Source: Candidatus Methanomethylophilaceae archaeon
Lineage (GTDB): Archaea; Thermoplasmatota; Thermoplasmata; Methanomassiliicoccales; Methanomethylophilaceae
Assembly (NCBI GenBank): GCA_944320495.1
Contig: CALUHR010000006.1
Coordinates: 1-64,000 of the forward strand
Length of the DNA stretch: 64,000 nucleotides
Direction: 5' to 3'
Shown here: piece by piece, positions 1 through 64,000 of the stretch
Numbering within the stretch: position 1 is the first letter of the stretch
Layout of the letters: every line of letters starts with the position of its first letter
Position numbers and translations under genes: made by a program
Notes under the pieces: model-generated
Told to the model about the DNA's origin: nothing
What the model saw: only the letters and a program-made list of their open reading frames with translations
The model's database searches: none

Positions 1-1
1 A

Positions 2-673
2 TGCTGGACTGACCTGGAGGCATACTTTACAAACGAAGAGGTGGGAAACACAGCCGTGGACACCATGGACATCGGTACAGTCAATTTCCCCACAGGGCAG
101 ATACTGGCATGTGACCCGCTGATAGAACTGGAGGACAGGCTGCCATACATCCAGACAGTGCCTCCTGGGACCTATCCGGTGACGATCTGCGTGGTGCCCA
201 GCGAGGAGTACGGCGACCGTTACGCCTGTGTGAAGGTGACGGTTTCGGATTCCAGACCGGTGCGCTACGAACTGGCCATGATCGGCGACGAGAATCTGGA
301 CGAGGAGCTCGAAGATGGAGACTACTTCGGATTCATCGTCGACGCCGGCATGGGGTGCATCATTGATGTCGAGTCCCAGAACGCGTTCAAGAAGTATTGG
401 GCGGAGCGTCTGGAAGAGGACGAGGACATAGATCCGTACAATGACCTTTTCTGCGACCTTCTCGAAGAGAGCTACAACGAGAACCCACGCTACCAGAGGG
501 ATGGAGGGGACTGGGTGAACTGGACCGTTCCCGGAACCGGTCTGAATATCCCGATATTCGCATCGGGATGGGGCGACGGCGTCTATCCCTGCTACTTCGG
601 TTATGATTCCAACGGGGATGTCTGCGGAGTGTACATCCTGTTCATCGACTTGGAAAATGGATCAGAGGATTGA
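2..673 (+). CDS. DUF4241-family protein, 5' end beyond window edge
   Basis: Frame open from base 2 (CWTDLEAYF...); family-like motifs G.I.ACDPL, F.VDAGMGC, IFASGWGDGVYPCYFGYD; TGA stop. Confidence 0.75.
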   Translation, partial: CWTDLEAYFTNEEVGNTAVDTMDIGTVNFPTGQILACDPLIELEDRLPYIQTVPPGTYPVTICVVPSEEYGDRYACVKVTVSDSRPVRYELAMIGDENLDEELEDGDYFGFIVDAGMGCIIDVESQNAFKKYWAERLEEDEDIDPYNDLFCDLLEESYNENPRYQRDGGDWVNWTVPGTGLNIPIFASGWGDGVYPCYFGYDSNGDVCGVYILFIDLENGSED

Positions 674-730
674 TTCAGAACCCAACAGACGATGTAGTGG
701 AAAGGGACAAGGATTCAAAACAACCAGATT

Positions 731-1161
731 ATGCGAGAGTCTGATCCGAAGATGCTCGCCCTACCCACCACAGAGGTCCTGCGGTGCGGAAAGGATGTGC
801 TCCTATATCTGGAAGTCAATGCTGAAAGCAAGTCATCCTGGACATGTGCCCGTAGTGCCGCCAAGAAGCTGCTAGCCGACTGTGAGGCCTTGGACAAGGC
901 GATGCGGGAGCATGCTGCAGAGAACCTGACCAGGCTAGCTAATGACTGGCTCTCCCAGGATGAGGAAAATCCTCGCAATCCGGTAACAAACCCCATCACA
1001 GAGGGAGAATTTGCCAACGGATCAGCATGATGAATCTTTCTGTCACCTCCAGTGGCAGTTTCACCGCCTGGTTCGACTGCGACGAGATGTTCACAGACCA
1101 TGCGGTGACAGTCTACGGCTCCTTGAAGAAGGATCTCAAAGCTACCAACATTGAGGGGTAA
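731..1161 (+). pseudogene. DUF2262-like gene, frameshifted near 1015-1020
   Basis: LANDWL...PITEGEFA continues in another frame as ISMMNLSVTSSGSFTAWFDCDEMFTDHAVTVYG...NIEG-TAA; one A missing in GCC AA(A) CGG would join the frames. Start uncertain. Confidence 0.6.
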
Positions 1162-1165
1162 GGAG

Positions 1166-1369
1166 ATGGTGATGAGGTTGAACTGTAAACGCATTGATTT
1201 CGAATACATGGCCGGCGAGGGAATCTTCACCTTTCCCTAAGAAACGGGACTGCCCTTCATCTTCGATGTGGACGAGGAATTGACTGCCAATTCTGCTACC
1301 ATGGATGCGGTGGGGAAGATGCTGGATGAGGTGGATGAACTGACGAAAAAGGCCAAGGCTGCCATCCGA
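1166..1369 (+). pseudogene. Truncated hypothetical gene with in-frame TAA (1238-1240)
   Basis: GGAG then ATG at 1166; MVMRLNCKRIDFEYMAGEGIFTFP*ETGLPFIFDVDEELTANSATMDAVGKMLDEVDEL reads as one protein-like frame. Confidence 0.4.
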
Positions 1370-1682
1370 GTGGACGCTGGGCCTTTACGCGGACCCATAT
1401 GGATGGGATTGAATACTCGCGCCCTCGCCTGAGACGTTGAAAATCTACCCTCATCCCATGTTAAAGTGATTACGGAGACGGTGTTTCGTCGAATCAAGCC
1501 TCTGAGGTATCGATCAGAGGCGAGGGCCCCGATCGGGGCGTGGCGGTCAGGTTCCTGAATGTGGGGAACCGTCTCTCAGGTCTCTCTCGGACCAGTGAGA
1601 GGTTTTTCCGCTGACGGCGAGGTGAGGGGCGATGCAGCGACATCCGAGTCGCACCATCGTCCGACAAGTCCGAGGAGTGAAC

Positions 1683-2192
1683 ATGAGGATAGTGATTCTG
1701 GGGAACAGTGGTAGCGGGAAGTCCACCCTGGCGAAGCGTCTGTCGGAGCACTACGGCATCCCGCTGCTCCATCTGGACGCCGTGAACTTCGACAGCGGAT
1801 GGCGCGAGAGGCCCATTGAGGAGAAACTTCCGATCGTCTCCAATTTCATGGAGAACGTGGATTGGGTCATAGAGGGCAACTACGAGGGGCTCCTGTTCCG
1901 GGAGCGTCTGGAGGCGGCCGATAAGATAATCGTTCTGAGTCTCGGACGCGTCATATGCGTGACGGGAGTCCTGAGGAGATGGCTCAGGTACAGGGGGACT
2001 GTCCGTGACAGCATGGCCGAAGGATGCGTCGAGACCCTTGACCCGGGATTCCTGAGATGGGTCACCTTCGGTCAGTTCTCCGGAGGGAGGGCGGAGAGGC
2101 TGCGCTCCGTGGCAGACATGTATCCGGAAAAGGCCATCGTCTTCCGCACGAGGCGGGAGATGGAACGGTATCTGCGTACCCAGGGGGCGTGA
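1683..2192 (+). CDS. Adenylate-kinase-like P-loop protein (topology modulation protein/FlaR family)
   Basis: MRIVILGNSGSGKST Walker A, WVIEGNY, ADKII, GCVETLD..FLRW. Confidence 0.85.
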   Translation: MRIVILGNSGSGKSTLAKRLSEHYGIPLLHLDAVNFDSGWRERPIEEKLPIVSNFMENVDWVIEGNYEGLLFRERLEAADKIIVLSLGRVICVTGVLRRWLRYRGTVRDSMAEGCVETLDPGFLRWVTFGQFSGGRAERLRSVADMYPEKAIVFRTRREMERYLRTQGA

Positions 2193-2333
2193 GGCCAACG
2201 GCCTCGGGATGTACCTCGTGCGCTCCGGCGCGGTCCGGCAGGACCGGTAAGCGGAGGATGGATCTTTCCCATCCGCCATGTGATCCGAGAGTGGAAGGTG
2301 TTTGTCGAGGGGGCTCGCACCCCCTCATGACCC

Positions 2334-4970
2334 TCACTGCGCCATGCGCCTGAGGACGTACTGGAGGATTCCGCCGTTGGCGATGTACTCGACCTCGGCG
2401 GGCACGTCGACCCTGCAGAGGGTGTCGAACTCCAGCTTCTGGCCGTCCCTGTAGGCGGTGACGCGGACGGTGCACCTGGGCTCCAGGTCCTCGAGGTCGA
2501 TGTCGAAGGTCTCCTTCCCTGTGAGTCCGAGGGTCTCGGCGCTCTGTCCGGGGAGGTACTGCAGGGGCACGATGCCCATGCCGACCAGATTGGACCTGTG
2601 GATCCTCTCGAAGGACTCGGCTATGACGGCCTTCACACCGAGGAGGAGCGGACCCTTGGCGGCCCAGTCCCTGCTGGACCCCGTGCCGTACTCCTTGCCC
2701 GCGAGGACGATGAGCGGGGTCATGTCCTCGTCGTAGCGCTGGGAGGTCTCGAATATGGTGCCGACGGTGCCGTCCGGGAGGTACACGGAACAGCTGCCCT
2801 CGCTGCCGGGGACGAGGATGTTCCTGAGCCTGACGTTGGCGAACGTGCCCCTGACCATGACCTCGTGGTTGGCCCTGCGGGACCCGTAGGAGTTGAAGTC
2901 CTTGGGCTCGACACCCTTGGACATCAGGTACCTTCCCGCGTCGCTGTCCTTGCCGAACGCTCCGGCGGGGGAGATGTGGTCGGTCGTGATGGAGTCGCCG
3001 AGCTTGGCGAGGCACCTGGCCCTGGTGATGCTCCTGATCTCCGGCTCATCGGCGATGCCGTCGAAGAAGGGCGGGTTGCGGATGTACGTCGATTCCTCGT
3101 CCCAGTGGAACAGCGGGGACTCGTCGGCGGGGACGGCGTCCCAGCGGGCGGATCCCTTGAAGACGTCCCTGTACTTCGACTCGTAGACGGCGCGGGTGAC
3201 GAACTGGTCGCAGATCTCGCGGATCTCCCAGTCGGAGGGCCAGATGTCCCTCAGGAAGACCTCCCTGCCGTCCTCGGTGACCGCCAGGGGCTCCCTGTCC
3301 AGGTCGATGTCGACGCGTCCGGCGATGGAGTACGCGACCACGAGCGGAGGGGACGCCAGGTAGTTGGCCTTGACGAGGGGGTGGATCCTCCCCTCGAAGT
3401 TCCTGTTGCTCGACGCGATGGCGGCGACTACGAGATCGTTGGCCTTGATCGAGTTGGAGACCTCGTCAGAGAGCGGTCCGCTGTTCCCGATGCAGGTCAT
3501 GCATCCGTATCCGCATACCTGGAACCCGAGCTTCTGCAGGTAGATCAGCAGGCCGGCGTTCTGGAGGTACTGGGTGACGGCCTTGGATCCCGGGGCCAGG
3601 GATGTCTTGACGTAGTCCTTCGGCCTGAGCCCGAGGTCGTGGGCCTTCTTCGCAACGAGTCCGGCGGCGATCATGACCGAGGGGTTGGCGGTGTTGGTGC
3701 ACGAGGTGATCGATGCTATCACGAGGGACCCGTCGCCGAGCTGTCCGGCGACCGGCTTCCTCTGCTCCTCGACGCCGAGGGCCCTCAGCGTCTCGGCGAA
3801 GGACTCCTTCAGCCCGGTCATGGGGATGAGGTCCTGGGGGCGCTTGTGACCAGCCAGGCAGGGGACGACGGTGGACAGGTCGAGCTCCAGGGTGTCGGTG
3901 TACTCGGGGTCTGCCTCGTACCAGAGGCCCTGCTCCTTGCAGTACCTCTCGATGGTGTCGATGTGGTCCTCGCTCCTGCCGGTGAGGCGGAGGTAGTCGA
4001 CGGTCTTCCCGTCCACGGGGCAGAAGCCGGTGGTGGCTCCGTACTCGGGCCCCATGTTGGCCAGGGTGGAGCGGTCCGCCAGGTCCAAGTTCCTGTAGCC
4101 CTCTCCGTAGTACTCTACGAACTTGCCGACCACGCCCTTCTTCCTGAGCATGTTGACGACCGTGAGAACGAGATCGGTGGCGTTGACGCCCTCGCTCAGC
4201 TTTCCGGTGAGCTTGAACCCGATGACGTCGGGGAGCTTCATGTAGCTGGGCTGGCCGACCATGGCGGCCTCCGCCTCGATGCCTCCGACTCCCCATCCGA
4301 GGACTCCGAGGCCGTCGATCTGCGTGGTGTGCGAGTCGGTTCCGAAGCAGGAGTCAGGGTATGCGACCCTCTTCCCGTCGACGTCCCTGACGTGGACCAG
4401 AGGGGACAGGTACTCCAGGTTGACCTGGTGGCAGATCCCGGTTCCGGGAGGGACGGCGCGGAAGTTCTTTAGGCTCTTCTGGGCCCACTTGAACAGGGCG
4501 TAGCGCTCCTTGTTGCGCTGGAAGTCCAGCTCCTCGTTCAGCTCCTGGGCGTCGTCGCGGCCGGCGTAGTCGGTGTTGATGGAGTGGTCGATGACCAGGT
4601 CCACGGGCATCAGGGGGTTGATGAGCTCCGGGTCCCTGCCCATGGAGGCCACGGCCTCCCTCATGGACGCCAGGTCGGTGATGACGGCTCCGCCGGTGAG
4701 ATCCTGGAGCAGGACCCTGGCGGGGATCCAGGGGATGTCGCGGTCGGTGTTCTCCCTCGGGTTCCAGGACGCGGCGGTGAGAACGTCCTCGTCGGTGATG
4801 TGGACGCCGTCGCGCTGCCTGAGCATGCCCTCGATGAGGATCTTGATGGAGTAGGGGATCTTCGAGAGGTCCTTGATGATGCCTTTGGCCTCCAGCTCGC
4901 GGAGGCTGTAGATGGTGAGGTCGCCCTCCTTCGTCGTGAGGGTCTTGGTGCAAGGTCCGACTTCGGTCAT
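2334..4970 (-). CDS. acnA: Aconitate hydratase A
   Basis: PARVLLQD, VDLVIDHS, GICHQVNLEYL, GTDSHTT, ITSCTNT, GYGCMTCIGNSG, SNRNFEGR, DSITTDHISPAG, GSSRDWAAKG; true start MTEVG at 4970. Confidence 0.97.
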   Translation of the reverse strand: MTEVGPCTKTLTTKEGDLTIYSLRELEAKGIIKDLSKIPYSIKILIEGMLRQRDGVHITDEDVLTAASWNPRENTDRDIPWIPARVLLQDLTGGAVITDLASMREAVASMGRDPELINPLMPVDLVIDHSINTDYAGRDDAQELNEELDFQRNKERYALFKWAQKSLKNFRAVPPGTGICHQVNLEYLSPLVHVRDVDGKRVAYPDSCFGTDSHTTQIDGLGVLGWGVGGIEAEAAMVGQPSYMKLPDVIGFKLTGKLSEGVNATDLVLTVVNMLRKKGVVGKFVEYYGEGYRNLDLADRSTLANMGPEYGATTGFCPVDGKTVDYLRLTGRSEDHIDTIERYCKEQGLWYEADPEYTDTLELDLSTVVPCLAGHKRPQDLIPMTGLKESFAETLRALGVEEQRKPVAGQLGDGSLVIASITSCTNTANPSVMIAAGLVAKKAHDLGLRPKDYVKTSLAPGSKAVTQYLQNAGLLIYLQKLGFQVCGYGCMTCIGNSGPLSDEVSNSIKANDLVVAAIASSNRNFEGRIHPLVKANYLASPPLVVAYSIAGRVDIDLDREPLAVTEDGREVFLRDIWPSDWEIREICDQFVTRAVYESKYRDVFKGSARWDAVPADESPLFHWDEESTYIRNPPFFDGIADEPEIRSITRARCLAKLGDSITTDHISPAGAFGKDSDAGRYLMSKGVEPKDFNSYGSRRANHEVMVRGTFANVRLRNILVPGSEGSCSVYLPDGTVGTIFETSQRYDEDMTPLIVLAGKEYGTGSSRDWAAKGPLLLGVKAVIAESFERIHRSNLVGMGIVPLQYLPGQSAETLGLTGKETFDIDLEDLEPRCTVRVTAYRDGQKLEFDTLCRVDVPAEVEYIANGGILQYVLRRMAQ

Positions 4971-5263
4971 GAGCGGATTCTCCTGCGTGCGGTTAGTCGC
5001 GTATCTTATAAGAAGTGCGCGCGCGAAAGGAAGACGTCCGTATTCCACGCATGCGCGCTCAGGTGTCGAGGCCCAGGGCGATGCATCGGTCCATTCGCAG
5101 AAGGGGTTGTAGGTGCCGTCCCGGAAGGTCATCCGAGCAGAGGTCGGGGGATGCCTGCCGTCGTCAGGAGGTGTCCGGTGCCGTTCGACCTGCTCGAGTT
5201 CGGAACAGTGTCCGTTCACGATCTTGTCTTCTGGTCGTATCACGTCCGGGTACGCATCGGACC

Positions 5264-5785
5264 TCGTTCCTCGACGAAGCTGCACTGCTCCCTGACGAAG
5301 GAGATGGTCCTCCTGACGATGTCGCGGCACCTCCCGAGCGCGGTCTTGGGGTTCGTGTGGCGCATGCAGGCGGTCGCCACGGCGAGGTTGACGTGGTTGC
5401 CGACGCCGGCGATCGCCGCAGCCTCCCTGTCCTCGCCGCAGAAGGACATGTACCCCTCCACGACGCTGTTGAGGTAGTCCTGGGACTGCATGAACAGGTT
5501 GATCCACAGGTCCCTGTCGGCGACGATGCCACTGGGGTCGCCGTCGGCGGGGCCGGTGCGCCACGCACCCGCGTTGGGGCCGTAGTGATCGATCAGGAGC
5601 GAGACGCGTCCGAGGTTCTCGTCCGCCGTGCCCTCGGGGTCGTCGCTCTTCAGGGCGTAGAACGCGAGGCACATCGAGGCCATGACGGTCCAGTTGCCGA
5701 GGCCTATGCTCCCGGCCATCTCACCCGTCTCTTTGTCGGCGTACTTGAGGCGTTCGAGGAGTTCTACGTCCGTGGGGGATTCCAT
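5264..5785 (-). CDS. Hypothetical protein (ends at CGA 5264-5266; TGA 8 codons later)
   Basis: Host-like codon bias; no recognised family. Confidence 0.6.
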
Positions 5786-6014
5786 GTGAGCGGCGTATCT
5801 CGTGATGCTTATTAAACAATCAGAGAGCCCACATTATAGCAGGTTATTCATGAAAAAAGTGTAAAAATCGACATAAAATTCACAATAAGAATGCAAAACG
5901 ATGCACTTGTCCACGAATCGCAGTCATAGGTCGGAATCTCCCCGACAGCAACTCTAATGACGGGCCGAAGCGTCCCCGTCAATCGTTATATCGTAGCAGC
6001 GAGTGGGACCATCG

Positions 6015-6557
6015 ATGTGGGAACTCGGCGTCCTCGATTGGTTCGACTCCCTGCACGGGACCTTCCTGGACCAGCTGATGGTCGGTGTCACGTACAGCGC
6101 CACGTCCGGACTCGTCTGGTTCGTGCTGGGGTTCCTGATGACCTGCTCCCGCAGGTGGCGCAGATGCGGTGTGTCCGTGATCGTCTCTGTGGCTCTGGCG
6201 TACGTGGTGGTCGACGTCATCCTCAAGCCGCTGGTCTGCCGCGATCGCCCGTTCACTGTGGAGGACTTCGACCTGCTCGTGGCGCCTCCGGACACCTGGT
6301 CCTTCCCGTCGGGGCACACGGCCTCCGCGTTTGCGGGCGCGGTCGCGATACTGGTCCACGACCGCAGGTGGGGCTCCATCGCACTGGTGTACGCTGCCCT
6401 CGTGGGAATCTCGAGGATGTATTTCTGTGTCCACTGGCCGACCGACGTCATCGCCGGCGCTGTCATCGGAGCGGCGGTCGCCGTCCTGGCCATTTGGTTC
6501 ATGTCCCGCTGGGTCCCGTACTTCAGGGGGCTGGAACGTGAGGGTGCGATTCTGCGA
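6015..6557 (+). CDS. PAP2-family membrane phosphatase (CGA-terminated)
   Basis: K...RDRP, SFPSGHT, SRMYFCVHWPTDV motifs; first CGA at 6555-6557, immediately followed by AT-rich intergenic repeats. Confidence 0.9.
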
Positions 6558-6591
6558 TGTTACAGATGTTACAAACATAACAAAGATAACA
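6553..6591. repeat. 9-bp-period AT-rich tandem units (ACAGATGTT, ACAAACATA, ACAAAGATA)
   Basis: Directly visible; two units nearly or fully identical to those upstream of cas3. Confidence 0.6.
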
Positions 6592-6686
6592 TCTCAGAGT
6601 TTATCTATTCCTTCGGCCATCTTCATGCTGGAGGTCGGAGGGCGGCCGTAGAAGCGCCGTCCTCCCCTTCGAGAAGGAGGTACAGA

Positions 6687-6881
6687 ATGCCAGAGGAGGA
6701 GAAGAAGGCCGAGGAGACGGTGGATCCCATGGAGATTTTCCGGGACCATCTTCCCGAACCAGGTAGCGGAGCCAGCCTGTTCGACGACTGGAACGAGATG
6801 GCCCCCGATTTCCTGGACCAGTGCTCCGTCCCGGACAGGTCTGTGAAGAAGGGCGGCAGGGGATCGGCGGAGAAACGCTGA
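6687..6881 (+). CDS. Small acidic hypothetical protein (64 aa)
   Basis: AAGGAGG then ATG; MPEEEKKAEETVDPMEIFRDHL...; host codon bias. Confidence 0.55.
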   Translation: MPEEEKKAEETVDPMEIFRDHLPEPGSGASLFDDWNEMAPDFLDQCSVPDRSVKKGGRGSAEKR

Positions 6882-6941
6882 CGGAGCAGGCCCGTTCGCA
6901 CGGGCCCATGCTCTTAGTTAAGGGAATATTACTATGGATTT

Positions 6942-6977
6942 TCTTATTAAAGAAAACGGGCATTTTCTTTAATAAGA
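6942..6977. repeat. Perfect 15-bp inverted repeat TCTTATTAAAGAAAA-N6-TTTTCTTTAATAAGA
   Basis: Directly visible. Confidence 0.9.
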
Positions 6978-7118
6978 TTTCAACGGCGTTAATCACTGGC
7001 CAGAATGGACAGGAGTGGAGAAGATACAACCTGTTCGATTTCGAACGACACCGAACGTAGCCATGGGATATGATGGACCCGTGTCCAGAAGGTCTGATCT
7101 CAGGAATCTGGCTATGTC

Positions 7119-7162
7119 TTGATGGTGAGACTTGGCGGGGTTTTGATGGTGAGACTTGGCGG
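7119..7162. repeat. 20-bp direct repeat x2 (TTGATGGTGAGACTTGGCGG), 24-bp period
   Basis: Copies at 7119-7138 and 7143-7162. Confidence 0.9.
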
Positions 7163-7284
7163 CATCCCATCGAGGTCCGACGGATAGGATATCGATCGGG
7201 CCCATGAGACGACTTCTGTAAAGTGGTGTGGTAGGAAGAATGGAGGGGTAGGGGCAATGGCCCCCGTTGTAGTGGTTTGCGGGA

Positions 7285-8097
7285 TCACTCCATGACGTCG
7301 GCCATCGAGTAGACCTTGCCCTTGGCCTGCCTCACGACCCAGCCGGCGGCCATGACGGCGCCGCCGACGAAGATCTCCCTGGAGTGGGCCTGGTGGCGGA
7401 TCTCGATCCTCTCGGAGTTCCCGATGAACATGACGGTGTGGTCACCGACGATGTCCCCGCCCCTGACGGCGTGGATGCCGATCTCCTTCCCGCGGGGGCA
7501 GTGGCCCTGACGGCCGTAGACGAAGTCCTTCCCTCCCATGGCCTCACTGATGATCTCGGCCGCGGTCATCGCGGTTCCGCTGGGGGCGTCCTGCTTCTGG
7601 TGGTGGTGGGCCTGGCTGATCTCCACATCGTGGTCGTTCCCGAGGAGGAGCGCGGCCTGCCTGATCAGCTTGTTGAAGGCGGCCACTCCGATGGAGTAGT
7701 TGGTGGAGATGACGGCGGCGACGTTGTTCTTCACGACGGCGTCGGTGATGTCCTTCTTGACCTCGTCGGAGAGCCCGGTGGTCCCGATGATGAGGTTGAC
7801 CCCGGCCGCGGCGGCGATGGGCGCGTTGACGGCGGTGGCCTTGGCGATGGTGAAGTCCAGGAGGACGTCGGTCCTGGAGTCCTTCAGGACCTGAGCCAGG
7901 TCCTTGGAGTCCGAGACGGGGACGCCGAGGGCGCCTACGCCGACGACCTCTCCGATGTCCTTGCCGATGTTGACGAGGTCGAATGCCGCGGAGACGGTCA
8001 TGCCCTCGGTGGCGAGGACGCGCTTGACGAGCATCTGTCCCATCCTTCCGCAGGCTCCGACGAGTCCGACTCTGACTTCTGCGTTGTTGCCGGTCAT
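7285..8097 (-). CDS. dapB: 4-hydroxy-tetrahydrodipicolinate reductase
   Basis: GACGRMG, DFT, IGTTG, HHHQKQDAPSGTA, VRGGDIVGDHTV, HQAHSR. Confidence 0.97.
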   Translation of the reverse strand: MTGNNAEVRVGLVGACGRMGQMLVKRVLATEGMTVSAAFDLVNIGKDIGEVVGVGALGVPVSDSKDLAQVLKDSRTDVLLDFTIAKATAVNAPIAAAAGVNLIIGTTGLSDEVKKDITDAVVKNNVAAVISTNYSIGVAAFNKLIRQAALLLGNDHDVEISQAHHHQKQDAPSGTAMTAAEIISEAMGGKDFVYGRQGHCPRGKEIGIHAVRGGDIVGDHTVMFIGNSERIEIRHQAHSREIFVGGAVMAAGWVVRQAKGKVYSMADVME

Positions 8098-8142
8098 GTT
8101 GTATCGCCCACGCTAATGGGCGGACCGTATAATAACGTCGGC

Positions 8143-9033
8143 TCAGGCCGGCTCCGTCTCGATGGTCTCCTCGGCGTACCTGGAGGACACCCTGCTCAGG
8201 ACGTAGCCGAACACCAGGCCGGCGACGATGCAGACCGCGGTCGCTGGCACCATGTCGGTCTCCATGCCCTGTAGCGCCTGGACGACCACGGTCACGACGG
8301 ATCCGACGGTTATGCCCATGATGCACCAGTAGGCGGACCTCCTGCGGGTCCTGAAGAAGTAGTCCACGATCCTGGAGAGCCCCAGGACGCCGGCGATCAG
8401 GCCGAGGCCGATGGGGACGAGCGCGGCGATCCTCTCCATGAGCACGGACATGTCCATGCTGCCGACCAGGTCCATGAGCGGGGTGTACAGGCCGATTGCA
8501 AGGAGTATCGCCGCTCCGCTCAGTCCGGGGACGATCTTGGATAGCGCGATTAGCACCCCGACGATGAAGAGGAGGACGATGTCCACGATGTCGAGCTCCG
8601 CGAGGGAGATGTCGGAGTCGGTGGAGCCGAGGAACAGGAACGCGATCATCACGACGAACCCTATGACGCAGGCGGCGACGTTCCAACGCGTGATCCCATC
8701 CTCCTCCCCGCGCCCGTCGCAGAGCCTGTAGATGTCGGGTATCTGGAAGACGATGAGGGCCGCGAAGAAGAACATCAGCGGTATCTCCCAGTTCTGCAGC
8801 AGTGCGTCGATGCCGACGGCGCACACCAGCAGACCCACGACCACTCCGAGCCCGAGGGGCACGATGAAGCGGAGGTCCTTCAGGAGCTTCCCGCGGATGT
8901 TGGCGATGTCCGCGATCAGCCTCTCGTAGATGCCGAAGATGACGGCGATGATCCCGCCGCTGGCGCCGGGCATCATGGACATTATGCCCACGAGGGCGCC
9001 GACGAGGAAGTCCTTCACCGCTTTGACAGTCAT
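8143..9033 (-). CDS. DUF368-family membrane protein
   Basis: MPGASGGIIAVIFGIYE, IVPGLSGAAILLAIGLY; multiple TM segments. Confidence 0.85.
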   Translation of the reverse strand: MTVKAVKDFLVGALVGIMSMMPGASGGIIAVIFGIYERLIADIANIRGKLLKDLRFIVPLGLGVVVGLLVCAVGIDALLQNWEIPLMFFFAALIVFQIPDIYRLCDGRGEEDGITRWNVAACVIGFVVMIAFLFLGSTDSDISLAELDIVDIVLLFIVGVLIALSKIVPGLSGAAILLAIGLYTPLMDLVGSMDMSVLMERIAALVPIGLGLIAGVLGLSRIVDYFFRTRRRSAYWCIMGITVGSVVTVVVQALQGMETDMVPATAVCIVAGLVFGYVLSRVSSRYAEETIETEPA

Positions 9034-9091
9034 CGCCCGAGGGTTCGGTTCTTCCTATTTAGGGATTGTCCAGGAAGCGTCGCGAGGTCCG

Positions 9092-9892
9092 TCGGTACGG
9101 CGTCCTCCCGCCGAACTCCCTGTCGACTACTGCCTTGAGAGAGCGGAGGTTCTCCTCCGAGTTGGCGGCGAGCACAGGGCTCGGACCCTCGAAGGACACG
9201 TCCCCGTCGCCGATGCCGGTGTAGCACCCGCCCGCCTCCCTCAGGATGGTCAGCCCGGCGGCGTAGTCCCAGGGAGACAGCCTGATCTCGAAGTACATGT
9301 CCGCGGCGCCCTCGGCGATGAGCGACAGCTCCAGGGCGGCGGTACCGATGCGGCGGATGTCGTTGATCTCCGGGTAGAGGGACTCGCTCACCCTGAAGAC
9401 GGGTTCGGCCAACGACTTCTCGTAGCAGCACCAGGCCGTGCTGAGGATGCAGTCGCCCAGCGGGCGGTCCGAGACACGGATGGGCTCCCCGTCCTTGTAC
9501 GCCCCATCCCCGACCACGGCGCTGTAGAGCGTGTCCATGAACGGGTTCAGGACGAATCCGGCGTAGGGCTCGGCGTCGCGGAACAGCGCGACGGACACGG
9601 CGCACATGGGGATCCCGCGGGAGAAGTTGGCGGTGCCGTCGATGGGGTCGACGACCCACGCCCACTCGGAGTCCCGGAGGGAGGCCTCGTCACCCTCCTC
9701 GCCGATGAACGCGGATCCCGGGAGGAGCTCGGTGAGCCTCTGCTTGAGGAACCTCTCGTTCTCGATGTCCGCCGAGGTGACCAGGTTCTCCCTGGTGCCC
9801 TTGCTGCTCACGGTGAACCCGTGGGCGGAGCGGACCCTGCGCCCCGACTCCCTGACGATCGACTCGATGTCCTCGATGCTGGGTGCGTCCAT
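9092..9892 (-). CDS. Inositol monophosphatase family protein (CGA-terminated)
   Basis: LVTSAD..NE, FIGEE, WVVDPIDGTANF, RRIGTAALEL, LSPWDYAAG; ends ...GRTPY-CGA. Confidence 0.92.
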
Positions 9893-9930
9893 GGACCTGT
9901 GGATGCGGGCGCAGGATAAGGCCCTTGCCT

Positions 9931-10695
9931 TCGGAGGAACGTCTCGTTGGGGCGGCGGACCGAGGCGAGGGGTCCGAGCTTCGCCGTCATCGCATCCATG
10001 ACCGGTGCCGGGAGGCCCCTTGCCTTCTCGGGGCAGGCCTTGACGCAGGCCATGCACATGAAGCAGGCCCTCTCGTCGGTGACCACGCCATCGTTCCCGA
10101 TGGCTATCGCGCCCACGGGGCAGGCCTTGGCGCATCTTCCGCACAGGGTGCAACCGTCCGAGGTCGTGGGGTGGGACGAGGCCACGGGGTCCGGCCTGTA
10201 CGGACGGTTGCCCGGGACGGAGGGCACGGCGGAATCGCCTCTGCCGATCTTCGACAGTACCCTCCCGGCGAAGCCGACGATGTCGTCGGCGTCCCTGCCG
10301 TCGGGTCTCCCTTGCCCTACGCTGCGGACGATGGAGTGCTCGGCGATGAAGGCCCCGGAGGCGATGACGGTGAACCCGCGTTCTGCGAGTATGTCGTTCA
10401 ATTCCAGGAGGGCGTCGTCGAACGCCCTGGTGCCGTAGACCACGAGGCTTATCGCGACCCTCCCGTGCCCGTCGACGGAGCGTATGCGCTCGGCGGCCAC
10501 CGGTGGCAGCCTGCCCGCGAACACGGGCGCGGCGAAGACGGCGATCCCGTCCCCGGGGTCGGAGACGGGTTTGTTCGCGCAGAGGTCCACGAATTCGACC
10601 ACGTCGGCCATGGCGTCGGCGAAGGTCCTTCCGACCTCGGCGGTGCCGCCGGTCGGACTGAAGCAGAAGAGGTCCGTCTTGTCTATCATGCGCAT
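9931..10695 (-). CDS. Flavodoxin-fold + 2x[4Fe-4S] ferredoxin protein (EFR1-like, CGA-terminated)
   Basis: FSPTGGT, PVFAGR, VYGTRAFDDAL, CTLCGRCAKACP, CFMCMACVKACP; ends RRPNETFL-CGA. Confidence 0.9.
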
Positions 10696-11126
10696 AGCCA
10701 GATGTTCCGAGCGTATTATGGATGCGGTGCCGGTCCTCAAAGGATAGGATGGCATCTCGACTCATGCATCCGGGTGACGCGATCGGATCGGACATCCGCT
10801 CTGCCAACCCCCATCCATGGAACCGATGGCCTCGGCGTCTTCGCGACAGGGTCCTCATCGGGTCGAGGTTCCGACCATGCCTCACAGCATGGTAATGTCG
10901 ATCCCAAGACACCTTCTCGAGACCGAGACCCAGAGACAGGATCTCCTTTCGGGAACCGCAGGTATCGTCCGTGCGTCCATCTGTCGGCCGGACTCGGGTG
11001 CCCGGCCGGCGCAACAACACGTTCTCTCAAGGATGTGATGCGAACCAACTACGTCAGTGCTGACACATCCCCGTCCGTCATCGTGGGATGGTGTCCTTTA
11101 AGTCGGAGTTCCCGAATCATCATCCC

Positions 11127-12515
11127 ATGGCAGCATCGGTGTCCGACGAGCTCGCGGAGAGGCTCACGCTCCTCCAGAGGAGGATCGTCGACGAGCAGAG
11201 GCAGGTCCTCGTGATCTTCGAGGGCCGCAGCGGGCGCGTGATGGGGCGCGTCATCAACGAGTTCATGAACCTCCTGGAGCCGCGCGGGATGGGCTACACC
11301 CACTTCATACCCGAGTCGATCGACAGCCCCAGGGAGATGCTCAGGTACATCTCCCGCGGACCCGCCAAGGGCAAGATCGGCATCTACGACCGGTCCTGGT
11401 ACTCCTGGCTCGTGGCCACCGCCAACAAGGGGGACGACATCGGGGAGAACGTCGCCACCGCCATGGGCCTGGAGAGGTACCTTTGCAACAACGGCGTCAT
11501 CATGGTCAAGATATTCCTGAACATGAGCGACGAGGTCCTCGACTCACTTGCCAAGACCTACGGTTCCAAGAGCAAGAAGAGCGGGACGTTCCTGACGGAC
11601 GACCACATAGATCCCAAGAAGTGGGACGGGAAGCTCGTCATGCCGCTGATAGCCAGCACGTCGACCGTGCTCGCCCCCTGGGACATCATCAACGTCTCCG
11701 ACCCGGAGGTCACCATGGCCACCGTCGTGCACACGTTCATCTCCAGGGTGGAGCACGTGCTGGAGTTCGGCATCCCGGCGTCCGACGCGAAGGTGGAGTC
11801 CCTCTTCCCCAACCCGAGGAAGGAGGCCGACCTCACCCTGAGGGCCAAGAGCTACAAGGGCGAGCTGGAGGAGCTCTCCCGCGAGGTCTCCAGGATGCAG
11901 ACCAAGCTGGCGGACTCCAAGAGGTCCATGGTCATCGTGTTTGAGGGATGGGACGCGGCCGGCAAGGGGGGCAGCATCAAGCGCCTCGTCCGTGCCATGA
12001 GCCCCAGGGGCTACTACGTGTGCCCCGTCGCCGCGCCCGCCAGGGACGAGAAGCTCCACACCTACCTGTGGAGGTTCTCGTACAACATGCCCAAGAAGGG
12101 CCACATCACGATCTACGACCGCTCCTGGTACGGGAGGATGATGGTGGAGCCCATAGAGGGCTTCTGCACCGAGGAGGAGTACCAGCGCTCCGCCGAGGAG
12201 ATCAGGAACTTCGAGCGCCAGATCCACGACGCCGGCGGCATCGTGATCAAGTTCTGGATGGAGATCAGCAACGAGGAGCAGCTCGCCCGCTTCCAGGCAC
12301 GTCAGGAGAATCCGTACAAGCAGTGGAAGATCACCGACGAGGACTGGCGCAACCGCGAGAAGTGGGACGTCTACCAAGAGTACGTGGACAGGATGATCGA
12401 GTCCACCAACACCGACTACGCGCCGTGGGTGGTCGTCGAGTCTGAGGACAAGAAGTACGGGCGCCTCAAGGTGCTCCGCACCGTGGTCGAGACGCTGAAG
12501 CGCGAACTCGACTGA
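11127..12515 (+). CDS. ppk2: Polyphosphate kinase 2, tandem two-domain (polyP:AMP phosphotransferase type)
   Basis: C-domain VFEGWDAAGKGG, IYDRSWYGR, KQWKITDEDWRNR; N-domain homologous but degenerate. Confidence 0.93.
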   Translation: MAASVSDELAERLTLLQRRIVDEQRQVLVIFEGRSGRVMGRVINEFMNLLEPRGMGYTHFIPESIDSPREMLRYISRGPAKGKIGIYDRSWYSWLVATANKGDDIGENVATAMGLERYLCNNGVIMVKIFLNMSDEVLDSLAKTYGSKSKKSGTFLTDDHIDPKKWDGKLVMPLIASTSTVLAPWDIINVSDPEVTMATVVHTFISRVEHVLEFGIPASDAKVESLFPNPRKEADLTLRAKSYKGELEELSREVSRMQTKLADSKRSMVIVFEGWDAAGKGGSIKRLVRAMSPRGYYVCPVAAPARDEKLHTYLWRFSYNMPKKGHITIYDRSWYGRMMVEPIEGFCTEEEYQRSAEEIRNFERQIHDAGGIVIKFWMEISNEEQLARFQARQENPYKQWKITDEDWRNREKWDVYQEYVDRMIESTNTDYAPWVVVESEDKKYGRLKVLRTVVETLKRELD

Positions 12516-12567
12516 GTTCGTCAATCGACGGTAGCGATATTCGACACGGTTAAATAAGCAACCTCTC

Positions 12568-13272
12568 ATGTTCCACCGAATGGTGGACGAGTTCAAACAG
12601 AGGATAGCCGGCGAGATCGCACTCTCGCCGGACCCCGGCAGGACCATCAGGAAGTGGAGGGAGGAGTTCGGGCTGTCGCAGCATCAGCTGGCAGAGGCCA
12701 TGGGCGTCTCCCACTCCGTAGTGAGCGACTACGAGTCCGGGAGGCGCAAGTCCCCCGGGGTCAACGTCGTCCGTAAGATGGTGGACGCCTTCATCGAACT
12801 CGACATCCAGAACGGTTCCCCGGTCATCTCCAGGTACAACCCCGACTACAAGCTCGACTTCATCATCTCGATGGACGAGTTCGCCGGCGGGGTCCCGATC
12901 GACGACTTCATCAGGGCGATCGACGGGAAGAACCTGAACCCGGACAGGGTGATGTCCAAGTCGGTCTTCGGCTACACGGCCGTGGACTCGATCAAGGCCA
13001 TCCTCAGCCTGGGCTCGGAGGATTATCTGAAGATCTACGGGACCAACACCGAGAGGGCGCTGATTTTCACCGACGTCCACTACGGGAGGTCGCCCATGAT
13101 CGCCGTGCGCGCGCATCCGCTCACGCCGGCGATGGTCGTCTACGTCAAACCCGACGCGATTGACCCCCTGGCCATCAAGCTGGCCAGGCTGGAGGGCATA
13201 CCTCTCGTGACCACCGAGCTATCGGTGGAGGAGATCGTCGGCAGGCTCGATGCGCTCGCGGAGGGGATTTGA
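12568..13272 (+). CDS. XRE-type HTH transcriptional regulator (archaeal COG1709-like)
   Basis: [47 protein letters not shown]. Confidence 0.88.
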
Positions 13273-14324
13273 TGGAAGTCGGAATTGTGAGCTACGGGGC
13301 GTACGTCCCGAGGTACAGGATCAAACCCGAGGAGATCGGGAGGATCTGGGGAGTGGACGGCAAGTCCATGGGAAAGGGGCTGATGATCAATCAGAAGTCC
13401 GTCCCGTCCCCGGACGAGGACGTCGTGACCATCGCGACTGAGGCCGCTAGGTACATGATGGACCGCGTGCCCGAGGTGGACCCGAAGGACATCGGGGCCA
13501 TCTACATCGGGTCGGAGTCCCACCCCTACGCGGTCAAGCCAACGTCGACCATCGTCGCCGAGGCCATCGGCGCCACGCCTGCCATGACCGCCGCGGACAT
13601 GGAGTTCGCGTGCAAGGCAGGTACCGCCGGTATCCAGGCGTGCATGGGTCTCGTTGGCGCCGGTATGGTGAGGTACGGTGTCGCCATCGGCTCGGACACC
13701 TCCCAGGGAGCCCCCGGGGACGCGCTGGAGTACTCCGCATCCGCGGGAGGGGCGGCGTACCTCATCGGCTCCGAGAACATCATCGCGAGGATCAACAAGA
13801 CCCTCTCCTTCACCACCGACACGCCGGACTTCTGGAGGCGCGAGGGGCAGCCCTACCCGCTCCACGGCGGCAGGTTCACCGGGGAGCCCGCCTATTTCAG
13901 GCACATAACCTCCGCGGCGAAGATGATGCTCGACGCCATGGGCACCAAGCCCGAGGACTACAAGCACGCGGTCTTCCACCAGCCCAACGGCAAGTTCCCC
14001 ACCAGGGTCGCCGCCATGCTGGGATTCACCCCCGAGCAGATCCAGTACGGCCTGCTCACGCCGGAGATCGGCAACACCTACAGCGGGGCCGTTCCGCTCG
14101 GTCTGGCGAACGTTCTCGACCACGCCGAGCCCGGGGACAGGATATTCGTCACGTCCTACGGATCGGGAGCGGGAAGCGACGCGTTCGACATCACCGTCAC
14201 CGACGCGATCAAGGATTACAAGAGGGACAACGCCCCGGTGCTCGAGAGGATCCTCGAGAACCCCGTGTACGTCGACTACGGCACGTATGCGAAGTTCAAG
14301 GGCAAGATCGTCATGCCGGAGTGA
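13272..14324 (+). CDS. Archaeal hydroxymethylglutaryl-CoA synthase
   Basis: [50 protein letters not shown]. Confidence 0.96.
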
Positions 14325-14328
14325 TATC

Positions 14329-15498
14329 ATGAGGGATGTAGCAATCATAGGTACCGGGGTCACCAAGTTCGGCGAGCTCTGGGACAAGTCGTTCAGGGCG
14401 CTCGGCATCGAGGCAGGGATGAAGGCCATCGCAGACGCTGGTCTCGCTGGAGACGAGATCGATGCGATGTACATCGGCAACATGTCCGCGGGGCGCTTCA
14501 TCAACCAGCAGCACATCGACGCTCTCATCGCGGACTACACGGGAATGGCCAGCAGGCACATACCCGCGATCCGCGTGGAGTGCGGAGGGGCCTCCGGAGG
14601 CGTGGCCTTCAGGCAGGCGTACATGGACGTCGCCTCCGGCGTGAGCGACTACGTGGTCGTGGGCGGAGCCGAGAAGATGACCGACATGGACGACGCCGCC
14701 ATCAACTCGGTCCTCGACGCGACGGCCGATGCCGAGTGGGAGGCGGGGATGGGGGTCACCTTCCCCAGCCTCTACGCCATGATCGCCCGCAGGATGATCC
14801 ACGACGGCGAGGCCACCCGCGAGGAGATTGCCTCCTTCGCGGTGAACAGCCACTTCCACGGGGCGCTCAACCCGAACGCCCAGTTCAGGAAGGAGATCAA
14901 GCTGGACACCGTCCTGAGGTCCGGACCTGTCGCGGACCCGCTCGGCGTGTTCGACTGTGCCCCTATCTCCGACGGGGCCGCCGCTCTGGTGCTCTGTCCG
15001 CTGGAGAAGGCCAAGGAGCACACCGACTGCTACGCGAAGATCGCCGCCGTGACGCAGGCGAGCGACACCCTCGCGCTGTTCTCCCGCGGCAGGGACATCA
15101 CCTCGTTCCGTGCCACCCGTGAGGCTGCCAACAGGGCGTACCAGCAGGTCGGAATCACCGCGAACGACATCCAGGTCGCGGAGGTCCACGACAACTACAC
15201 CGTCGCCGGCATCATGGCTCTGCAGGACCTCGGGTTCTTCCCCAAGGGCGAGGCGGGTAAGGCCGTCCTCGACGGCCAGTGCAGGATCGGAGGTAAGATC
15301 GCGATCAACACCTCTGGAGGATTGAAGGCCAGGGGCCACCCCATCGGGGCCACCGGCGTCGCGCAGGTCGCGGAGATCGCCGACCAGGTGAGGGGCCGCG
15401 CCGACAAGCGCCAGGTCGAGAACGTGAAGTACGCCCTGGCGCAGAACACCGGCGGCATCGGTTCCGCTGCCACCGTCACCATCCTGGAGGCGATCTGA
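14329..15498 (+). CDS. Archaeal acetoacetyl-CoA thiolase
   Basis: ECGGASG, VGGAEKM, DCAPISDGAAA, AEVHD, NTSGGLKARGHPIGATG. Confidence 0.95.
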   Translation: MRDVAIIGTGVTKFGELWDKSFRALGIEAGMKAIADAGLAGDEIDAMYIGNMSAGRFINQQHIDALIADYTGMASRHIPAIRVECGGASGGVAFRQAYMDVASGVSDYVVVGGAEKMTDMDDAAINSVLDATADAEWEAGMGVTFPSLYAMIARRMIHDGEATREEIASFAVNSHFHGALNPNAQFRKEIKLDTVLRSGPVADPLGVFDCAPISDGAAALVLCPLEKAKEHTDCYAKIAAVTQASDTLALFSRGRDITSFRATREAANRAYQQVGITANDIQVAEVHDNYTVAGIMALQDLGFFPKGEAGKAVLDGQCRIGGKIAINTSGGLKARGHPIGATGVAQVAEIADQVRGRADKRQVENVKYALAQNTGGIGSAATVTILEAI

Positions 15499-15899
15499 TG
15501 TCATCCGTCGCGAGGGAGTGGAGGGAGATTCCCGGCAGGTACAACCTGGTCGGCACCAAGTGCACCAACTGCGGGAGGATCTTCTTCCCGGCGAGGACCT
15601 TCTGCCCCGACTGCAGGAGGGCCTCCATCGGCAAGATCGAGCCCTACGCGCTGGCGAGGACCGGCACCGTGTACTCGTTCTCGGTCATCCACGAGGCACC
15701 GGACTGCAACAACATGCAGAAGCCGTACGCCGTCGCCATGGTCGAGACCGATGACGGGGTCATGATCGAGGGCCAGCTCGTCGATGTGGACCTGGAGAAG
15801 ATCGAGATCGGCATGCCCGTGAGGGCGGTGCTGAGGAAGCTCGACGCCGACGGCAAGGCCGGCGTCATCCACTACGGCTACAAGTTCGTGCCGCAGTGA
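15498..15899 (+). CDS. DUF35 Zn-ribbon/OB-fold scaffold of the thiolase-HMGCS complex
   Basis: CTNC..FFP.R.FCPDC, YGYKF; operonic with thiolase and HMGCS. Confidence 0.93.
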   Translation: MSSVAREWREIPGRYNLVGTKCTNCGRIFFPARTFCPDCRRASIGKIEPYALARTGTVYSFSVIHEAPDCNNMQKPYAVAMVETDDGVMIEGQLVDVDLEKIEIGMPVRAVLRKLDADGKAGVIHYGYKFVPQ

Positions 15900-15908
15900 T
15901 GAAACTCA

Positions 15909-15939
15909 GGGGGCGGGAGCCCCCATTCTTCCTTTTATT
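15909..15939 (+). terminator. GC hairpin plus T-rich tail
   Basis: GGGGGC-GGGA-GCCCCC then TTCTTCCTTTT, 10 nt after the DUF35 stop. Confidence 0.6.
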
Positions 15940-16067
15940 GTAACTGTTCAAAACCCATCGTCTGGCTCTGCCTGACGGCGGGTCCTGAACAGTAGCTCAT
16001 TCATAACGACAGGATGCATCGAGTTTTGTACCGACTTTGAGGAATCGAACTGAAAAGCATTTTCCTC

Positions 16068-16105
16068 TTTAAATATATATTTAAATTCTGCTACATTTTG
16101 TAGCA
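16068..16105 (+). promoter_or_regulatory. AT-rich promoter with two palindromes
   Basis: TTTAAATATATATTTAAA (16068-16085) and TGCTACA-TTT-TGTAGCA (16089-16105) about 40 nt upstream of the ATPase ATG. Confidence 0.55.
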
Positions 16106-16146
16106 TAAACATAGTCATTTATAGTGAAAAACCATAACTTCTCATC

Positions 16147-17469
16147 ATGTTCAAGACGATCGAGCTGAGGAACTACCGCGTCTTCGACCACGTGGTTTTC
16201 GATCTCACGGGGCCTAGGGATTCCGCCCTGGACTACGCGGTCGTCTACGGGAGGAACGCATCTGGGAAGACTGCGTTGATCAACTCGGTGGAGTTCCTGA
16301 AGGCCGCCACCATCTCGTTTCCGATCCTCATGGACAGTCTGGAGGCCATCAATCCCTCCGATATGGACCGTGTCTTCGTGGAGAACGGCGGCATCAGGGT
16401 AGTAGCCAAGGACATATCTGTGTTCGCAAGATCGAACGTGATGAAGCAGGCCGAATCGCCCATGTCCATGCGCTACAGGTTTGAGGTGGACGGCAGGGAC
16501 GCGGAGTATGCGATGGATTTCTCTCCGGATGGGGGAAGGCTGGTCTCCGAGCGTCTGCGCTACGTGTCCCCGAAGGCCCGGACCGTCGAATACTACTCAG
16601 TGGAGGGGAGGGACGGTTCACCGCTGGTGTCGTTCAATGACAGGGTGTTCCCGAAATCCGAATTCAGGGAATGGGTCGAGAGCCAGGCGGAGCAGTGGTG
16701 GGGCAGGCAGACGTTGCTGTCCATCATCATGTACGGCGCCCTAATCCGCAACAGACCCTACATGGAACGGGAGATGCCCTGCCTGATGAAGGTGGTGGAC
16801 TATATTGATCAGTTGAACTCGACCATGTCCGGATTCGGAGGGGAGGTAGGGGGCAGAATCGAGGCGTCCCCCATGCACGGGTGGATCGGAACGGAAGATA
16901 TGAGGGTCCTGGAGGCGTTTGAGAGCGCCCTGGACCGCTTCATGACCCGTGTGGACCCGGACCTGGAGTCCGTGGGATACGAGACGTGGGAGAGCGAGAG
17001 CGGCCGTGTGGAGTATACCCTGTTCTTTGATAGGCGCATAGCCGGGAGAATCAGGAGGGTCAGGTACATGGACGAGTCATCCGGGGTGAGGAAGCTGGTA
17101 TCACTCTTCCCGCGTCTCCTCGGGTGTGCCAACGGCAGGGTGGCGTTCATCGACGAGATGGACACGGGGATACATGACAAGCTGATGCGCGATCTCTTCA
17201 TGCAGATCCTCCCGGACATGAGGGGACAGCTGATTGTGACTACGCACAACACGAGCCTCATGGAGGGTCTGGACCCCAGGAAGGCGTTCATCATTGAGGT
17301 GGACATGGACGGTGTCAGGAGCATCAATCCGATCTCAGACATCGCTCGGACCCGTAGGAACAACAACAATCGGGACAGGTACATGCGCGGGGATCTGGGA
17401 GGGGTGCCGCACATCTCGTACGTCGACATGGAGAACATAGCGGAGCATCTGAGGGAGGACCTCGATTGA
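16147..17469 (+). CDS. ABC/AAA_21-type ATPase (AbiEii/RloA/AriA-like)
   Basis: YGRNASGKT Walker A, ESSGVRKL signature, FIDEMDTGIH Walker B, QLIVTTHN. Confidence 0.88.
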   Translation: MFKTIELRNYRVFDHVVFDLTGPRDSALDYAVVYGRNASGKTALINSVEFLKAATISFPILMDSLEAINPSDMDRVFVENGGIRVVAKDISVFARSNVMKQAESPMSMRYRFEVDGRDAEYAMDFSPDGGRLVSERLRYVSPKARTVEYYSVEGRDGSPLVSFNDRVFPKSEFREWVESQAEQWWGRQTLLSIIMYGALIRNRPYMEREMPCLMKVVDYIDQLNSTMSGFGGEVGGRIEASPMHGWIGTEDMRVLEAFESALDRFMTRVDPDLESVGYETWESESGRVEYTLFFDRRIAGRIRRVRYMDESSGVRKLVSLFPRLLGCANGRVAFIDEMDTGIHDKLMRDLFMQILPDMRGQLIVTTHNTSLMEGLDPRKAFIIEVDMDGVRSINPISDIARTRRNNNNRDRYMRGDLGGVPHISYVDMENIAEHLREDLD

Positions 17470-18074
17470 GGGCGAACCAGGTCATCATAGCAGCCGGTAG
17501 GTCCGAGGTCATCCTGTTCAACGGCATCTATTCGGCTATGTCGGTGGATGCGGCGGTGTTCAGCAGGAATGGGGGGAGGCAGGGGATATCTATCTCCCAT
17601 CTCCCGCAGATTCTCGCATCCTCACCGTTCGACTCGATCAGGAACGTTTCGAAGGCGTTCCCAGATCATCTGGACTACAATAGGGGGATGATTCCGGGAT
17701 TCCGCATCTTCCCGGTGGTGGACTTCGATGGTGACAATCGCGACGTGCTCCCGTATGTGACGGGCAACTACCTCCAGGGAGTCCCGCTGTCAGGATATGT
17801 CACTCCTATCCTCAACTATCCATGTCTGGAGGGGGTCATGGAGGACATGGGGTACGGAGGACCCGAGGACGGCAACGAAAAGGTCGACTTCTACCACGGT
17901 CTGGTGAGGAAGATTGGCAACAGGGAGGGGATTCTCCAGTTCTATGGGAATCTGGTGGATTGCGAACTGACTAACATGGACCAGGTGCTGTACCACGTGA
18001 TGAGCAGGGTGCCAGCGTTCCAGGACTCGGTGGAGGAGCCGAGGGAGAAGGGATGGGACATTGCAAGAAGGTGA
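17466..18074 (+). CDS. TOPRIM-like partner protein of the ATPase
   Basis: TTG start overlapping ATPase TGA; IIAAGRSE (catalytic-Glu-like) and FPVVDFD (DxD); fold is inference. Confidence 0.65.
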   Translation: MRANQVIIAAGRSEVILFNGIYSAMSVDAAVFSRNGGRQGISISHLPQILASSPFDSIRNVSKAFPDHLDYNRGMIPGFRIFPVVDFDGDNRDVLPYVTGNYLQGVPLSGYVTPILNYPCLEGVMEDMGYGGPEDGNEKVDFYHGLVRKIGNREGILQFYGNLVDCELTNMDQVLYHVMSRVPAFQDSVEEPREKGWDIARR

Positions 18075-18382
18075 CGGCGGCACAGTCCGAGTCCAACGCT
18101 GTTCCCCGTCCAGGCGAGTGGGAGGGATAGCATTCTTCCTTCCCCAAGAGATTCTCAGCCGTGTACTATTCTCGCGAGTTCCATCAACGGTCTCCCAAAT
18201 CGACCTGAGCACAGTGTTTCGGTTTGGGAAGCCGTTGATACCCAACGAAATCGTTCGAACGGGTCTGGTAACCGATAGAAAATCGCCCCATTCCTATCCG
18301 ATTGGCCAAGATGCATGAGAACATGTTCACCTATCCAACGAGAATCGGGATTCGATAGTACACCCGGTTGGGAATTTCTTGT

Positions 18383-20284
18383 TCAGGCCTCAGGGTCGTT
18401 CACGGTCGCACGTATGAGCGACCTCAGATGTTCAGCCATCCCCTTGTTAGTGCAATATACATAACACCCCTTCATCCCGCGTGACATCAGAACCCTGTAG
18501 GTGTTCTTGATGATCCGGTCCGCCACGGCATAGGCCTTGTCCTTATCCTTGTACTTCGACTTAAGACCCTTGAGGGACTGGTCCGTTCTCGCTCTTTTCG
18601 AGGCATCGGTTATCACGGTGCCGTTCTCGAATCTCATGTCATCGCCGATGATGACCCCGACATAGTCGAACTCCAGGCCCTGGCATGTGTGTATGCAGCC
18701 GATCTCGTTCACCGACTCCGGGTCGATGGCCCAGGTCTGGCTGTTCCCGAGGTTCCAGCTCATCCCGAACCCTGTCCCGGGGATGGTAACATCGTGTACG
18801 TCTGGATCGTTCTTCCCCTCGGTGATCCAGTTCCAGCAGTATCCGGCGACCATCCTGGACCTGTTCCTGCCCTCGTTCCTCTCCTCTATCAGACGGCGGA
18901 CCTCGTTGGGGTCGTCGAGAACCCTGAAGTCGTAATCTGGGAAGGACTCCTCGAGGTCCAGGTTCGCGGTCTCATGGACCTGCAGCGCGTTATCGAGCCA
19001 TGCGAGGTAACCGTCGGATCCGGAGCACCTGAACTGCGAATCCAGCTCCATCTCGGTGACCTTGGAACCCATCTGCCGGGCATGCCTCCTGATCTCGTCC
19101 ACAGTGCCTATGTCGTTCAGTGTGACCCTCTGGTCCTCGTCGATGAAGAACACGGACAGTCTGGAGGCGTTGATGATCTCCCTGATCTGGTTCTCGCCGA
19201 GGTTCTGATACAGGCCGCTCTTCTCGTTGAGTCTGTGTGCCTCATCGGTCAGGAGCACATCGAACACGTTCTCCTTTGCATTGACGAAGCTACCGGAGCC
19301 GACGAACAGTTTGTCCACTTTGCTACGTCCGTGTTTCATCCCCTTGAGCTTCTCGCTGTAGACGTTCCTGGGCGCTGCGTTCTTCGATACGTAGAGGGAG
19401 GCGAGGCCCATGGAGGTTATCTCGGACAGGAGGTTCACAGCCAGGACGGTCTTCCCGGTCCCAGGGCCTCCCTTCACGATGATGGTCCTCTTGTCTCCGC
19501 CCTTGGCTATGGTCCTCGCTTGGTGGAGGATATCCTCGTGGACGACCTTCTGCGTGTCCAGCAGTACGAACTCGGGATTCCCACGCATCATCGATGCGAG
19601 AACGTCCTGGAGGGATTTGGACGGCTTGAGCGTCCCGTTCTCGAGGGCGAAGATCGTCTCGCCCCGGTCCCCCTTCTTTATGAATCTCTCCAGGAACGAG
19701 CGGAGGTCGGACCCGTCCCGTTTGGTGAACATCGGGGCCTTGGACAGGTAGTCTGAGTAGATGTCTGACCTCAGGGGGTCAGGGACGGGAGATATGTAGT
19801 TGTGGAGGCAGGCACACGGTGACAGCGTTATGCCGTCTTCCCTGATGCTGGCGTTGAAGTCATCGATGGCCTCGGCGTAGGACCATGCCTGGTAAGAGGG
19901 GTGTGCGACCTCGTGGATCCCGTTGTTGATCATCGTCCTGACGACTCCGTCCCTGTCCGGAACGGCCTCTGCAGAGGACCATTGTTTCAGCTCGATAATG
20001 ACGGCCGAGCCCTTCCCGAGGTCGTTGAGGCCTGTGACGATGAGGTCCACGCGCTTGGAGGTGTATGGGATGCCGTACTCGATTGCGATCCCGGTGTCGT
20101 CCGGGATGTTTGAGGTCCCGATGATGGTGCCCATGTAAGTCAGGGAGTTCCTCCATGCGCGGAGCTCTGAGTCGGGGGTTCTCCTTCCATAGTGTTCGAG
20201 CATGCTCTTCTCGAGCTTCTCGTCGAGCGTGCCATCGACGATGTCGTCGAGGAAGGTCTGTTTGGTCTCGCTGTATATGATCGT
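18383..20284 (-). CDS. DUF2075 (SLFN group-3-like SF1 helicase) with N-terminal PD-(D/E)xK-like domain; ACG start candidate
   Basis: EY...KRVD...IIELKQWS; KGGPGTGKT; DEAHRL; QFRC; GCIHTCQGLEFDYVGVIIG; frame open to ACG-ATC-ATA-TAC at 20284. Confidence 0.88.
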   Translation of the reverse strand, partial: TIIYSETKQTFLDDIVDGTLDEKLEKSMLEHYGRRTPDSELRAWRNSLTYMGTIIGTSNIPDDTGIAIEYGIPYTSKRVDLIVTGLNDLGKGSAVIIELKQWSSAEAVPDRDGVVRTMINNGIHEVAHPSYQAWSYAEAIDDFNASIREDGITLSPCACLHNYISPVPDPLRSDIYSDYLSKAPMFTKRDGSDLRSFLERFIKKGDRGETIFALENGTLKPSKSLQDVLASMMRGNPEFVLLDTQKVVHEDILHQARTIAKGGDKRTIIVKGGPGTGKTVLAVNLLSEITSMGLASLYVSKNAAPRNVYSEKLKGMKHGRSKVDKLFVGSGSFVNAKENVFDVLLTDEAHRLNEKSGLYQNLGENQIREIINASRLSVFFIDEDQRVTLNDIGTVDEIRRHARQMGSKVTEMELDSQFRCSGSDGYLAWLDNALQVHETANLDLEESFPDYDFRVLDDPNEVRRLIEERNEGRNRSRMVAGYCWNWITEGKNDPDVHDVTIPGTGFGMSWNLGNSQTWAIDPESVNEIGCIHTCQGLEFDYVGVIIGDDMRFENGTVITDASKRARTDQSLKGLKSKYKDKDKAYAVADRIIKNTYRVLMSRGMKGCYVYCTNKGMAEHLRSLIRATVNDPEA

Positions 20285-20994
20285 CTCGAACGCCCCCGGT
20301 CACGTTTCACTAGGACTGTCGGGCATGGCTCTGTATGATTTCAATGATTCCCACGCATCGGTAAACTGTTGTCGGATCGGATCATGTTGGGGGTATGTTC
20401 AGGATGTTGTGCCGGTGGTCCTAATGTTTGTCAAAGGAGAACTACAATACATCATCGATGGCTAAAATACATTTAAATATTCAGTGGAGGATTCATTCCT
20501 CAGAACTATGTCGGCTCCGTTGCTGCGGAGCCGCGGCCTCATAGAGGCCTATGTTTGGCCGTTGATCACTCAACGGCGATCTCTATGACCAGTCCAAAGA
20601 TGGTCACAGAGACCCGGAGGTATATCCTCATGTTGAGGAAGTTAAGATGCATTTGGATTCCTCCTGCCGGCTGGAGTTCGGAGACCAGCCGGCAACTCCT
20701 CACCTCGGCCACTGTATTATGAACCGAACCGTCTGTGCAAGTATGCATGTATATCCTTAGAATCGAAGGATCCTCACGGATAGACCTCGGCGCAACTCGA
20801 CAACGTCAGGACGGGAACACAGCTCGGGGACAGGGCAGGAAGCGCGTTATGGCGGTTCGGGCGGACGGTCTGCTACGAGACCGTGTTCTCCGACAAGGGT
20901 CCGGTGGTGGTGTCCGAGACCATCACGTCGTACCCTGACAACATGGGCGCCATACACCGAATCCGATATCCGTCCGAACGGCATCCCCCCACCC

Positions 20995-21363
20995 ATGCAG
21001 GATGATTCCGTCACCTCCATGGACGACCTCAAGGCCGTCGTCCGCGGGTTCTGCGAGGAACGCGACTGGGACCAGTTCCATGACCCGAAGGATCTGGCGA
21101 TAGGCATGGTCACCGAGGCCTCCGAGCTCCTGCAGCTCTTCCGTTTCAAGACTCCTGACCAGTGCCGTGCCATGGTCTCCGACCCGGACCGCTCAATGGA
21201 CGTCAGGGACGAGCTCGCCGACGTGCTCTACTTCGTCCTGCGCTTCGCCGACATGAACGGCATCGACCTGAGCACCGAGCTCAGGCGCAAGGTGGGGATC
21301 GATGCTGAGAAGTATCCAGTGGAGAGGAGCCGCGGGTCCAATCTGAAGTACGACGAGTTCTGA
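20995..21363 (+). CDS. MazG-like nucleotide pyrophosphohydrolase
   Basis: ERDWDQFH.PKDLA, EASEL, DELADV, KYP. Confidence 0.92.
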   Translation: MQDDSVTSMDDLKAVVRGFCEERDWDQFHDPKDLAIGMVTEASELLQLFRFKTPDQCRAMVSDPDRSMDVRDELADVLYFVLRFADMNGIDLSTELRRKVGIDAEKYPVERSRGSNLKYDEF

Positions 21364-21489
21364 TTCCATTCAGGTGTCGATGTTTCAGTCCGAGGCCTCA
21401 TCCCAAAGAGATTTTGCCAACCTCTAAATAATGAATTACATATAGTCACCTAAATCTTCTGGTGATATCTCGATGTCACCAGATTATGG

Positions 21490-21966
21490 GTGACAGACAT
21501 GAGCGGAAAGGCATTGATAGCGTACTTCTCGGCAACCGGCACCACCGCCGACGTCGCCAGGGGGATGGCCGACGTGACCGGGGCGGACCTGTTCGAGATA
21601 CGCCCGGAGGCCCCTTACTCCGAGGCCGATCTGGACTGGACCAACAAGAAGAGCCGCAGCAGCGTCGAGATGGGGGACGAGTCCTGCCGTCCGCCGATGG
21701 CCGGAACGATGGACGTCTCCGGTTATGACACCATCCTGCTGGGATTCCCCGTCTGGTGGTACGTGGAGCCGCGCATCGTCGACACGTTCCTCGACTCCTG
21801 TGACCTCTCCGGGAAGACCGTCGTCCCCTTCGCCACCTCCGGCGGAAGTGGCATCGAGAAGTGCCAGAGCCATCTCGAGAGGCTGTATCCTCAGGCCTCA
21901 TGGGGGAAGGGGAGGCTGGTGAACTCCGGCGGAGCCGAATGGGCAAAGGACGTCCTGGGGGAGTGA
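21490..21966 (+). CDS. Flavodoxin
   Basis: AYFSATGTT, YSEADLDW, GFPVWWY, PFATSGGSG. Confidence 0.92.
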   Translation: MTDMSGKALIAYFSATGTTADVARGMADVTGADLFEIRPEAPYSEADLDWTNKKSRSSVEMGDESCRPPMAGTMDVSGYDTILLGFPVWWYVEPRIVDTFLDSCDLSGKTVVPFATSGGSGIEKCQSHLERLYPQASWGKGRLVNSGGAEWAKDVLGE

Positions 21967-21969
21967 GTC

Positions 21970-22860
21970 TTGGCATCGAAGGTCTATCTGCTGAGGGAGA
22001 CCACCCCGGAAGCGGTCGTCAGGGCGTACGACGCGCTAGGCATATCCCTTCCCGGCAAGGTCGCCGTGAAGATCCACTCCGGCGAGCAGGGGAACACCAA
22101 CTTCATGCGCCCCGAGTTCTGGAAGCCGATGGTCGATAAGGTCGACGGCACAGTCGTCGAATGCAACACCGCCTATGGGGACAAGTTCGGCGGGGTCCGC
22201 GACAACACGGAGTCCCACCTCAGGCTCCTGAGGGAGCATGGCTGGACGGACGCGTTCGATGTGGACCTAATGGACGCCGAGGGTCCCGACCTCCGCTGGG
22301 AGATCCCCGACGGGAGGGTTCTGAAGAGCAATCTCGTCGGAAAGAACATAGTGAACTATGACTCGATGCTCGTGCTGGCACATTTCAAGGGACATCCCAT
22401 GGGAGGGTATGGAGGGGCGCTGAAGCAGCTGTCCATCGGATGTGCCTCGCGCGCCGGCAAGGCGTTGATCCATTCCGGCGGCGCGTCCGATGACAACATC
22501 GGGGCCTGGGACGTACACGCGGACTCCGTCAGGTTCCCCGAGGCCATGGCCGATGCGGCGGCGAGCGTCGTCAGGCACTTCGGCGGCAACATCGCCTACG
22601 TGAACGCCATGATCAACCTCTCGGTGGACTGCGACTGCGTCATCCATCCGGAGGCCCCTTGCATGGGGGACGTCGGTGTGCTGGCATCCCTGGACCCGGT
22701 GGCGATCGACCAGGCCTGCATGGACCTCGTGATGAACTCGGACGACCCTGGACGCGACCACTTCATGGAGAGGGTCAACAGCCGCAACGGCATCCACACC
22801 ATCGAGGCGGCGGCCGATCTGGGCATCGGCTCCCGCGAATACGAGCTCATCGAACTATGA
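21970..22860 (+). CDS. DUF362-family Fe-S protein
   Basis: VAVKIHSGE, ECNTAY, HFKGHPMGGYGGALKQLSIG, SVDCDC, DPVAIDQA; TTG start. Confidence 0.88.
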   Translation: MASKVYLLRETTPEAVVRAYDALGISLPGKVAVKIHSGEQGNTNFMRPEFWKPMVDKVDGTVVECNTAYGDKFGGVRDNTESHLRLLREHGWTDAFDVDLMDAEGPDLRWEIPDGRVLKSNLVGKNIVNYDSMLVLAHFKGHPMGGYGGALKQLSIGCASRAGKALIHSGGASDDNIGAWDVHADSVRFPEAMADAAASVVRHFGGNIAYVNAMINLSVDCDCVIHPEAPCMGDVGVLASLDPVAIDQACMDLVMNSDDPGRDHFMERVNSRNGIHTIEAAADLGIGSREYELIEL

Positions 22861-23106
22861 AACCGATCGCGGACGGCCTTCGACGGGCCGTCCGCGTATT
22901 CGAGGGCGTGTCGCATCCCCGATTCAGGACTCTTGGAGAACAGAGGGATCGGCAACTCAGAAAAAATGGAAGACCACTGGGTTTGTGGCTCAGTTTTCTC
23001 GTCTCTCCGACATACCCAGACTCGTGCATCTGGATCCATGTCGGATTTGCGGTGAGATGAGGCGTCCGGCGACACAATCAAGGTCCGATGTCCCATCCCG
23101 TCACAC

Positions 23107-23451
23107 ATGACGTCCGTCATCTTCGTCCGCATGAACACCTGCCAGAGATACGCTAGGGTGGCCGTCTCCAGGCGTGACGACGGGGACATGGACGTGAGGA
23201 TCGAATCGGACTGCGATAACATCGTCGAATATGCCAGGCGTCTCCCGGCGATATCGGACATGGACGTTCTGGATCCCGGCAGCGGACGCATCTTCGACTC
23301 CGAGGTCCGCGGACCGCTGACCCCCACGTGCCTCTGCCCCATGGGAGTGATCTATGCAGCATCGATGGAGATGGGCCTGATGACAAAGCGCATCTCGGAG
23401 GCCGTGTCCTCGGACCAGATCGACCTCACGCACTGCACGGAGGAGGATCGA
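23107..23451 (+). CDS. Hypothetical methanogen-type protein (ends at CGA; TGA 8 codons later)
   Basis: C...IESDC...TCLCP.G Cys pattern; host codon bias. Confidence 0.6.
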
Positions 23452-23494
23452 TGCGGGCATGTCCGGCCCTTCTGAAAAGTCGGAAGTCGTTTGA

Positions 23495-23514
23495 GGAGGG
23501 CCCTAGGGCCCTCC
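23495..23514. terminator. Perfect 20-bp palindrome between convergent genes
   Basis: GGAGGGCCCTAGGGCCCTCC; bidirectional-terminator role is inference. Confidence 0.55.
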
Positions 23515-23517
23515 AGT

Positions 23518-26500
23518 TCAGTCGGTCACGACCCTCACGACGCTGCCCTCGCGGGTCCTGGTTACCTCGACCTTGCGGTCAATGCGCTCCCTGAGCAGGT
23601 CCACGTGTGAGATCACGCCGACCATCACGTCCCCTGCCATCAGTCCTTCGAGCACGCGTATGGCCTGCTGAAGGGAGTCCGCGTCCAGGGACCCGAACCC
23701 CTCGTCGATGAAGAGGGTCTCCACCCTGATCCCTCCGGCTGACATCTGGACCGCGTCCGACAGACCCAGCGCCAGCGAGAGGGCTGCCTTGAAGGACTCC
23801 CCGCCGGAGAGGGACTTCACGCTCCTCGTCTTCCCGGTGTGGTTGTCCACCACGTCGATGTCCAGGGCGCTCTGGGACCTGTTGTCGGCGTCGCGTCTGC
23901 GCACCAGCTCGTACCTCCCTCCGGACATCTCCGCCAGCCTGCGGTTCGCGTGCACGAGCACGCGGTCGAAGTAGGCGGTCTGGATGTACTGCTCGAACTG
24001 GACCTTCCTGGTGCCGGCCAGCTTCCCGTTGGCCACGTCGCTCATCAGCTGGACGTCGTTGAGCTCCCTCTCGCACGCCTCGAGCTTCGCAGTTCTGTCC
24101 TCGAGGAAGTCCAGCACGGACCTGTTCGTGTCCAGTCTTCTTGAGACCGCGTTCTGGCGGTTCTCCGCTACGGTCTTCGCCTCCATGGCCGCGTCCACCG
24201 CCCCGCGGAGGGCGTCGATGTCCGGACGATCCATGTCCTGGAGCTCCGACTCCAGGCGGACGACTGCGTCGGATGCGGACCTGACCGCGGCGGCGTGATC
24301 TTCGATGGTCCTGCTGGCGGCGACGGTGTCGAACTCCGCGAGGGAGTCCAGCTCGCCCTCGGCCATCGAAATGGACGAGAGCATCCCGTCGAGTTCCGAC
24401 CTGTCCTGCCGTATGGCTGGCTCCAGCTCCGATACGCGTTCCGCATATCCGGAGGCCTCCGCCTCTGCGGACGCGAGCTCCACGGAGAGGCGTCCGGCCG
24501 CCTCGTCCGCCTCCGCCGATTCCATTTTCGCGACGGCGATCGAACGACGGTGCGACTCCAGGGTCCTCCTGGCGGTCGCGGCGTCGGGGAACTCCAGGGA
24601 CTGTCTCAGGGAAGCGAGCTCCGATTCCAGGGATGCGATGCGGATGCCGGCTTCGCCGGCGACGGCCTTGGCAGCCTCCAGACTCTCCCTGGAAGATGCC
24701 AGGACCCTCTCACGTTCCGCGAGCTCCTCTTTGGCGTCCTCGATGCTCTTGATCACGGCCACCGCCTCGGAGACCGCCATCCGGGCGCCCCTCGCGGCAT
24801 CGCCGGCCTCGGAGCACAGGCGGTCCAGTGCTTCGGCCTGCCCCTCGGCGTCAGAATCGGTGCCGGTGTATTCGGACACTCTCACGAGCATGGAGCGTAG
24901 CTCCGCCCTGGCCGTGGCAAGGGATGAGGCCAGCTCCGACCTCTCGGAGTCGCTTTCACCCTTCCGCTTGCGGAGCGACTTCAGGCGGGATTCCGTGGAC
25001 ACCTCTGGGGGTGCCACTGCGGGCGACGGGTGGTGCACGGATCCGCAGACCGGGCAGGGGACGCCCTCGGAGAGGGACGACGCCAGGATGCCGGCCTGGG
25101 ACCTGAGGAACAGCGATTCCGCATCCTCCAGCTCGGCGGCCAGCCTGGTCGACTCCGTGTCGATGTCTGCGAACCTGGCCTCCATGCCCTCGATGGCGCG
25201 GGCTGAATCGATGCATCTGACGGCGAGGGCCCTGGCCTCCTCCAGCGTCCTGATCCTCTCCTCCGCGGCTGCGCAGTCCCTGCGGGCCGCCTCCAGCCTC
25301 GCCCCCGCATCCGGCGACCCTTCGATCGCGGGGCGCAGCCTAGCGATCCCCGCTTCGGACTCGGATACGCTGTCGGACGCCGATTTTATGTCCTCAGCTG
25401 CCCTCTCCGCAGCCGTCCTGGCCTCAGACAGTTCGTTCTCGATCTCTGCGACCCTGTCGTAGGACGGCAGGGACCTCTCGATCCTGTCGCATATCGGGAT
25501 GAGTGCCTCGGTCTCGGCCATGGCGGCCATTGCCGCCTCCTGTCTCGCCGCCGCGGTCTCGAGCTTCGCCTTGGCGGTCGCCACCCTCTCTTCGGTAGAT
25601 TCCAGCGATGAGCGCACGGCCGCGAGGTCCGCCTCCCTGGTCCTAAGTCTGTCCCTCACAGACACCAGCGGCGCGATCCCAGAGGCCCTGTCCCTCCTCA
25701 CCGCCAGCTCCGATATCTCCGCATCCTCAGCGCGCAGCCTTTCCAGCTGCGCGAGGGATTCGGTGAGCTGGTCGAACCTGGATGCGACGGTCTCGGCGCG
25801 GGTGACCGCTTCGATGGCCCCGCGGTGCGCCTCCTCGAGCCTCTCACGCTCGGCCGATATCGCGGAGATCTCCGCCTCGCCGGCCATCACTGCTCTTCCG
25901 AGGATGTCCCTGGCGGCGTCCCTGGTGACGGACGTCAGGTCCTCGTCCACCTGGGCGGTCCCGAGCCTCTCGTCGATGTCCCTCGAGTACCCGTTGTATA
26001 CATCGCGCTTCTCCCTGCAGATCTCGTCCAACCTGTCCTGTATGACCTTGAAGCGGTCGGTGGAGAACAAGGTCCTCAGAATCTCCGTGCGCTCCCTGCT
26101 GTCGGTGTCCAGGAGCTTCACGAACTCGCCCTGGGCGAGCATGGAGACCTGTTTCCACTGGTCCGCGTCCATGCCGAGTATCTCTGTCACGCGGGCGGTG
26201 ACCTCCTTCGGCTTCGAGAGCGTTGGACTCCCGTCCTCGAACAGTTCGGCCTTGGCCGTCTCCGTCGTCACGTTCCCCCTGCGGTTCACCCTGCCGTACG
26301 GGGGCTCCCTGTGGACCACGTACCTCCTGCCGCGGTGCTCGAACTCCAGCTCCACCCAGGGCTTCGTATCGGTGATGTCGCTGCGGAGCATCCCCTGGTC
26401 CCTGCGGCCGCCGCTGGTCTCGCCGAAGAGGGCGTAGCACATCGCGTCGAAGATCATCGTCTTGCCGGCCCCGGTGCTGCCTGTGATCAGGAACAGCCCC

Positions 26501-26580
26501 CTGTCCAGCCTCGAGAAGTCTATGTCAGTGCGCTCCGCGTACGGGCCGAAGGCCTCCATGGATAGGCGGAGCGGCTTCAT
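23518..26580 (-). CDS. sbcC: SbcC SMC-family ATPase
   Basis: AFGPY, GSTGAGKT, coiled coil with CPVCG hook, LSGGE, FIDEGFGSLD, ISH. Confidence 0.95.
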   Translation of the reverse strand: MKPLRLSMEAFGPYAERTDIDFSRLDRGLFLITGSTGAGKTMIFDAMCYALFGETSGGRRDQGMLRSDITDTKPWVELEFEHRGRRYVVHREPPYGRVNRRGNVTTETAKAELFEDGSPTLSKPKEVTARVTEILGMDADQWKQVSMLAQGEFVKLLDTDSRERTEILRTLFSTDRFKVIQDRLDEICREKRDVYNGYSRDIDERLGTAQVDEDLTSVTRDAARDILGRAVMAGEAEISAISAERERLEEAHRGAIEAVTRAETVASRFDQLTESLAQLERLRAEDAEISELAVRRDRASGIAPLVSVRDRLRTREADLAAVRSSLESTEERVATAKAKLETAAARQEAAMAAMAETEALIPICDRIERSLPSYDRVAEIENELSEARTAAERAAEDIKSASDSVSESEAGIARLRPAIEGSPDAGARLEAARRDCAAAEERIRTLEEARALAVRCIDSARAIEGMEARFADIDTESTRLAAELEDAESLFLRSQAGILASSLSEGVPCPVCGSVHHPSPAVAPPEVSTESRLKSLRKRKGESDSERSELASSLATARAELRSMLVRVSEYTGTDSDAEGQAEALDRLCSEAGDAARGARMAVSEAVAVIKSIEDAKEELAERERVLASSRESLEAAKAVAGEAGIRIASLESELASLRQSLEFPDAATARRTLESHRRSIAVAKMESAEADEAAGRLSVELASAEAEASGYAERVSELEPAIRQDRSELDGMLSSISMAEGELDSLAEFDTVAASRTIEDHAAAVRSASDAVVRLESELQDMDRPDIDALRGAVDAAMEAKTVAENRQNAVSRRLDTNRSVLDFLEDRTAKLEACERELNDVQLMSDVANGKLAGTRKVQFEQYIQTAYFDRVLVHANRRLAEMSGGRYELVRRRDADNRSQSALDIDVVDNHTGKTRSVKSLSGGESFKAALSLALGLSDAVQMSAGGIRVETLFIDEGFGSLDADSLQQAIRVLEGLMAGDVMVGVISHVDLLRERIDRKVEVTRTREGSVVRVVTD

Positions 26581-27701
26581 TCCGCATCCCTCCCCACGAG
26601 CTCGGCGCATCCGGCCAGCAGCTCCCTCTGATACGGCGTCAGCTCCGTGCCGGTCATCTCCTCGTAGAATCTGGAGAACCGCGTCTCCACCGACTCCTTC
26701 GCCAGGGCCTCCCCCGGGGCGTCCTCGCGGGGATCGGTCTCCACCAGCATCTCGTAGGATATCTCCAGGATGTTGGGGTACGCCCTGCGCAGCTCCTCCA
26801 CGCCCGCAGGGCGGTCGGTGAGGCGTACGTACACGTAGTCCTCCCTCTCCGGCCCCTCCCTGGGTGCGGCGTCGACGATCTCCCGGAGGGTGCCCTTGAG
26901 CACCCTCATGTCGCGGAGGGGCTCCACGGAGACCGTGCGGACCGACACCCCATCATCGCACACATCGACGACGGTGACGCTCTTGTCCGTTCTGGCCTCC
27001 GACGCCGAGTACTTCAGCGGAGACCCCGAGTATCTCACTGTGTCCCTGCCCACGCCCTGCGGCAGATGCAGATGCCCCAGAGCCACGTAGTCGAACGCGT
27101 CCAGCATGTCTGCCGGAATGTAGGACAGTACTCCCACGTCGGGGACCTGGTCCTCCGAATCGGAGGTCTCCGGCGGAGCCCTGCCGATGAAGAACTGGTG
27201 CGCCACGAGCACGTTCGTCCTCGACGGGTCGATCTCCGCCCTAGCGAGCATCCACGCCATGGCGTCCGTGTAGGTGTCTATCGGAGCATCTGCGATAGCC
27301 CTCACCTCGGAGACCCTGAAGAAGGGCAGCAGCCAGAAGTCCGCCTCGCCCACGGGAACCCGCTCCATCACGCCTCCGAACCGTCCCGCTATGTGCACGC
27401 CGCTCCTCCCCAGCAGCCCGTCGCAGTACCCGAGCCTTGCACCGGAGTCATGGTTCCCGGCGATGACCAGCACGTCCGGCACGATGCCGCTGACCCGGTC
27501 GAGGAACTCCCCGAACATGGTGACCGCCTCCTCCGAGGGTACGGCCCTGTCGAACACGTCGCCGGCTATGACGAGGGCATCGGGCCGTTCCTCGGACGCG
27601 ATCCGCGCAATCTCGTCCAGCATGTGCCGCTGGTCGTCGCCGAGCGGCGTCTCGTGTATCCTCTTCCCCAGATGCAGGTCCGATGTGTGCAGGATCTTCA
27701 T
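26577..27701 (-). CDS. sbcD: SbcD nuclease
   Basis: HTSDLHLG, IAGDVFD, AGNHDS, AHQF, ALGHLH, YSGSPLKYS. Confidence 0.95.
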   Translation of the reverse strand: MKILHTSDLHLGKRIHETPLGDDQRHMLDEIARIASEERPDALVIAGDVFDRAVPSEEAVTMFGEFLDRVSGIVPDVLVIAGNHDSGARLGYCDGLLGRSGVHIAGRFGGVMERVPVGEADFWLLPFFRVSEVRAIADAPIDTYTDAMAWMLARAEIDPSRTNVLVAHQFFIGRAPPETSDSEDQVPDVGVLSYIPADMLDAFDYVALGHLHLPQGVGRDTVRYSGSPLKYSASEARTDKSVTVVDVCDDGVSVRTVSVEPLRDMRVLKGTLREIVDAAPREGPEREDYVYVRLTDRPAGVEELRRAYPNILEISYEMLVETDPREDAPGEALAKESVETRFSRFYEEMTGTELTPYQRELLAGCAELVGRDAE

Positions 27702-27829
27702 GTTCTCCCTCCTGTAGGCGGAGGCTCCGCCCAATGTATTGGGAGATGGTTTGACTGTATATAACATTTACATTTTTTGTAAAATCGTGACAATAAGTGT
27801 AATATACACTTCTCACTCTTTACACATCC

Positions 27830-28327
27830 ATGGGAGCAGGGCCGGTGCGCGTGCAGGATGCCGTGAAGACGGCGTGCTCGCTCTCCTACGTGGCAGAGAA
27901 GCTCGGCATCTCCCGGCCCACGCTCTACCGTTACATGGACCTCTACGACGAGGGCGACGGTATGAGGATACCCTCAGGCGTCAGGGACCTGTTCGACTTC
28001 GTCACTTCTGCGAGGAGGAGCGAGGAGGACGTTATCATGTACTTCATGAGGCGCCCCCAGCCCGGCAAGGCCCCGGAGCCCCGGGTTCGCATAGCGACCG
28101 GCGGAGGTCGCGTCATGGTCATGTTCCCTGATGCGGATCCAGACGACGTCGTTGTGCGTATATTCACGGACTTCGACGGGGTGCGCGAGGAGATCGGGGA
28201 GTACGTCCCGGAGTCGGGGAGGAAGTATGTCACGGTGGACGACCTGATCCCGGGCACCGAGTTCTACCTCGAGGTTGTGTCCGGCGGTGTCAGCACGGGA
28301 CAGATAAGGTTCGACGTTCAGGGGCGA
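27830..28327 (+). CDS. HTH-domain hypothetical protein (ends at CGA; TGA 12 codons later)
   Basis: LSYVAEKLGISRPTLYRYM HTH; beta-rich C-terminus. Confidence 0.65.
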
Positions 28328-28576
28328 GAACCGGGCGGCAAGGGGTTGTGCAGGTATAGGTGAGAAAGCAGAGCCGCCCGTGCCCCGGTACGTTACCGCA
28401 TGCGTCCACCTCCGTGATGGCGCGGAGAGCGGATGGGATGAATCGCCGGATGCAGATGGAACTGCCTTTCGGCCCTGTGTCCGACATTCCGCGCCATGGA
28501 TCCGACGTGGTCGGGTACGGTATTAAAGGGCGAGCGTCAGTGCAAGTATGCATGAATACTATTGGATGTGTATTAC

Positions 28577-29035
28577 TCACATCTTCTGTAGTTCGAGCAG
28601 AGCGACCCTCTCGATCGCCTGGTCCTCGGACGGAAGGAACGGATCCGTCAGACCCAGCTCCTGCGCCTTCTCGGGCGTGGCGTCCAGGAGCGAGTCGTCG
28701 CGGACCATGCCGATGGCATTCAGACAGGGGTCGTCCACATCCACGAGCACTGCCGCATATTCCGATGACCCCTCGGGCGGCCTCATACGCCTCAGGGCCT
28801 TCCCGATCTGCCTCTCCCAGGCGGCGTACATGATGATCTCGGTCAGCACCGAATCGGACCTGTTGGTCCCCTCGGCGAACGCCCTCTCGCCGTGGAGGGC
28901 TGCCGACATGAGGTGGCCGGCGCCGGCAATCTTCGATGGGTCCACGAGCACGCAGTCCCCTCCGAGTGAGCGGAAGTGCTCCACAAGGCGGTCGAATCCC
29001 GCGTCACCCCTCAAGCCCATGACCTGGAAGCGCAT
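28577..29035 (-). CDS. cgi121: KEOPS complex subunit Cgi121
   Basis: HL.SA..H..RAF..G.NRS, EII.YAA.ERQI.KA, ERVALL. Confidence 0.88.
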   Translation of the reverse strand: MRFQVMGLRGDAGFDRLVEHFRSLGGDCVLVDPSKIAGAGHLMSAALHGERAFAEGTNRSDSVLTEIIMYAAWERQIGKALRRMRPPEGSSEYAAVLVDVDDPCLNAIGMVRDDSLLDATPEKAQELGLTDPFLPSEDQAIERVALLELQKM

Positions 29036-29102
29036 GCCCGTCCATGCTGTCCTGTGATAATATTCTTAATGGATTCGTCGGTACGGAGGCAACGGAACGA
29101 TC

Positions 29103-30035
29103 ATGACCGACGAATGGATTCGTATTGCGGCGCCGGCGACTACATCTAACATTGGTGCGGGGTTCGATGTGTTCGGACTCGCCCTGCACGAGCCCTACGA
29201 CATCATCGAGGGAAGGAAGATCGACTCCGGCGTGGTCATCTCCGAGATCAGCGGACCAGGTTCCGAGAGCATCCCCACGGACCCCGAGAAGAACTCCGTG
29301 GGAATCGCCGCGGCAGAGGTCCTCCGCAGGTGCGAGGCCGATTTCGGCATCGAGCTGAGGATCAAGAAGGGCATCAGGCCCTGCAGCGGAATCGGGTCCT
29401 CAGGAGCATCCGCGGCAGGAGGGGCGTACGTCGCCCACATACTGTGCGGGGAGATGCTGTCCCCCAAGGAGCTCGTGCTCTGCGCCGCCCATGCCGAGGA
29501 TGTGACCTCCGGCGGGTTCCACGCTGACAACGTGGCCCCCTGCATCCTGGGAGGGTTCACCATCATCCGTTCCTACGAGCCCTTCGACGTCATGACGATC
29601 AAGCCCCCGGAGGATCTGGGGATCGTCATCGCCATGCCCGACGTCCTCGTCGCCACCAAGGAGGCCAGGGCCATCCTGCCCCACGAGGTCTCGGTCAAGG
29701 ACATGGTCTTCCAGATCGGGAACGCGGCATCGATGGTCTACGGTATGATGTCCGGCGACATGAAGGTCATCGCCAGGTCGGTCAACGATGCGTTCTCCGA
29801 GCCTCACAGGGCCCAGCTGGTCCCATACCTCAAGGAGGCCGAATCGGTCGCCAAGTCCAACGGCGCCATCGCGTCCTTCCTCGGAGGCTCCGGACCCTGC
29901 ATAATATCATTCTTCAACAAGAGCTCCCATGAGGGGGAGCACATCGCAGAGAGCATCCGTGCGATGTACGATGAGCACGAGATGAAGTGCGACACCTGGA
30001 TCACGGAGCCCGGCTCCGGTTGCAGGAGGATCTGA
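29103..30035 (+). CDS. thrB: Homoserine kinase
   Basis: APATTSNIGAGFDVFG, GIGSSGAS, HADNVAP, GGSGP. Confidence 0.95.
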   Translation: MTDEWIRIAAPATTSNIGAGFDVFGLALHEPYDIIEGRKIDSGVVISEISGPGSESIPTDPEKNSVGIAAAEVLRRCEADFGIELRIKKGIRPCSGIGSSGASAAGGAYVAHILCGEMLSPKELVLCAAHAEDVTSGGFHADNVAPCILGGFTIIRSYEPFDVMTIKPPEDLGIVIAMPDVLVATKEARAILPHEVSVKDMVFQIGNAASMVYGMMSGDMKVIARSVNDAFSEPHRAQLVPYLKEAESVAKSNGAIASFLGGSGPCIISFFNKSSHEGEHIAESIRAMYDEHEMKCDTWITEPGSGCRRI

Positions 30036-30036
30036 A

Positions 30037-31251
30037 ATGGCTGCACACAGAGTCGTATGTTGGGATTGCGGCGAGGAGGTCGACGACCCCTTCGTGAACA
30101 CCTGCCCCAGGTGCGGCGGCCTTCTGACCGTCAAGATGGACCTGGAGCCCGTCAAGGAGATGAAGCCCGAGGACCTGCGCTCCACGCCCATCGGCGTCTG
30201 GAGATACGCCCCGTTCATGCCCGTGGACCCCGCCCACAAGGTGTCTATACAGGAGGGCGGAACCCCTCTGTACTCCACCAGGGCGCTCGGGGCCGAGATC
30301 GGCGTCGAGAACACCTTCGTCAAGTTCGAGGGACTCAACCCCACCGGCTCCTTCAAGGACCGCGGCATGACCATCGGCGTATCCCGCGCCAAGGAGCTCG
30401 GGGCCAAGGTCGTCGGATGCGCGTCCACCGGCAACACCTCCGCCGCCCTCGCAGCCTACGCGGCCAAGGCAGGCATGAAGTGCGCAGTGTTCCTACCCTC
30501 CGGCAAGGTCGCCATGGGAAAGCTCGCCCAGGCCCTGTTCTTCGGGGCCAAGGTCCTGTCCATCGACGGGAACTTCGACGACGCCCTCGCCCTCGCCAGG
30601 AAGATGTCCGAGGAGAGGAAGCTGTACCTTCTCAACTCGATCAACCCATACAGGCCCGAGGGTCAGAAGTCCGTGCTCTTCGAGATCATGGACCAGCTCA
30701 GGTACGAGGTCCCCGACAGGATCATCCTGCCCGTCGGCAATGCCGCCAACATATGGGCCGTCTACAAGGCGATCACCGAGCTCCAGGAGGTCGGATGGAT
30801 CGACAAGGTCCCGATGCTCACCGGCATCCAGGCCGAGGGGGCCTCGCCTGTCGCCCGCGCCTTCTCGCAGCACACCGACGACTTCATCCCCGAGGAGCAC
30901 CCCGAGACCGTCGCCACCGCCATCAGGATCGGCAACCCGATCAGCGGCAGGAAGGCCCTCAAGGCGATCTACTCCACCGGAGGATACGCCACCACCGTCA
31001 CCGACGAGGAGATCATCTCCGCCCAGCAGCTTCTCGGCAGGAAGGAGGGCGTCTGCGTGGAGCCCGCCTCCGCCGCGTCCGTCGCAGGGCTCAGGAAGCT
31101 CCGCGCCGAGGGCATCGTGGACAGGGACGAGCGTGTGGTCTGCATCTGCACCGGCAACGGTCTGAAGGACCCCGACACCATCATCAACAACTGTCCCCCG
31201 CCCATAAAGTGCGGGAACTCCGTGGCCGACGTCGAGAAGGCCCTGGAGTGA
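30037..31251 (+). CDS. thrC: Threonine synthase
   Basis: EGGTPL, NPTGSFKDRG, ASTGNTSA, NSINPYR.EGQK, PVGNAAN, EPASAAS, TGNGLKDP. Confidence 0.97.
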   Translation: MAAHRVVCWDCGEEVDDPFVNTCPRCGGLLTVKMDLEPVKEMKPEDLRSTPIGVWRYAPFMPVDPAHKVSIQEGGTPLYSTRALGAEIGVENTFVKFEGLNPTGSFKDRGMTIGVSRAKELGAKVVGCASTGNTSAALAAYAAKAGMKCAVFLPSGKVAMGKLAQALFFGAKVLSIDGNFDDALALARKMSEERKLYLLNSINPYRPEGQKSVLFEIMDQLRYEVPDRIILPVGNAANIWAVYKAITELQEVGWIDKVPMLTGIQAEGASPVARAFSQHTDDFIPEEHPETVATAIRIGNPISGRKALKAIYSTGGYATTVTDEEIISAQQLLGRKEGVCVEPASAASVAGLRKLRAEGIVDRDERVVCICTGNGLKDPDTIINNCPPPIKCGNSVADVEKALE

Positions 31252-31314
31252 ACATCAAAGGGTCGGCCGTCAGGTCGACCCACCTTTTCTCTCATCGTTG
31301 TCAAAGGCATTCCA

Positions 31315-31761
31315 TCGGACCAGGTCGTGCAGGCGTGCGTGGTCCCTTTTCATGGCATCGAACTCAGCATTCGGACAATTCCTTTCCAGGACCTGCAGGG
31401 CTCTCGCAACATCCCTCGGAGAGATGGCGATCATGTCCCCGCGGCCGTGGCCGTACCAGACCTGGACGCATCTCGTATGCGGACTGCTCACTTCAACGAC
31501 TCTCCGGATGTCGACATAGAGGACGCGACTCCTTCCCTACTGGATCGGATCACGCACAGTGATGCCGGTCCCATCGAACGCATAGCATGTCAAGGAAGGA
31601 ATCATGACGAGGTAGAGCTCGATGAAGAACAGGATCCCGATCATCAGCCGACACCTCTCCGGCATTGCCAGTATCATCAGGAGCACGATGACGAGCGAGA
31701 GCACCATGCACAGATGGATTGCGGGACCTGCCCTACCTCTCAATCTGATGATGTCGGACAT
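31315..31761 (-). CDS. Membrane protein, 2 TM + bacterial PH-like domain, with internal TAG (31537-31539) and CGA end
   Basis: Two track ORFs are in one frame separated only by TAG; joined product has TM-TM-T.Y.F....I.VR...V.Y.DI..V...I.ISP.D....L pattern. Confidence 0.6.
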
Positions 31762-31804
31762 GGATAACCCATCTTCTGTATGAGATTCGTCAGAGTCGAT
31801 GTTC

Positions 31805-34096
31805 TCGGAAATCGAAGAGGCTGGCCTGTCTCGGGCCCGCCTCGCCCTTGCCTTCTTCCTTCTTCTCTTCGACGACGGTCTCGGAGGGTGCGTCTGCATC
31901 GCCGGGCTCCCCGTATGCGGCGGCCATCTCGTCGATCAGCGCCTCCTCCTCGGATGGGGACGTGTATCCGACCGGCTCCGCCGACTTTCCCGCCTGCCTG
32001 AGCATGGCCTCCGCCATCCCTCTGCCGATCCCGGGGACCGTCGACAGCACCGACACGTCGGAGGCGGCGACCTCCGCCTTGGTCCTGATCCCCCTGTCGA
32101 AGAGGGCCCTGGCCCTGGCCCTGCCGATGCCACGGAGGGACACGAGGTCCATCAGCTCCTCCTTTACGCCGTAGCGTATCCTGGTGGAGAGCGGTCTGAT
32201 CCTTCTGATCGCGGGCGGGTTGAAGATGTAGGCGATCTCGCCCATGGCGTAGATCATCCAGTCCATCATGTCGATGCGGCTGCGGATGTCGCCGGGTCCG
32301 ATGCCGAACCCCGAGGTCATGGTGCCCTCCGGCACCTCCGAGATCCAGTCCTCGGTGACCAAGGCGACCTTCAGGTCGCTGCCGAAGAGCTCGTACATGT
32401 AGTCGTCGCGCTCCGCCGGGTCCACCAGCAGATCATCCTCGTGCTCCGCCTCGAACGCGGACACGCGCTCCTCGTCGCACTTCTTGGGGTACATGCCGAG
32501 CACGTCGGGAGTCATGGCGGCCGCCACGAGTATCAGCAGCTCGTCCGTGTCCTCATCCATCTTCATCACGGCGTCCCTGAGGATGGAGGCGGACTCGGGG
32601 TCGATGCACAGGTCGGAGACCCTCCTCCCGAACGGGAGGACCTCAATCGTCCCTCCCTGGCGGCGGACCATCTGCTCCCTCTCCAGGAAGTCGACGACGC
32701 TCTCCACCGCGCTCTCCACTCCGAACATCTGGGACGTGGCCCCGTAGAACGTGCGGCGCAGGAACTCCACGATGGATTCCTCGGAGTCGGCGTCGCCGGT
32801 CGCGAGAACCCCAAGGATGTGCGTCCTGATGACGTTCCCGTTGAACAGCTGGGACTGCACCCTCTCCGTGTCGTGCTCGATGTAGTCCTCCCTCAGATGG
32901 CCGGCGTCGCGGACGTTCTTCGCCATGAGGACGGCCTCGCCGTAGGGGTCGTATCCCGGCCTCCCGGCGCGTCCGCACATCTGCTTGACCTCCATCACCG
33001 GGATGGGCACGCTGCCTCCGTTCTCGAAGCGGGTGGTGTCCCTCACGATGACCCTGCGGGCCGGGAGGTTGATCCCGGCGGCGAGCGTCGGCGTCGCGAC
33101 GATGCACTTGATCAGCCCCGACTTGAAACCGTCCTCCACGGTGCGGCGCTGCCTGTAGGTAAGCCCCGCGTTGTGGAACGCAGCCCCTCCTGCAACGCAC
33201 TGAGCCAGCTTCCTGCCGACATCGGTGGCCTCCGCATCCCCCTCGAGGGCGGACCTCTCCGCCGCCGACAGGGCCCTGCCGTGGCCATGTGCCAGCTTCT
33301 CGGCGAGACGTGATGCTGCGGCCTCTGTGGACCTGCGGGAGCTGACGAAGACCAGGCACTGCCCGCCCGAGTCCAGGGTCTGCATGACGAGAGCCTCCAG
33401 ATCGTCCTTCGGATTGGGGACGTCCAGGGATGACCCGTCGTCGAAAGTGATCCTCCCGTCCAGGTAGACGCCCTCCCTAAGGGGGACCGGCCTCCATGAG
33501 CTCCTGACCAGGTCCGCGTCCAGCCAGTTGGCCAGGTCGATGGCGTTGGAGATGGTCGCCGACAGGGCGATGATCTGGAGATCCGGGTTCCTGCCCATCA
33601 TCTTGGTCAGCGTGACCTCGAGCGTGGGCCCCCTCCCCGGGTCGTGGATCATGTGGACCTCATCCGCGATGACGAGTCTCACGTCCCTCATCCAGGGGCT
33701 CCCGTGCCTGATCATGGAGTCGGCCTTCTCGGAGGTGGCGACCACCACATCGGCATCGGACAGCCCGCGGTCGTCACTGTCCAGATCCCCGGTGCTCATG
33801 TGAATCCTGAATCCCAGCCTCTCGGAGAAGACGTCGAAGTCGTCCCTCTTCTCGGCGGCGAGAGCCTTCAGCGGAACGATGTAGAGGACCTTCCCGCCGC
33901 GCTGTGCCAGCAGCTTGAGGGCGGGGACCATGCCGATGAGCGACTTCCCGCTCGCCGTCGGTATGGCGGCGACTAGGTTCCTCCCCTCAAGGGCTTTGGG
34001 TATAGCCTCGGCCTGCGGGGGATGGAGCTCCCTGAACCCTGCGGACATGAGCGCGTCCGCGACCGAGTCCGGGATGTCCAGCTCATCGACCCTCAT
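31805..34096 (-). CDS. hel308: Ski2-like SF2 helicase Hel308/Hjm (CGA-terminated)
   Basis: PTASGKS, ADEVH, GRGPTLE, ALSATI, FHNAGL, TPTLAAGINLPARRV, QMCGRAGRPG; ends QASLFDF-CGA. Confidence 0.95.
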
Positions 34097-34202
34097 ATCG
34101 ACTGGAACCGTGGGGCATCATTTCTAGCTAACGGGTAGAGTCGGCGTTTCCGGAGCAAACCTACGCGCATCTATAAGAAGGGGGGCATTATGGGGTGTCA
34201 GA

Positions 34203-35282
34203 ATGAGCCCCAAGAGCGTTTCTTTTCTGGCAATTGCACTCGTGGCGATACTCGCCGCGCCGGTCATGTCCGCCGTGGCGGATGCGGACGCCGGACAGAG
34301 CTCCGGATTCTACCGCGACCAGCTGGACGCCAACGGTCAGGGGCTCTACGATGAGGTCGCTGCGACCCTCGCCGCACTCGAGGAGGCCCCAGTCAACGAG
34401 GCCAAGATCTCGTACATCATGTCCTCCGTCCCATCGACAGAGGCGGACGCCGTCTCCTACGCGCAGTCCGTCGTGTCCGACGCGCTGGCCGCCCTGTACC
34501 TTTGCGACCCCTCGTACGTCTGGCTGTGGGACTACCCCATCTCGAATGTGGCGATCGGCACGTCGTCCTTCGATCCCGTTTCCGGGACCATCGCGGTCAC
34601 GTTCTCGCTGGCCGTCCCGGACAGGTACGCCGACGACCCCGAGACCGAGGCCAACGAGCTCGCGGAGACGATCGCCGACTTCAGGGGGAAGATCGAGGTC
34701 TTCGAGGGCGATGCGCTCTCGATCGTGCAGTCGGTCAACGACGTCCTCAGGGACACCAGGGTCTCGGACGACCAGGAGGCCACCGAGGATCAGGAGGCGA
34801 CCGTCAGCAGTCCCCTGGACGCACTGAACGGGGAGTCCTCGTCCGCGGGCATCGCCGCGGCCTTCACCGTGCTCTGCAACGCCAGCGGTCTGGAGTGCGT
34901 AACCGTGAGGGGATACGCCCCCTCGGACGATGCCGAGGACGGGAGGGAGACCGTCTACTGGAACCTCGTCATGTACGAGGGCGGATGGTACGGCGTGGAC
35001 TGCACCCTCAACTCGGAGGAGGCCAAGAACTGCCTCCTCGCCGGGTCCTCCACCAGGATGGTCGTCGGTGGCACCTACGAGAGGTTCGGCGGCATACGTG
35101 CGGCCGACCTCGACATGGCGGACCCGAACTCGCTCGAGGCCCCGTCCATGACCGTGGTCGGATACGAGTGGCCGGACGACAGCACCTTCCTCGAGAAGTA
35201 CGGACTCTACATCATACTGGTCCTGATGTGCGCCATCATCTTCGGCGTGCTCATACACGCGATGCGCAACGGCGCACTATGA
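34203..35282 (+). CDS. Secreted, C-terminally anchored transglutaminase-like protein (catalytic triad degenerate)
   Basis: Signal peptide; AGIAAAF..LC...G.EC..V.G; YWNLV...GGWY.VD; C-terminal TM. Confidence 0.65.
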   Translation: MSPKSVSFLAIALVAILAAPVMSAVADADAGQSSGFYRDQLDANGQGLYDEVAATLAALEEAPVNEAKISYIMSSVPSTEADAVSYAQSVVSDALAALYLCDPSYVWLWDYPISNVAIGTSSFDPVSGTIAVTFSLAVPDRYADDPETEANELAETIADFRGKIEVFEGDALSIVQSVNDVLRDTRVSDDQEATEDQEATVSSPLDALNGESSSAGIAAAFTVLCNASGLECVTVRGYAPSDDAEDGRETVYWNLVMYEGGWYGVDCTLNSEEAKNCLLAGSSTRMVVGGTYERFGGIRAADLDMADPNSLEAPSMTVVGYEWPDDSTFLEKYGLYIILVLMCAIIFGVLIHAMRNGAL

Positions 35283-35345
35283 ATCCGCGGGAGTTATGAA
35301 TGACTATTAATACAAGAACAAACACAGTGATTTCAGGAGGATATC

Positions 35346-37451
35346 ATGGCTGAGAAGAAGGCTGAACCGAAGCTCTCGACCAGGTCCGTGGAGGAATGGG
35401 CCGAGGACCAGACGTTCACCACCACCGAGGAGATCGAGATACCCAAGCTGATGGCTGACCGTGTCATCGGCCAGGAGGATGCGGTGGAGGTCATGAGGAA
35501 GGCGGCCGGTCAGAAGAGGCATGTCATGCTCATCGGCGAGCCCGGTACCGGGAAGTCCATGCTGGCGAACTCCATGGTCGAGTACCTTCCCAAGGAGGAG
35601 CTCCAGGACATCGTCGCCTACCACAACCCCGAGGACTTCAACGAGCCGAGGATAAGGGTTTTCCCCGCCGGCAAGGGCAAGGCAGTGGTCGCCGAGCAGA
35701 AGGCAGCCGCTGCGGCGCAGAAGAACCAGCGCAACACCGTGTACATCTACGCGTGCCTCGGGCTGGTCCTGCTCGGAGTCCTGGGCGCAATCCTGTTCAG
35801 CAACCTGACCATCGCGCTCATCGCCATGATGGCCGCATTCCTGATCCTGATCCTCTTCAGGGGGAACGGTCCGGCGCCCAGAGAGACTGCCATCGTCCCC
35901 AAGCTCCTGGTCGGCCACGATCCGGGCGACCTCCCGCCGTTCATAGACGCCACCGGCACCCATGCCGGAGCGCTGCTCGGCGACGTCAGGCACGACCCGT
36001 TCCAGTCCGGAGGACTCGAGACCCCGTCCCACGACAGGATCGAGCCAGGGGACATCCACAAGGCCAACAAGGGAGTCCTCTACATCGACGAGATCAACAT
36101 GCTGAGGATGGAGTCCCAGCAGGCTCTGCTCACCGCCATGCAGGAGAAGAAGATGGCCATCACTGGCCAGTCCGAGCGCTCCTCCGGTGCGCTGGTCAAG
36201 TCCGAGCCCGTCCCCTGCGACTTCGTGCTCGTGTGCGCTGGTAATCTGGACGCGCTCCAGGGAATGCATCCCGCTCTCAGGTCGAGGATACGCGGATACG
36301 GATACGAGGTGTACATGCGCAGCACCATGCCGGACACCGAGGAGAACCGTGACAACATCACCCGTTTCGTCGCCCAGGAGGTCCGCAAGGACGGGAAGAT
36401 CCCCCACTTCGACAAGTATGCCGTCGGGGAGATCCTCAGGGAGGCCCAGCGCCGCTCCGGCAGGAAGGGGGAGCTCACCCTCAGGATGAGGGAGCTCGGA
36501 GGACTCATCCGCGTCAGCGGGGACGTCGCCATCAGGCGCGGGGGCAAGTTCGTCACCGCCGCCGACGTCAATGCCGCAAGGGTCACCGCCCGCAGCCTCG
36601 AGCAGCAGATCGCGGACAGGTCCGTGGAGGCAATGAAGTCCTACTCCCTGTTCCAGACCTCCGGCACTGCGGTCGGCATGATCAACGGTCTCGCTGCGCT
36701 CAATGCCAGCTCCAACATGGCGGAGTACTCCGGAATCGTGCTCCCCCTCGTGGCCGAGGTCACCCCGTCCCAGGTCAAGCGCTCCGGGCACGTTATCGCG
36801 ACCGGTCAGCTGGGGACCATCGCCAAGGAGGCGGTGGACAACATCCTGTCCGTCATCAAGAAGTACACCATGACGAACCTGTCCGACTGCGACATCCACC
36901 TGCAGTACGTCGGCACCTACGACGGTGTCGAGGGCGACTCCGCGTCCATCACCATGGCGACCGTCATCATCTCCGCGCTGGAGAACATCCCCATCCGCCA
37001 GGACCTGGCCATGACCGGGTCCCTGAACGTCAGGGGCAAGGTCCTGCCCGTCGGGGGCGTCACCGCCAAGCTGGAGGCCGCCGCCGAGTCCGGGATCAGG
37101 ATGGCGATCATCCCCAAGGACAACGCCAAGGACGTCATGATCCAGAACAGGTACTACGAGACGATGGAGATCTACACGGTGCAGACCATCCGCGACGTGT
37201 TCGAGCTCGCCTTCGCCGACTGCCCCATGAAGCAGCAGTACCTGGACAAGCTCCAGCCGCTCATGGTCGACGGCAGGTCGACCTACGAGAGGCTAGAGCC
37301 CCCGAAGAAGATGCCCACCCTCGAGGAGCTCGAGGCGGAGCACCCGCCCGTGGAGCCCGCCGCTCCCGCCGAGGCGCCCGCGCAGGAGCCCCAGATCGAG
37401 GTCCCGGCCCCTGTCGAGACCCCGGTGCCCGGCAACCCGGCGCCCCAGTGA
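35346..37451 (+). CDS. lonB: Archaeal membrane-bound Lon protease
   Basis: GEPGTGKS, TM insertion, LGDVRHDPFQSGG, YIDEI, EGDSAS Ser and GGVTAK Lys dyad. Confidence 0.97.
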   Translation: MAEKKAEPKLSTRSVEEWAEDQTFTTTEEIEIPKLMADRVIGQEDAVEVMRKAAGQKRHVMLIGEPGTGKSMLANSMVEYLPKEELQDIVAYHNPEDFNEPRIRVFPAGKGKAVVAEQKAAAAAQKNQRNTVYIYACLGLVLLGVLGAILFSNLTIALIAMMAAFLILILFRGNGPAPRETAIVPKLLVGHDPGDLPPFIDATGTHAGALLGDVRHDPFQSGGLETPSHDRIEPGDIHKANKGVLYIDEINMLRMESQQALLTAMQEKKMAITGQSERSSGALVKSEPVPCDFVLVCAGNLDALQGMHPALRSRIRGYGYEVYMRSTMPDTEENRDNITRFVAQEVRKDGKIPHFDKYAVGEILREAQRRSGRKGELTLRMRELGGLIRVSGDVAIRRGGKFVTAADVNAARVTARSLEQQIADRSVEAMKSYSLFQTSGTAVGMINGLAALNASSNMAEYSGIVLPLVAEVTPSQVKRSGHVIATGQLGTIAKEAVDNILSVIKKYTMTNLSDCDIHLQYVGTYDGVEGDSASITMATVIISALENIPIRQDLAMTGSLNVRGKVLPVGGVTAKLEAAAESGIRMAIIPKDNAKDVMIQNRYYETMEIYTVQTIRDVFELAFADCPMKQQYLDKLQPLMVDGRSTYERLEPPKKMPTLEELEAEHPPVEPAAPAEAPAQEPQIEVPAPVETPVPGNPAPQ

Positions 37452-37458
37452 AACCATC

Positions 37459-37487
37459 GGCCCGAAAGGGCCATCTCCCTTTCTTTT
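37459..37487 (+). terminator. Hairpin plus T-rich tail
   Basis: GGCCC-GAAA-GGGCC then CCCTTTCTTTT after the lonB stop. Confidence 0.6.
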
Positions 37488-37564
37488 AGAGCTACATCAA
37501 ACGTTGGGACTACCCATCCACCAGACATCTGCTTAAGTACCAATGAGCCGATGTCATGTAGGGT

Positions 37565-39805
37565 ATGGAGATGGGGGCCAATCATTCGATTCACTTGGTT
37601 ATAGGAATGGTCGCGATCCTGGCGGTGGCGACGTCGTTCATCGCCATGGACTGCTCAGCGGAGGATCCGTCCGATGCTGTCACCATCGAACAAGATGGGA
37701 TTTTATACGATCTCGAAAGCAGCAATCCTTATGATCCGACGGCCTCCGTGATCGGCTTGGCCGACGGATTCGATGGAGACAGCGTCTCGATACCGTCCGA
37801 GGTCACATACGGAGGGGATGATTACAGGGTGTGGAACGTATCCTCCGGTGCTTTCGAGGGTCAGACGGGCATCGTCTCGGTGAAGCTGCCTCAAACAATC
37901 TCATATCTGGGACCCCGCGCCTTCGCGGGATGCACCTCCCTGGTGGATATCAACATTCCTAGCAGGGTGACAGTGCTCCGCGAGACCTTTGTGGGATGCA
38001 CGTCTCTCGAATCCATCATCCTCACCGGCAACTATTACACCACCTATCTCCAGGGGACCTTTGCGGGATGTGTCAACCTGAGGGACGTGGCCATATTCTG
38101 GACGGTCGAGGTCGGGGACGACACCTTTGCCGGATGCGAATCGCTGACCAACATCTCAACGAATCGCATAGCGAGCCTCGGGGACCGTTCCTTCATGGGC
38201 TGCACCTCGCTCGAAAGTCTGGACCTCGGGAGTCTGAATCTTCACGGCGGGATATCCGAGATAGGCGACAGCGCGTTCGCTGGATGTAGTTCGCTGACAT
38301 CTGTCGACATACGCGATCCGAGCCATCTGAGGGTTGGGGACAGGGCCTTCGCGGACTGCATCTCGCTCTCATCCGTCAGCATAGACGAAGGAGTGGAATC
38401 TCTCGGGGACGGTGTGTTCTCTGGATGCGCCTCCCTGTCATCCATCTCGTTCCTGGACGATTCGTGTGAGGTGGGAAAGGACGTCTTCCTCGGCTACGGG
38501 TCCATCTCCCATGTTCGGATACACAGTCCGGAGGTCCTCGGTCAACTGGCTCTCGGTGACGGTCTTGTGACCCTGGCCGTCGGAGGGGGCATCACTGACA
38601 TCTCCGGAACGTTGTTCCCAGCCCTCGCTAACCTCAGGACGCTCGTGATCGAGGATGGCGTCGAGTCAGTGGACGACGGCGCATTCACAGGCTCCCACGG
38701 TCTGGAGCTCATCGCGGTCCCCGGATCCCTTGCGACTATAGGGGAATCTGCCTTCGATGTGGAGGGGCAGTGCATGGTGGCCGGTCCGGACGGCTGCCTC
38801 GATTCGGCAGGTGTGGCCGATCCGCACTACGGGAACCTGATAGTCTACGACGTCTCCGGAAGGCCGGACATGGTGAGCCATCGTTTGTACGGCTGGGCCG
38901 AACCAGGGGACGCGGTGGTCCCCGGGATCGAGGACCTGGACGGATGCACGGTCGCTGTCACCATCGGCGAAGAGGAAGTCCGTGACGGATTCACCATGCC
39001 CGACAGCGATGTGAGCGTGAACGTCAGATACGATGATGGTCAGCGTTTTGTGGCGTACTTCGATCGCAACGTCCTCGTTTCCTATTACTGGGTGCACATC
39101 GGGGACCAGATTCCGATCCCGGAGGATCCCCACATCGCCAGTTCGGATGATTACACATACGAGTTCACCGGATGGCGCGATCTCGTTCCCGGTGACGTCG
39201 TCACGGGCAGCGTGTGGCTCAATTCCGAATACAGAGCAATCCTCACTGATGATTCTGGAGCCGAGACAATCGACGGCATCATAGAGTTCGATGATGCGAT
39301 CGACTTTCCGCTCCACATACCCGGGGATGTAGCTCACGATTTGCTCGCCAGGACGATCGTGGAGGGGGCGGACGGGGTCTCCTTCTCACTGAGCTCCGGA
39401 TATAATATTGTGTGGATCACATTGGATGCCGGGGATCTGGCCAATATCGATGAAGACGGTCTGACCATCAGCATATCCCAGCCCGATCTCTTCCTCTATC
39501 ATGTGGACCTGGATGCATCCGAAGGTGTGACTGTCGACGTAGACCTTCCATGGAGGTCGTCCGATATGACGACGACTGTGGATCTCGTCGGAGAGGATGG
39601 TTCGCTGCAGAGGCAGGAGAGCAGCAGTGTCTGGCACGGCTGGCGCTTTGTAAGGTTCACCGTGAGCGAATCTGGAACATATCAGACGGACAACAGTGGG
39701 ATAGATTCGGATCGCGGGTTCATGATCGTATTGGGGGTGTTCGTCCTCCTGGTGGCTGTTGCCACGGTTGTCTCCATCTACGTCAGGAACAGGGAGCATT
39801 CCTGA
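37565..39805 (+). CDS. BspA-type (LRR_5) leucine-rich-repeat surface protein
   Basis: Signal peptide; repeats of I.D.AF.GC.SL.SI; C-terminal TM with basic tail. Confidence 0.88.
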   Translation: MEMGANHSIHLVIGMVAILAVATSFIAMDCSAEDPSDAVTIEQDGILYDLESSNPYDPTASVIGLADGFDGDSVSIPSEVTYGGDDYRVWNVSSGAFEGQTGIVSVKLPQTISYLGPRAFAGCTSLVDINIPSRVTVLRETFVGCTSLESIILTGNYYTTYLQGTFAGCVNLRDVAIFWTVEVGDDTFAGCESLTNISTNRIASLGDRSFMGCTSLESLDLGSLNLHGGISEIGDSAFAGCSSLTSVDIRDPSHLRVGDRAFADCISLSSVSIDEGVESLGDGVFSGCASLSSISFLDDSCEVGKDVFLGYGSISHVRIHSPEVLGQLALGDGLVTLAVGGGITDISGTLFPALANLRTLVIEDGVESVDDGAFTGSHGLELIAVPGSLATIGESAFDVEGQCMVAGPDGCLDSAGVADPHYGNLIVYDVSGRPDMVSHRLYGWAEPGDAVVPGIEDLDGCTVAVTIGEEEVRDGFTMPDSDVSVNVRYDDGQRFVAYFDRNVLVSYYWVHIGDQIPIPEDPHIASSDDYTYEFTGWRDLVPGDVVTGSVWLNSEYRAILTDDSGAETIDGIIEFDDAIDFPLHIPGDVAHDLLARTIVEGADGVSFSLSSGYNIVWITLDAGDLANIDEDGLTISISQPDLFLYHVDLDASEGVTVDVDLPWRSSDMTTTVDLVGEDGSLQRQESSSVWHGWRFVRFTVSESGTYQTDNSGIDSDRGFMIVLGVFVLLVAVATVVSIYVRNREHS

Positions 39806-39933
39806 TGGCAAACAAATCTGTACGACATTGGCGTACGATCGCCTCCGTCCGTGATCGCATGGTCCGGACGGAGGGTCTTCACTCCGATTTCCATCCATCA
39901 ACCGTAAATAGGACGCACCCGCCTCTCTGATAC

Positions 39934-40535
39934 ATGGACCTCGAGATCGCTGCCTCCGCGCTGGAGAGCAGGGGTTACTCAGTGTCGATCCATTCGGACA
40001 GGCTTCCGCAAGGGACCACATAGTCTCTGGATGCCGGGGATGCGTGATCGGGTTCGGCGACTCCCGCACTCTGGAGGCAATGGCCCTCGGCGATGCGCTC
40101 TCAGGCTCCTGCACCGTCATCGACCCGGCCCGGACCACGGACAACGACTCATTCCTAGAGGTGGCCCGCTGGGCGATGTCCGCGGACGTGTTCGTGACAT
40201 CTGTCAACGCCATGTCCGAGGACGGCGTCATCGTGAACATCGACGGCACCGGCAACAGGGTCGCCGGCTCGCTATTCGGTCATCGCAGGATGATCTACGT
40301 CATCTCCCGCAACAAGATCGTCCCGGACTTGGATTCCGCCATCGAACGCGCCCGGAACGTCGCCGCACCCATGAACGCCAGGAGATACGGTCTCAGGACG
40401 CCATGCGTGAGGGACGGCAGGTGTCATGACTGCCGTTCTCCTGACCGTATATGCAACGCGCTCCTCGTCCAGCTCCGTAGCATGAACGACATGGATGAGG
40501 AGGTCGTGCTGATCGACGAGGACCTGGGTTTCCGA
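39934..40535 (+). CDS. LUD-domain (lactate utilisation LutC/YkgG-like) protein; 1-nt frameshift near 40001; CGA end
   Basis: MDLEIAASALESRGYSVS in one frame, GFGDSRTL...NIDGTGNRV...C.DC.SPDRICN...DEDLGF-CGA in the next. Confidence 0.8.
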
Positions 40536-40542
40536 GGTCCTC

Positions 40543-41016
40543 TCGCATCGATCCTATGCGGGAGTGCAGACCCTCCTCACCCCAGACGATCCTGTCCAGA
40601 TCCCCGTCGTTCCTGTCAACGGTTGTGATGATGAAGGACAGCAGGGCGCGGAGGAAGTCTTCGGACGGCACGTTCCCCTGGTAGGGGCAGACGTACTCGA
40701 ATGTTACCATCCCCTTGTCAGGATGGAGGACGAAGCATCCCAGTTCGACCTCGCCGTTCAGTGCATTGATCGCCCGCAGGACCTCTGTCTGCCTCTCCTC
40801 CGGGACGGTGATGCCCAGCACCGAGGAGATCGTGAGCCATCCGTTCTCCGCCGTGGCCAGCAGACCAATCTCCATGTCATCTCCCGGGATGATGCAGTCG
40901 AGGCTCAGCCCGCTCTCATCCCTGTTGCGCTCGTCGGAGACATCCCCGATGATCCTCCAGATGGTCTCGAGCACCATCTTGTCAATCTTTCCCTGAAAGT
41001 CGAACAGCCCTGCCAT
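40543..41016 (-). CDS. YbjN-like (type III secretion chaperone fold) protein, CGA-terminated
   Basis: V...L..IN..N.....G.F.L....G.V.F pattern; first CGA at 40543-40545. Confidence 0.7.
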
Positions 41017-41077
41017 CGGAATCGCCTACATGTGTCGTATGCATCGTCCCTTTATAGATGGGAGCCAATCGGCAATC

Positions 41078-41620
41078 ATGACCCGGAACAGCTACTCCGG
41101 GAACTCCCTCGTCATCGGGAGGTTCCAACCGCTCCACAACGGACATATGGAGGTCCTCATGAAGTGCGCGTCCGAGTCCGAGAGGCTCATCGTGGGCATC
41201 GGCAGCGCGCAGTACTCCCACCACCCGTCCAATCCATTCACGGCCGGGGAGCGCTACCTCATGATCGACGAGTCCCTCAGGGAGGCTGGGATAGACAACT
41301 ACAGCATCGTCCCCATCGAGGACCTGAACAGATACTCGGTGTGGGTCGCCCACGTGGAGTCGATGTGCCCTCCGTTCGGCAGGGTCTACACCAACAACCC
41401 GATGACCCGCAGGCTATTCGAGGAGGCGGGGTACGAGGTCAGCAATTCCCCCATGTACGACAGGTGTCGCTATTCGGGCACCGAGATCCGGAGGAGGATC
41501 CTCGAGGGCGAGGAGTGGAGGCATCTCGTGCCAGAGGCCACGGCACGCGTCATAGACCAGATAGACGGCGTGGGGCGCATCGCGGCCATCTTCAAGGGTG
41601 ATTCCGGTGCTCCCCTCCGA
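41078..41620 (+). CDS. nadM: Nicotinamide-nucleotide adenylyltransferase (CGA-terminated)
   Basis: GRFQPLHNGH, IGSAQ, NPFTAGER, WVAHV, SGTEIR; 180 aa to first CGA. Confidence 0.93.
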
Positions 41621-42089
41621 GGTCACCGAGCTTCTGGACATCCTGGGTTCCCGGGGGCTGACCCTCGCATGCGCCGAATCCTGCACCGGCGGGATGATCG
41701 GAGCCGCGATAACCGAGATGCCGGGCGTGTCATCGATTTTCATGGGCAGCGCCGTCACCTACAGCAACGACGCCAAGGAGTCCATTCTAGGGGTGTCCCA
41801 CCGGACGCTGCTGGATCACGGCGCGGTGAGCGCCGAGACCGCCGGGGAGATGGTCCGCGGTGCGATGCGCGCCTACGGATCGGACACCGCGATCGCGGTC
41901 ACCGGCATAGCCGGCCCAGGAGGGGCCACGGCGGAGAAGCCGGTCGGGCTTGTGTACATCGCCGTCGCAGACGGGCCGAGGGTTGTCGTCTCCAGGAACG
42001 TCTTCGACGGGGACCGCGCCCATGTCCGCGCATCCACCGTGAGGGAGGCGTGCAGGCTCCTCCGCGAGCTGATCGAGGGCAGGCTGCGA
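41598..42089 (+). CDS. cinA: CinA C-terminal-domain protein (NMN deamidase PncC-like), CGA-terminated
   Basis: AESCTGG, VTYSNDAK, GAVS.E.A..M, TGIAGP.G, KPVGLVY; 163 aa to first CGA. Confidence 0.92.
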
Positions 42090-42123
42090 CGGATTCTTAT
42101 CGGCGTCCGGCATCCCGCCGGAT

Positions 42124-42792
42124 ATGAGGTACGAGAGGCAGATCCCAGTCGTAACGGAGGACGGCCAGCGCAGGATACAGTCCGCCCGCGTGGGCATCGC
42201 CGGATGCGGCGGTCTCGGCGTGAACGTCATAACCAATCTGGTCACCGCGGGGGTCACCCAGTTCGTACTCTGCGACCACGATGTGCCGGACATCACGAAC
42301 CTGAACCGCCAGTACATCTACTATCCGGGCGACATGAGGCCGAAGGCGGAGGTCGCCGCCCAGTGGGTCCTCGCCCTCAACCCCATAGCGGAGGTGGAGG
42401 CGCACGCGCAGCCGTTCTCCAAGGACACAGCATCGATGTTCCTGGGCTGCGACATCATCGTGGACTGCCTCGACTCCTTCTCGGCGAGGATGGAGCTCAG
42501 CGACTTCGCAGCCGAGAACGACATCCCCTTGGTGCACGGGGGGATCGAGGGTCTGAACGGACAGATGTTCGTCATGGTCCCGGGGGAGACGGCCACGCTC
42601 CGCGACGTCTACGGCGACAGGAGGGACCCGGAGGGTCCGCTTCCAGCCCTCGGGGCCGCAGTCGCCTGCATCGCCGCCATGCAGTCCGTCGAGGCCGTCA
42701 AGCTGCTCGCCGGGATGCCGTCGGAGGCCCGCGGGAAGCTGATAACCGTGGACATGGGCGGATGGTCCGTAGAGTCCGCGAGGATATCCTGA
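42124..42792 (+). CDS. ThiF/MoeB/HesA-family E1-like adenylyltransferase
   Basis: RYERQ, GCGGLG, D.D.....NLNRQ, DCLDS..AR. Confidence 0.9.
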   Translation: MRYERQIPVVTEDGQRRIQSARVGIAGCGGLGVNVITNLVTAGVTQFVLCDHDVPDITNLNRQYIYYPGDMRPKAEVAAQWVLALNPIAEVEAHAQPFSKDTASMFLGCDIIVDCLDSFSARMELSDFAAENDIPLVHGGIEGLNGQMFVMVPGETATLRDVYGDRRDPEGPLPALGAAVACIAAMQSVEAVKLLAGMPSEARGKLITVDMGGWSVESARIS

Positions 42793-42841
42793 AGGCCAGC
42801 CCCTCGAATCATGTTTATAGGCGCTAAGGTTAGCACCGCTC

Positions 42842-43744
42842 ATGAAGCTCCTGATGACCGGGAAGGTCAAAGAGGTCTACGAGGTCGACGAGGACACCCT
42901 CGAGTTCGCATACACCGACAACATCTCCGTCTTCGACAAGATCATACCCTCCAAGGTCCCCCACAAGGGCGAGACCCTCTGCAGGACCGCCAAGTACTGG
43001 TTCAACCTGATGAACCAGGAGGGCATCCACAACGACTTCCTGAGCGAGCCCTCCAAGGACAGGATGCGCGTCAGGAGGGTCAGGGTCATCCGCGACTACT
43101 CCAAGATCGACGGTACCACCACCAATTATCTGATCCCGCTGGAGGTCATCTGCAGGTACTACGCCGCCGGATCACTCCTGGACAGGATCAAGTCCGGCAA
43201 GGTCACCCCCGAGCAGCTCGGCTTCCCCGCCGGTTACCAGGTCAAGAAGGGCGACAAGCTCCCGACCCCGTTCATCGAGTGCACCACCAAGCTGGAGGCC
43301 CACGACGAGAACCTCACCGATGAGCAGGCCAAGGAGATGGCCGGGCTCTCCGACGCCGAGTTCCAGGAGATCAAGGACACCGTCCTCAGGATCGACGCCC
43401 TCATCGAGAGGGAGGCAGGCAAGCGCGGTCTCATCCACGTCGATGGCAAGAAGGAGTTCGGATACGACAAGGACAGGAAGCTGATGGTCGTGGACACCTT
43501 CGGCACCCTGGACGAGGACCGCTGGTGGGACGCCGACGAGTACGCCAAGGGCAACATCGTCGAGCTCTCCAAGGAGTTCGTCCGCCAGTACTACCGCGAG
43601 ACCGGCTATCACGACGCCCTCTACGACGCCCGCGAGAAGGGACTCCCCGAGCCGGACATACCCGCGCTCCCCCAGGAGATTATCGACCGCGTGAGCAAGC
43701 TCTACGTCGACATGTACGAGCGCATCACCGGCGAGAAGTTCTGA
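42842..43744 (+). CDS. purC: SAICAR synthase
   Basis: GKVKEVY, SVFD, IPLEVI.R, TTKLE, VDGKKEFG, DEDRWW, SKEFVR. Confidence 0.96.
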   Translation: MKLLMTGKVKEVYEVDEDTLEFAYTDNISVFDKIIPSKVPHKGETLCRTAKYWFNLMNQEGIHNDFLSEPSKDRMRVRRVRVIRDYSKIDGTTTNYLIPLEVICRYYAAGSLLDRIKSGKVTPEQLGFPAGYQVKKGDKLPTPFIECTTKLEAHDENLTDEQAKEMAGLSDAEFQEIKDTVLRIDALIEREAGKRGLIHVDGKKEFGYDKDRKLMVVDTFGTLDEDRWWDADEYAKGNIVELSKEFVRQYYRETGYHDALYDAREKGLPEPDIPALPQEIIDRVSKLYVDMYERITGEKF

Positions 43745-44035
43745 TCAAACCCTGCCCCGTCCTCGTGGACGGGGCCTCTACCATCCATCGTTGTTGTGCA
43801 CCGGGGATGGTATTAGTCACATATGGGAAGTCTCGAAAACCGATTGAAGGCAACATTCGCAAAACTAATTTTGAAACGTAATTTGTAAAAAATCAATTTT
43901 TTTTTTGGAAATATGGATATCGGCAAGGGTCCGAAGTATCACTGGACCATTGCATTTCGATAGGCGGATCAGCAGGGGCCCATGGTCCCATTATAAAGCG
44001 TCGGTCGACGATCCCCGTCGCAGGAGAGTACCCGA

Positions 44036-44599
44036 ATGAAGGATCTCGGAGTGAAGCCCTACGTGTTCCCGATGCCGGTGGCCCTCATAGCCACCTACAA
44101 CGACGATGGTACGGTCGATGTCATGAACATGGCCTGGGGAGGCATATGCGAGGCCGACAAGGTCGCGCTCAACCTCGACGGCGGTCACAGGACCACGGAG
44201 AACATCCGCAGGAGGAGGGCGTTCACGCTGAGTCTCCCGGATGTGGCGCACATCGCCGAGGCGGACTACTTCGGCATAGCGTCGGCCAACGACGTCTCTG
44301 ACAAGTTCGAGAGGACCGGCCTGACCGCCGAGAGGAGTGCCAGGGTGGACGCGCCCGTCGTCAGGGAGTTCCCCCTGACGCTGGAATGCACCCTGCACGA
44401 GGAGCAGAAGGTCGGGAACGACGTCCGCTTCGTCGGCCGGATCGTGAACGTGCTCGCCGACGAGAGGGTCCTCGACGACAAGGGGAACGTCGACCCGGTG
44501 AAGCTGGACCCGGTGATGTACGACACCTTCCAGAGCGGCTACTACGCCCTCGGGAGGAAGGTCGGCCAGGCCTGGGACACGGGCGGGAAGTACAATTGA
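44036..44599 (+). CDS. Flavin reductase family protein
   Basis: PMPV..I.T, MNMAW, T.ENI, DYFG..S, DKF, AP...EFPL.LEC. Confidence 0.9.
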   Translation: MKDLGVKPYVFPMPVALIATYNDDGTVDVMNMAWGGICEADKVALNLDGGHRTTENIRRRRAFTLSLPDVAHIAEADYFGIASANDVSDKFERTGLTAERSARVDAPVVREFPLTLECTLHEEQKVGNDVRFVGRIVNVLADERVLDDKGNVDPVKLDPVMYDTFQSGYYALGRKVGQAWDTGGKYN

Positions 44600-44647
44600 G
44601 AGAACAAGGAGGCCGGTCCCGCCGGACCTCCGGTTAAAACCCCCGCC

Positions 44648-45073
44648 TCAGAGGAGGTCCACGGCGACGAGCCTGTCCCCTCTGGGACACTCGACGTCTT
44701 TTCCCATCTTCGCGACCGTGTACTTCGACCCCTCGGTTTTGCCGACGGGATGGCACAGACCGTAGTTCGGGCAGCCGATCTCGTCGCACTTCGAGACTGA
44801 GTAAGTGATCGTGATGCCCTCGAGCAGACCCTTCTTCGGGAGTATCGCGGGTGTCACGGTCTTCTCGACCTCGACCGCAACGACGGGCTCGTCCTCCAGG
44901 AGGACGCAGGCATGCTCCTGTCCCCTGACGGACGTCACCCTGAAGCGCGTGCCCGCCTCAAGGTTGTGGCAGACGTTCCTGAGCTTGCATCCGTCGCACT
45001 CCTCGGCGGGGCCGATGTAGTAGAACTCGGACCCCTCCTTCGCTATCGCCTTCCCCACGAGAGTTATGGCCAT
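44648..45073 (-). CDS. UPF0179 family protein
   Basis: ITLVG..IA..G.EF, ECDGCKL..VCHNL, C.....C.NY.LC; TGATG junction with egsA. Confidence 0.85.
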   Translation of the reverse strand: MAITLVGKAIAKEGSEFYYIGPAEECDGCKLRNVCHNLEAGTRFRVTSVRGQEHACVLLEDEPVVAVEVEKTVTPAILPKKGLLEGITITYSVSKCDEIGCPNYGLCHPVGKTEGSKYTVAKMGKDVECPRGDRLVAVDLL

Positions 45074-46128
45074 CAGATCACCCCTGTGACGGTGGCCACC
45101 CTCTCGGCGACCTCCTCGGTTATGCCGTTGTCTCCCAGGATGGTGAACCTGTCCTTCCTTATTTCGGTGGCATGGGCGAGGGAGTAGACGATCTCCTCCG
45201 CGGGAATCCCCAGTTCTTTGGCGGTGGTCGGTGCCCCGATCTCGGCCAGCGCGTCCCTTATGTGTTCCCAGTCCCCTCCGTGGAGGTACATAGTCATGAT
45301 GGATCCGACACCGCACTGCTCGCCGTGGAGGGCCCTGCCGGGGCATCTGAGGTCCAGCATGTGGGAGAACATGTGCTCCGCCCCGCTGGTGGGCCTGGAG
45401 CTCCCGGCGAAGCTCATGGAGACTCCCGACATGATGATCGGCTTGATGGCGATCCAGACGCTGTCCTCCACGCCTGGCTTGATGAGGCTGGACGCGTCGA
45501 GGATCTCCTCGGCCGCGTGCTTGGAGAGCGAGTAGGCGGTGCGGCTGAAGGATTCGCCCTTCAGCCTCCTGGCGAAGTCCCAGTCCATGATCGCCGTGAG
45601 ATTGGAGATGACGTCCGCGCACCCGGAGGCGAGGAGCCTGTACGGTGCCTGGCTGATGATCTCGGTATCCGCCAGGACGCCCATGGGGGACGCGGATTCG
45701 ATGGATCTGGACCCTTCGGCGGATTTGAGCGAGGCCCTGTTGGAGGCTATGCCGTCGTGGGATGCGGACGTGGGGATGGCGACGAACGGGAGATGGAGCT
45801 CGTTGGAGACGACCTTGGCGAGGTCGATCTTGCTCCCCCCGCCGACGGCGAGTATGAACGATGACCCGGACTCCCTGGCCCTCCTGCAGATGAGGTCGAC
45901 GTTCTCCTGGGTGGCGTCCCCGACCCTGCACATGTCCAGGTCGTAGCCGTCCATGATGTCCATCACGCGCTTCCCGGCCACCTCGGCGGTCCTGCCGCCG
46001 GTGATGATCGTGCCCGCCCCTCTGAAGTGCAGCCTCTCGCACATGCCGCGGACGTCCTCGATGACGCCATGGCCGGCCACGACGTCCCTGGGCATCTCGA
46101 CGGCCTTGACCTTGCTGAAGTATCCCAT
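45073..46128 (-). CDS. egsA: sn-glycerol-1-phosphate dehydrogenase
   Basis: GGGSKID.AK, PTSASHDGIAS, SGCADVISN, SRP.SGAEH.FSH, HGEQCG. Confidence 0.95.
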   Translation of the reverse strand: MGYFSKVKAVEMPRDVVAGHGVIEDVRGMCERLHFRGAGTIITGGRTAEVAGKRVMDIMDGYDLDMCRVGDATQENVDLICRRARESGSSFILAVGGGSKIDLAKVVSNELHLPFVAIPTSASHDGIASNRASLKSAEGSRSIESASPMGVLADTEIISQAPYRLLASGCADVISNLTAIMDWDFARRLKGESFSRTAYSLSKHAAEEILDASSLIKPGVEDSVWIAIKPIIMSGVSMSFAGSSRPTSGAEHMFSHMLDLRCPGRALHGEQCGVGSIMTMYLHGGDWEHIRDALAEIGAPTTAKELGIPAEEIVYSLAHATEIRKDRFTILGDNGITEEVAERVATVTGVI

Positions 46129-46185
46129 CTCGCTCACGCATCCTGATGGGTGCAGATTATTAATTCAATTTCCCATGGACGGGAT

Positions 46186-46728
46186 ATGCCAGCAGCCCTG
46201 ATACTGTGCGGAAGCGCGCGCGAGGACGGAGTCACCGAGAGGATGTGCCGCACCGCATCGGAGACCCTGGAGTCGATGGGATACGACACCGTCTCCATCC
46301 GCATCACCGACGATGTCTCCCATTGCAGGGACTGCGGACTCTGCAGGGGCGGCCGTTGCGTCCTGGACGACGCGATGTCGGGGATATACGAGGAGTTCGC
46401 GAAGGCGGACCTCCTGGTGCTGGCGACACCGGTGCACTTCAGCGGCCCGTCGTCGCTGATCAAGTCCGCCGTGGACAGGTTCCAGCCGTACTGGTACAAC
46501 AGGGGCCTGTCCCATCCGTCCGTCGCCCTGGGACTCGTCTGTGCGGGAAGCGACTCCCCCAGGTTCGGACCCACCGAGAGCATCTTCAGGGCGTTCTGCG
46601 CAACCGTCGGGATGAGATGGCTGGGTCAGTTGGAGTTCCCCGATACCGACAGGAACGGAGGGGAGGGCGCGGCGGAGGCCGTGGAGGGATTCATCAGAAG
46701 CGCGGTCGGAGCCTCAGCGGAGCAATGA
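46186..46728 (+). CDS. Iron-sulfur flavoprotein / NADPH-dependent FMN reductase family
   Basis: GSAR..G.T, C.DC..C....C...D, ATPVHF. Confidence 0.88.
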   Translation: MPAALILCGSAREDGVTERMCRTASETLESMGYDTVSIRITDDVSHCRDCGLCRGGRCVLDDAMSGIYEEFAKADLLVLATPVHFSGPSSLIKSAVDRFQPYWYNRGLSHPSVALGLVCAGSDSPRFGPTESIFRAFCATVGMRWLGQLEFPDTDRNGGEGAAEAVEGFIRSAVGASAEQ

Positions 46729-47362
46729 GGAGGCCGGTGCAGCATCCCTCCATGGCGGACCCGTCGGTGACGAACGGGACGCTAAGGGGATGCAGGTCGA
46801 GGACCCTCTCCCACTTGTATGCGGTCACCGAGCCGTCGGTGTCCAGGATGCACGTCCTATGGAATCCCAGATCATCCAGGCGCCCGATCGTCTCCCTCAG
46901 GTCCGCCGGAGCGATGGAGCGGTTCACGACCTTGCCGTTCCTGACGAACACCGTCGGGATGGCGCTGTCCGACATGGACAGGATATCCTGGAGATCATCG
47001 TCCGACGCCACCGCGTGATAGGGGAACAGAACCGACTCCGCGGTCGTGTTGAACGCGTCCATGAGGTCGTCCGCGTCCTGCACCCATGCCAGGAACCATA
47101 TGTCCCGTCCGCGGAGCCTCATGCCCTTGAGGACGGCCTCGCGGAACCCGCGGGCACGTATGCTGTCCCAGTCGACGACCACGGCGGGTTCGCGGGTCTC
47201 TCCGCGCGGGATCGATGCCGCCGCGTCGGCGAACGGGATGACGCGGTCCCCCGTCTCGGGGAGGCATCTCCCCTCGGGTACGGAGACGGCGCCGATGGCG
47301 TCCTCTCCCATCTCGACTGCGAACACGGCCGGGATCTGCATGTCATCCCCCAAGGCCAGCAT
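46706..47362 (-). CDS. Hypothetical protein (start uncertain; ends at CGA, TGA 4 codons later)
   Basis: Host codon bias; no recognised family. Confidence 0.55.
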
Positions 47363-47466
47363 CGCGTATAGCGGTTGCGGGGACATGTAAACGGCCCTTA
47401 CCAAAACGGCCTGAGAGGGAACCTTATTAACAACGTTGACAGGGATGCCGACACAGAGGTTTCCAA

Positions 47467-47841
47467 ATGAGCGCGAAATTCATCTGCGAGAAATGCGGCA
47501 CCGCCGTCGAGGTTCTGTACAAGGGAGGATGCAACCCGTCCTGCTGCGGCCAGCCCATGAAGGAGGCCGAGTACAGGACCGAGGACGCCGCCAAGGAGAA
47601 GCACGTCCCCTACATCACCCGCGAGGGCGACATGGTGCGCGTCGTCGTCGGAAAGGAGACCCTCCACCCGATGACCGAGGAGCACTACATCGTCTACATC
47701 GAGATCGACGCCGACGGCATCCTGATGAGGAAGTACCTCAAGCCCGGAGACGCCCCCGAGGCGTGCTTCAAGACCGATGCCGAGAACATCGTCGCCTACG
47801 AGATGTGCAACAAGCACGGGTTCTGGCAGTCCAACCAGTGA
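47467..47841 (+). CDS. dfx: Desulfoferrodoxin (superoxide reductase)
   Basis: CEKCG...CCGQPM; EKHVP, HPM...HYI, CNKHG.W. Confidence 0.95.
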   Translation: MSAKFICEKCGTAVEVLYKGGCNPSCCGQPMKEAEYRTEDAAKEKHVPYITREGDMVRVVVGKETLHPMTEEHYIVYIEIDADGILMRKYLKPGDAPEACFKTDAENIVAYEMCNKHGFWQSNQ

Positions 47842-47958
47842 TCCCGGGGGCCCTCCGGGCCCCCCGACAAAACAGCGGGATTCCCACGTCCCGTGACCTT
47901 CCCCTGTTCTTGTATTTATATGGCCAAGGGTTCACCCGCCTCAGTAAAGGTGACTGCG

Positions 47959-48432
47959 ATGGCCAAGAAGATCATCGAGACCACTGGTGACGACGCGAAA
48001 GCGAAAGCCAGGCACGCGAAGCTCGCCAGGGAGCGCGAGGAGGCCGAGGAGAAGGAGAAGAACCGCGCCTCGGACGAGTACTGGAGGAACCGCCGCGCCA
48101 ACGAGAAGCGCAAGGAGGAGATCAAGAAGCTCCCGAAGGAGGAGCGCGCCGAGGCCAAGAGGAAGCTCCGCGAGGACATCCGCGCCAACAAGGAGAACTA
48201 CAAGCGCGAGAAGCGCGAGCTCCGCGAGAAGGAAAGGGCCGAGAGGGAGGCCGCGAAGAACGTCCACGCCGCCCCCGCCGAGAAGCCTGCGGAGAAGGAG
48301 GCCCCGAAGGAGGAGCCGAAGGCCGCGGAGCCCGCTCCCGAGACCCCTGAGGCGCCCGCTGCCGAGGCTCCCGCCGAGGCGCCGGCCGAGACCCCTTCGA
48401 AGGCTCCGGAAGAGCCCGACAAGAAGGATTGA
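47959..48432 (+). CDS. Highly charged (K/E/R) helical protein with Pro/Ala/Glu tail
   Basis: Strong host codon bias; low complexity. Confidence 0.7.
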   Translation: MAKKIIETTGDDAKAKARHAKLAREREEAEEKEKNRASDEYWRNRRANEKRKEEIKKLPKEERAEAKRKLREDIRANKENYKREKRELREKERAEREAAKNVHAAPAEKPAEKEAPKEEPKAAEPAPETPEAPAAEAPAEAPAETPSKAPEEPDKKD

Positions 48433-48519
48433 AACCAGTTTCACGTTGTTAACCGCCCGGGGGTATCCCCTCGGGCCCATCCAGACTTCCGTTCCCAAGG
48501 TCCTGGTTTTAAGTACCTA

Positions 48520-51312
48520 TTGCAATCCCCTCACGTGGTCAAAGGTTCGATCGACACCCCAGAAGAAAGGCTCTACCGCGCGGCGTCCACGGACGTCGAC
48601 GATGTGCTGAAGGAATACGACAGCAGACCGGAAGGTCACTTCAACGAAGAGATTACAACTTCCCGTATCCAGTATGGGAAAAACGAGGTGACGAACCACA
48701 ACAGGCACGTCGTCCTGAAGAGGCTCGCCAAATCATTCGGTAACATTTTCATAATCACTCTTGCGGTCATCGACATCCTTTGGATGGTCCTTGAACCGGA
48801 CATCATCTACTTCATCATCCTCACGACGCTCATCCTCGTCAGCGGAACCGTCACTTTCATCCAGGAGACCCGCAGCTCGAAGGCGGCGGCCCAATTGGTC
48901 AGCATGGTGACGACCATAATCACCGTCCGCCGCGAGGACATGGAGATCGAGATCGACTCCAAGGAACTCGTCGTGGGAGACATCATCATCCTGGACACCG
49001 GGGACATGGTCCCAGCCGATGTCAGGATCATCAGTTCCAATCACCTCAAGGTCGACCAGTCCGCCCTGACGGGGGAGTCGGGCGGGGTCACCAAATACTC
49101 CGAGACCTCCGATGCGGAGGACCTCCTCGAATGCAACAACATGGCCTTCATGGGCACCAACGTCGTCGGCGGTTCCGCCGAGGCCATCGTCGTCGCGGTC
49201 GGCGACGACACGGTGTTCGGCTCCATGGCCGAGAAGCTCACCGCCAAGAAGCCCTCCACCACCTACGACAAGGGCACCAAGTCCATCGTCAACGTCCTGC
49301 TGAGGATCATGTACTGCATGGTCCCGCCCGTGTTCCTGATCATGATAGTCAAGGACTATCTGAACAACGGCAGCTTCAGCGTGGACGGGGTCCTCACCGC
49401 GGTCACCTTCGCGCTCACCCTCGCCATCGGTCTGATGCCCGAGATGCTGGCCACCATAGTGTCGGCCAACCTCGCCAAGGGTTCCATCGACATGTCGAAG
49501 AAGAAGGTCATCGTCAAGGACGTGACCGCCATCCAGAACTTCGGCGCGATGGATGTCCTGTGCTCGGACAAGACCGGCACTCTCACGCAGAACCGCATCT
49601 CCGTCGAGTCCTGCAACGATATCTACGGCAATCCCAGCCACTCCGTCGAGCTGATGTCCTGCCTCAACGCCCACAACCTCAGGTCTGCCACCAACCAGAT
49701 CGACTGGGCTCTCGACGAGTACGCCGAGGAGGAGGACGGGCTGCTGGACGAGGTCGAGCAGTACGAGTACATAGGGGACGTCCCCTTCGACTTCATCAGG
49801 AGGAGGGCGACGGTCATCGTGAAGAAGGACGAGGAGGTCAACCTCATGATCTCCAAGGGCGCCATGCCCGAGATCCTCTCCATCTCCACAGGATACCTCG
49901 ACGAGAACAGGGACATCCAGCCCCTGGACGAGAAGACGGTCAACGACATGATGGGCCTCGTGGAGTGGTACAGCTCCAAGGGGATGCGCGTCCTGGGCAT
50001 CACCCACAAGTACCTCCCTGCCGGGAAGACCGAGTTCTCCGAGGCGGACGAGTGCGACCTCATCATCGCGGGATTCCTGGTGTTCACCGACCCGGTCAAG
50101 CCCTCCGCGAAGGCCGCCATCGAGGACATGAAGGACTACGGCATCGCCGTCAAGGTCCTCACCGGCGACAACGAGTACGTCTCCCGCCACGTCTGCGACC
50201 AGATCGGCATATCCACCGAGAACATCCTCGTGGGCCCCCAGATAGACGACATGTCCGATGAGGAGCTCAAGGATGCCGTCGAGCAGACCAGCATCTTCGC
50301 CCGCCTGAGCCCGGACGACAAGTCCAGGGTGGTCACCGCCCTGAGGGCCAACGGGCACACCGTCGGTGTCATGGGAGACGGCATCAACGACGTCGTCGCC
50401 ATGAAGAACGCCGATGTCTCCATCTCGGTCGACACCGGAACGGACATCGCGAAGGAGACCGCCAGCATGATCCTCCTGGAGAAGGACCTCGGAGTCCTGA
50501 AGACCGGGGCGATCGAGGGCAGGAAGGTCTACGTCAACTCCATCAAGTACGTGAAGATGATCGGTTCGATCAACTTCGGATACATGTTCTCTCTGATTCT
50601 CGGTTCCCTGTTCTTCAACTTCGAGCCGATGGGCGGAATAATGATCCTGATCTTCAACCTGATCAACGACTTCGCCTGCATCTTCATCATCTGGGACAAG
50701 GTGGATGATGAGTTCGTGCGCGAACCGCGGAAATGGGATGCGAAGAATCTGACGACGGTCATGTATCGGTACGGGCCGATGTGCGTCGTCACGGATCTGA
50801 TCTCATGGGCGTTCTTCATATTCGTCGTGTTCGCGGCGATAGACGTCACCCTGCCGGCCGATCTCGTCGCGGCCCACCCGGAGCTCGCCGGCGTGTCCAA
50901 CGCGTCCGACCTGGTCCTGGGCATGTTCGACCTCGGCAGCACGGAACCCCTCTCGGAAGGAGGTTATGCGGGATACCTGGTGCCCTACATGGTGCTGTTC
51001 CAGTCCCTCTGGTGCATCGAGCAGTACTGGATGCAGGTCTGGGCGATCCACATCGTCAGGACCAACAAGCTGCCGTTCTTCCAGGCCTGGTCCGCCAAGC
51101 CCCTGGTCGCGACCACGATCATCGCTCTGATCGTCGGAACCACCCTGCCGTTCACGGGACCCCTCTGGGAGGCCATCTCCGGATGCACCGACCTCCTGCC
51201 GATCCCGCTATGGGCGCTGATCTTCATGCCCATCATCGGAGCGGTCTACTTCTTCGGCGCCCACGCCATCAAGAGGCGCGTCCTGAAGAAGTACGGGTTC
51301 TTCGCCTGCTGA
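48520..51312 (+). CDS. mgtA: Mg2+-translocating P-type ATPase
   Basis: LTGES, GLMPEML, DKTGTLT, PFDFIRRR, LTGDN, GDGIND; TTG start. Confidence 0.93.
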   Translation: MQSPHVVKGSIDTPEERLYRAASTDVDDVLKEYDSRPEGHFNEEITTSRIQYGKNEVTNHNRHVVLKRLAKSFGNIFIITLAVIDILWMVLEPDIIYFIILTTLILVSGTVTFIQETRSSKAAAQLVSMVTTIITVRREDMEIEIDSKELVVGDIIILDTGDMVPADVRIISSNHLKVDQSALTGESGGVTKYSETSDAEDLLECNNMAFMGTNVVGGSAEAIVVAVGDDTVFGSMAEKLTAKKPSTTYDKGTKSIVNVLLRIMYCMVPPVFLIMIVKDYLNNGSFSVDGVLTAVTFALTLAIGLMPEMLATIVSANLAKGSIDMSKKKVIVKDVTAIQNFGAMDVLCSDKTGTLTQNRISVESCNDIYGNPSHSVELMSCLNAHNLRSATNQIDWALDEYAEEEDGLLDEVEQYEYIGDVPFDFIRRRATVIVKKDEEVNLMISKGAMPEILSISTGYLDENRDIQPLDEKTVNDMMGLVEWYSSKGMRVLGITHKYLPAGKTEFSEADECDLIIAGFLVFTDPVKPSAKAAIEDMKDYGIAVKVLTGDNEYVSRHVCDQIGISTENILVGPQIDDMSDEELKDAVEQTSIFARLSPDDKSRVVTALRANGHTVGVMGDGINDVVAMKNADVSISVDTGTDIAKETASMILLEKDLGVLKTGAIEGRKVYVNSIKYVKMIGSINFGYMFSLILGSLFFNFEPMGGIMILIFNLINDFACIFIIWDKVDDEFVREPRKWDAKNLTTVMYRYGPMCVVTDLISWAFFIFVVFAAIDVTLPADLVAAHPELAGVSNASDLVLGMFDLGSTEPLSEGGYAGYLVPYMVLFQSLWCIEQYWMQVWAIHIVRTNKLPFFQAWSAKPLVATTIIALIVGTTLPFTGPLWEAISGCTDLLPIPLWALIFMPIIGAVYFFGAHAIKRRVLKKYGFFAC

Positions 51313-51372
51313 TCAAACGTGGAGGGGTCCGCCCCTCCCTTCCTTTATATCCCCAATCCGCATCGTCGGCAC

Positions 51373-53631
51373 ATGGTCAGATTCTCCTGGGACAGTGTGG
51401 GCTTCGTATCCCAGGGCTCACGTGTGGACAGGACATACTTCCCGGCGGACTTCTCGGAGGACATCGAGCTCCACCGCGGGGAGGAGGGCCGCGAGTGCCC
51501 GTACGTGCCGTCCGGATACGCGAGCCCGGACTACTCCGTCCTGGGGGACGACCAGGTCAGATACTACCTGTGGTGGAGGTCCTGTGCCGAGGCCGGGGTC
51601 ATAGACAGTTCCGACGAGGGGTACGCCTGGCTCTACTGCAGGGAGCTCATAGAGTCCCCCGGGGACCCGAGGGATACGCTGTCGAGGATAGTGGCATTCA
51701 CCCGCACCTGCGGCACCAGCCTGAGGCTGTCCCCCATGGTCGCCTCCCTCGCAGCCGACTACGCCATATCGAAGGGGCTGCCGCTGGACCTGGTCCCGAG
51801 GGACCGCAGCTTCGCGGCCTCCGACGCACTCATCACATGGGACCTCACCCGGTACCCTATCGGGGGGACCTTCCCCGGTGCGCTGATCCCGGCGGACGTC
51901 TACAACTGGAGGAGGCTGTTTCCGAAGCTGGGGGACGAGACAATGGAGGAGATCGTCCTTCTCAGTCTGAGGGGTATCGACGAGATCGTCCGCTCCACCG
52001 AGGGGATGGGGCTCATCAGGGCGATCGGCTGCGTCCCCGAACCGTCGGACATCGTGCCCCTGGCCAGGTTCATCCGTCCTGAGGACTACCGGACGGTGAC
52101 GATGCCGGTGGTCCCGAGGGAGAGGGGCCCGTACGCGCATCTGGTGGACGCCGTGATCAGGCAGGCCGTCCGCTTCATGGTGCCTCGGGGAGGACCCTCC
52201 GTGCCGAGGACGTTCCCGAAGGGGTGGCGCCGCGCCGTGGCGGCCGCCGTGGACGCCGCGGTCAACGACTGCGGATGGATGGCATCCATGTTCAGGGACG
52301 GCGACGAGGGGTACTGGGAGGACGACGACCTCATAGTTCGCAGGGGCGACGACCGCCCCCGCATCATCCCGCAGCAGATCGGGGTGATGGAGCCGGGACG
52401 TCCCAGGATGTCCATGCGCGAGTTCATGTCCCACTGGTCCGACGAATCCGATGTCAGGGTGGACTACGTTCCGTCCGGGAGGACGGAGACGACGTACTCG
52501 GCCATGGACGACGGACAGTTGGCGTTCTACAGGTACTGGCGCACCCAGGCCCGGAAGGGGAGGTTCCTGGACACCGACCAGGGGTACCTCTGGCTCTTCT
52601 GTACCGAGGCCGTCAACATAGACGATGAGCCCGAGGCCATCCAGGGGATGTTCGAATCCGCCCTGGAGGCATATGCCGGTAGCAACGGCCTCGCCCCGTT
52701 GAGGATCGCGGCCAACGACCACGCCGTGCTGCACCACATGGACACGCCCTCGGACACCGACCACAGGATGTCTCGCTACGTGGCGTACGCCAAGCTGGCG
52801 TCCGACCCCATCGGCAGGATGGACGTGGACATGGCGGACCAGCTGGCACACTATGACTCGTCGAAGTACACCTCCGCCGAGCCCGACCTCCACGGCATCG
52901 CCTTCACCGAGGCGGTCAGGGCGGTGGACTCGTACATGCTCGAGAACAATGGCAAGAGGCTCGTCGACCGCTGCACCATGAGGGAGATGGAGGGCACCAT
53001 GAGGCTCTACAAGGGCCTGTGGACCTCGGAGTCCGTGGTCCTGGGCGTGGAGTTCAAGGACGTCCTGTCGTCGAGGAGGATCGAGTCGCTGATCGACGGC
53101 ATCTACCGTGTGTCCATCCGCACGGTCAACAGGAGCCTCGGCGACCCGGCACCGCGCTATCCGAAGGACCTGCCGGATGCCATGATCAAGGTGGCCGAGG
53201 ATGCGGTGGCTGCCCTGATGGACCGCCGCGACATGGAGAGGGAGGACGACCTGGCCAGGATGGAGGCGTCCAGGATGGTGCTGGACCGCGACGCCGTCGA
53301 ATCAGCCGCCAGGGACCTGGAGGCCGTCACGGGCATGATGGCAGTGGACGACGATGACGACGAGATCGAGGAGGTCCCGATCGTCGCGTCCCCGGACGGG
53401 GGGTGGGACGGGCTCGTCGCCTCCCTCGACGATGCCGAGACCGCCTATCTTCACGATTCACTGACCCCCCGCGGGGCGGGCCCGTGGTCACTCGAGGGCA
53501 CCGGGAGGCGCCCTTCGGAGGTGGAGGACGCGGTAAACTCAAAGGCGATGGACGCCATCGGGGACGCCATCGTGGAGGGCGGAAGGGCCGTCGAGGACTA
53601 CGCCCCCGACATCGAGGGTGCTCTCAGATGA
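51373..53631 (+). CDS. sngA: Shango SngA-like protein: two TerB_N-like domains + TerB_C
   Basis: Two copies of Y.PS...P/TY..L/M...Q..YY..WR......D.D.GY.WL; C-terminal LD...I.....DL..V..M and IN.K.....GD.I. Confidence 0.8.
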   Translation: MVRFSWDSVGFVSQGSRVDRTYFPADFSEDIELHRGEEGRECPYVPSGYASPDYSVLGDDQVRYYLWWRSCAEAGVIDSSDEGYAWLYCRELIESPGDPRDTLSRIVAFTRTCGTSLRLSPMVASLAADYAISKGLPLDLVPRDRSFAASDALITWDLTRYPIGGTFPGALIPADVYNWRRLFPKLGDETMEEIVLLSLRGIDEIVRSTEGMGLIRAIGCVPEPSDIVPLARFIRPEDYRTVTMPVVPRERGPYAHLVDAVIRQAVRFMVPRGGPSVPRTFPKGWRRAVAAAVDAAVNDCGWMASMFRDGDEGYWEDDDLIVRRGDDRPRIIPQQIGVMEPGRPRMSMREFMSHWSDESDVRVDYVPSGRTETTYSAMDDGQLAFYRYWRTQARKGRFLDTDQGYLWLFCTEAVNIDDEPEAIQGMFESALEAYAGSNGLAPLRIAANDHAVLHHMDTPSDTDHRMSRYVAYAKLASDPIGRMDVDMADQLAHYDSSKYTSAEPDLHGIAFTEAVRAVDSYMLENNGKRLVDRCTMREMEGTMRLYKGLWTSESVVLGVEFKDVLSSRRIESLIDGIYRVSIRTVNRSLGDPAPRYPKDLPDAMIKVAEDAVAALMDRRDMEREDDLARMEASRMVLDRDAVESAARDLEAVTGMMAVDDDDDEIEEVPIVASPDGGWDGLVASLDDAETAYLHDSLTPRGAGPWSLEGTGRRPSEVEDAVNSKAMDAIGDAIVEGGRAVEDYAPDIEGALR

Positions 53632-54890
53632 CCGCAATTCCGAAGAGGACGCTGACAACGATGATGAACGCCCTGGCGTCCGGCGTGGTCCCCCGCAGGG
53701 GGCTGGAGTACATAGCCGTCGGCAGGCGCAGGGAGACCGAGACGTTCGTCTCCGACCTGGAGGACACCGCCGAGGGCGGAGGGGCGTTCAGGTTCATCTC
53801 CGGCCGCTACGGCAACGGCAAGAGCTTCATGATCCAGATGGTCAGGAACTACGCGATGGACCGCGGGTTCATGGTCATGGACGCCGACCTCGCGATCAAC
53901 AGGAGGCTGACCGGGAGCAGGGGCGAGGGCCTCAACACCTACCGCGAGCTGGTCCGCAACATGGCGGTCAAGGCCCGTCCGGACGGAGGGGCGATGGAGT
54001 CCCTCCTGCAGAACTGGCTCTATCCGATCATCGACTCGGAGGGGGATCCGGAGAGGGTGGCCTCAGCGATACGCTCCGCGACCTCGGGCATGTCGGGCAT
54101 GACGTTCTACCGCGACTTCGTCACGATAGTCATCTCCTACTCCAAGGACCTGATGGACCAGCGCGACGACAGCCCCGCGCTCCGCTGGCTCAAGGGCGAG
54201 TACGACCTCAAGTCCGAGGCCAGGAGGGACCTCGATGTTTCCACCCTGATCAGCGACTCCAACTGGTACGACTACGTCAAGCTCTGGGCGGAGCTCTCGG
54301 TCCGCGCCGGATACAGGGGGGCGGTGGTCTTCCTGGACGAGGCGGTGGTCCTGTACAAGCTGCAGAACCGCGCATCCAGGAGCAACAACTACGAGCGCCT
54401 CCTCACAATATTCAACGACATAATGCAGGGCAAGTCCTCGCATCTCTCCATGTACGTGTGCGGGACCCCGGAGTTCATAACGGATCCCGACAGGGGCCTG
54501 TACAGCTACGAGGCGCTGAGGTCCAGGCTCGTGTCCGGGAGGTTCGAGAACGGCTACGACAACTACCTCGGTCCGGTGATCAACCTCCGTCCCCTGACCA
54601 ACGAGGAGGTGTTCGTGCTCCTTCGCACGCCCCGCGGGTTGCACGAGCAGCGCTACGGCTACGAGTCCGGCATAACGGACGACATGCTCGAGTCGTACCT
54701 CAGGACCGTGACGGCGACCATCGGAGGAAGGGACATGGTCACCCCCAGGGAGATCACCAGGGACTTCATCAGCCTCCTGGACACCCTCCACCAGAACCCC
54801 CAGACCCGCTTCTCGGACATGATCGAGGGCCATTCCGTGAAGGCCGACCGCAACCCGGACGACGACCTCATCGACGACCTCGAGCTATGA
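53628..54890 (+). CDS. sngB: Shango SngB-like DUF2791 P-loop ATPase
   Basis: GVVPR.GL..IAVGR, G.YGNGKSF, FLDEAV, NYE.LL, YEAL.SRL. Confidence 0.88.
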   Translation: MTAIPKRTLTTMMNALASGVVPRRGLEYIAVGRRRETETFVSDLEDTAEGGGAFRFISGRYGNGKSFMIQMVRNYAMDRGFMVMDADLAINRRLTGSRGEGLNTYRELVRNMAVKARPDGGAMESLLQNWLYPIIDSEGDPERVASAIRSATSGMSGMTFYRDFVTIVISYSKDLMDQRDDSPALRWLKGEYDLKSEARRDLDVSTLISDSNWYDYVKLWAELSVRAGYRGAVVFLDEAVVLYKLQNRASRSNNYERLLTIFNDIMQGKSSHLSMYVCGTPEFITDPDRGLYSYEALRSRLVSGRFENGYDNYLGPVINLRPLTNEEVFVLLRTPRGLHEQRYGYESGITDDMLESYLRTVTATIGGRDMVTPREITRDFISLLDTLHQNPQTRFSDMIEGHSVKADRNPDDDLIDDLEL

Positions 54891-57004
54891 CCGACTTCCT
54901 GGAGAGGATGCCGCCGTTCCTCAGGGAGCGGATACACGCCGAGGGCTGGAGGTCCTGGCGCGGTGTCCAGGAGGACTCCTTCCGGGTGCTCTTCGATTCG
55001 GGGGACCATCTTCTGATCTCGGCCGGCACGTCTTCCGGCAAGACGGAGGCTGCCATGATCCCGGTGATATCATCGCTGGCACTGGATCCGCCGGAGGGCG
55101 TCGGCGCGATCTACGTGGGGCCGACCAAGGCGCTCATCGACGACCAGTTCGCCCGCCTGGACAGGATGCTGAGGGACTCCCCCGTGGAGGTCACCGGTTG
55201 GCACGGCGACATATCCCAGGCGTCCAAGGAGAGGCTGAGGAGGGATCCCAGGGGGATCCTTCAGATCACACCGGAGTCCCTCCAGGGCGTGGTCTGCGAC
55301 CGCGACCTCGTCGGGAGGATGTTCCCGGACCTCCGCTTCGTCGTCATAGACGAGGTCCACGCATTCATGGCGTCGGACCGCGGGCTCCAGCTCCTGTGCG
55401 AGCTGGACGCCATCGAGCGCATCGCCGGGTGCTCGCCCAGGAGGATAGGGCTGTCCGCCACCCTCTCGGACACGGAGGGGGCCGAGGCGTGGCTCCGCGC
55501 CGGCACTGACCGCGGCATAAGGACGGTGTCCTCGAATGACGGCGTGCCGTGCAGGGTCGGTGTCAAGTACATGCGCATCCCCGCGGAGGGAGACGCCCGC
55601 AAGCTCGCGGTGCTCTCGTACTACAGGGAGCTGAACCGTCTCACCGACCCGTACTCGTGCATCGTGTTCACCAACAGCCGCGCCTCCGCCGAGAGGACCG
55701 CCCGGTCCCTGGACAGGGTGGCGCGCTCCGAGGGGTCCGGGAACCCGGTGAGGATCCACCACGGTTCCCTCGCCGCCTCCGTCCGCAGGGACGCGGAGGC
55801 GGATCTGAAGGAGGGCAGGCATCCCACCGTGGTGGCCACCTCCACCCTGGAGCTGGGCATGGACATCGGGGGCCTGGACCGCGTGGTCCAGATCGGCGCC
55901 CCCTACACCTGCTCGTCCATGCTCCAGCGCATGGGCCGCACCGGGCGCCGCGGGGGCAGGAGGGAGATGATCGTCTTCTGCACCGACGACGAGTCGAAGT
56001 GGTCCCCCTCCCCGCCGGGGACCTCCATGGACCTGGTCCGCGCCATCGCGGTCAAGGAGCTGGCCGTCGGAGAGGGATGGACGGAGCCGATCGAGCCGAA
56101 CCCTCTGCCGTTCGGTCTGCTGTACCATCAGACGCTGGCATACCTGAAGGGCGCCGACCACGACGTCAGGTGGCCGGAGCTGAGGGACACGTTGCTCGCG
56201 ATGTGGCCGTTCAGGAACATCTCCGGCGAGGAGTACAGGGAGCTGGCCATGCACATGCTGTCCCTGGGGCACCTGCAGAGGATGGAGGACGGCACCCTGC
56301 TCATAGGGCTGAAGGGCGAGCCCATCGCCAACGGCAGGGACTTCGCCTCCACCTTCGAGGTCCAGGAGTCCGTGGAGATACGCTCCGGCGGGGAGGTCCT
56401 GGGGACGGTGCAGGGCAGGCCGAGCGAGGGGAAGCTGGTCTCGCTGGCGGGCAAGGTGTGGCAGGTGATACGCGTCGGGGACGGATGGGCGGATGTCAGG
56501 GAGGTTCCCGAGGGCTCCGCCGAGTCTAAGTGGGAGTCGATGCCGCCGGATGTCAGCGACGAGGTCGCCGCCCGGATGAGGGAGGTGCTGGGCGGGGACT
56601 CCGCGTACCCGTACCTGGACTCGTCGGCGAGGGCGGAGCTGGAGGAGACATGCGCCGTGTTCCGCGAGAAGGGGTACAGCGGCGCGGTGGAGACGTCCGA
56701 CGGGTTCATCCTGTTCCCCTGGGTGGGGACCCGCATGTTCGAGACGATCCGGAGGGCGCTGATGTGCATCGGAGCGCAGGTGCCCATGCACGCGTCGCCA
56801 CTGTGGATGCGCGTGGTGACCGACCTCACCTGGGAGGAGGCCAGCGTGATGATCGCAGAGTACATCCGGTCGGTGGAGCCTGAGGATCTGGTTCTTCTGG
56901 AGGATGTGGAGGACATGGGGAAGTACGAGAGGTTCGTCCCCGAGGGGCTGAGGGCGAGGGAGTTCGCGGCGCACAGGCTGGATGTTAAGAAGCTAGTCCA
57001 GTGA
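54887..57004 (+). CDS. sngC: Shango SngC-like Lhr-type DEAD/DEAH helicase
   Basis: AGTSSGKTEAA, PTKALIDDQ, ITPESL, DEVHAF, LSAT, HHGSL, TSTLELG.DIG, QRMGRTGRR. Confidence 0.9.
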   Translation: MTDFLERMPPFLRERIHAEGWRSWRGVQEDSFRVLFDSGDHLLISAGTSSGKTEAAMIPVISSLALDPPEGVGAIYVGPTKALIDDQFARLDRMLRDSPVEVTGWHGDISQASKERLRRDPRGILQITPESLQGVVCDRDLVGRMFPDLRFVVIDEVHAFMASDRGLQLLCELDAIERIAGCSPRRIGLSATLSDTEGAEAWLRAGTDRGIRTVSSNDGVPCRVGVKYMRIPAEGDARKLAVLSYYRELNRLTDPYSCIVFTNSRASAERTARSLDRVARSEGSGNPVRIHHGSLAASVRRDAEADLKEGRHPTVVATSTLELGMDIGGLDRVVQIGAPYTCSSMLQRMGRTGRRGGRREMIVFCTDDESKWSPSPPGTSMDLVRAIAVKELAVGEGWTEPIEPNPLPFGLLYHQTLAYLKGADHDVRWPELRDTLLAMWPFRNISGEEYRELAMHMLSLGHLQRMEDGTLLIGLKGEPIANGRDFASTFEVQESVEIRSGGEVLGTVQGRPSEGKLVSLAGKVWQVIRVGDGWADVREVPEGSAESKWESMPPDVSDEVAARMREVLGGDSAYPYLDSSARAELEETCAVFREKGYSGAVETSDGFILFPWVGTRMFETIRRALMCIGAQVPMHASPLWMRVVTDLTWEEASVMIAEYIRSVEPEDLVLLEDVEDMGKYERFVPEGLRAREFAAHRLDVKKLVQ

Positions 57005-57031
57005 ACGAGTGGATCTATTGATTGTCAAAAT

Positions 57032-57079
57032 ACAAAGATAACAAACATTACAAGTAATACAATTATTACAAGAATAACA
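57032..57079. repeat. Five 9-bp tandem units upstream of cas3
   Basis: ACAAAGATA ACAAACATT ACAAGTAAT ACAATTATT ACAAGAATA ACA. Confidence 0.7.
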
Positions 57080-57120
57080 GCGAGCATCATATATTTGGAT
57101 ATCCGCTGCGATTCCCTATC

Positions 57121-59883
57121 ATGGAATCCTCTGGAGAACGGGCCTCCAATCTGTCGGTGAGGGCGAGATCCCTTTGGGCGAAGGTCTCGAATCAGAGAGG
57201 TAGCTCCGATTGGCTATCGCTTCCAACCCACATGAGCGACTCATGTATGGTATGCAGGGAGATCTGGAATGATTGGGTCAGTCCGGCTGTGAAAAGCATC
57301 ATTGTTCGTGGGATTAGCATGTCCGACGGTTCCGATGCTTCTTTGGAAACGGCAGAGGGATTGGCATTGTTTCTTGCCGCCGCTCACGATCTTGGCAAAG
57401 CGTCCCCCGCGTTCCAATGTAGGATCATACCATCCAATCTTGATATTCAGGAGGAATGTCGTCAGAGGCTGGCAGGTTCAGGTCTTGAATTGAATCTAAA
57501 TCTAAGCCAGTCTCATTCCCCGAAGCACGCTATCATCTCGGAGATGATCCTTGAGAGGAATGGAATCGACCGTACCATTGGTGTGGTTCTAGGAGGGCAT
57601 CATGGTAAGCCGCCGGGTTTTGCGGATCTCGAGAATCTCAGCGCTTACAGCGGACACACGGGATCGAAATCGAAGTCATGGGTAGAGGTGCAGGACGAGC
57701 TCCTGGTTTTCGCATGCCAGCTGTCATCATTCGATCTCGGGATGGTGCGCCAAATAAGACTGGATCTCCAATCGCAGGCTGTACTGACAGGTCTCGTGAT
57801 AATGTCCGATTGGATGGCCAGCGATGAGACTCTCTTCCCCTATTCGGAGGATGGGATCGGACAGTCGACATCCGAGCGCATCGGGGAGGCATGGGCCAGC
57901 ATAGGTATCAGGAGATGGGATGCGGAAGACGAATGGTCGTCATATGACCTCTACGAGGGAAGGTTCGGATTCACGGCCAGGCCATTCCAGAGAGCAGTGG
58001 CGGATGTCGCAGCCAATGTCTTCGGACCATGTATGATTGTGATCGAGGCACCGATGGGTGAAGGTAAGACAGAAGCTGCCCTGGTGGCCGCAGAGACGCT
58101 GGCGAGCAGATTCGGGGATGGGGGAGTGGTATTTGCGCTGCCTACACAAGCCACCGCTGACGGGATATTCAAGAGATTCCTGGATTGGGCAGAGAAGGCG
58201 TCCCCTGGTTTCGATCGTCATTCGATATTCCTCGCTCATGGGAAATCCAGATTCAACAATCAGTTCAACAGGCTCAGATCTTCAAATATGAGGGTCGGGG
58301 GCGAAGATGGCAACTTGGTGTCAGGCAACATCGTAGCCATGGATTGGTTCAGCGGTCGCAAGAAGGGGCTGTTGTCCGATTTCGTCGTAGGGACTGTTGA
58401 TCAGGTTCTAATGGCTGGTCTTAAGCAGAGGCATCTGGCCTTGAGGCATCTGGCCTTGTCAGGCAAGGTCGTGGTGATTGACGAATGTCATGCTTATGAT
58501 GCTTACATGGGCAGTTATCTCTCACTCGTGCTGCGTTGGCTGGGGTCTTACAGAGTGCCCGTCATACTGATGTCTGCCACTCTTCCCTCGGGGACCCGTA
58601 GGATGCTCATGGAGTCCTACTCCAACAGTAGCGTCGATCAAACCGAAGAGGATTCCATGGCGTATCCGAGGATTTCCGTAGTGGATGGAAACGAGACATC
58701 CTATGTATTTCCCGGTTCTTCATCAAGAAGGTATGATGTCAGAATCGAGCGCGTCACGGATTCGGAGATGATGGACAAGCTGCATGCATTTCTGCAGAAC
58801 GGGGGATGTGCCGGTGTTATAGTCAATACCGTTGCCCGTGCACAGGGATTCTACGAGAAACTGAAGTCAGAATACCCAGATGATCGTGTAATTCTCATCC
58901 ATTCTGCGTTCACCGGAACCGATCGTTCGGTCATAGAGTCGGATGTCATGGATGCTCTGCATGAGGCCCACAACACTCAGCAGACGAGGACGATCGTTGT
59001 CGGGACACAAGTGTTGGAGCAATCCCTGGACATTGACTTCGATTTGCTGGTCAGCGACATTTGTCCCATGGATCTGCTGATCCAGCGTATCGGACGTCTG
59101 CACAGGCATGACAACCCGCGTTCCTCCAAGATGGCCGAAGCGACATGTCTGGTCCTCGACACAGATAGTGAGGAATTCGAGAAGGGTTCGGAGGCCGTCT
59201 ACGGCAGATTCCATCTGATGAATGCCCGTCTGCTCCTTCCGGAATCCCTGAACATACCGGACGATATCCCGAGGTTGGTCGAATCCGCTTACGATCCATC
59301 CGGGATCCCATGGGGGACGGAAGTCTTCGAGGATTATCTCGATGCCAAAAGGGATGATAGTGACCTGATATCAATCGAGAGGAGGAAGGCAAGGGCTTTC
59401 CAGATCTGTCGTCCGGACAGGTCTCCGGAAGGCGATGGCAGTCTGGTGGGATGGCTAGAGATGGCCCTGTCGGACAAAACCGAAAGAATGGCGGAATGCA
59501 CAGTCAGGGATGCAGATCCGTCGGTGGAGGTCATCCTGGTATGTCGCGATCATGCGGGGAATTTCAGAACTTTGCCCTGGGTGGGGGAGACCGGAGGTTC
59601 GATCATACCTCCGGATTCCTGTCCGGATGTCGGATTGGCATACGAGATGGCAGGGTGCAAGATACGCCTGCCGGGCAGATTGACCCGCAGGTACAACATA
59701 GATGAGACTGTGAATAAACTAGAGTACATTATATAGCAAAACATCATACCTCAGGTGTGGCAGGAGTCCCATTGGCTCGCAGGGGAACTCTTCCTCCTGT
59801 TGGATGAGGACCTGACGGTGACGTTCGAGGGGCTCAGGATGAGGTACGACAGGGAGTATGGAATGAGGGTTTGCGATGATCGA
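57121..59883 (+). CDS. cas3: Cas3 HD nuclease-helicase (type I-E), internal TAG at 59734-59736, CGA end
   Basis: HDLGKA, GGHHG, SDWMAS, APMGEGKTEAA, DECHAYD, MSATL, TQVLEQSLDIDFD, QRIGRLHRH; Cas3-like tail WQES.WL.GEL.LLLD...YD.EYG lies after the TAG. Confidence 0.92.
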
Positions 59884-61426
59884 GAAAGAATTCAACCTGA
59901 TCCGCGAGAAGTGGATACCGGTGATGAAAGAGGATGGGACGATCGAGGAGGTGGGTCTGGAGGATGTGCTGGTCCATGCCCACGAGTATCTCCGCATATC
60001 GAGTGAACTTCCTACCTTGGACTATGCTCTGATGAGGCTTCTGATGGCAACGGCCTATGCCGCCAACCGCGGATGGCTGGATGGGATCGATGATGTGGGG
60101 TCCGCCACATCATCATGGAAGCAGGTCATGGATGCCGGCAGATTCGACGAGTCCGCCATCAGAGGATATCTGGATAGGTACGAGGACAGGTTCTACCTGT
60201 TCCATCCGACGCGTCCATTCTACCAGGCCCCGATCGACAAAGGGACGGAGTACTCCGCAGCCAAGCTGATAGGGACGCTTTCCGAGAGTTCCAACAAACC
60301 GAGGTTCTTCCAGATGGTGAGCGGTGTTGCCAAGGAGAGCATAAGCTATCCGGAGGCGGCCAGATGGCTACTCCATGTAATCGCCTATGATGATACCTCG
60401 GCCAAGCCGACCGTTCCAAAATCCGGGCTCCCATCGCCAGGTGCGGGATGGGTTGGCAAGATCGGGCCAGTGTATTTCGCAGGGGACAACCTCTTCCAGA
60501 CGCTGCTCCTGAACATGCCGTTCTACAATATGATCCTGAACGAGCCGTTCACTGATGGCGTGGCAACGTGGGAACCAGAGGTCGCGAACGTCACAGAACG
60601 CAGGGAGATCCCCCTGCCGGGAAGCCCCATCGAACTTCTGACCATCCAGTCCAGAAGGATACTCCTGAAGAGGAACGGGGAGAGAGTCACAGGATTCCTT
60701 CTGCTCGGCGGGGACTTCTTCCAGAAGGAGAACGCGTTCATCGAACAGATGACGGCTTGGCATCGCACCAAGGAGGGAGGATGGGTGCCGTCGAGGCACG
60801 ATCCTGCCCGGTTCATCTGGCGTGATTTCAATCCGCTCCTCTTGGAGCGTGATGAGGACAACAACCCTGGCGTGGTGAAGTGGGTGTCCCGTCTGGCGAG
60901 CCGTGGAATCATAGCGAAGGGCAATGTCAGGCTGACCACCACTGCCGTGACCTATGGCGACAAGGATTTCGTAGCAACGGGTGTGGTAAACGATGCCCTG
61001 TCGCTGAATTCCCAGATTCTCTCCGATCTCGGCAGGAACTGGAGGGTCCGCATCTCGGATTCCCTCGACTCCACTGATCAATGTGTCATGGCATTCGGGA
61101 GATTCGTACAGAACCTGGCCGTGGCCGAAGGGGAGGATGAGAAGTCATTGGACCTGCCGAAGTTGCGTTCCGTGGCCATGGAGCAGGCTTACTTCAGACT
61201 CGACAAACCGTTCAGGGTCTGGCTCTCAGCCATCGATCCCGATTCGGATTCAGAAGACGACAGGATCGCCGAGTGGGAGCGTCAGATGCGCTCCCTGCTC
61301 TTCTCCATGGCCGATGACATGGTGAACGGATGCAGTATCAAGGCGATCACTGGTCGCGATATGGAGAGGAACGCATTCAGCAGACTTCAGTTCTTCAAAA
61401 ACACGGTCAACAAGATCCTGAGGTGA
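59876..61426 (+). CDS. cas8e: Cas8e (CasA/Cse1)
   Basis: FNLI.E.WIPV, RFYLFHP..PFYQ, EAARWL, G.NLFQTL.LN, EQMT.W. Confidence 0.92.
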   Translation: MIEKEFNLIREKWIPVMKEDGTIEEVGLEDVLVHAHEYLRISSELPTLDYALMRLLMATAYAANRGWLDGIDDVGSATSSWKQVMDAGRFDESAIRGYLDRYEDRFYLFHPTRPFYQAPIDKGTEYSAAKLIGTLSESSNKPRFFQMVSGVAKESISYPEAARWLLHVIAYDDTSAKPTVPKSGLPSPGAGWVGKIGPVYFAGDNLFQTLLLNMPFYNMILNEPFTDGVATWEPEVANVTERREIPLPGSPIELLTIQSRRILLKRNGERVTGFLLLGGDFFQKENAFIEQMTAWHRTKEGGWVPSRHDPARFIWRDFNPLLLERDEDNNPGVVKWVSRLASRGIIAKGNVRLTTTAVTYGDKDFVATGVVNDALSLNSQILSDLGRNWRVRISDSLDSTDQCVMAFGRFVQNLAVAEGEDEKSLDLPKLRSVAMEQAYFRLDKPFRVWLSAIDPDSDSEDDRIAEWERQMRSLLFSMADDMVNGCSIKAITGRDMERNAFSRLQFFKNTVNKILR

Positions 61427-61431
61427 ATGAT

Positions 61432-62031
61432 ATGTATGATACTGCAGACGCAGTCCACAGATTCGTGAAGGGGAGGATAGCCGTCCTGCAGACGGACGAT
61501 CCTCAGAACAAGGCGAGGCTCGCCGTCCTCAGGCGCGGTCTCGGAAAGGACCCTGCGGATTCCGCGGAGGTCTGGTCGATAACCATGGAAGGCATCCCAG
61601 ATGAGCTTACCGCTAAGGGCAGCGGCATCATCCAGGCCACCGATGCGGAATGGGCCATCCATACTGCCCTCACACTCTACGCGCTGCACAGGCAGGGCTC
61701 GAATGCCCAGATGAGTACATCCGAACGCTCTTTCGCATCGGCCATCCGTCTTCTCACGGACCCGTCCGATGAGTCAGGCGGACCCGTGAAGAAGCGCTTC
61801 GATGCGCTGGTGACCTCGGAGAGCATCACGGAGGTCGCCAATCATGCGCGCAGGATCGTGCAGCTTCTCAAGGCGTCGGACAGGCCCATAGCATTCGACT
61901 ATCCAGCCCTTGCACGCGATATCTATCTCTATGGGATGCCGGGCGGCAGGCGCGCCGTACGTCTCAGATGGGGCCAGGACTATTTCAGGGCAGAGAAAGC
62001 AGACAGGAATGAGGAGAACAAGGAGGAATGA
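61432..62031 (+). CDS. cse2: Cse2 (CasB/Cas11)
   Basis: LA.LRRGLG, E.A....L.LYALH.QG, RF.AL, DY..LA.D, WG.DY. Confidence 0.92.
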   Translation: MYDTADAVHRFVKGRIAVLQTDDPQNKARLAVLRRGLGKDPADSAEVWSITMEGIPDELTAKGSGIIQATDAEWAIHTALTLYALHRQGSNAQMSTSERSFASAIRLLTDPSDESGGPVKKRFDALVTSESITEVANHARRIVQLLKASDRPIAFDYPALARDIYLYGMPGGRRAVRLRWGQDYFRAEKADRNEENKEE

Positions 62032-63134
62032 AAATGGGAAACAACAAGAGAATGTACATAGACATACATGTGATTCAGACGATTCCGCCCAGCTGCGTGA
62101 ACCGCGATGACACAGGCAGCCCGAAGACGTGCACATATGGGGGCACCAACCGTTCGAGGGTGTCGTCCCAGAGCTGGAAGAGGGCTGTCAGGGAGTATTT
62201 CAAAGGAACAGTTGATGAAGGGGAGCTCGGAACCAGGACGAAGAAGATTGTCGAGCTCGTGTACGAGGAGATAGTCAGGCAGGACCCTTCTATCCCCGAG
62301 GCAAATGCACAGAAGATGGCCGTGGACGTCCTGACTGCAGCCGGCATCCAGATTGCGAAGAAGAAGGGCAAGGATGACGATGGGGATGATGTCCCGGAGG
62401 CCAAGGCTCTGTTCTTCATGAGCAGGAAGCAGGCGGAGAACGTAGCCGCTCTCGCGATTGCAGGGGGTTACGACAAGAAGAAGGCCCAGGCCGCCCTAAA
62501 CGCCGGTACCGGCATCGACATAGCCCTCTTCGGTCGCATGGTGGCCGATGATCCTAGCATGAACGCTGATGCCTCGGCGCAGGTGGCACACGCCATCTCC
62601 ACCCATCGTGTCACGAACGAGTTCGACTACTACACGGCGGTGGACGAGAGATCCCCTGCCGACAATCCCGGTGCAGGGATGATCGGTACCATCGAGTTCA
62701 ATTCGTCGACGATGTACCGCTATGCCACGGTGGCCGTCCATGATCTCGAGAGGCAGCTGTCAGATGACCCATCGGTAACTGCCATCGCCGTGAGGGAGTT
62801 CGTCAGGGCGTTCATACTGTCCATGCCCACCGGAAAGATGAACACGTTCGCCAACAGGACGATCCCCGAGTACGTGCTAATCGAGCTCCGCGATGATCAG
62901 CCGGTCAACTGCGCCGCGGCCTTCGAGACCCCGGTTCAGCCTGGAAGGGACAAGGGCGGATACTCGGAGAACTCCGTCAAGGCTCTAGAATCATATGTCT
63001 ATTCGATACGTAGCTTCGTTCCGCCGGCAATCAGGGAATGGCGTATCAGCGGAGGCGTGGACACGGATGCAGAGACCGTCAGTCTCCAGGCGGCCCTTGA
63101 TCAGATCGTGTCAGCGATCTCCGAGGAGCAGTGA
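62028..63134 (+). CDS. cas7: Cas7 (CasC)
   Basis: IH.IQT.PPSCVNRDDTGSPKT, RVSSQSWKRA.R, DIALFGRM.A, QVAHAISTH, DY.TAVD. Confidence 0.96.
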   Translation: MKMGNNKRMYIDIHVIQTIPPSCVNRDDTGSPKTCTYGGTNRSRVSSQSWKRAVREYFKGTVDEGELGTRTKKIVELVYEEIVRQDPSIPEANAQKMAVDVLTAAGIQIAKKKGKDDDGDDVPEAKALFFMSRKQAENVAALAIAGGYDKKKAQAALNAGTGIDIALFGRMVADDPSMNADASAQVAHAISTHRVTNEFDYYTAVDERSPADNPGAGMIGTIEFNSSTMYRYATVAVHDLERQLSDDPSVTAIAVREFVRAFILSMPTGKMNTFANRTIPEYVLIELRDDQPVNCAAAFETPVQPGRDKGGYSENSVKALESYVYSIRSFVPPAIREWRISGGVDTDAETVSLQAALDQIVSAISEEQ

Positions 63135-63135
63135 G

Positions 63136-63849
63136 ATGCCTACCGTGCTGCTGAGGCTGGCCGCGCCCATGCAGTCATGGGGTGTGGACAGTGTATACAA
63201 CACGAGATCCTCGGGCGTGATGCCATCTAAGAGTGCCGTGATAGGGCTTGTGGCCTCCGCCATGGGGCGCTCGAGGCGTGATGTGCTGGACGATCTCAGC
63301 GACCTCAGGTTCGGTGTCAGGGCGGATCAGCCCGGAAGGATGATGAGGGATTACCAAACGGTCGGGAATCCGAAGAAGGACGAGGTCATGTTCACCATCG
63401 ACCGTTACTATCTGTCGGACGCCATATTCCTGGCAGGTCTGGAAGGGGATGCGGGCATCGTAGGGGACATAGACGCAGCTCTAAAGAGCCCCATGTTCCC
63501 GCCGTTCCTCGGCAGGCGCTCATGTCCTCCCACCCAGCCTCTGTCGTTGGGCGTCCGTGATTTCGGATTGACAGAGGCGCTGTCACAGGAGGGGTGGCAG
63601 GCATCCGCATGGTACAGACGCAAGTCCCTGCCGAAGGTCAGCCTGGAGGCGGTCATGGATTCCGATGCCGAAGGGGCGGATTCCATGGTGCGCGATGTGC
63701 CGGAATCGTTCGATCCCAGGCGTCGCGAGTACGGATACCGCCAGGTGCGTCATGTTCTCGATTTCGTATCGTTCGATAATCCGGACAGTCGCAGAAAACC
63801 GATCGTCACGGATCACGACCCCATTTCAGTGATCAGGGGGTCCAGCCGA
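63136..63849 (+). CDS. cas5: Cas5 (CasD), CGA-terminated
   Basis: L.L.APMQSWG, PSKSAVIGL, R.YL.DA.F, LGRRSCPP; first CGA overlaps the cas6e ATG by 1 nt. Confidence 0.94.
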
Positions 63850-64000
63850 TGTATCTCTCTCGTGTGGAGGTCAATCCGCGCAGACGCAGCACCCTGTCGA
63901 TGATGGAGTCCCAGCAGCGCATGCACGCCGCGGTCATGGCCAGCTTCCCATCCTTCGGTCCGGGGGAGACTGACAGGGTGTTGTGGAGGGTGGACCATCT
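63849..64000 (+). CDS. cas6e: Cas6e (CasE), truncated by window edge
   Basis: MYLSRVEVNPRRR...MHAAVMASFP...RVLWRVD. Confidence 0.88.
   Translation, partial: MYLSRVEVNPRRRSTLSMMESQQRMHAAVMASFPSFGPGETDRVLWRVDH

What the first reader, a model, noticed from the sequence alone, without database searches (positions are those of the whole stretch)
5264..63849. CGA appears to act as a stop codon: candidate new archaeal genetic code
Seen: in 15 CDSs the first in-frame CGA lies at or near the expected end: 5264(-), 6555, 9092(-), 9931(-), 23449, 28325, 31315(-), 31805(-), 40533, 40543(-), 41618, 42087, 46706(-), 59881, 63847. In ten (PAP2, IMPase, EFR1-like, Hel308, LUD, YbjN-like, NadM, CinA, Cas3, Cas5), stopping there gives a family-typical C-terminus and/or removes an overlap of up to about 700 nt. 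The other well-supported intact genes end in TGA. Established: sense-to-stop changes are very rare (unassigned CGG in Mycoplasma capricolum, AGA/AGG in vertebrate mitochondria); I know of no CGA-stop code. Inference: tRNA-Arg(UCG) may be lost and aRF1, whose eukaryotic homolog reads first-position U via NIKS, may accept CGA, or a stalled-ribosome rescue route releases the peptide. Alternatives are C-to-U mRNA editing or T-to-C base-call errors.
Basis: partly seen in the sequence, partly recalled or inferred. Interest (0 to 1): 0.97.

Follow-up and report, generated by a model that had tools for sequence, protein, structure and literature searches.

The report
CGA used as a stop codon
In this gut methanogen (Methanoprimaticola-type, Methanomethylophilaceae) the arginine codon CGA ends about a quarter of the genes exactly where relatives have TGA. 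The only conserved in-gene CGAs found lie in the release-factor gene and at one gene junction, which points to a leaky fourth stop codon not established before in any cellular genome.

Summary
All 15 CGA codons are in frame where stated. Pfam domains end just before them, and the standard-code alternative would run CinA across the whole ThiF gene.

Genome-wide, 352 of 1509 confident ORFs (23%) end at CGA. Coding signal stops after CGA as it does after TGA. In 127 ortholog comparisons, relatives' standard stops lie within 5 codons of the CGA in 93%. Hel308 ends ...LFDF and IMPase ...TPY, followed by TGA or CGA at the identical codon in different species. The same CGA sites recur in four independent public assemblies, so they are not base-call errors.

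tRNA-Arg(UCG) is present, though its anticodon arm is odd, and aRF1 keeps NIKS/YxC.

New here: every genus member keeps exactly one in-frame CGA in aRF1 (codon 78). A CGA, or in four species TAG, also joins gmhA to a start-less gmhB. Best reading: a leaky stop read by aRF1, with RF2-like feedback.

Other windows of this genome gave the same finding earlier in this scan. No protein or RNA data could be consulted.

The parts
5264..5266 (-). CGA terminator of a hypothetical gene (about 5785 to 5267); standard TGA 7 codons later
   Evidence: In frame, only CGA in the ORF. Confident ORF in the 4-terminator census. No Pfam hit.
6555..6557 (+). CGA terminator of the PAP2 phosphatase gene (6003-6554)
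   Evidence: PAP2 profile 3-127/130 ends at aa 169 and CGA is codon 185. The standard ORF would add 107 residues with no match.
9092..9094 (-). CGA terminator of the inositol monophosphatase gene (about 9940 to 9095)
   Evidence: Pfam Inositol_P. In 19 genus orthologs ...TPY is followed at once by TGA (8) or CGA (11).
9931..9933 (-). CGA terminator of the 4Fe-4S (Fer4) protein gene (10755 to 9934); the IMPase gene starts here
   Evidence: Fer4 domains end at aa 245 and CGA is codon 277. The 40-codon tail overlaps the IMPase start.
23449..23451 (+). CGA terminator of the DUF6951 gene (23107-23448)
   Evidence: Pfam profile 5-96/101. Two orthologs end within 1 codon of it.
28325..28327 (+). CGA terminator of an HTH protein gene (27830-28324)
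   Evidence: Only CGA in the frame, 11 codons before TGA. Confident ORF.
31315..31317 (-). CGA in a small ORF (31491 to 31318); weakest case
   Evidence: In frame. No Pfam hit. Below my census threshold.
31805..31807 (-). CGA terminator of Hel308 helicase (34096 to 31808)
   Evidence: 770 codons without CGA. All 28 genus orthologs end ...LFDF followed at once by TGA (20), TAA (1) or CGA (7). The nearest relative G018 has TGA.
40533..40535 (+). CGA terminator of the LUD-domain gene (40044-40532)
   Evidence: LUD_dom 39-177/189 ends at aa 146. The 30-codon tail would overlap the convergent gene.
40543..40545 (-). CGA terminator of the YbjN-like gene (41016 to 40546)
   Evidence: Weak YbjN Pfam match (E=1.1e-3, 19.6 bits, below the 22-bit cut-off) with profile positions 29-116/126. 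The 49-codon tail holds 3 more CGA.
41618..41620 (+). CGA terminator of NadM-type nucleotidyltransferase (41030-41617)
   Evidence: CTP_transf_like 2-133/133. The 168-codon tail holds 8 more CGA. Nine other genus genomes have CGA at the same position. Identical DNA in four independent assemblies.
42087..42089 (+). CGA terminator of CinA (41598-42086)
   Evidence: CinA 7-154/155. Orthologs end ...EGRL plus TGA in 15 genomes, with CGA at the same codon in G018, G008 and G014. The standard ORF would cover all of thiF. Identical DNA in four assemblies.
46706..46708 (-). CGA terminator of a hypothetical gene (47404 to 46709); TGA 3 codons later
   Evidence: Only CGA in the 261-codon frame. Confident ORF. 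No Pfam hit.
59734..59736 (+). In-frame TAG inside cas3 (probably pyrrolysine or read-through)
   Evidence: Cas3_C profile 1-65 before it and 69-107 after it. PylS is present in the genome.
59881..59883 (+). CGA terminator of cas3 (57121-59880); cse1 ATG at 59876 overlaps it
   Evidence: Cas3_C ends 5 codons before the CGA. The Cse1 profile starts at the ATG at 59876.
63847..63849 (+). CGA terminator of cas5e (63136-63846); the next ORF's ATG (MYLSL...) overlaps as CGATG at 63849
   Evidence: Cas_Cas5d 1-217/217. Start and end read directly from the sequence. That the next ORF is cas6e rests on my memory of the CasE N-terminus and was not tested.

Best explanation
In this genus of gut Methanomethylophilaceae (the relatives' record titles read 'Candidatus Methanoprimaticola'), CGA has become a fourth translation terminator. 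It is used by 19-23% of genes in this genome and about 11% in sister species, and it is interchangeable with TGA.

The most likely agent is the cell's single aRF1. This is inferred from yeast work showing that eRF1 can weakly decode CGA as a stop, enhanced by Arg at the x of YxCxxxF, which these aRF1s carry.

CGA is not fully unassigned. A structurally atypical tRNA-Arg(UCG) is retained and competes with release. That makes CGA a leaky stop used for two conserved recoding sites:
- Codon 78 of the aRF1 gene itself. Abundant aRF1 would give premature release, and scarce aRF1 would let Arg be inserted to give full-length factor. This is RF2/prfB-like feedback.
- The gmhA-[CGA or TAG]-gmhB junction, where read-through would make the start-less GmhB as a fusion.

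Shown: the distribution of CGA, its identity with orthologous stops, the end of coding signal after it, the conservation of the two internal CGAs, and the presence and shape of the tRNA.

Inferred: that aRF1 does the release, that the tRNA is weak, and that the aRF1 CGA acts as a feedback sensor.
For: 1. CGA is rare in the middle of long ORFs (0.24/1000) and 22-fold enriched in their last 30 codons.
2. After the first CGA, codon-position GC changes from .61/.42/.90 to .72/.54/.67. Nine control rare codons show no such change.
3. Coding ends after CGA in 91.6% of sites, against 90.4% for TGA.
4. Census of 1509 confident ORFs: TGA 1090, CGA 352, TAA 50, TAG 17. The distance from CGA to the next standard stop (median 26 codons) matches that after TGA (29).
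5. In 127 ortholog comparisons covering 69 CGA-ended genes, the relatives' standard stop lies within 5 codons in 93%, against 94% for TGA-ended genes.
6. Same-codon exchange of TGA and CGA in CinA, Hel308, IMPase and NadM across species.
7. Identical CGA sites in four independent assemblies.
8. Only three in-frame CGAs in the genome have coding continuing without a new start.
9. The aRF1 CGA at codon 78, in the context NCT CGA CTN, is present in every full-length genus aRF1 examined and in 36 of 38 species whose aRF1 is at least 80% identical. Neighbouring synonymous sites vary.
10. The gmhA/gmhB junction is CGA in 22 of 29 other genus genomes, TAG in 4, a sense codon in 3.
11. tRNA-Arg(UCG) is kept with compensatory stem changes but has a 31-39 mismatch, or C33/A37. 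It is canonical in three other genera.
12. The flavodoxin CGA aligns to AGG (Arg) in the nearest orthologs.
13. Yeast eRF1 decodes CGA as a stop, enhanced by L123R/F/Y (PMC7379694). The aRF1s here read YRCDS.
Against: - No protein, ribosome-profiling or RNA data were available, so termination itself is inferred.
- A cognate tRNA-Arg(UCG) exists, which is unusual for a stop codon.
- aRF1 shows no genus-specific change in NIKS, YxCxxxF or the GTS region. The Y53Q and S56A changes are shared with genera that do not (or hardly) use CGA as a terminator.
- It is unexplained how one factor would accept CGA yet reject CGG, CAA and CAG.
- There is no clear excess of back-up stops after CGA. Tandem standard stops follow 6.0% of CGA against 3.3% of TGA.
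- The 23% figure may be somewhat inflated by spurious ORFs. It is 19% at the stricter score threshold.
Confidence: 0.8

Rival explanations
1. CGA is an effectively unassigned, 'hungry' codon. The weak or scarce tRNA-Arg(UCG) lets ribosomes stall, and the peptide is freed by a rescue route (non-cognate aRF1 action, or Pelota/ABCE1 plus a peptidyl-tRNA hydrolase) rather than by true stop-codon recognition.
For: The tRNA has an atypical anticodon arm. No decoding-motif change is specific to the genus. CGA usage declines gradually across the family, from 3.0 to 0.1 per 1000 codons, as expected for codon disappearance.
Against: A stall-and-rescue end would be costly for 23% of genes. The conserved CGA inside aRF1 makes most sense if aRF1 itself senses CGA. 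CGA exchanges freely with TGA at identical codons.
Confidence: 0.12
2. Terminal CGA codons are edited C-to-U in the mRNA, giving ordinary UGA stops.
For: CGA and UGA differ by one C/U. No RNA data could be examined.
Against: CGA is very common off-frame inside genes (5,814 and 24,243 occurrences in frames 2 and 3 of confident genes), so editing would have to be frame-aware. No common sequence context surrounds the sites. It does not explain a conserved CGA in aRF1, or the CGA/TAG exchange at the gmhA-gmhB junction.
Confidence: 0.04
3. Artefact or ordinary biology: base-call or assembly errors, stop-loss mutations giving real C-terminal extensions, or mere codon bias plus chance.
For: CGA is only the second-rarest codon (TTA is rarer). 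The genome is a MAG (90.6% complete).
Against: Identical sites occur in four independent assemblies. Orthologous CGAs are conserved across species, with tails of 2 to 499 codons that are not conserved as coding. The tails lose coding periodicity. Rare control codons do not behave this way.
Confidence: 0.03

Closest known systems
Sense-to-stop codes of organelles (AGA/AGG in vertebrate mitochondria, table 2; TCA in Scenedesmus mitochondria, table 22; TTA in Thraustochytrium mitochondria, table 23) - from my own knowledge
   Same: A codon that specifies an amino acid in the standard code ends genes. An arginine codon is involved in the vertebrate case.
   Different: Those are tiny organelle genomes with a dozen or so genes and reduced tRNA sets. 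Here it is a free-living-type cellular genome with about 350 affected genes, a single aRF1, and the cognate tRNA still present.
Bacterial prfB (RF2) autoregulation by an in-frame UGA - from my own knowledge
   Same: The release-factor gene carries, early in its ORF, a codon that the factor itself would terminate at. It is conserved across species, which gives a simple negative-feedback logic.
   Different: RF2 escapes by +1 frameshifting. Here escape would be plain read-through by tRNA-Arg(UCG) at a conserved Arg position. None of this has been tested experimentally.
Misdecoding of CGA by yeast eRF1/eRF3 (Wada and Ito 2018, PMC7379694)
   Same: eRF1, the homolog of aRF1, releases peptides at CGA in competition with tRNA-Arg. 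UGA-biased variants with R, F or Y at the x of YxCxxxF enhance it. These aRF1s have R there.
   Different: In yeast it is a low-level error or rescue activity on reporters, not the normal end of native genes.
Suspected CGA stop in two hydrothermal-vent archaeal assemblies (Melnykov 2026, bioRxiv 10.64898/2026.04.02.715157)
   Same: CGA is absent from recognisable domains in archaeal genomes, and the author raises the possibility of a stop meaning.
   Different: That is another lineage, with CGG reassigned to Trp, about 50% GC and tRNA-UCG not found. The stop meaning was left untested. Here the tRNA is present, CGG stays Arg, and stop usage is shown by ortholog ends.
Unassigned CGG of Mycoplasma capricolum, and ambiguous stop codes (Condylostoma, Blastocrithidia; Pyl 'Code 34', bioRxiv 10.1101/2024.09.30.615893)
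   Same: Codon disappearance or an ambiguous intermediate. One codon is read either as stop or as sense, by competition between a tRNA and the release factor.
   Different: Those cases go from stop to sense, or to no meaning. This one goes from sense to stop, with the sense reading kept only at two or three sites.

Membership tests
Translation termination codon | Absent from conserved internal positions of genes | tested here: met
   0.24/1000 in the middle of long ORFs. Only 3 in-frame CGAs genome-wide have coding continuing. In other genus genomes, 14 CGA in 78,687 aligned codons, 4 of them opposite Arg.
Translation termination codon | Sits at the position of orthologs' stop codons | tested here: met
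   93% of 127 comparisons are within 5 codons, median difference 0. Exact-codon exchange with TGA in CinA, Hel308, IMPase and NadM.
Translation termination codon | Coding signal in that frame ends after it | tested here: met
   Its behaviour is indistinguishable from TGA.
Translation termination codon | No cognate tRNA decodes it | tested here: not met
   tRNA-Arg(UCG) is present and conserved, although its anticodon arm is atypical. Hence 'leaky stop', not a clean stop.
Translation termination codon | [quoted passage not shown] | not testable with these tools
   Needs release assays, proteomics or Ribo-seq.
Unassigned codon (M. capricolum CGG type) | Codon virtually absent from the genome's genes and no decoding tRNA | tested here: not met
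   CGA is used at the end of 352 genes and the tRNA exists.
Release-factor autoregulation by an in-frame cognate stop (prfB type) | A codon terminated by the factor lies in frame early in its own gene and is conserved | tested here: met
   CGA at codon 78 in all full-length genus aRF1 genes examined, and in 36 of 38 species with aRF1 at least 80% identical. The context NCT CGA CTN is conserved.
Release-factor autoregulation by an in-frame cognate stop (prfB type) | Expression responds to the factor's concentration through recoding at that codon | not testable with these tools
   Inference only.
Pyrrolysine-decoding archaea (TAG as Pyl) | PylS present and TAG in frame inside conserved domains | tested here: met
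   PylS_Cterm scores 260.8 bits, over its cut-off. TAG lies inside the Cas3_C domain. Only 17 of 1509 ORFs end in TAG. Genome-wide TAG status was not examined further.
mRNA C-to-U editing system | RNA differs from DNA at the sites | not testable with these tools
   No reads could be laid.

The most novel reading that the evidence does not exclude
A cellular organism has turned the sense codon CGA into a fourth, deliberately leaky stop codon read by its single aRF1. The factor gauges its own level through a conserved in-frame CGA, and the residual, weakened tRNA-Arg(UCG) is kept solely for programmed read-through (aRF1, GmhA-GmhB). The state arose stepwise across the Methanomethylophilaceae. 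CGA was first depleted while aRF1 genes kept at least one CGA, as seen in all 80 family aRF1 genes fetched. CGA was then adopted as a regular terminator in the Methanoprimaticola-type genus.
Probability: 0.55. Interest if true: 0.97.

Novelty: new variant of a known kind. Interest (0 to 1): 0.93.

Why it matters
It would be the first sense-to-stop change of the genetic code in a cellular, non-organelle genome. It would show that a eukaryote-type release factor can extend its codon set to one with C in the first position.

It captures a reassignment in mid-course. CGA usage falls gradually across the sister genera sampled, the ambiguous codon still has its tRNA, and there is a plausible homeostatic circuit in the release-factor gene. 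That makes theories of code evolution (codon capture against ambiguous intermediate) directly testable in gut methanogens. A RefSeq record titled 'Candidatus Methanoprimaticola sp. MG2' suggests an enrichment or culture may exist.

There is also a practical consequence: public annotations of these genomes are wrong. Gene callers extend NadM to 365 aa and drop CinA altogether. Roughly 10-25% of proteins per genome carry false C-terminal tails.

Tried and rejected
I did not pursue it by other means. Independent public assemblies were used instead.
- 16S rRNA for taxonomy: none found in this MAG. Naming rests on relatives' record titles and on genome sizes I recognised, which is my own knowledge.
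- First pass at CGA usage in other genera: flawed by a BLAST target cap. Redone.
- First coding-score model: let antisense frames pass. Replaced by a six-frame likelihood.
- Search for genus-specific aRF1 substitutions in the decoding motifs: only A17D was found, so no molecular explanation for CGA recognition emerged.
- tRNA loss: rejected.
- A methylation-motif or base-call artefact: rejected, because the sites share no context beyond CGA.
- Stop-loss extensions: rejected, because tails of 2 to 499 codons are not conserved between species.
- M. alvus-like genome (G097): only 2 candidate CGA ends out of 42. One could equally be a gene fusion. Left open.


Full report
**Setting.** The window is contig C6:1-64000 of a 1.77-Mb, 62% GC, 14-contig archaeal MAG (90.6% complete). 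It encodes PylS. Relatives' record titles name Methanomassiliicoccales, Methanomethylophilaceae and 'Candidatus Methanoprimaticola sp. MG2'. Codon use is strongly biased: AGG and CGC dominate the arginine codons.

**Observation in the window.** All 15 coordinates hold an in-frame CGA.
- Pfam domains end just before the CGA in PAP2, IMPase, the Fer4 protein, DUF6951, Hel308, LUD, YbjN-like (weak match), NadM, CinA and Cas5, and nothing matches the tails.
- The clearest case is the run NadM (41030-41617), CinA (41598-86) and ThiF (42124-42792), three genes in three frames. Read by the standard code, NadM would run 168 codons into CinA. CinA would run 245 codons across all of ThiF.
- Cas3 also carries an in-frame TAG inside its Cas3_C domain. 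It then ends at CGA 59881, overlapping the cse1 start.
- Cas5 starts at ATG 63136 and ends at CGA 63847. The ATG of the next ORF overlaps it as CGATG.
- My census of the window gives 34 ORFs ending in TGA and 11 in CGA.

**Genome-wide statistics.**
- In 572 long stop-to-stop ORFs, in-frame CGA occurs at 0.24/1000 in the middle and 6.5/1000 in the last 30 codons. That is a 22-fold enrichment; the next-highest codon reaches 3.9-fold.
- After the first CGA, codon-position GC switches from a coding pattern to a non-coding one. Nine rare control codons show no switch.
- A six-frame likelihood test shows coding ends after CGA in 91.6% of sites, against 90.4% after TGA.
- Treating CGA as a possible terminator, 1509 confident ORFs end in TGA (1090), CGA (352), TAA (50) or TAG (17). 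The share ending in CGA is 19% at a stricter score threshold.
- The distance from CGA to the next standard stop (median 26 codons, 93 cases of 100 or more) equals that after TGA. What follows CGA therefore looks like what follows a stop.

**Orthologs.**
- Against about 1.4 Mb fetched from 18 other genera of the family, one outgroup family (G030) and further genus members, 127 comparisons cover 69 CGA-ended genes. The relative's standard stop lies within 5 codons of the CGA in 93% of them, against 94% for TGA-ended genes.
- Within the genus, the same codon is TGA in some species and CGA in others:
  - CinA ...EGRL: TGA in 15 genomes, CGA in G018, G008 and G014.
  - Hel308 ...LFDF: TGA 20, TAA 1, CGA 7.
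  - IMPase ...TPY: TGA 8, CGA 11.
  - NadM: CGA in nine further genomes.
- Tails beyond these CGAs range from 2 to 499 codons, so they are not conserved proteins.
- Other genus members use CGA for about 11% of gene ends.

**Not an artefact.** The exact DNA around the NadM and CinA CGAs recurs in three ENA metagenome assemblies and one Logan assembly. In those records the gene callers extend NadM to 365 aa and miss CinA entirely.

- tRNA-Arg(UCG) is present and conserved in the genus, with compensatory stem changes.
- Its anticodon arm is unusual. Position 31-39 is a mismatch (A.A, C.A or U.C) in the G000 subclade. The loop reads CCUCGAC, with C33 and A37, in the G008/G015 subclade.
- The same tRNA is canonical in three other genera.
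- aRF1 is single-copy, the only other eRF1-fold hit presumably being Pelota. It keeps NIKS and YRCDSTF.
- The only genus-specific aRF1 change is A17D. Y53Q and S56A, next to NIKS, are shared with CGA-poor sister genera.

**Internal CGAs.** Only three in-frame CGAs in the genome have coding continuing without a new start.
- One is codon 78 of aRF1 itself.
  - It is present in every full-length genus aRF1 examined, in 36 of 38 species whose aRF1 is at least 80% identical, and in the context [G/T]CT CGA CTN.
  - Neighbouring synonymous sites vary.
  - All 80 family aRF1 genes fetched contain at least one CGA, mostly at codon 25, 11, 78, 123 or 50. CGA runs at only 0.1-1.3 per 1000 codons in most of the family's genera sampled.
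- The second joins gmhA to a gmhB that has no start codon of its own. The junction is CGA in 22 of 29 other genus genomes, TAG in four and a sense codon in three.
- The third, in a flavodoxin-like gene, aligns to AGG (Arg) in the nearest orthologs. When CGA is read, it is therefore probably read as Arg.

**Interpretation.** CGA is best read as a leaky stop.
- Release at CGA would compete with a retained but probably weakened tRNA-Arg(UCG).
- The aRF1 CGA fits an RF2-like feedback sensor. That in turn argues that aRF1 is the releasing agent.
- Precedent: yeast eRF1 decodes CGA as a stop at a low level, and R, F or Y at the x of YxCxxxF enhances this (PMC7379694). These aRF1s have R at that position.
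- How CGA would be accepted while CGG, CAA and CAG are rejected remains unexplained.
- Stall-and-rescue and mRNA editing remain minor alternatives.

**Phylogenetic spread.**
- CGA is an ordinary Arg codon in outgroup family f7 (G030, whose 1,931,651-bp genome matches what I recall for M. intestinalis; 1.8/1000) and in genus g20 (3.0/1000).
- It is rare but still sense in g10, g11, g12, g18 and g23.
- It is nearly absent in g13, g15, g16, g17 and g24.
- It is a regular terminator only in the window's genus.
- A genome whose size matches what I recall for M. alvus (G097) has two ambiguous candidate CGA ends.

**Literature.** I found no description of this in the library.
- Melnykov 2026 only raises the possibility of a CGA stop in two unrelated vent archaea.
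- Kivenson et al. (TAG as Pyl) do not mention CGA.

**Earlier notes of this scan.** I tested these points independently here.

Noticed in passing
window 59734-59736: An in-frame TAG interrupts the Cas3_C domain of cas3, with the profile continuing on both sides. PylS is present elsewhere in the genome, so TAG is probably read as pyrrolysine or read through.
   Followed up: partly
window 57121-64000: Type I-E CRISPR-Cas operon (cas3, cse1, a cas5e, and ORFs between and after them that I did not identify by search) in a lower-GC stretch (0.56-0.58). It still uses CGA terminators (cas3, cas5), so apparently foreign genes conform to the local code.
   Followed up: partly
G000:C2:86932-86934 (L002), outside the window: aRF1 carries its only in-frame CGA at codon 78. 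It is conserved with its context across the genus, and all 80 family aRF1 genes fetched have at least one CGA despite genome-wide depletion.
   Followed up: yes
G000:C13:194143-194145 (L174), outside the window: gmhA and a start-less gmhB are joined in frame by CGA in 22 of 29 other genus genomes, by TAG in four and by a sense codon in three. This is a candidate programmed read-through fusion.
   Followed up: yes
G000:C8:55685-55687 (L175), outside the window: A flavodoxin-like gene has CGA inside its domain (GKTI-CGA-PFCT), where the nearest orthologs have AGG. It is either a rare Arg reading or a recently inactivated paralog.
   Followed up: partly
G000:C13:413317-413390 (L177): tRNA-Arg(UCG) is retained but has an A31.A39 mismatch. 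Sister species have C.A or U.C mismatches, or a CCUCGAC loop with C33/A37. In three other genera the tRNA is canonical.
   Followed up: partly
L412-L415 (ENA and Logan assemblies of the NadM-CinA-ThiF region): Public gene calls extend NadM to 365 aa and YbjN-like to 207 aa and do not call CinA at all. This is a concrete annotation error caused by the standard code.
   Followed up: yes
genome-wide (352 CGA terminators): The base after a terminal CGA is T in 56% of cases, against 29% after TGA. 22% form CGATG with the next gene's start, and 27% are CGATC. At the two read-through sites CGA is followed by C (aRF1) or G (gmhA/B).
   Followed up: partly

What the first reader, a model, noticed from the sequence alone, without database searches (positions are those of the whole stretch)
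16147..63846. Internal CGA codons absent from about 4,000 manually read codons, including horizontally acquired genes
Seen: reading cas3, cas8e, cas5, the AAA ATPase, sbcC, nadM, cinA and most of sngA codon by codon, I found CGT, CGC, CGG, AGA and AGG but no CGA before the terminal one. CGA is common in non-coding frames (three in the 17 codons upstream of the true 1683 start). Inference: independent support for CGA=stop, and it implies incoming genes are purged of CGA, so the code could act as a firewall against viral or plasmid genes. CGA is rare in GC-rich genomes anyway, so alone this is only suggestive. The count was manual.
Basis: partly seen in the sequence, partly recalled or inferred. 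Interest (0 to 1): 0.75.

Follow-up and report, generated by a model that had tools for sequence, protein, structure and literature searches.

The report
Arginine codon CGA ends genes
In this chicken-gut methanogen the arginine codon CGA is missing from inside genes and instead sits where relatives have the stop codon TGA, so it very probably works as a fourth, somewhat leaky stop codon, which is not established for any free-living organism.

Summary
In window 16147-63849, 33 gene models (13,646 codons, 984 arginine codons) contain no internal CGA. From the A-ending share of other four-fold codon boxes, 10-41 were expected. Six of the 33 genes end at CGA. Genome-wide, CGA is the only one of 61 sense codons after which the coding signal collapses, and full-length family models end 0-13 residues before it. 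Orthologues carry TGA or TAA at the same codon, including the window's own Hel308-like helicase, where the 96%-identical sister species has TGA.

CGA is not a pure stop, however. The tRNA-Arg(UCG) gene is retained, and a few in-frame CGAs are strictly conserved:
- one early in the release-factor gene aRF1 (68 of 80 Methanomethylophilaceae species);
- one in the linker of a NifH/NifD-like fusion;
- one at a GmhA-GmhB junction.

The best reading is a leaky stop with programmed read-through and aRF1 feedback.

The "firewall" idea is a reasonable consequence but is not shown. Patchily distributed cas3 has 0 CGA in every CGA-avoiding host and 2-11 elsewhere. I could not test viruses.

Earlier notes of this scan already report CGA as a stop on other pieces of this genome and in methanogen viruses. 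There is no protein-level evidence.

The parts
16147..63849 (.). Stretch of 33 gene models (13,646 codons) with no internal in-frame CGA
   Evidence: Pfam names
23449..23451 (+). CGA ending the DUF6951 gene (23107-23451); the next standard stop is 8 codons on
   Evidence: PF22263 covers residues 7-95 of 114
28325..28327 (+). CGA ending a small HTH protein gene (27830-28327); the next standard stop is 12 codons on
31805..31807 (-). CGA ending the Hel308-like helicase gene (31805-34096) directly after the conserved C-terminus ...QASLFDF
   Evidence: CGA in G000, G009 (two copies), G010 and G012; TGA or TAA at the same codon in 13 other genomes of the genus, including the 96%-identical G018; Pfam
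40543..40545 (-). CGA ending a 157-aa hypothetical gene (40543-41016); the standard-code frame runs 50 codons further and holds 3 more CGAs
46706..46708 (-). CGA ending a 232-aa hypothetical gene (46706-47404)
63847..63849 (+).
   Evidence: PF09704 model 1-217/217 ends at residue 205 of 237
57121..63849 (+). Type I-E cas operon (cas3, cse1, cse2, cas7, cas5) with low GC3 (0.60-0.73), patchy in the genus, and 0 CGA
48520..57004 (+). P-type ATPase, TerB_N protein, BrxC/D-like ATPase and DEAD helicase (defence-island-like); 0 CGA inside; ATGA start/stop overlaps become clean once the CGA-rich leaders are excluded
1632..1682 (+). Leader of the 1683 gene: three in-frame CGAs within 17 codons, showing how common CGA is outside coding sequence

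Best explanation
CGA is read as a stop signal in this archaeon (Methanomethylophilaceae, close to Candidatus Methanoprimaticola). It has been removed from reading frames and ends roughly 15-18% of genes in this species.

Termination at CGA is probably weaker than at TGA and competes with decoding as arginine by the retained tRNA-Arg(UCG). A few in-frame CGAs are kept by selection as programmed read-through sites. One lies early in the release-factor gene aRF1. That gives feedback like the in-frame UGA of bacterial prfB: plentiful aRF1 terminates its own synthesis. Others lie at the junctions of two fusion proteins, where the ratio of short to long product could be set.

Shown: the genomic and comparative pattern.
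Inferred: that aRF1 itself recognises CGA, that read-through inserts Arg, and the feedback loop.

One consequence, also inferred, is that any incoming gene with a CGA would be truncated. This fits the absence of CGA from the window's acquired-looking genes.
For: (1) Change-point. When 756 well-scoring ORFs are aligned on the first in-frame CGA, GC3 falls from 0.83 (15 codons before) to 0.60 (after). No other sense codon shows this: the next largest drop is TTA at 0.07 (n=22). The median distance to the standard stop is 28 codons for CGA, against 139-237 for other codons. Third-position GC just before CGA equals that before TGA stops, and after CGA equals that after TGA.

(2) Family-model ends. 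NCBIfam full-length models end 0-13 residues before the first CGA. Elp3 (522/522) ends at residue 525 with CGA at 526. An MsbA-like protein (572/572) ends at 656 with CGA at 659. The same holds for FolC, CoaBC, ThiL, PurB, ArgD, aNOP56 and a HAD-IIA protein.

(3) Orthologous stops. Elp3 ends ...LPYMAKDL followed by CGA in 5 species and by TGA or TAA at the same codon in 9 others of the genus. In two CGA species the frame then runs 800-1,190 codons antisense through a convergent gene. The window's helicase shows the same pattern. G008 orthologues have a stop at, or one codon from, the CGA in ThiL and three other genes.

(4) Outgroup. In another family (G024) CGA is an ordinary rare sense codon, 1.1 per 1000, spread along genes, with no drop.

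(5) aRF1. Exactly one CGA at codon 68 in 15 of 16 genus members. Across 80 species of the family, 68 have CGA only in the first 100 codons, at positions 68, 15, 17, 1 or 40, out of about 22 Arg codons per gene.

(6) Junction sites. The linker CGA is conserved in all 17 NifH/NifD-like orthologues, just before a conserved CxxC, and one paralogue has TAG there. The GmhA-GmhB junction carries CGA (in one species one codon earlier) in 11 of 16 genus genomes with the gene, AGA in 2, TAG in 1 and AAA or CCA in outgroups. There is no start codon before the HAD motif.

(7) Weakness of the stop. In-frame back-up standard stops within 5 codons follow 28% of CGA ends against 13% of TGA ends (P=2e-4). The share of genes ending in CGA falls from 21% to 11.5% from the lowest to the highest GC3 quartile.
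Against: A normal-looking tRNA-Arg(UCG) gene (A20, C35, G36) is present in this genome and in 12 other genus genomes. A pure stop codon should have lost it.

In four genus genomes the tRNA was not found, yet they keep the in-frame CGA in aRF1. The read-through agent there is unknown.

I found no aRF1 residue that tracks the trait.

For the 47 ORFs with tails under 10 codons, a sense CGA close to the real end cannot be excluded.

All evidence is genomic. There are no peptides and no ribosome footprints, and the RNA contigs did not cover the sites.
Confidence: 0.8

Rival explanations
1. CGA is an unassigned or poorly decodable codon. Ribosomes stall there, and the peptide is freed by rescue or slow hydrolysis, not by aRF1 recognising CGA. 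Genes tolerate it at their ends.
For: tRNA-Arg(UCG) was not found in four genus genomes, two of them complete. The tRNA of G000 and G018 has an unusual U32/C38 loop and a 31-39 mismatch. No diagnostic aRF1 change was found.
Against: About one gene in six would depend on stalling to finish, including genes translationally coupled through CGATG overlaps (25% of CGA ends).
Confidence: 0.1
2. CGA is only a very rare arginine codon, a result of strong GC3 and AGG/CGC bias, and the tails after it are translated.
For: TTA, TTT and CAA are comparably rare in frame. CGA aligns with Arg in aRF1 and with AGA at the GmhA-GmhB junction.
Against: Only CGA marks a coding-to-noncoding change-point. Orthologues have TGA or TAA at the same codon. 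Tails have non-coding composition and can run hundreds of codons antisense through a neighbouring gene. Off-frame CGA is the commonest kind of triplet, at 34-43 per 1000.
Confidence: 0.04
3. C-to-U RNA editing turns CGA into UGA in the transcripts.
For: CGA and UGA differ by one transition. I could not test it: the RNA contigs did not cover the CGA stops.
Against: An editing enzyme cannot know the reading frame, and off-frame CGAs are abundant inside genes (43 per 1000). The conserved in-frame CGAs in aRF1 and in the fusion linkers would be destroyed. No such mRNA editing system is known in archaea to my knowledge.
Confidence: 0.03

Closest known systems
Sense-to-stop codes of organelles (NCBI table 2, AGA/AGG in vertebrate mitochondria; table 22, TCA in Scenedesmus mitochondria; table 23, TTA in Thraustochytrium mitochondria); from my own knowledge
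   Same: A former sense codon disappears from inside genes and sits at gene ends.
   Different: Those are tiny organellar genomes that lack the cognate tRNA. This is a free-living archaeon with about 1,700 genes, the tRNA gene is retained, and conserved in-frame copies are read through.
Autoregulation of bacterial release factor 2 (prfB) by an in-frame UGA; from my own knowledge
   Same: The release-factor gene carries, early in its frame and conserved across species, a codon that its own product would terminate on.
   Different: prfB needs a +1 frameshift. Here the frame simply continues, so read-through, probably by tRNA-Arg(UCG), would give the full-length aRF1. No experiment exists.
Ambiguous UAG (stop or pyrrolysine) in Pyl-using methanogens, including Methanomethylophilaceae (PMC12626013)
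   Same: One codon both terminates and is read through in the same cell and the same lineage. TAG replaces CGA at the two junction sites in single genomes.
   Different: UAG is a stop that gained a sense reading through a dedicated tRNA and synthetase. CGA is a sense codon that gained a stop reading. The paper does not mention CGA.
Arginine CGN codon losses and reassignments in bacteria (CGG unassigned in Mycoplasma capricolum; CGA/CGG to Trp in Absconditabacteria; PMC8629427)
   Same: A CGN arginine codon falls out of use and changes meaning.
   Different: Those cases are AT-rich genomes with sense-to-sense or sense-to-unassigned changes. This genome is 62% GC and the codon is used to end genes. 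Codetta cannot infer stops.
Suggestion that CGA may be a stop in two hydrothermal-vent archaeal MAGs with CGG to Trp (bioRxiv 10.64898/2026.04.02.715157)
   Same: CGA is absent from recognisable domains in an archaeon, and the author raises the stop hypothesis.
   Different: That is a different lineage and habitat, tRNA-UCG is absent there, and no test of gene ends was made. Here gene ends, orthologous stops and the aRF1 site were examined.

Membership tests
Stop codon (sense-to-stop reassignment) | The codon is absent from conserved internal positions of genes | tested here: met
   0 of 13,646 window codons. Genome-wide interior rate is about 0.5 per 1000, and most of that is antisense or fused frames. 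The exceptions are a few conserved sites.
Stop codon (sense-to-stop reassignment) | The coding signal ends exactly at the codon | tested here: met
   GC3 falls from 0.83 to 0.60 at CGA only. Family models end 0-13 residues before it.
Stop codon (sense-to-stop reassignment) | The codon occupies positions where orthologues have standard stops | tested here: met
   Elp3, the Hel308-like helicase in the window, and ThiL and others against G008.
Stop codon (sense-to-stop reassignment) | The cognate tRNA is lost or disabled | tested here: not met
   The tRNA-Arg(UCG) gene is present at G000 C13:413317-413390 and in 12 other genus genomes. It was not found in G005, G007, G008 or G015.
Stop codon (sense-to-stop reassignment) | The release factor recognises the codon, and proteins end there | not testable with these tools
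   Needs a release assay, proteomics or ribosome profiling.
prfB-like release-factor autoregulation | An in-frame terminator early in the release-factor gene, conserved across species | tested here: met
   A single CGA at codon 68 in 15 of 16 genus genomes. 68 of 80 family species have CGA only within the first 100 codons. Outgroup families have scattered CGAs.
prfB-like release-factor autoregulation | Full-length synthesis depends on recoding that responds to release-factor level | not testable with these tools
   Inference only.
Programmed stop-codon read-through | A conserved in-frame terminator lies between two coding segments, and the downstream segment is constrained and has no start of its own | tested here: met
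   NifH/NifD-like linker: CGA in 17 of 17 orthologues, with a conserved CxxC after it. GmhA-GmhB: no ATG, GTG or TTG between the CGA and the DRDDT motif in G000, and AGA or AAA in relatives.
Programmed stop-codon read-through | Both a short and a long product are made | not testable with these tools
   Needs protein data.
Genetic-code firewall against foreign genes | Acquired genes in the host lack the codon while homologues elsewhere carry it | tested here: met
   cas3 has 0 CGA in 7 genomes of genus g1, 6 of g10, 1 of g11 and in G064. It has 2-11 CGAs in G076, G142 and in other families.
Genetic-code firewall against foreign genes | Viruses or plasmids with the standard code are excluded, or the host's own viruses share the code | not tested
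   Five of the eight CRISPR spacers gave no exact hit in viral contigs. No TerL or HK97 capsid was found in G000. Earlier scan notes on viruses were not checked here.

The most novel reading that the evidence does not exclude
CGA is a regulated dual-meaning codon across much of the Methanomethylophilaceae. aRF1 terminates on it, and tRNA-Arg(UCG), or a near-cognate tRNA where that gene is lost, acts as a natural suppressor. The cell exploits this in three ways: feedback control of aRF1 itself, fixed-ratio synthesis of short and fused enzymes, and a code barrier that truncates incoming standard-code genes and confines gene flow and viruses to code-sharing partners.
Probability: 0.4. Interest if true: 0.95.

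Novelty: new variant of a known kind. Interest (0 to 1): 0.85.

Why it matters
Sense-to-stop changes of the genetic code are accepted only for organelles. A free-living archaeal lineage, with cultured relatives in animal and human guts, that ends genes at CGA has three consequences:
- Current gene callers over-extend roughly one gene in six and fuse neighbouring genes.
- It would offer a natural case of a sense codon captured by a release factor while its tRNA persists.
- It would provide a testable example of release-factor feedback in archaea.

It also bears on how a variant code restricts horizontal transfer and virus host range.

Tried and rejected
RNA evidence. Four chicken-gut metatranscriptome runs were laid on window 23001-43000. 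They gave only sparse contigs from related strains, and none demonstrably covers a CGA stop. Editing is therefore neither supported nor excluded by data.

Spacer targets. Five of the eight spacers of the I-E array (contig C6:66300-66830, just beyond the window) had no exact match in viral contigs.

Provirus search. No TerL_ATPase or HK97 capsid family was found in G000.

aRF1 determinant. The family shares NIKSKTTMKN and YRCDSxFFTEP, and G000 and G018 have STE in place of GTE. However, G076, which uses CGA as a sense codon in cas3 and aRF1, shares the family motifs, so no residue tracks the trait.

A pattern search for tRNA-Arg(UCG) in the G008 group hit only tRNA-Pro(CGG).

Two slips were corrected: a query one base too long and a query out of frame.
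Full report
**What the window is.** The window is contig C6:1-64000 of a 1.77-Mb, 14-contig, 61.6% GC assembly. DNA of this organism is held by chicken-gut metagenomes. Its aRF1 is 92% identical to that of Candidatus Methanoprimaticola sp. MG2, and the remaining hits are Methanomethylophilaceae MAGs.
- an AAA ATPase (16147-17469);
- SbcC and SbcD (23518-27767);
- a Hel308-like helicase (31805-34096);
- LonB;
- a BspA-type LRR protein;
- a P-type ATPase;
- a BrxC/D-like ATPase;
- a type I-E cas operon (cas3, cse1, cse2, cas7, cas5; 57121-63849).

I did not find nadM, cinA or sngA among the ORFs I searched.

**The observation.** With CGA read as a stop I fixed 33 gene models. They hold 13,646 codons and 984 arginine codons, none of them CGA. 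The A-ending share of the other four-fold boxes predicts 10 to 41 CGAs. The count is not circular. The 27 genes that end in TGA or TAG hold 11,978 codons without a CGA (P <= 2e-4). Their starts are also supported by family models that begin at residue 1-5. The seven low-GC3 genes, including the whole cas operon, hold 3,142 codons without a CGA where 4-16 were expected. Off-frame CGA in the same genes runs at 43 per 1000. Rarity alone is therefore weak evidence.

**What CGA does.** I called ORFs from stop to stop under the standard code and scored them with a codon model that ignores CGA. In 756 good ORFs, in-frame CGA is about 0.5 per 1000 in the interior. It rises to 13 per 1000 in the last five codons and stays elevated for about 40 codons. 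Aligned on the first CGA beyond codon 130, GC3 is 0.83 in the 15 codons before and 0.60 in the 15 after. Among all 61 sense codons no other shows a drop above 0.07. Third-position GC immediately before CGA equals that before genuine TGA stops, and after CGA equals that after TGA. The boundary therefore lies at the CGA itself, not somewhere upstream of it.

Full-length NCBIfam models end 0-13 residues before the first CGA in all informative cases:
- Elp3 ends at residue 525, with CGA at 526.
- An MsbA-like protein ends at 656, with CGA at 659.
- FolC, CoaBC, ThiL, PurB, ArgD, aNOP56 and a HAD-IIA protein show the same pattern.

**Comparative test.** Elp3 ends ...LPYMAKDL in the whole genus. The next codon is CGA in five species and TGA or TAA in nine. 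In two CGA species the open frame then runs 800-1,190 codons antisense through a convergent gene. The window gives its own example. The Hel308-like helicase ends ...QASLFDF, followed by CGA in G000, G009, G010 and G012. The same codon is TGA or TAA in thirteen other genomes, including G018, which is 96% identical to G000. Against 400 kb of the complete genome G008, orthologues of four further CGA-ended genes carry a stop at, or one codon from, the aligned CGA.

In G008 (54% GC) interior CGA is 0.11 per 1000 against 34.5 per 1000 off frame, but only about 3% of ORFs end at CGA. In G024, from another family, CGA is an ordinary rare codon at 1.1 per 1000, spread along genes, with no drop. In G000, 618 of 756 ORFs have only a standard stop. 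A further 77 have a CGA followed by a non-coding-like tail, 47 have a CGA with a tail under 10 codons, and 14 are intermediate or continue as coding sequence.

**CGA is not a pure stop.** ARAGORN finds a tRNA-Arg(UCG) gene with A20, C35 and G36. It is conserved in 13 genomes of the genus. I did not find it in G005, G007, G008 or G015, where the best matches are tRNA-Arg(UCU) and tRNA-Arg(GCG).

Screening for in-frame CGAs with coding signal on both sides left only a few credible cases:
- **aRF1.** The release-factor gene has exactly one CGA, at a conserved arginine (codon 68...SIAARLKTYK), in 15 of 16 genus genomes. G005 has one at codon 15 instead. Genus g10 has a single CGA at codon 15 in all five genomes searched. 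Across 80 species of the family, 68 have CGA only within the first 100 codons, at positions 68, 15, 17, 1 or 40, out of about 22 arginine codons. All 36 full-length sequences at least 82.9% identical to the query have one CGA at codon 68. Other families use CGC, AGG, AGA, CGG or CGT at that arginine and scatter their CGAs.
- **NifH/NifD-like fusion.** A nitrogenase-like NifH/NifD fusion (Pfam) carries one CGA in its otherwise variable linker, just before a conserved CxxC, in all 17 orthologues. One paralogue has TAG at that position, and outgroups have an uninterrupted fusion.
- **GmhA-GmhB.** At the junction of a SIS (GmhA-like) and HAD (GmhB-like) fusion the codon is CGA (in one species one codon earlier) in 11 of 16 genus genomes with the gene, AGA in two, TAG in one, and AAA or CCA in outgroups. 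In G000 there is no start codon between the CGA and the catalytic DRDDT motif.

These sites show that CGA can be translated, most simply as arginine, and that selection keeps it at particular places.

**Signs that CGA is a weaker stop than TGA**:
- An in-frame standard stop follows within five codons in 28% of CGA ends against 13% of TGA ends (P=2e-4).
- The share of CGA ends falls from 21% in the lowest GC3 quartile to 11.5% in the highest.
- A quarter of CGA ends overlap the next gene's ATG as CGATG, often behind a GGTGAT ribosome-binding site.

**Mechanism.** The most economical model has aRF1 terminating on CGA in competition with a weak arginine decoder. At gene ends termination wins. At the few retained internal sites read-through yields the full product. 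The site in aRF1 would then give negative feedback, as the in-frame UGA does in bacterial prfB. Recognition by aRF1 is inferred, not shown. I found family-specific aRF1 residues (NIKSKTTMKN; STE for GTE in G000 and G018), but none that tracks the trait. Stalling on an unassigned codon remains a rival. RNA editing is unlikely on logical grounds, but the RNA contigs did not cover the sites.

**The firewall idea.** cas3 is patchy, present in 7 of the 40 genus genomes searched (G000 included). Its nearest relatives are only about 50% identical, and some are in other families. It has no CGA in any of 15 hosts from CGA-avoiding genera and 2-11 CGAs in hosts that use CGA. An incoming standard-code gene would therefore usually be truncated, so a barrier is a reasonable consequence. 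The data cannot separate purging from acquisition within the code-sharing group. I also found no spacer targets or provirus to examine. Earlier notes of this scan report methanogen viruses that also end genes at CGA. If those hold, the host's own viruses have adopted the code and are not excluded by it. I did not test those notes.

**Literature.** Within the library searched I found no paper establishing CGA as a stop in any prokaryote. Codetta cannot infer stops. A 2025 PNAS paper on stop-codon use in Methanomethylophilaceae does not mention CGA. A 2026 preprint only raises the possibility for two unrelated vent archaea. The same phenomenon was already noted by this scan on other pieces of this genome.

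Noticed in passing
G000 contig C6:66300-66830 (about 2.3 kb beyond the window's end): Type I-E CRISPR array with nine 29-nt repeats (GTGCTCCCCGCGAATGCGGGGGTGATCCC) and eight 32-nt spacers. Five spacers gave no exact hit in the viral collection.
   Followed up: partly
window 59734-59736: cas3 ends in TAG, the only TAG stop among the 33 gene models, in a lineage that probably reads TAG as pyrrolysine. Several cas3 orthologues in relatives have one or two in-frame TAGs.
   Followed up: no
L114 (G000 C2:85942-87135), aRF1 residues about 17-20: G000 and its sister G018 have RGRSTEL where all other genomes examined have RG[RK]GTEL. By my own alignment from memory, this loop corresponds to the GTS loop of eRF1, which helps read stop codons.
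   Followed up: partly
L164 (G011), GmhB part: G011 has a CGA for the arginine inside the catalytic VDRDDT motif of the HAD domain. This is an internal CGA that must be decoded as Arg in that species.
   Followed up: no
L166 (G017) and L203 (G001 paralogue): TAG stands where other species have the junction CGA, in GmhA-GmhB and in the NifH/NifD-like linker. This suggests the two ambiguous codons are interchangeable at read-through sites.
   Followed up: partly
L003 (G000 C13:462404-463810): A family-4 uracil-DNA glycosylase (residues 7-174) and a HAD-IIA phosphatase (190-443) lie in one frame with neither a standard stop nor a CGA between them. This is either a true fusion or two genes whose boundary I did not resolve.
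   Followed up: no
window 36509-36585 (inside the LonB gene): Contigs of all four metatranscriptome runs skip 75-76 bases here. This is probably an indel between strains and not an RNA feature.
   Followed up: no
window 41030-42127: Overlapping frames (41030-41620 and 41598-42089 under CGA=stop; 365 and 409 aa under the standard code) whose coding status I could not settle.
   Followed up: no
L018 (G000 C5:25614-27323): The Hef homologue matches only the helicase half of the Hef model (513 of 781 positions) and ends at a CGA. I did not look for the nuclease half.
   Followed up: no
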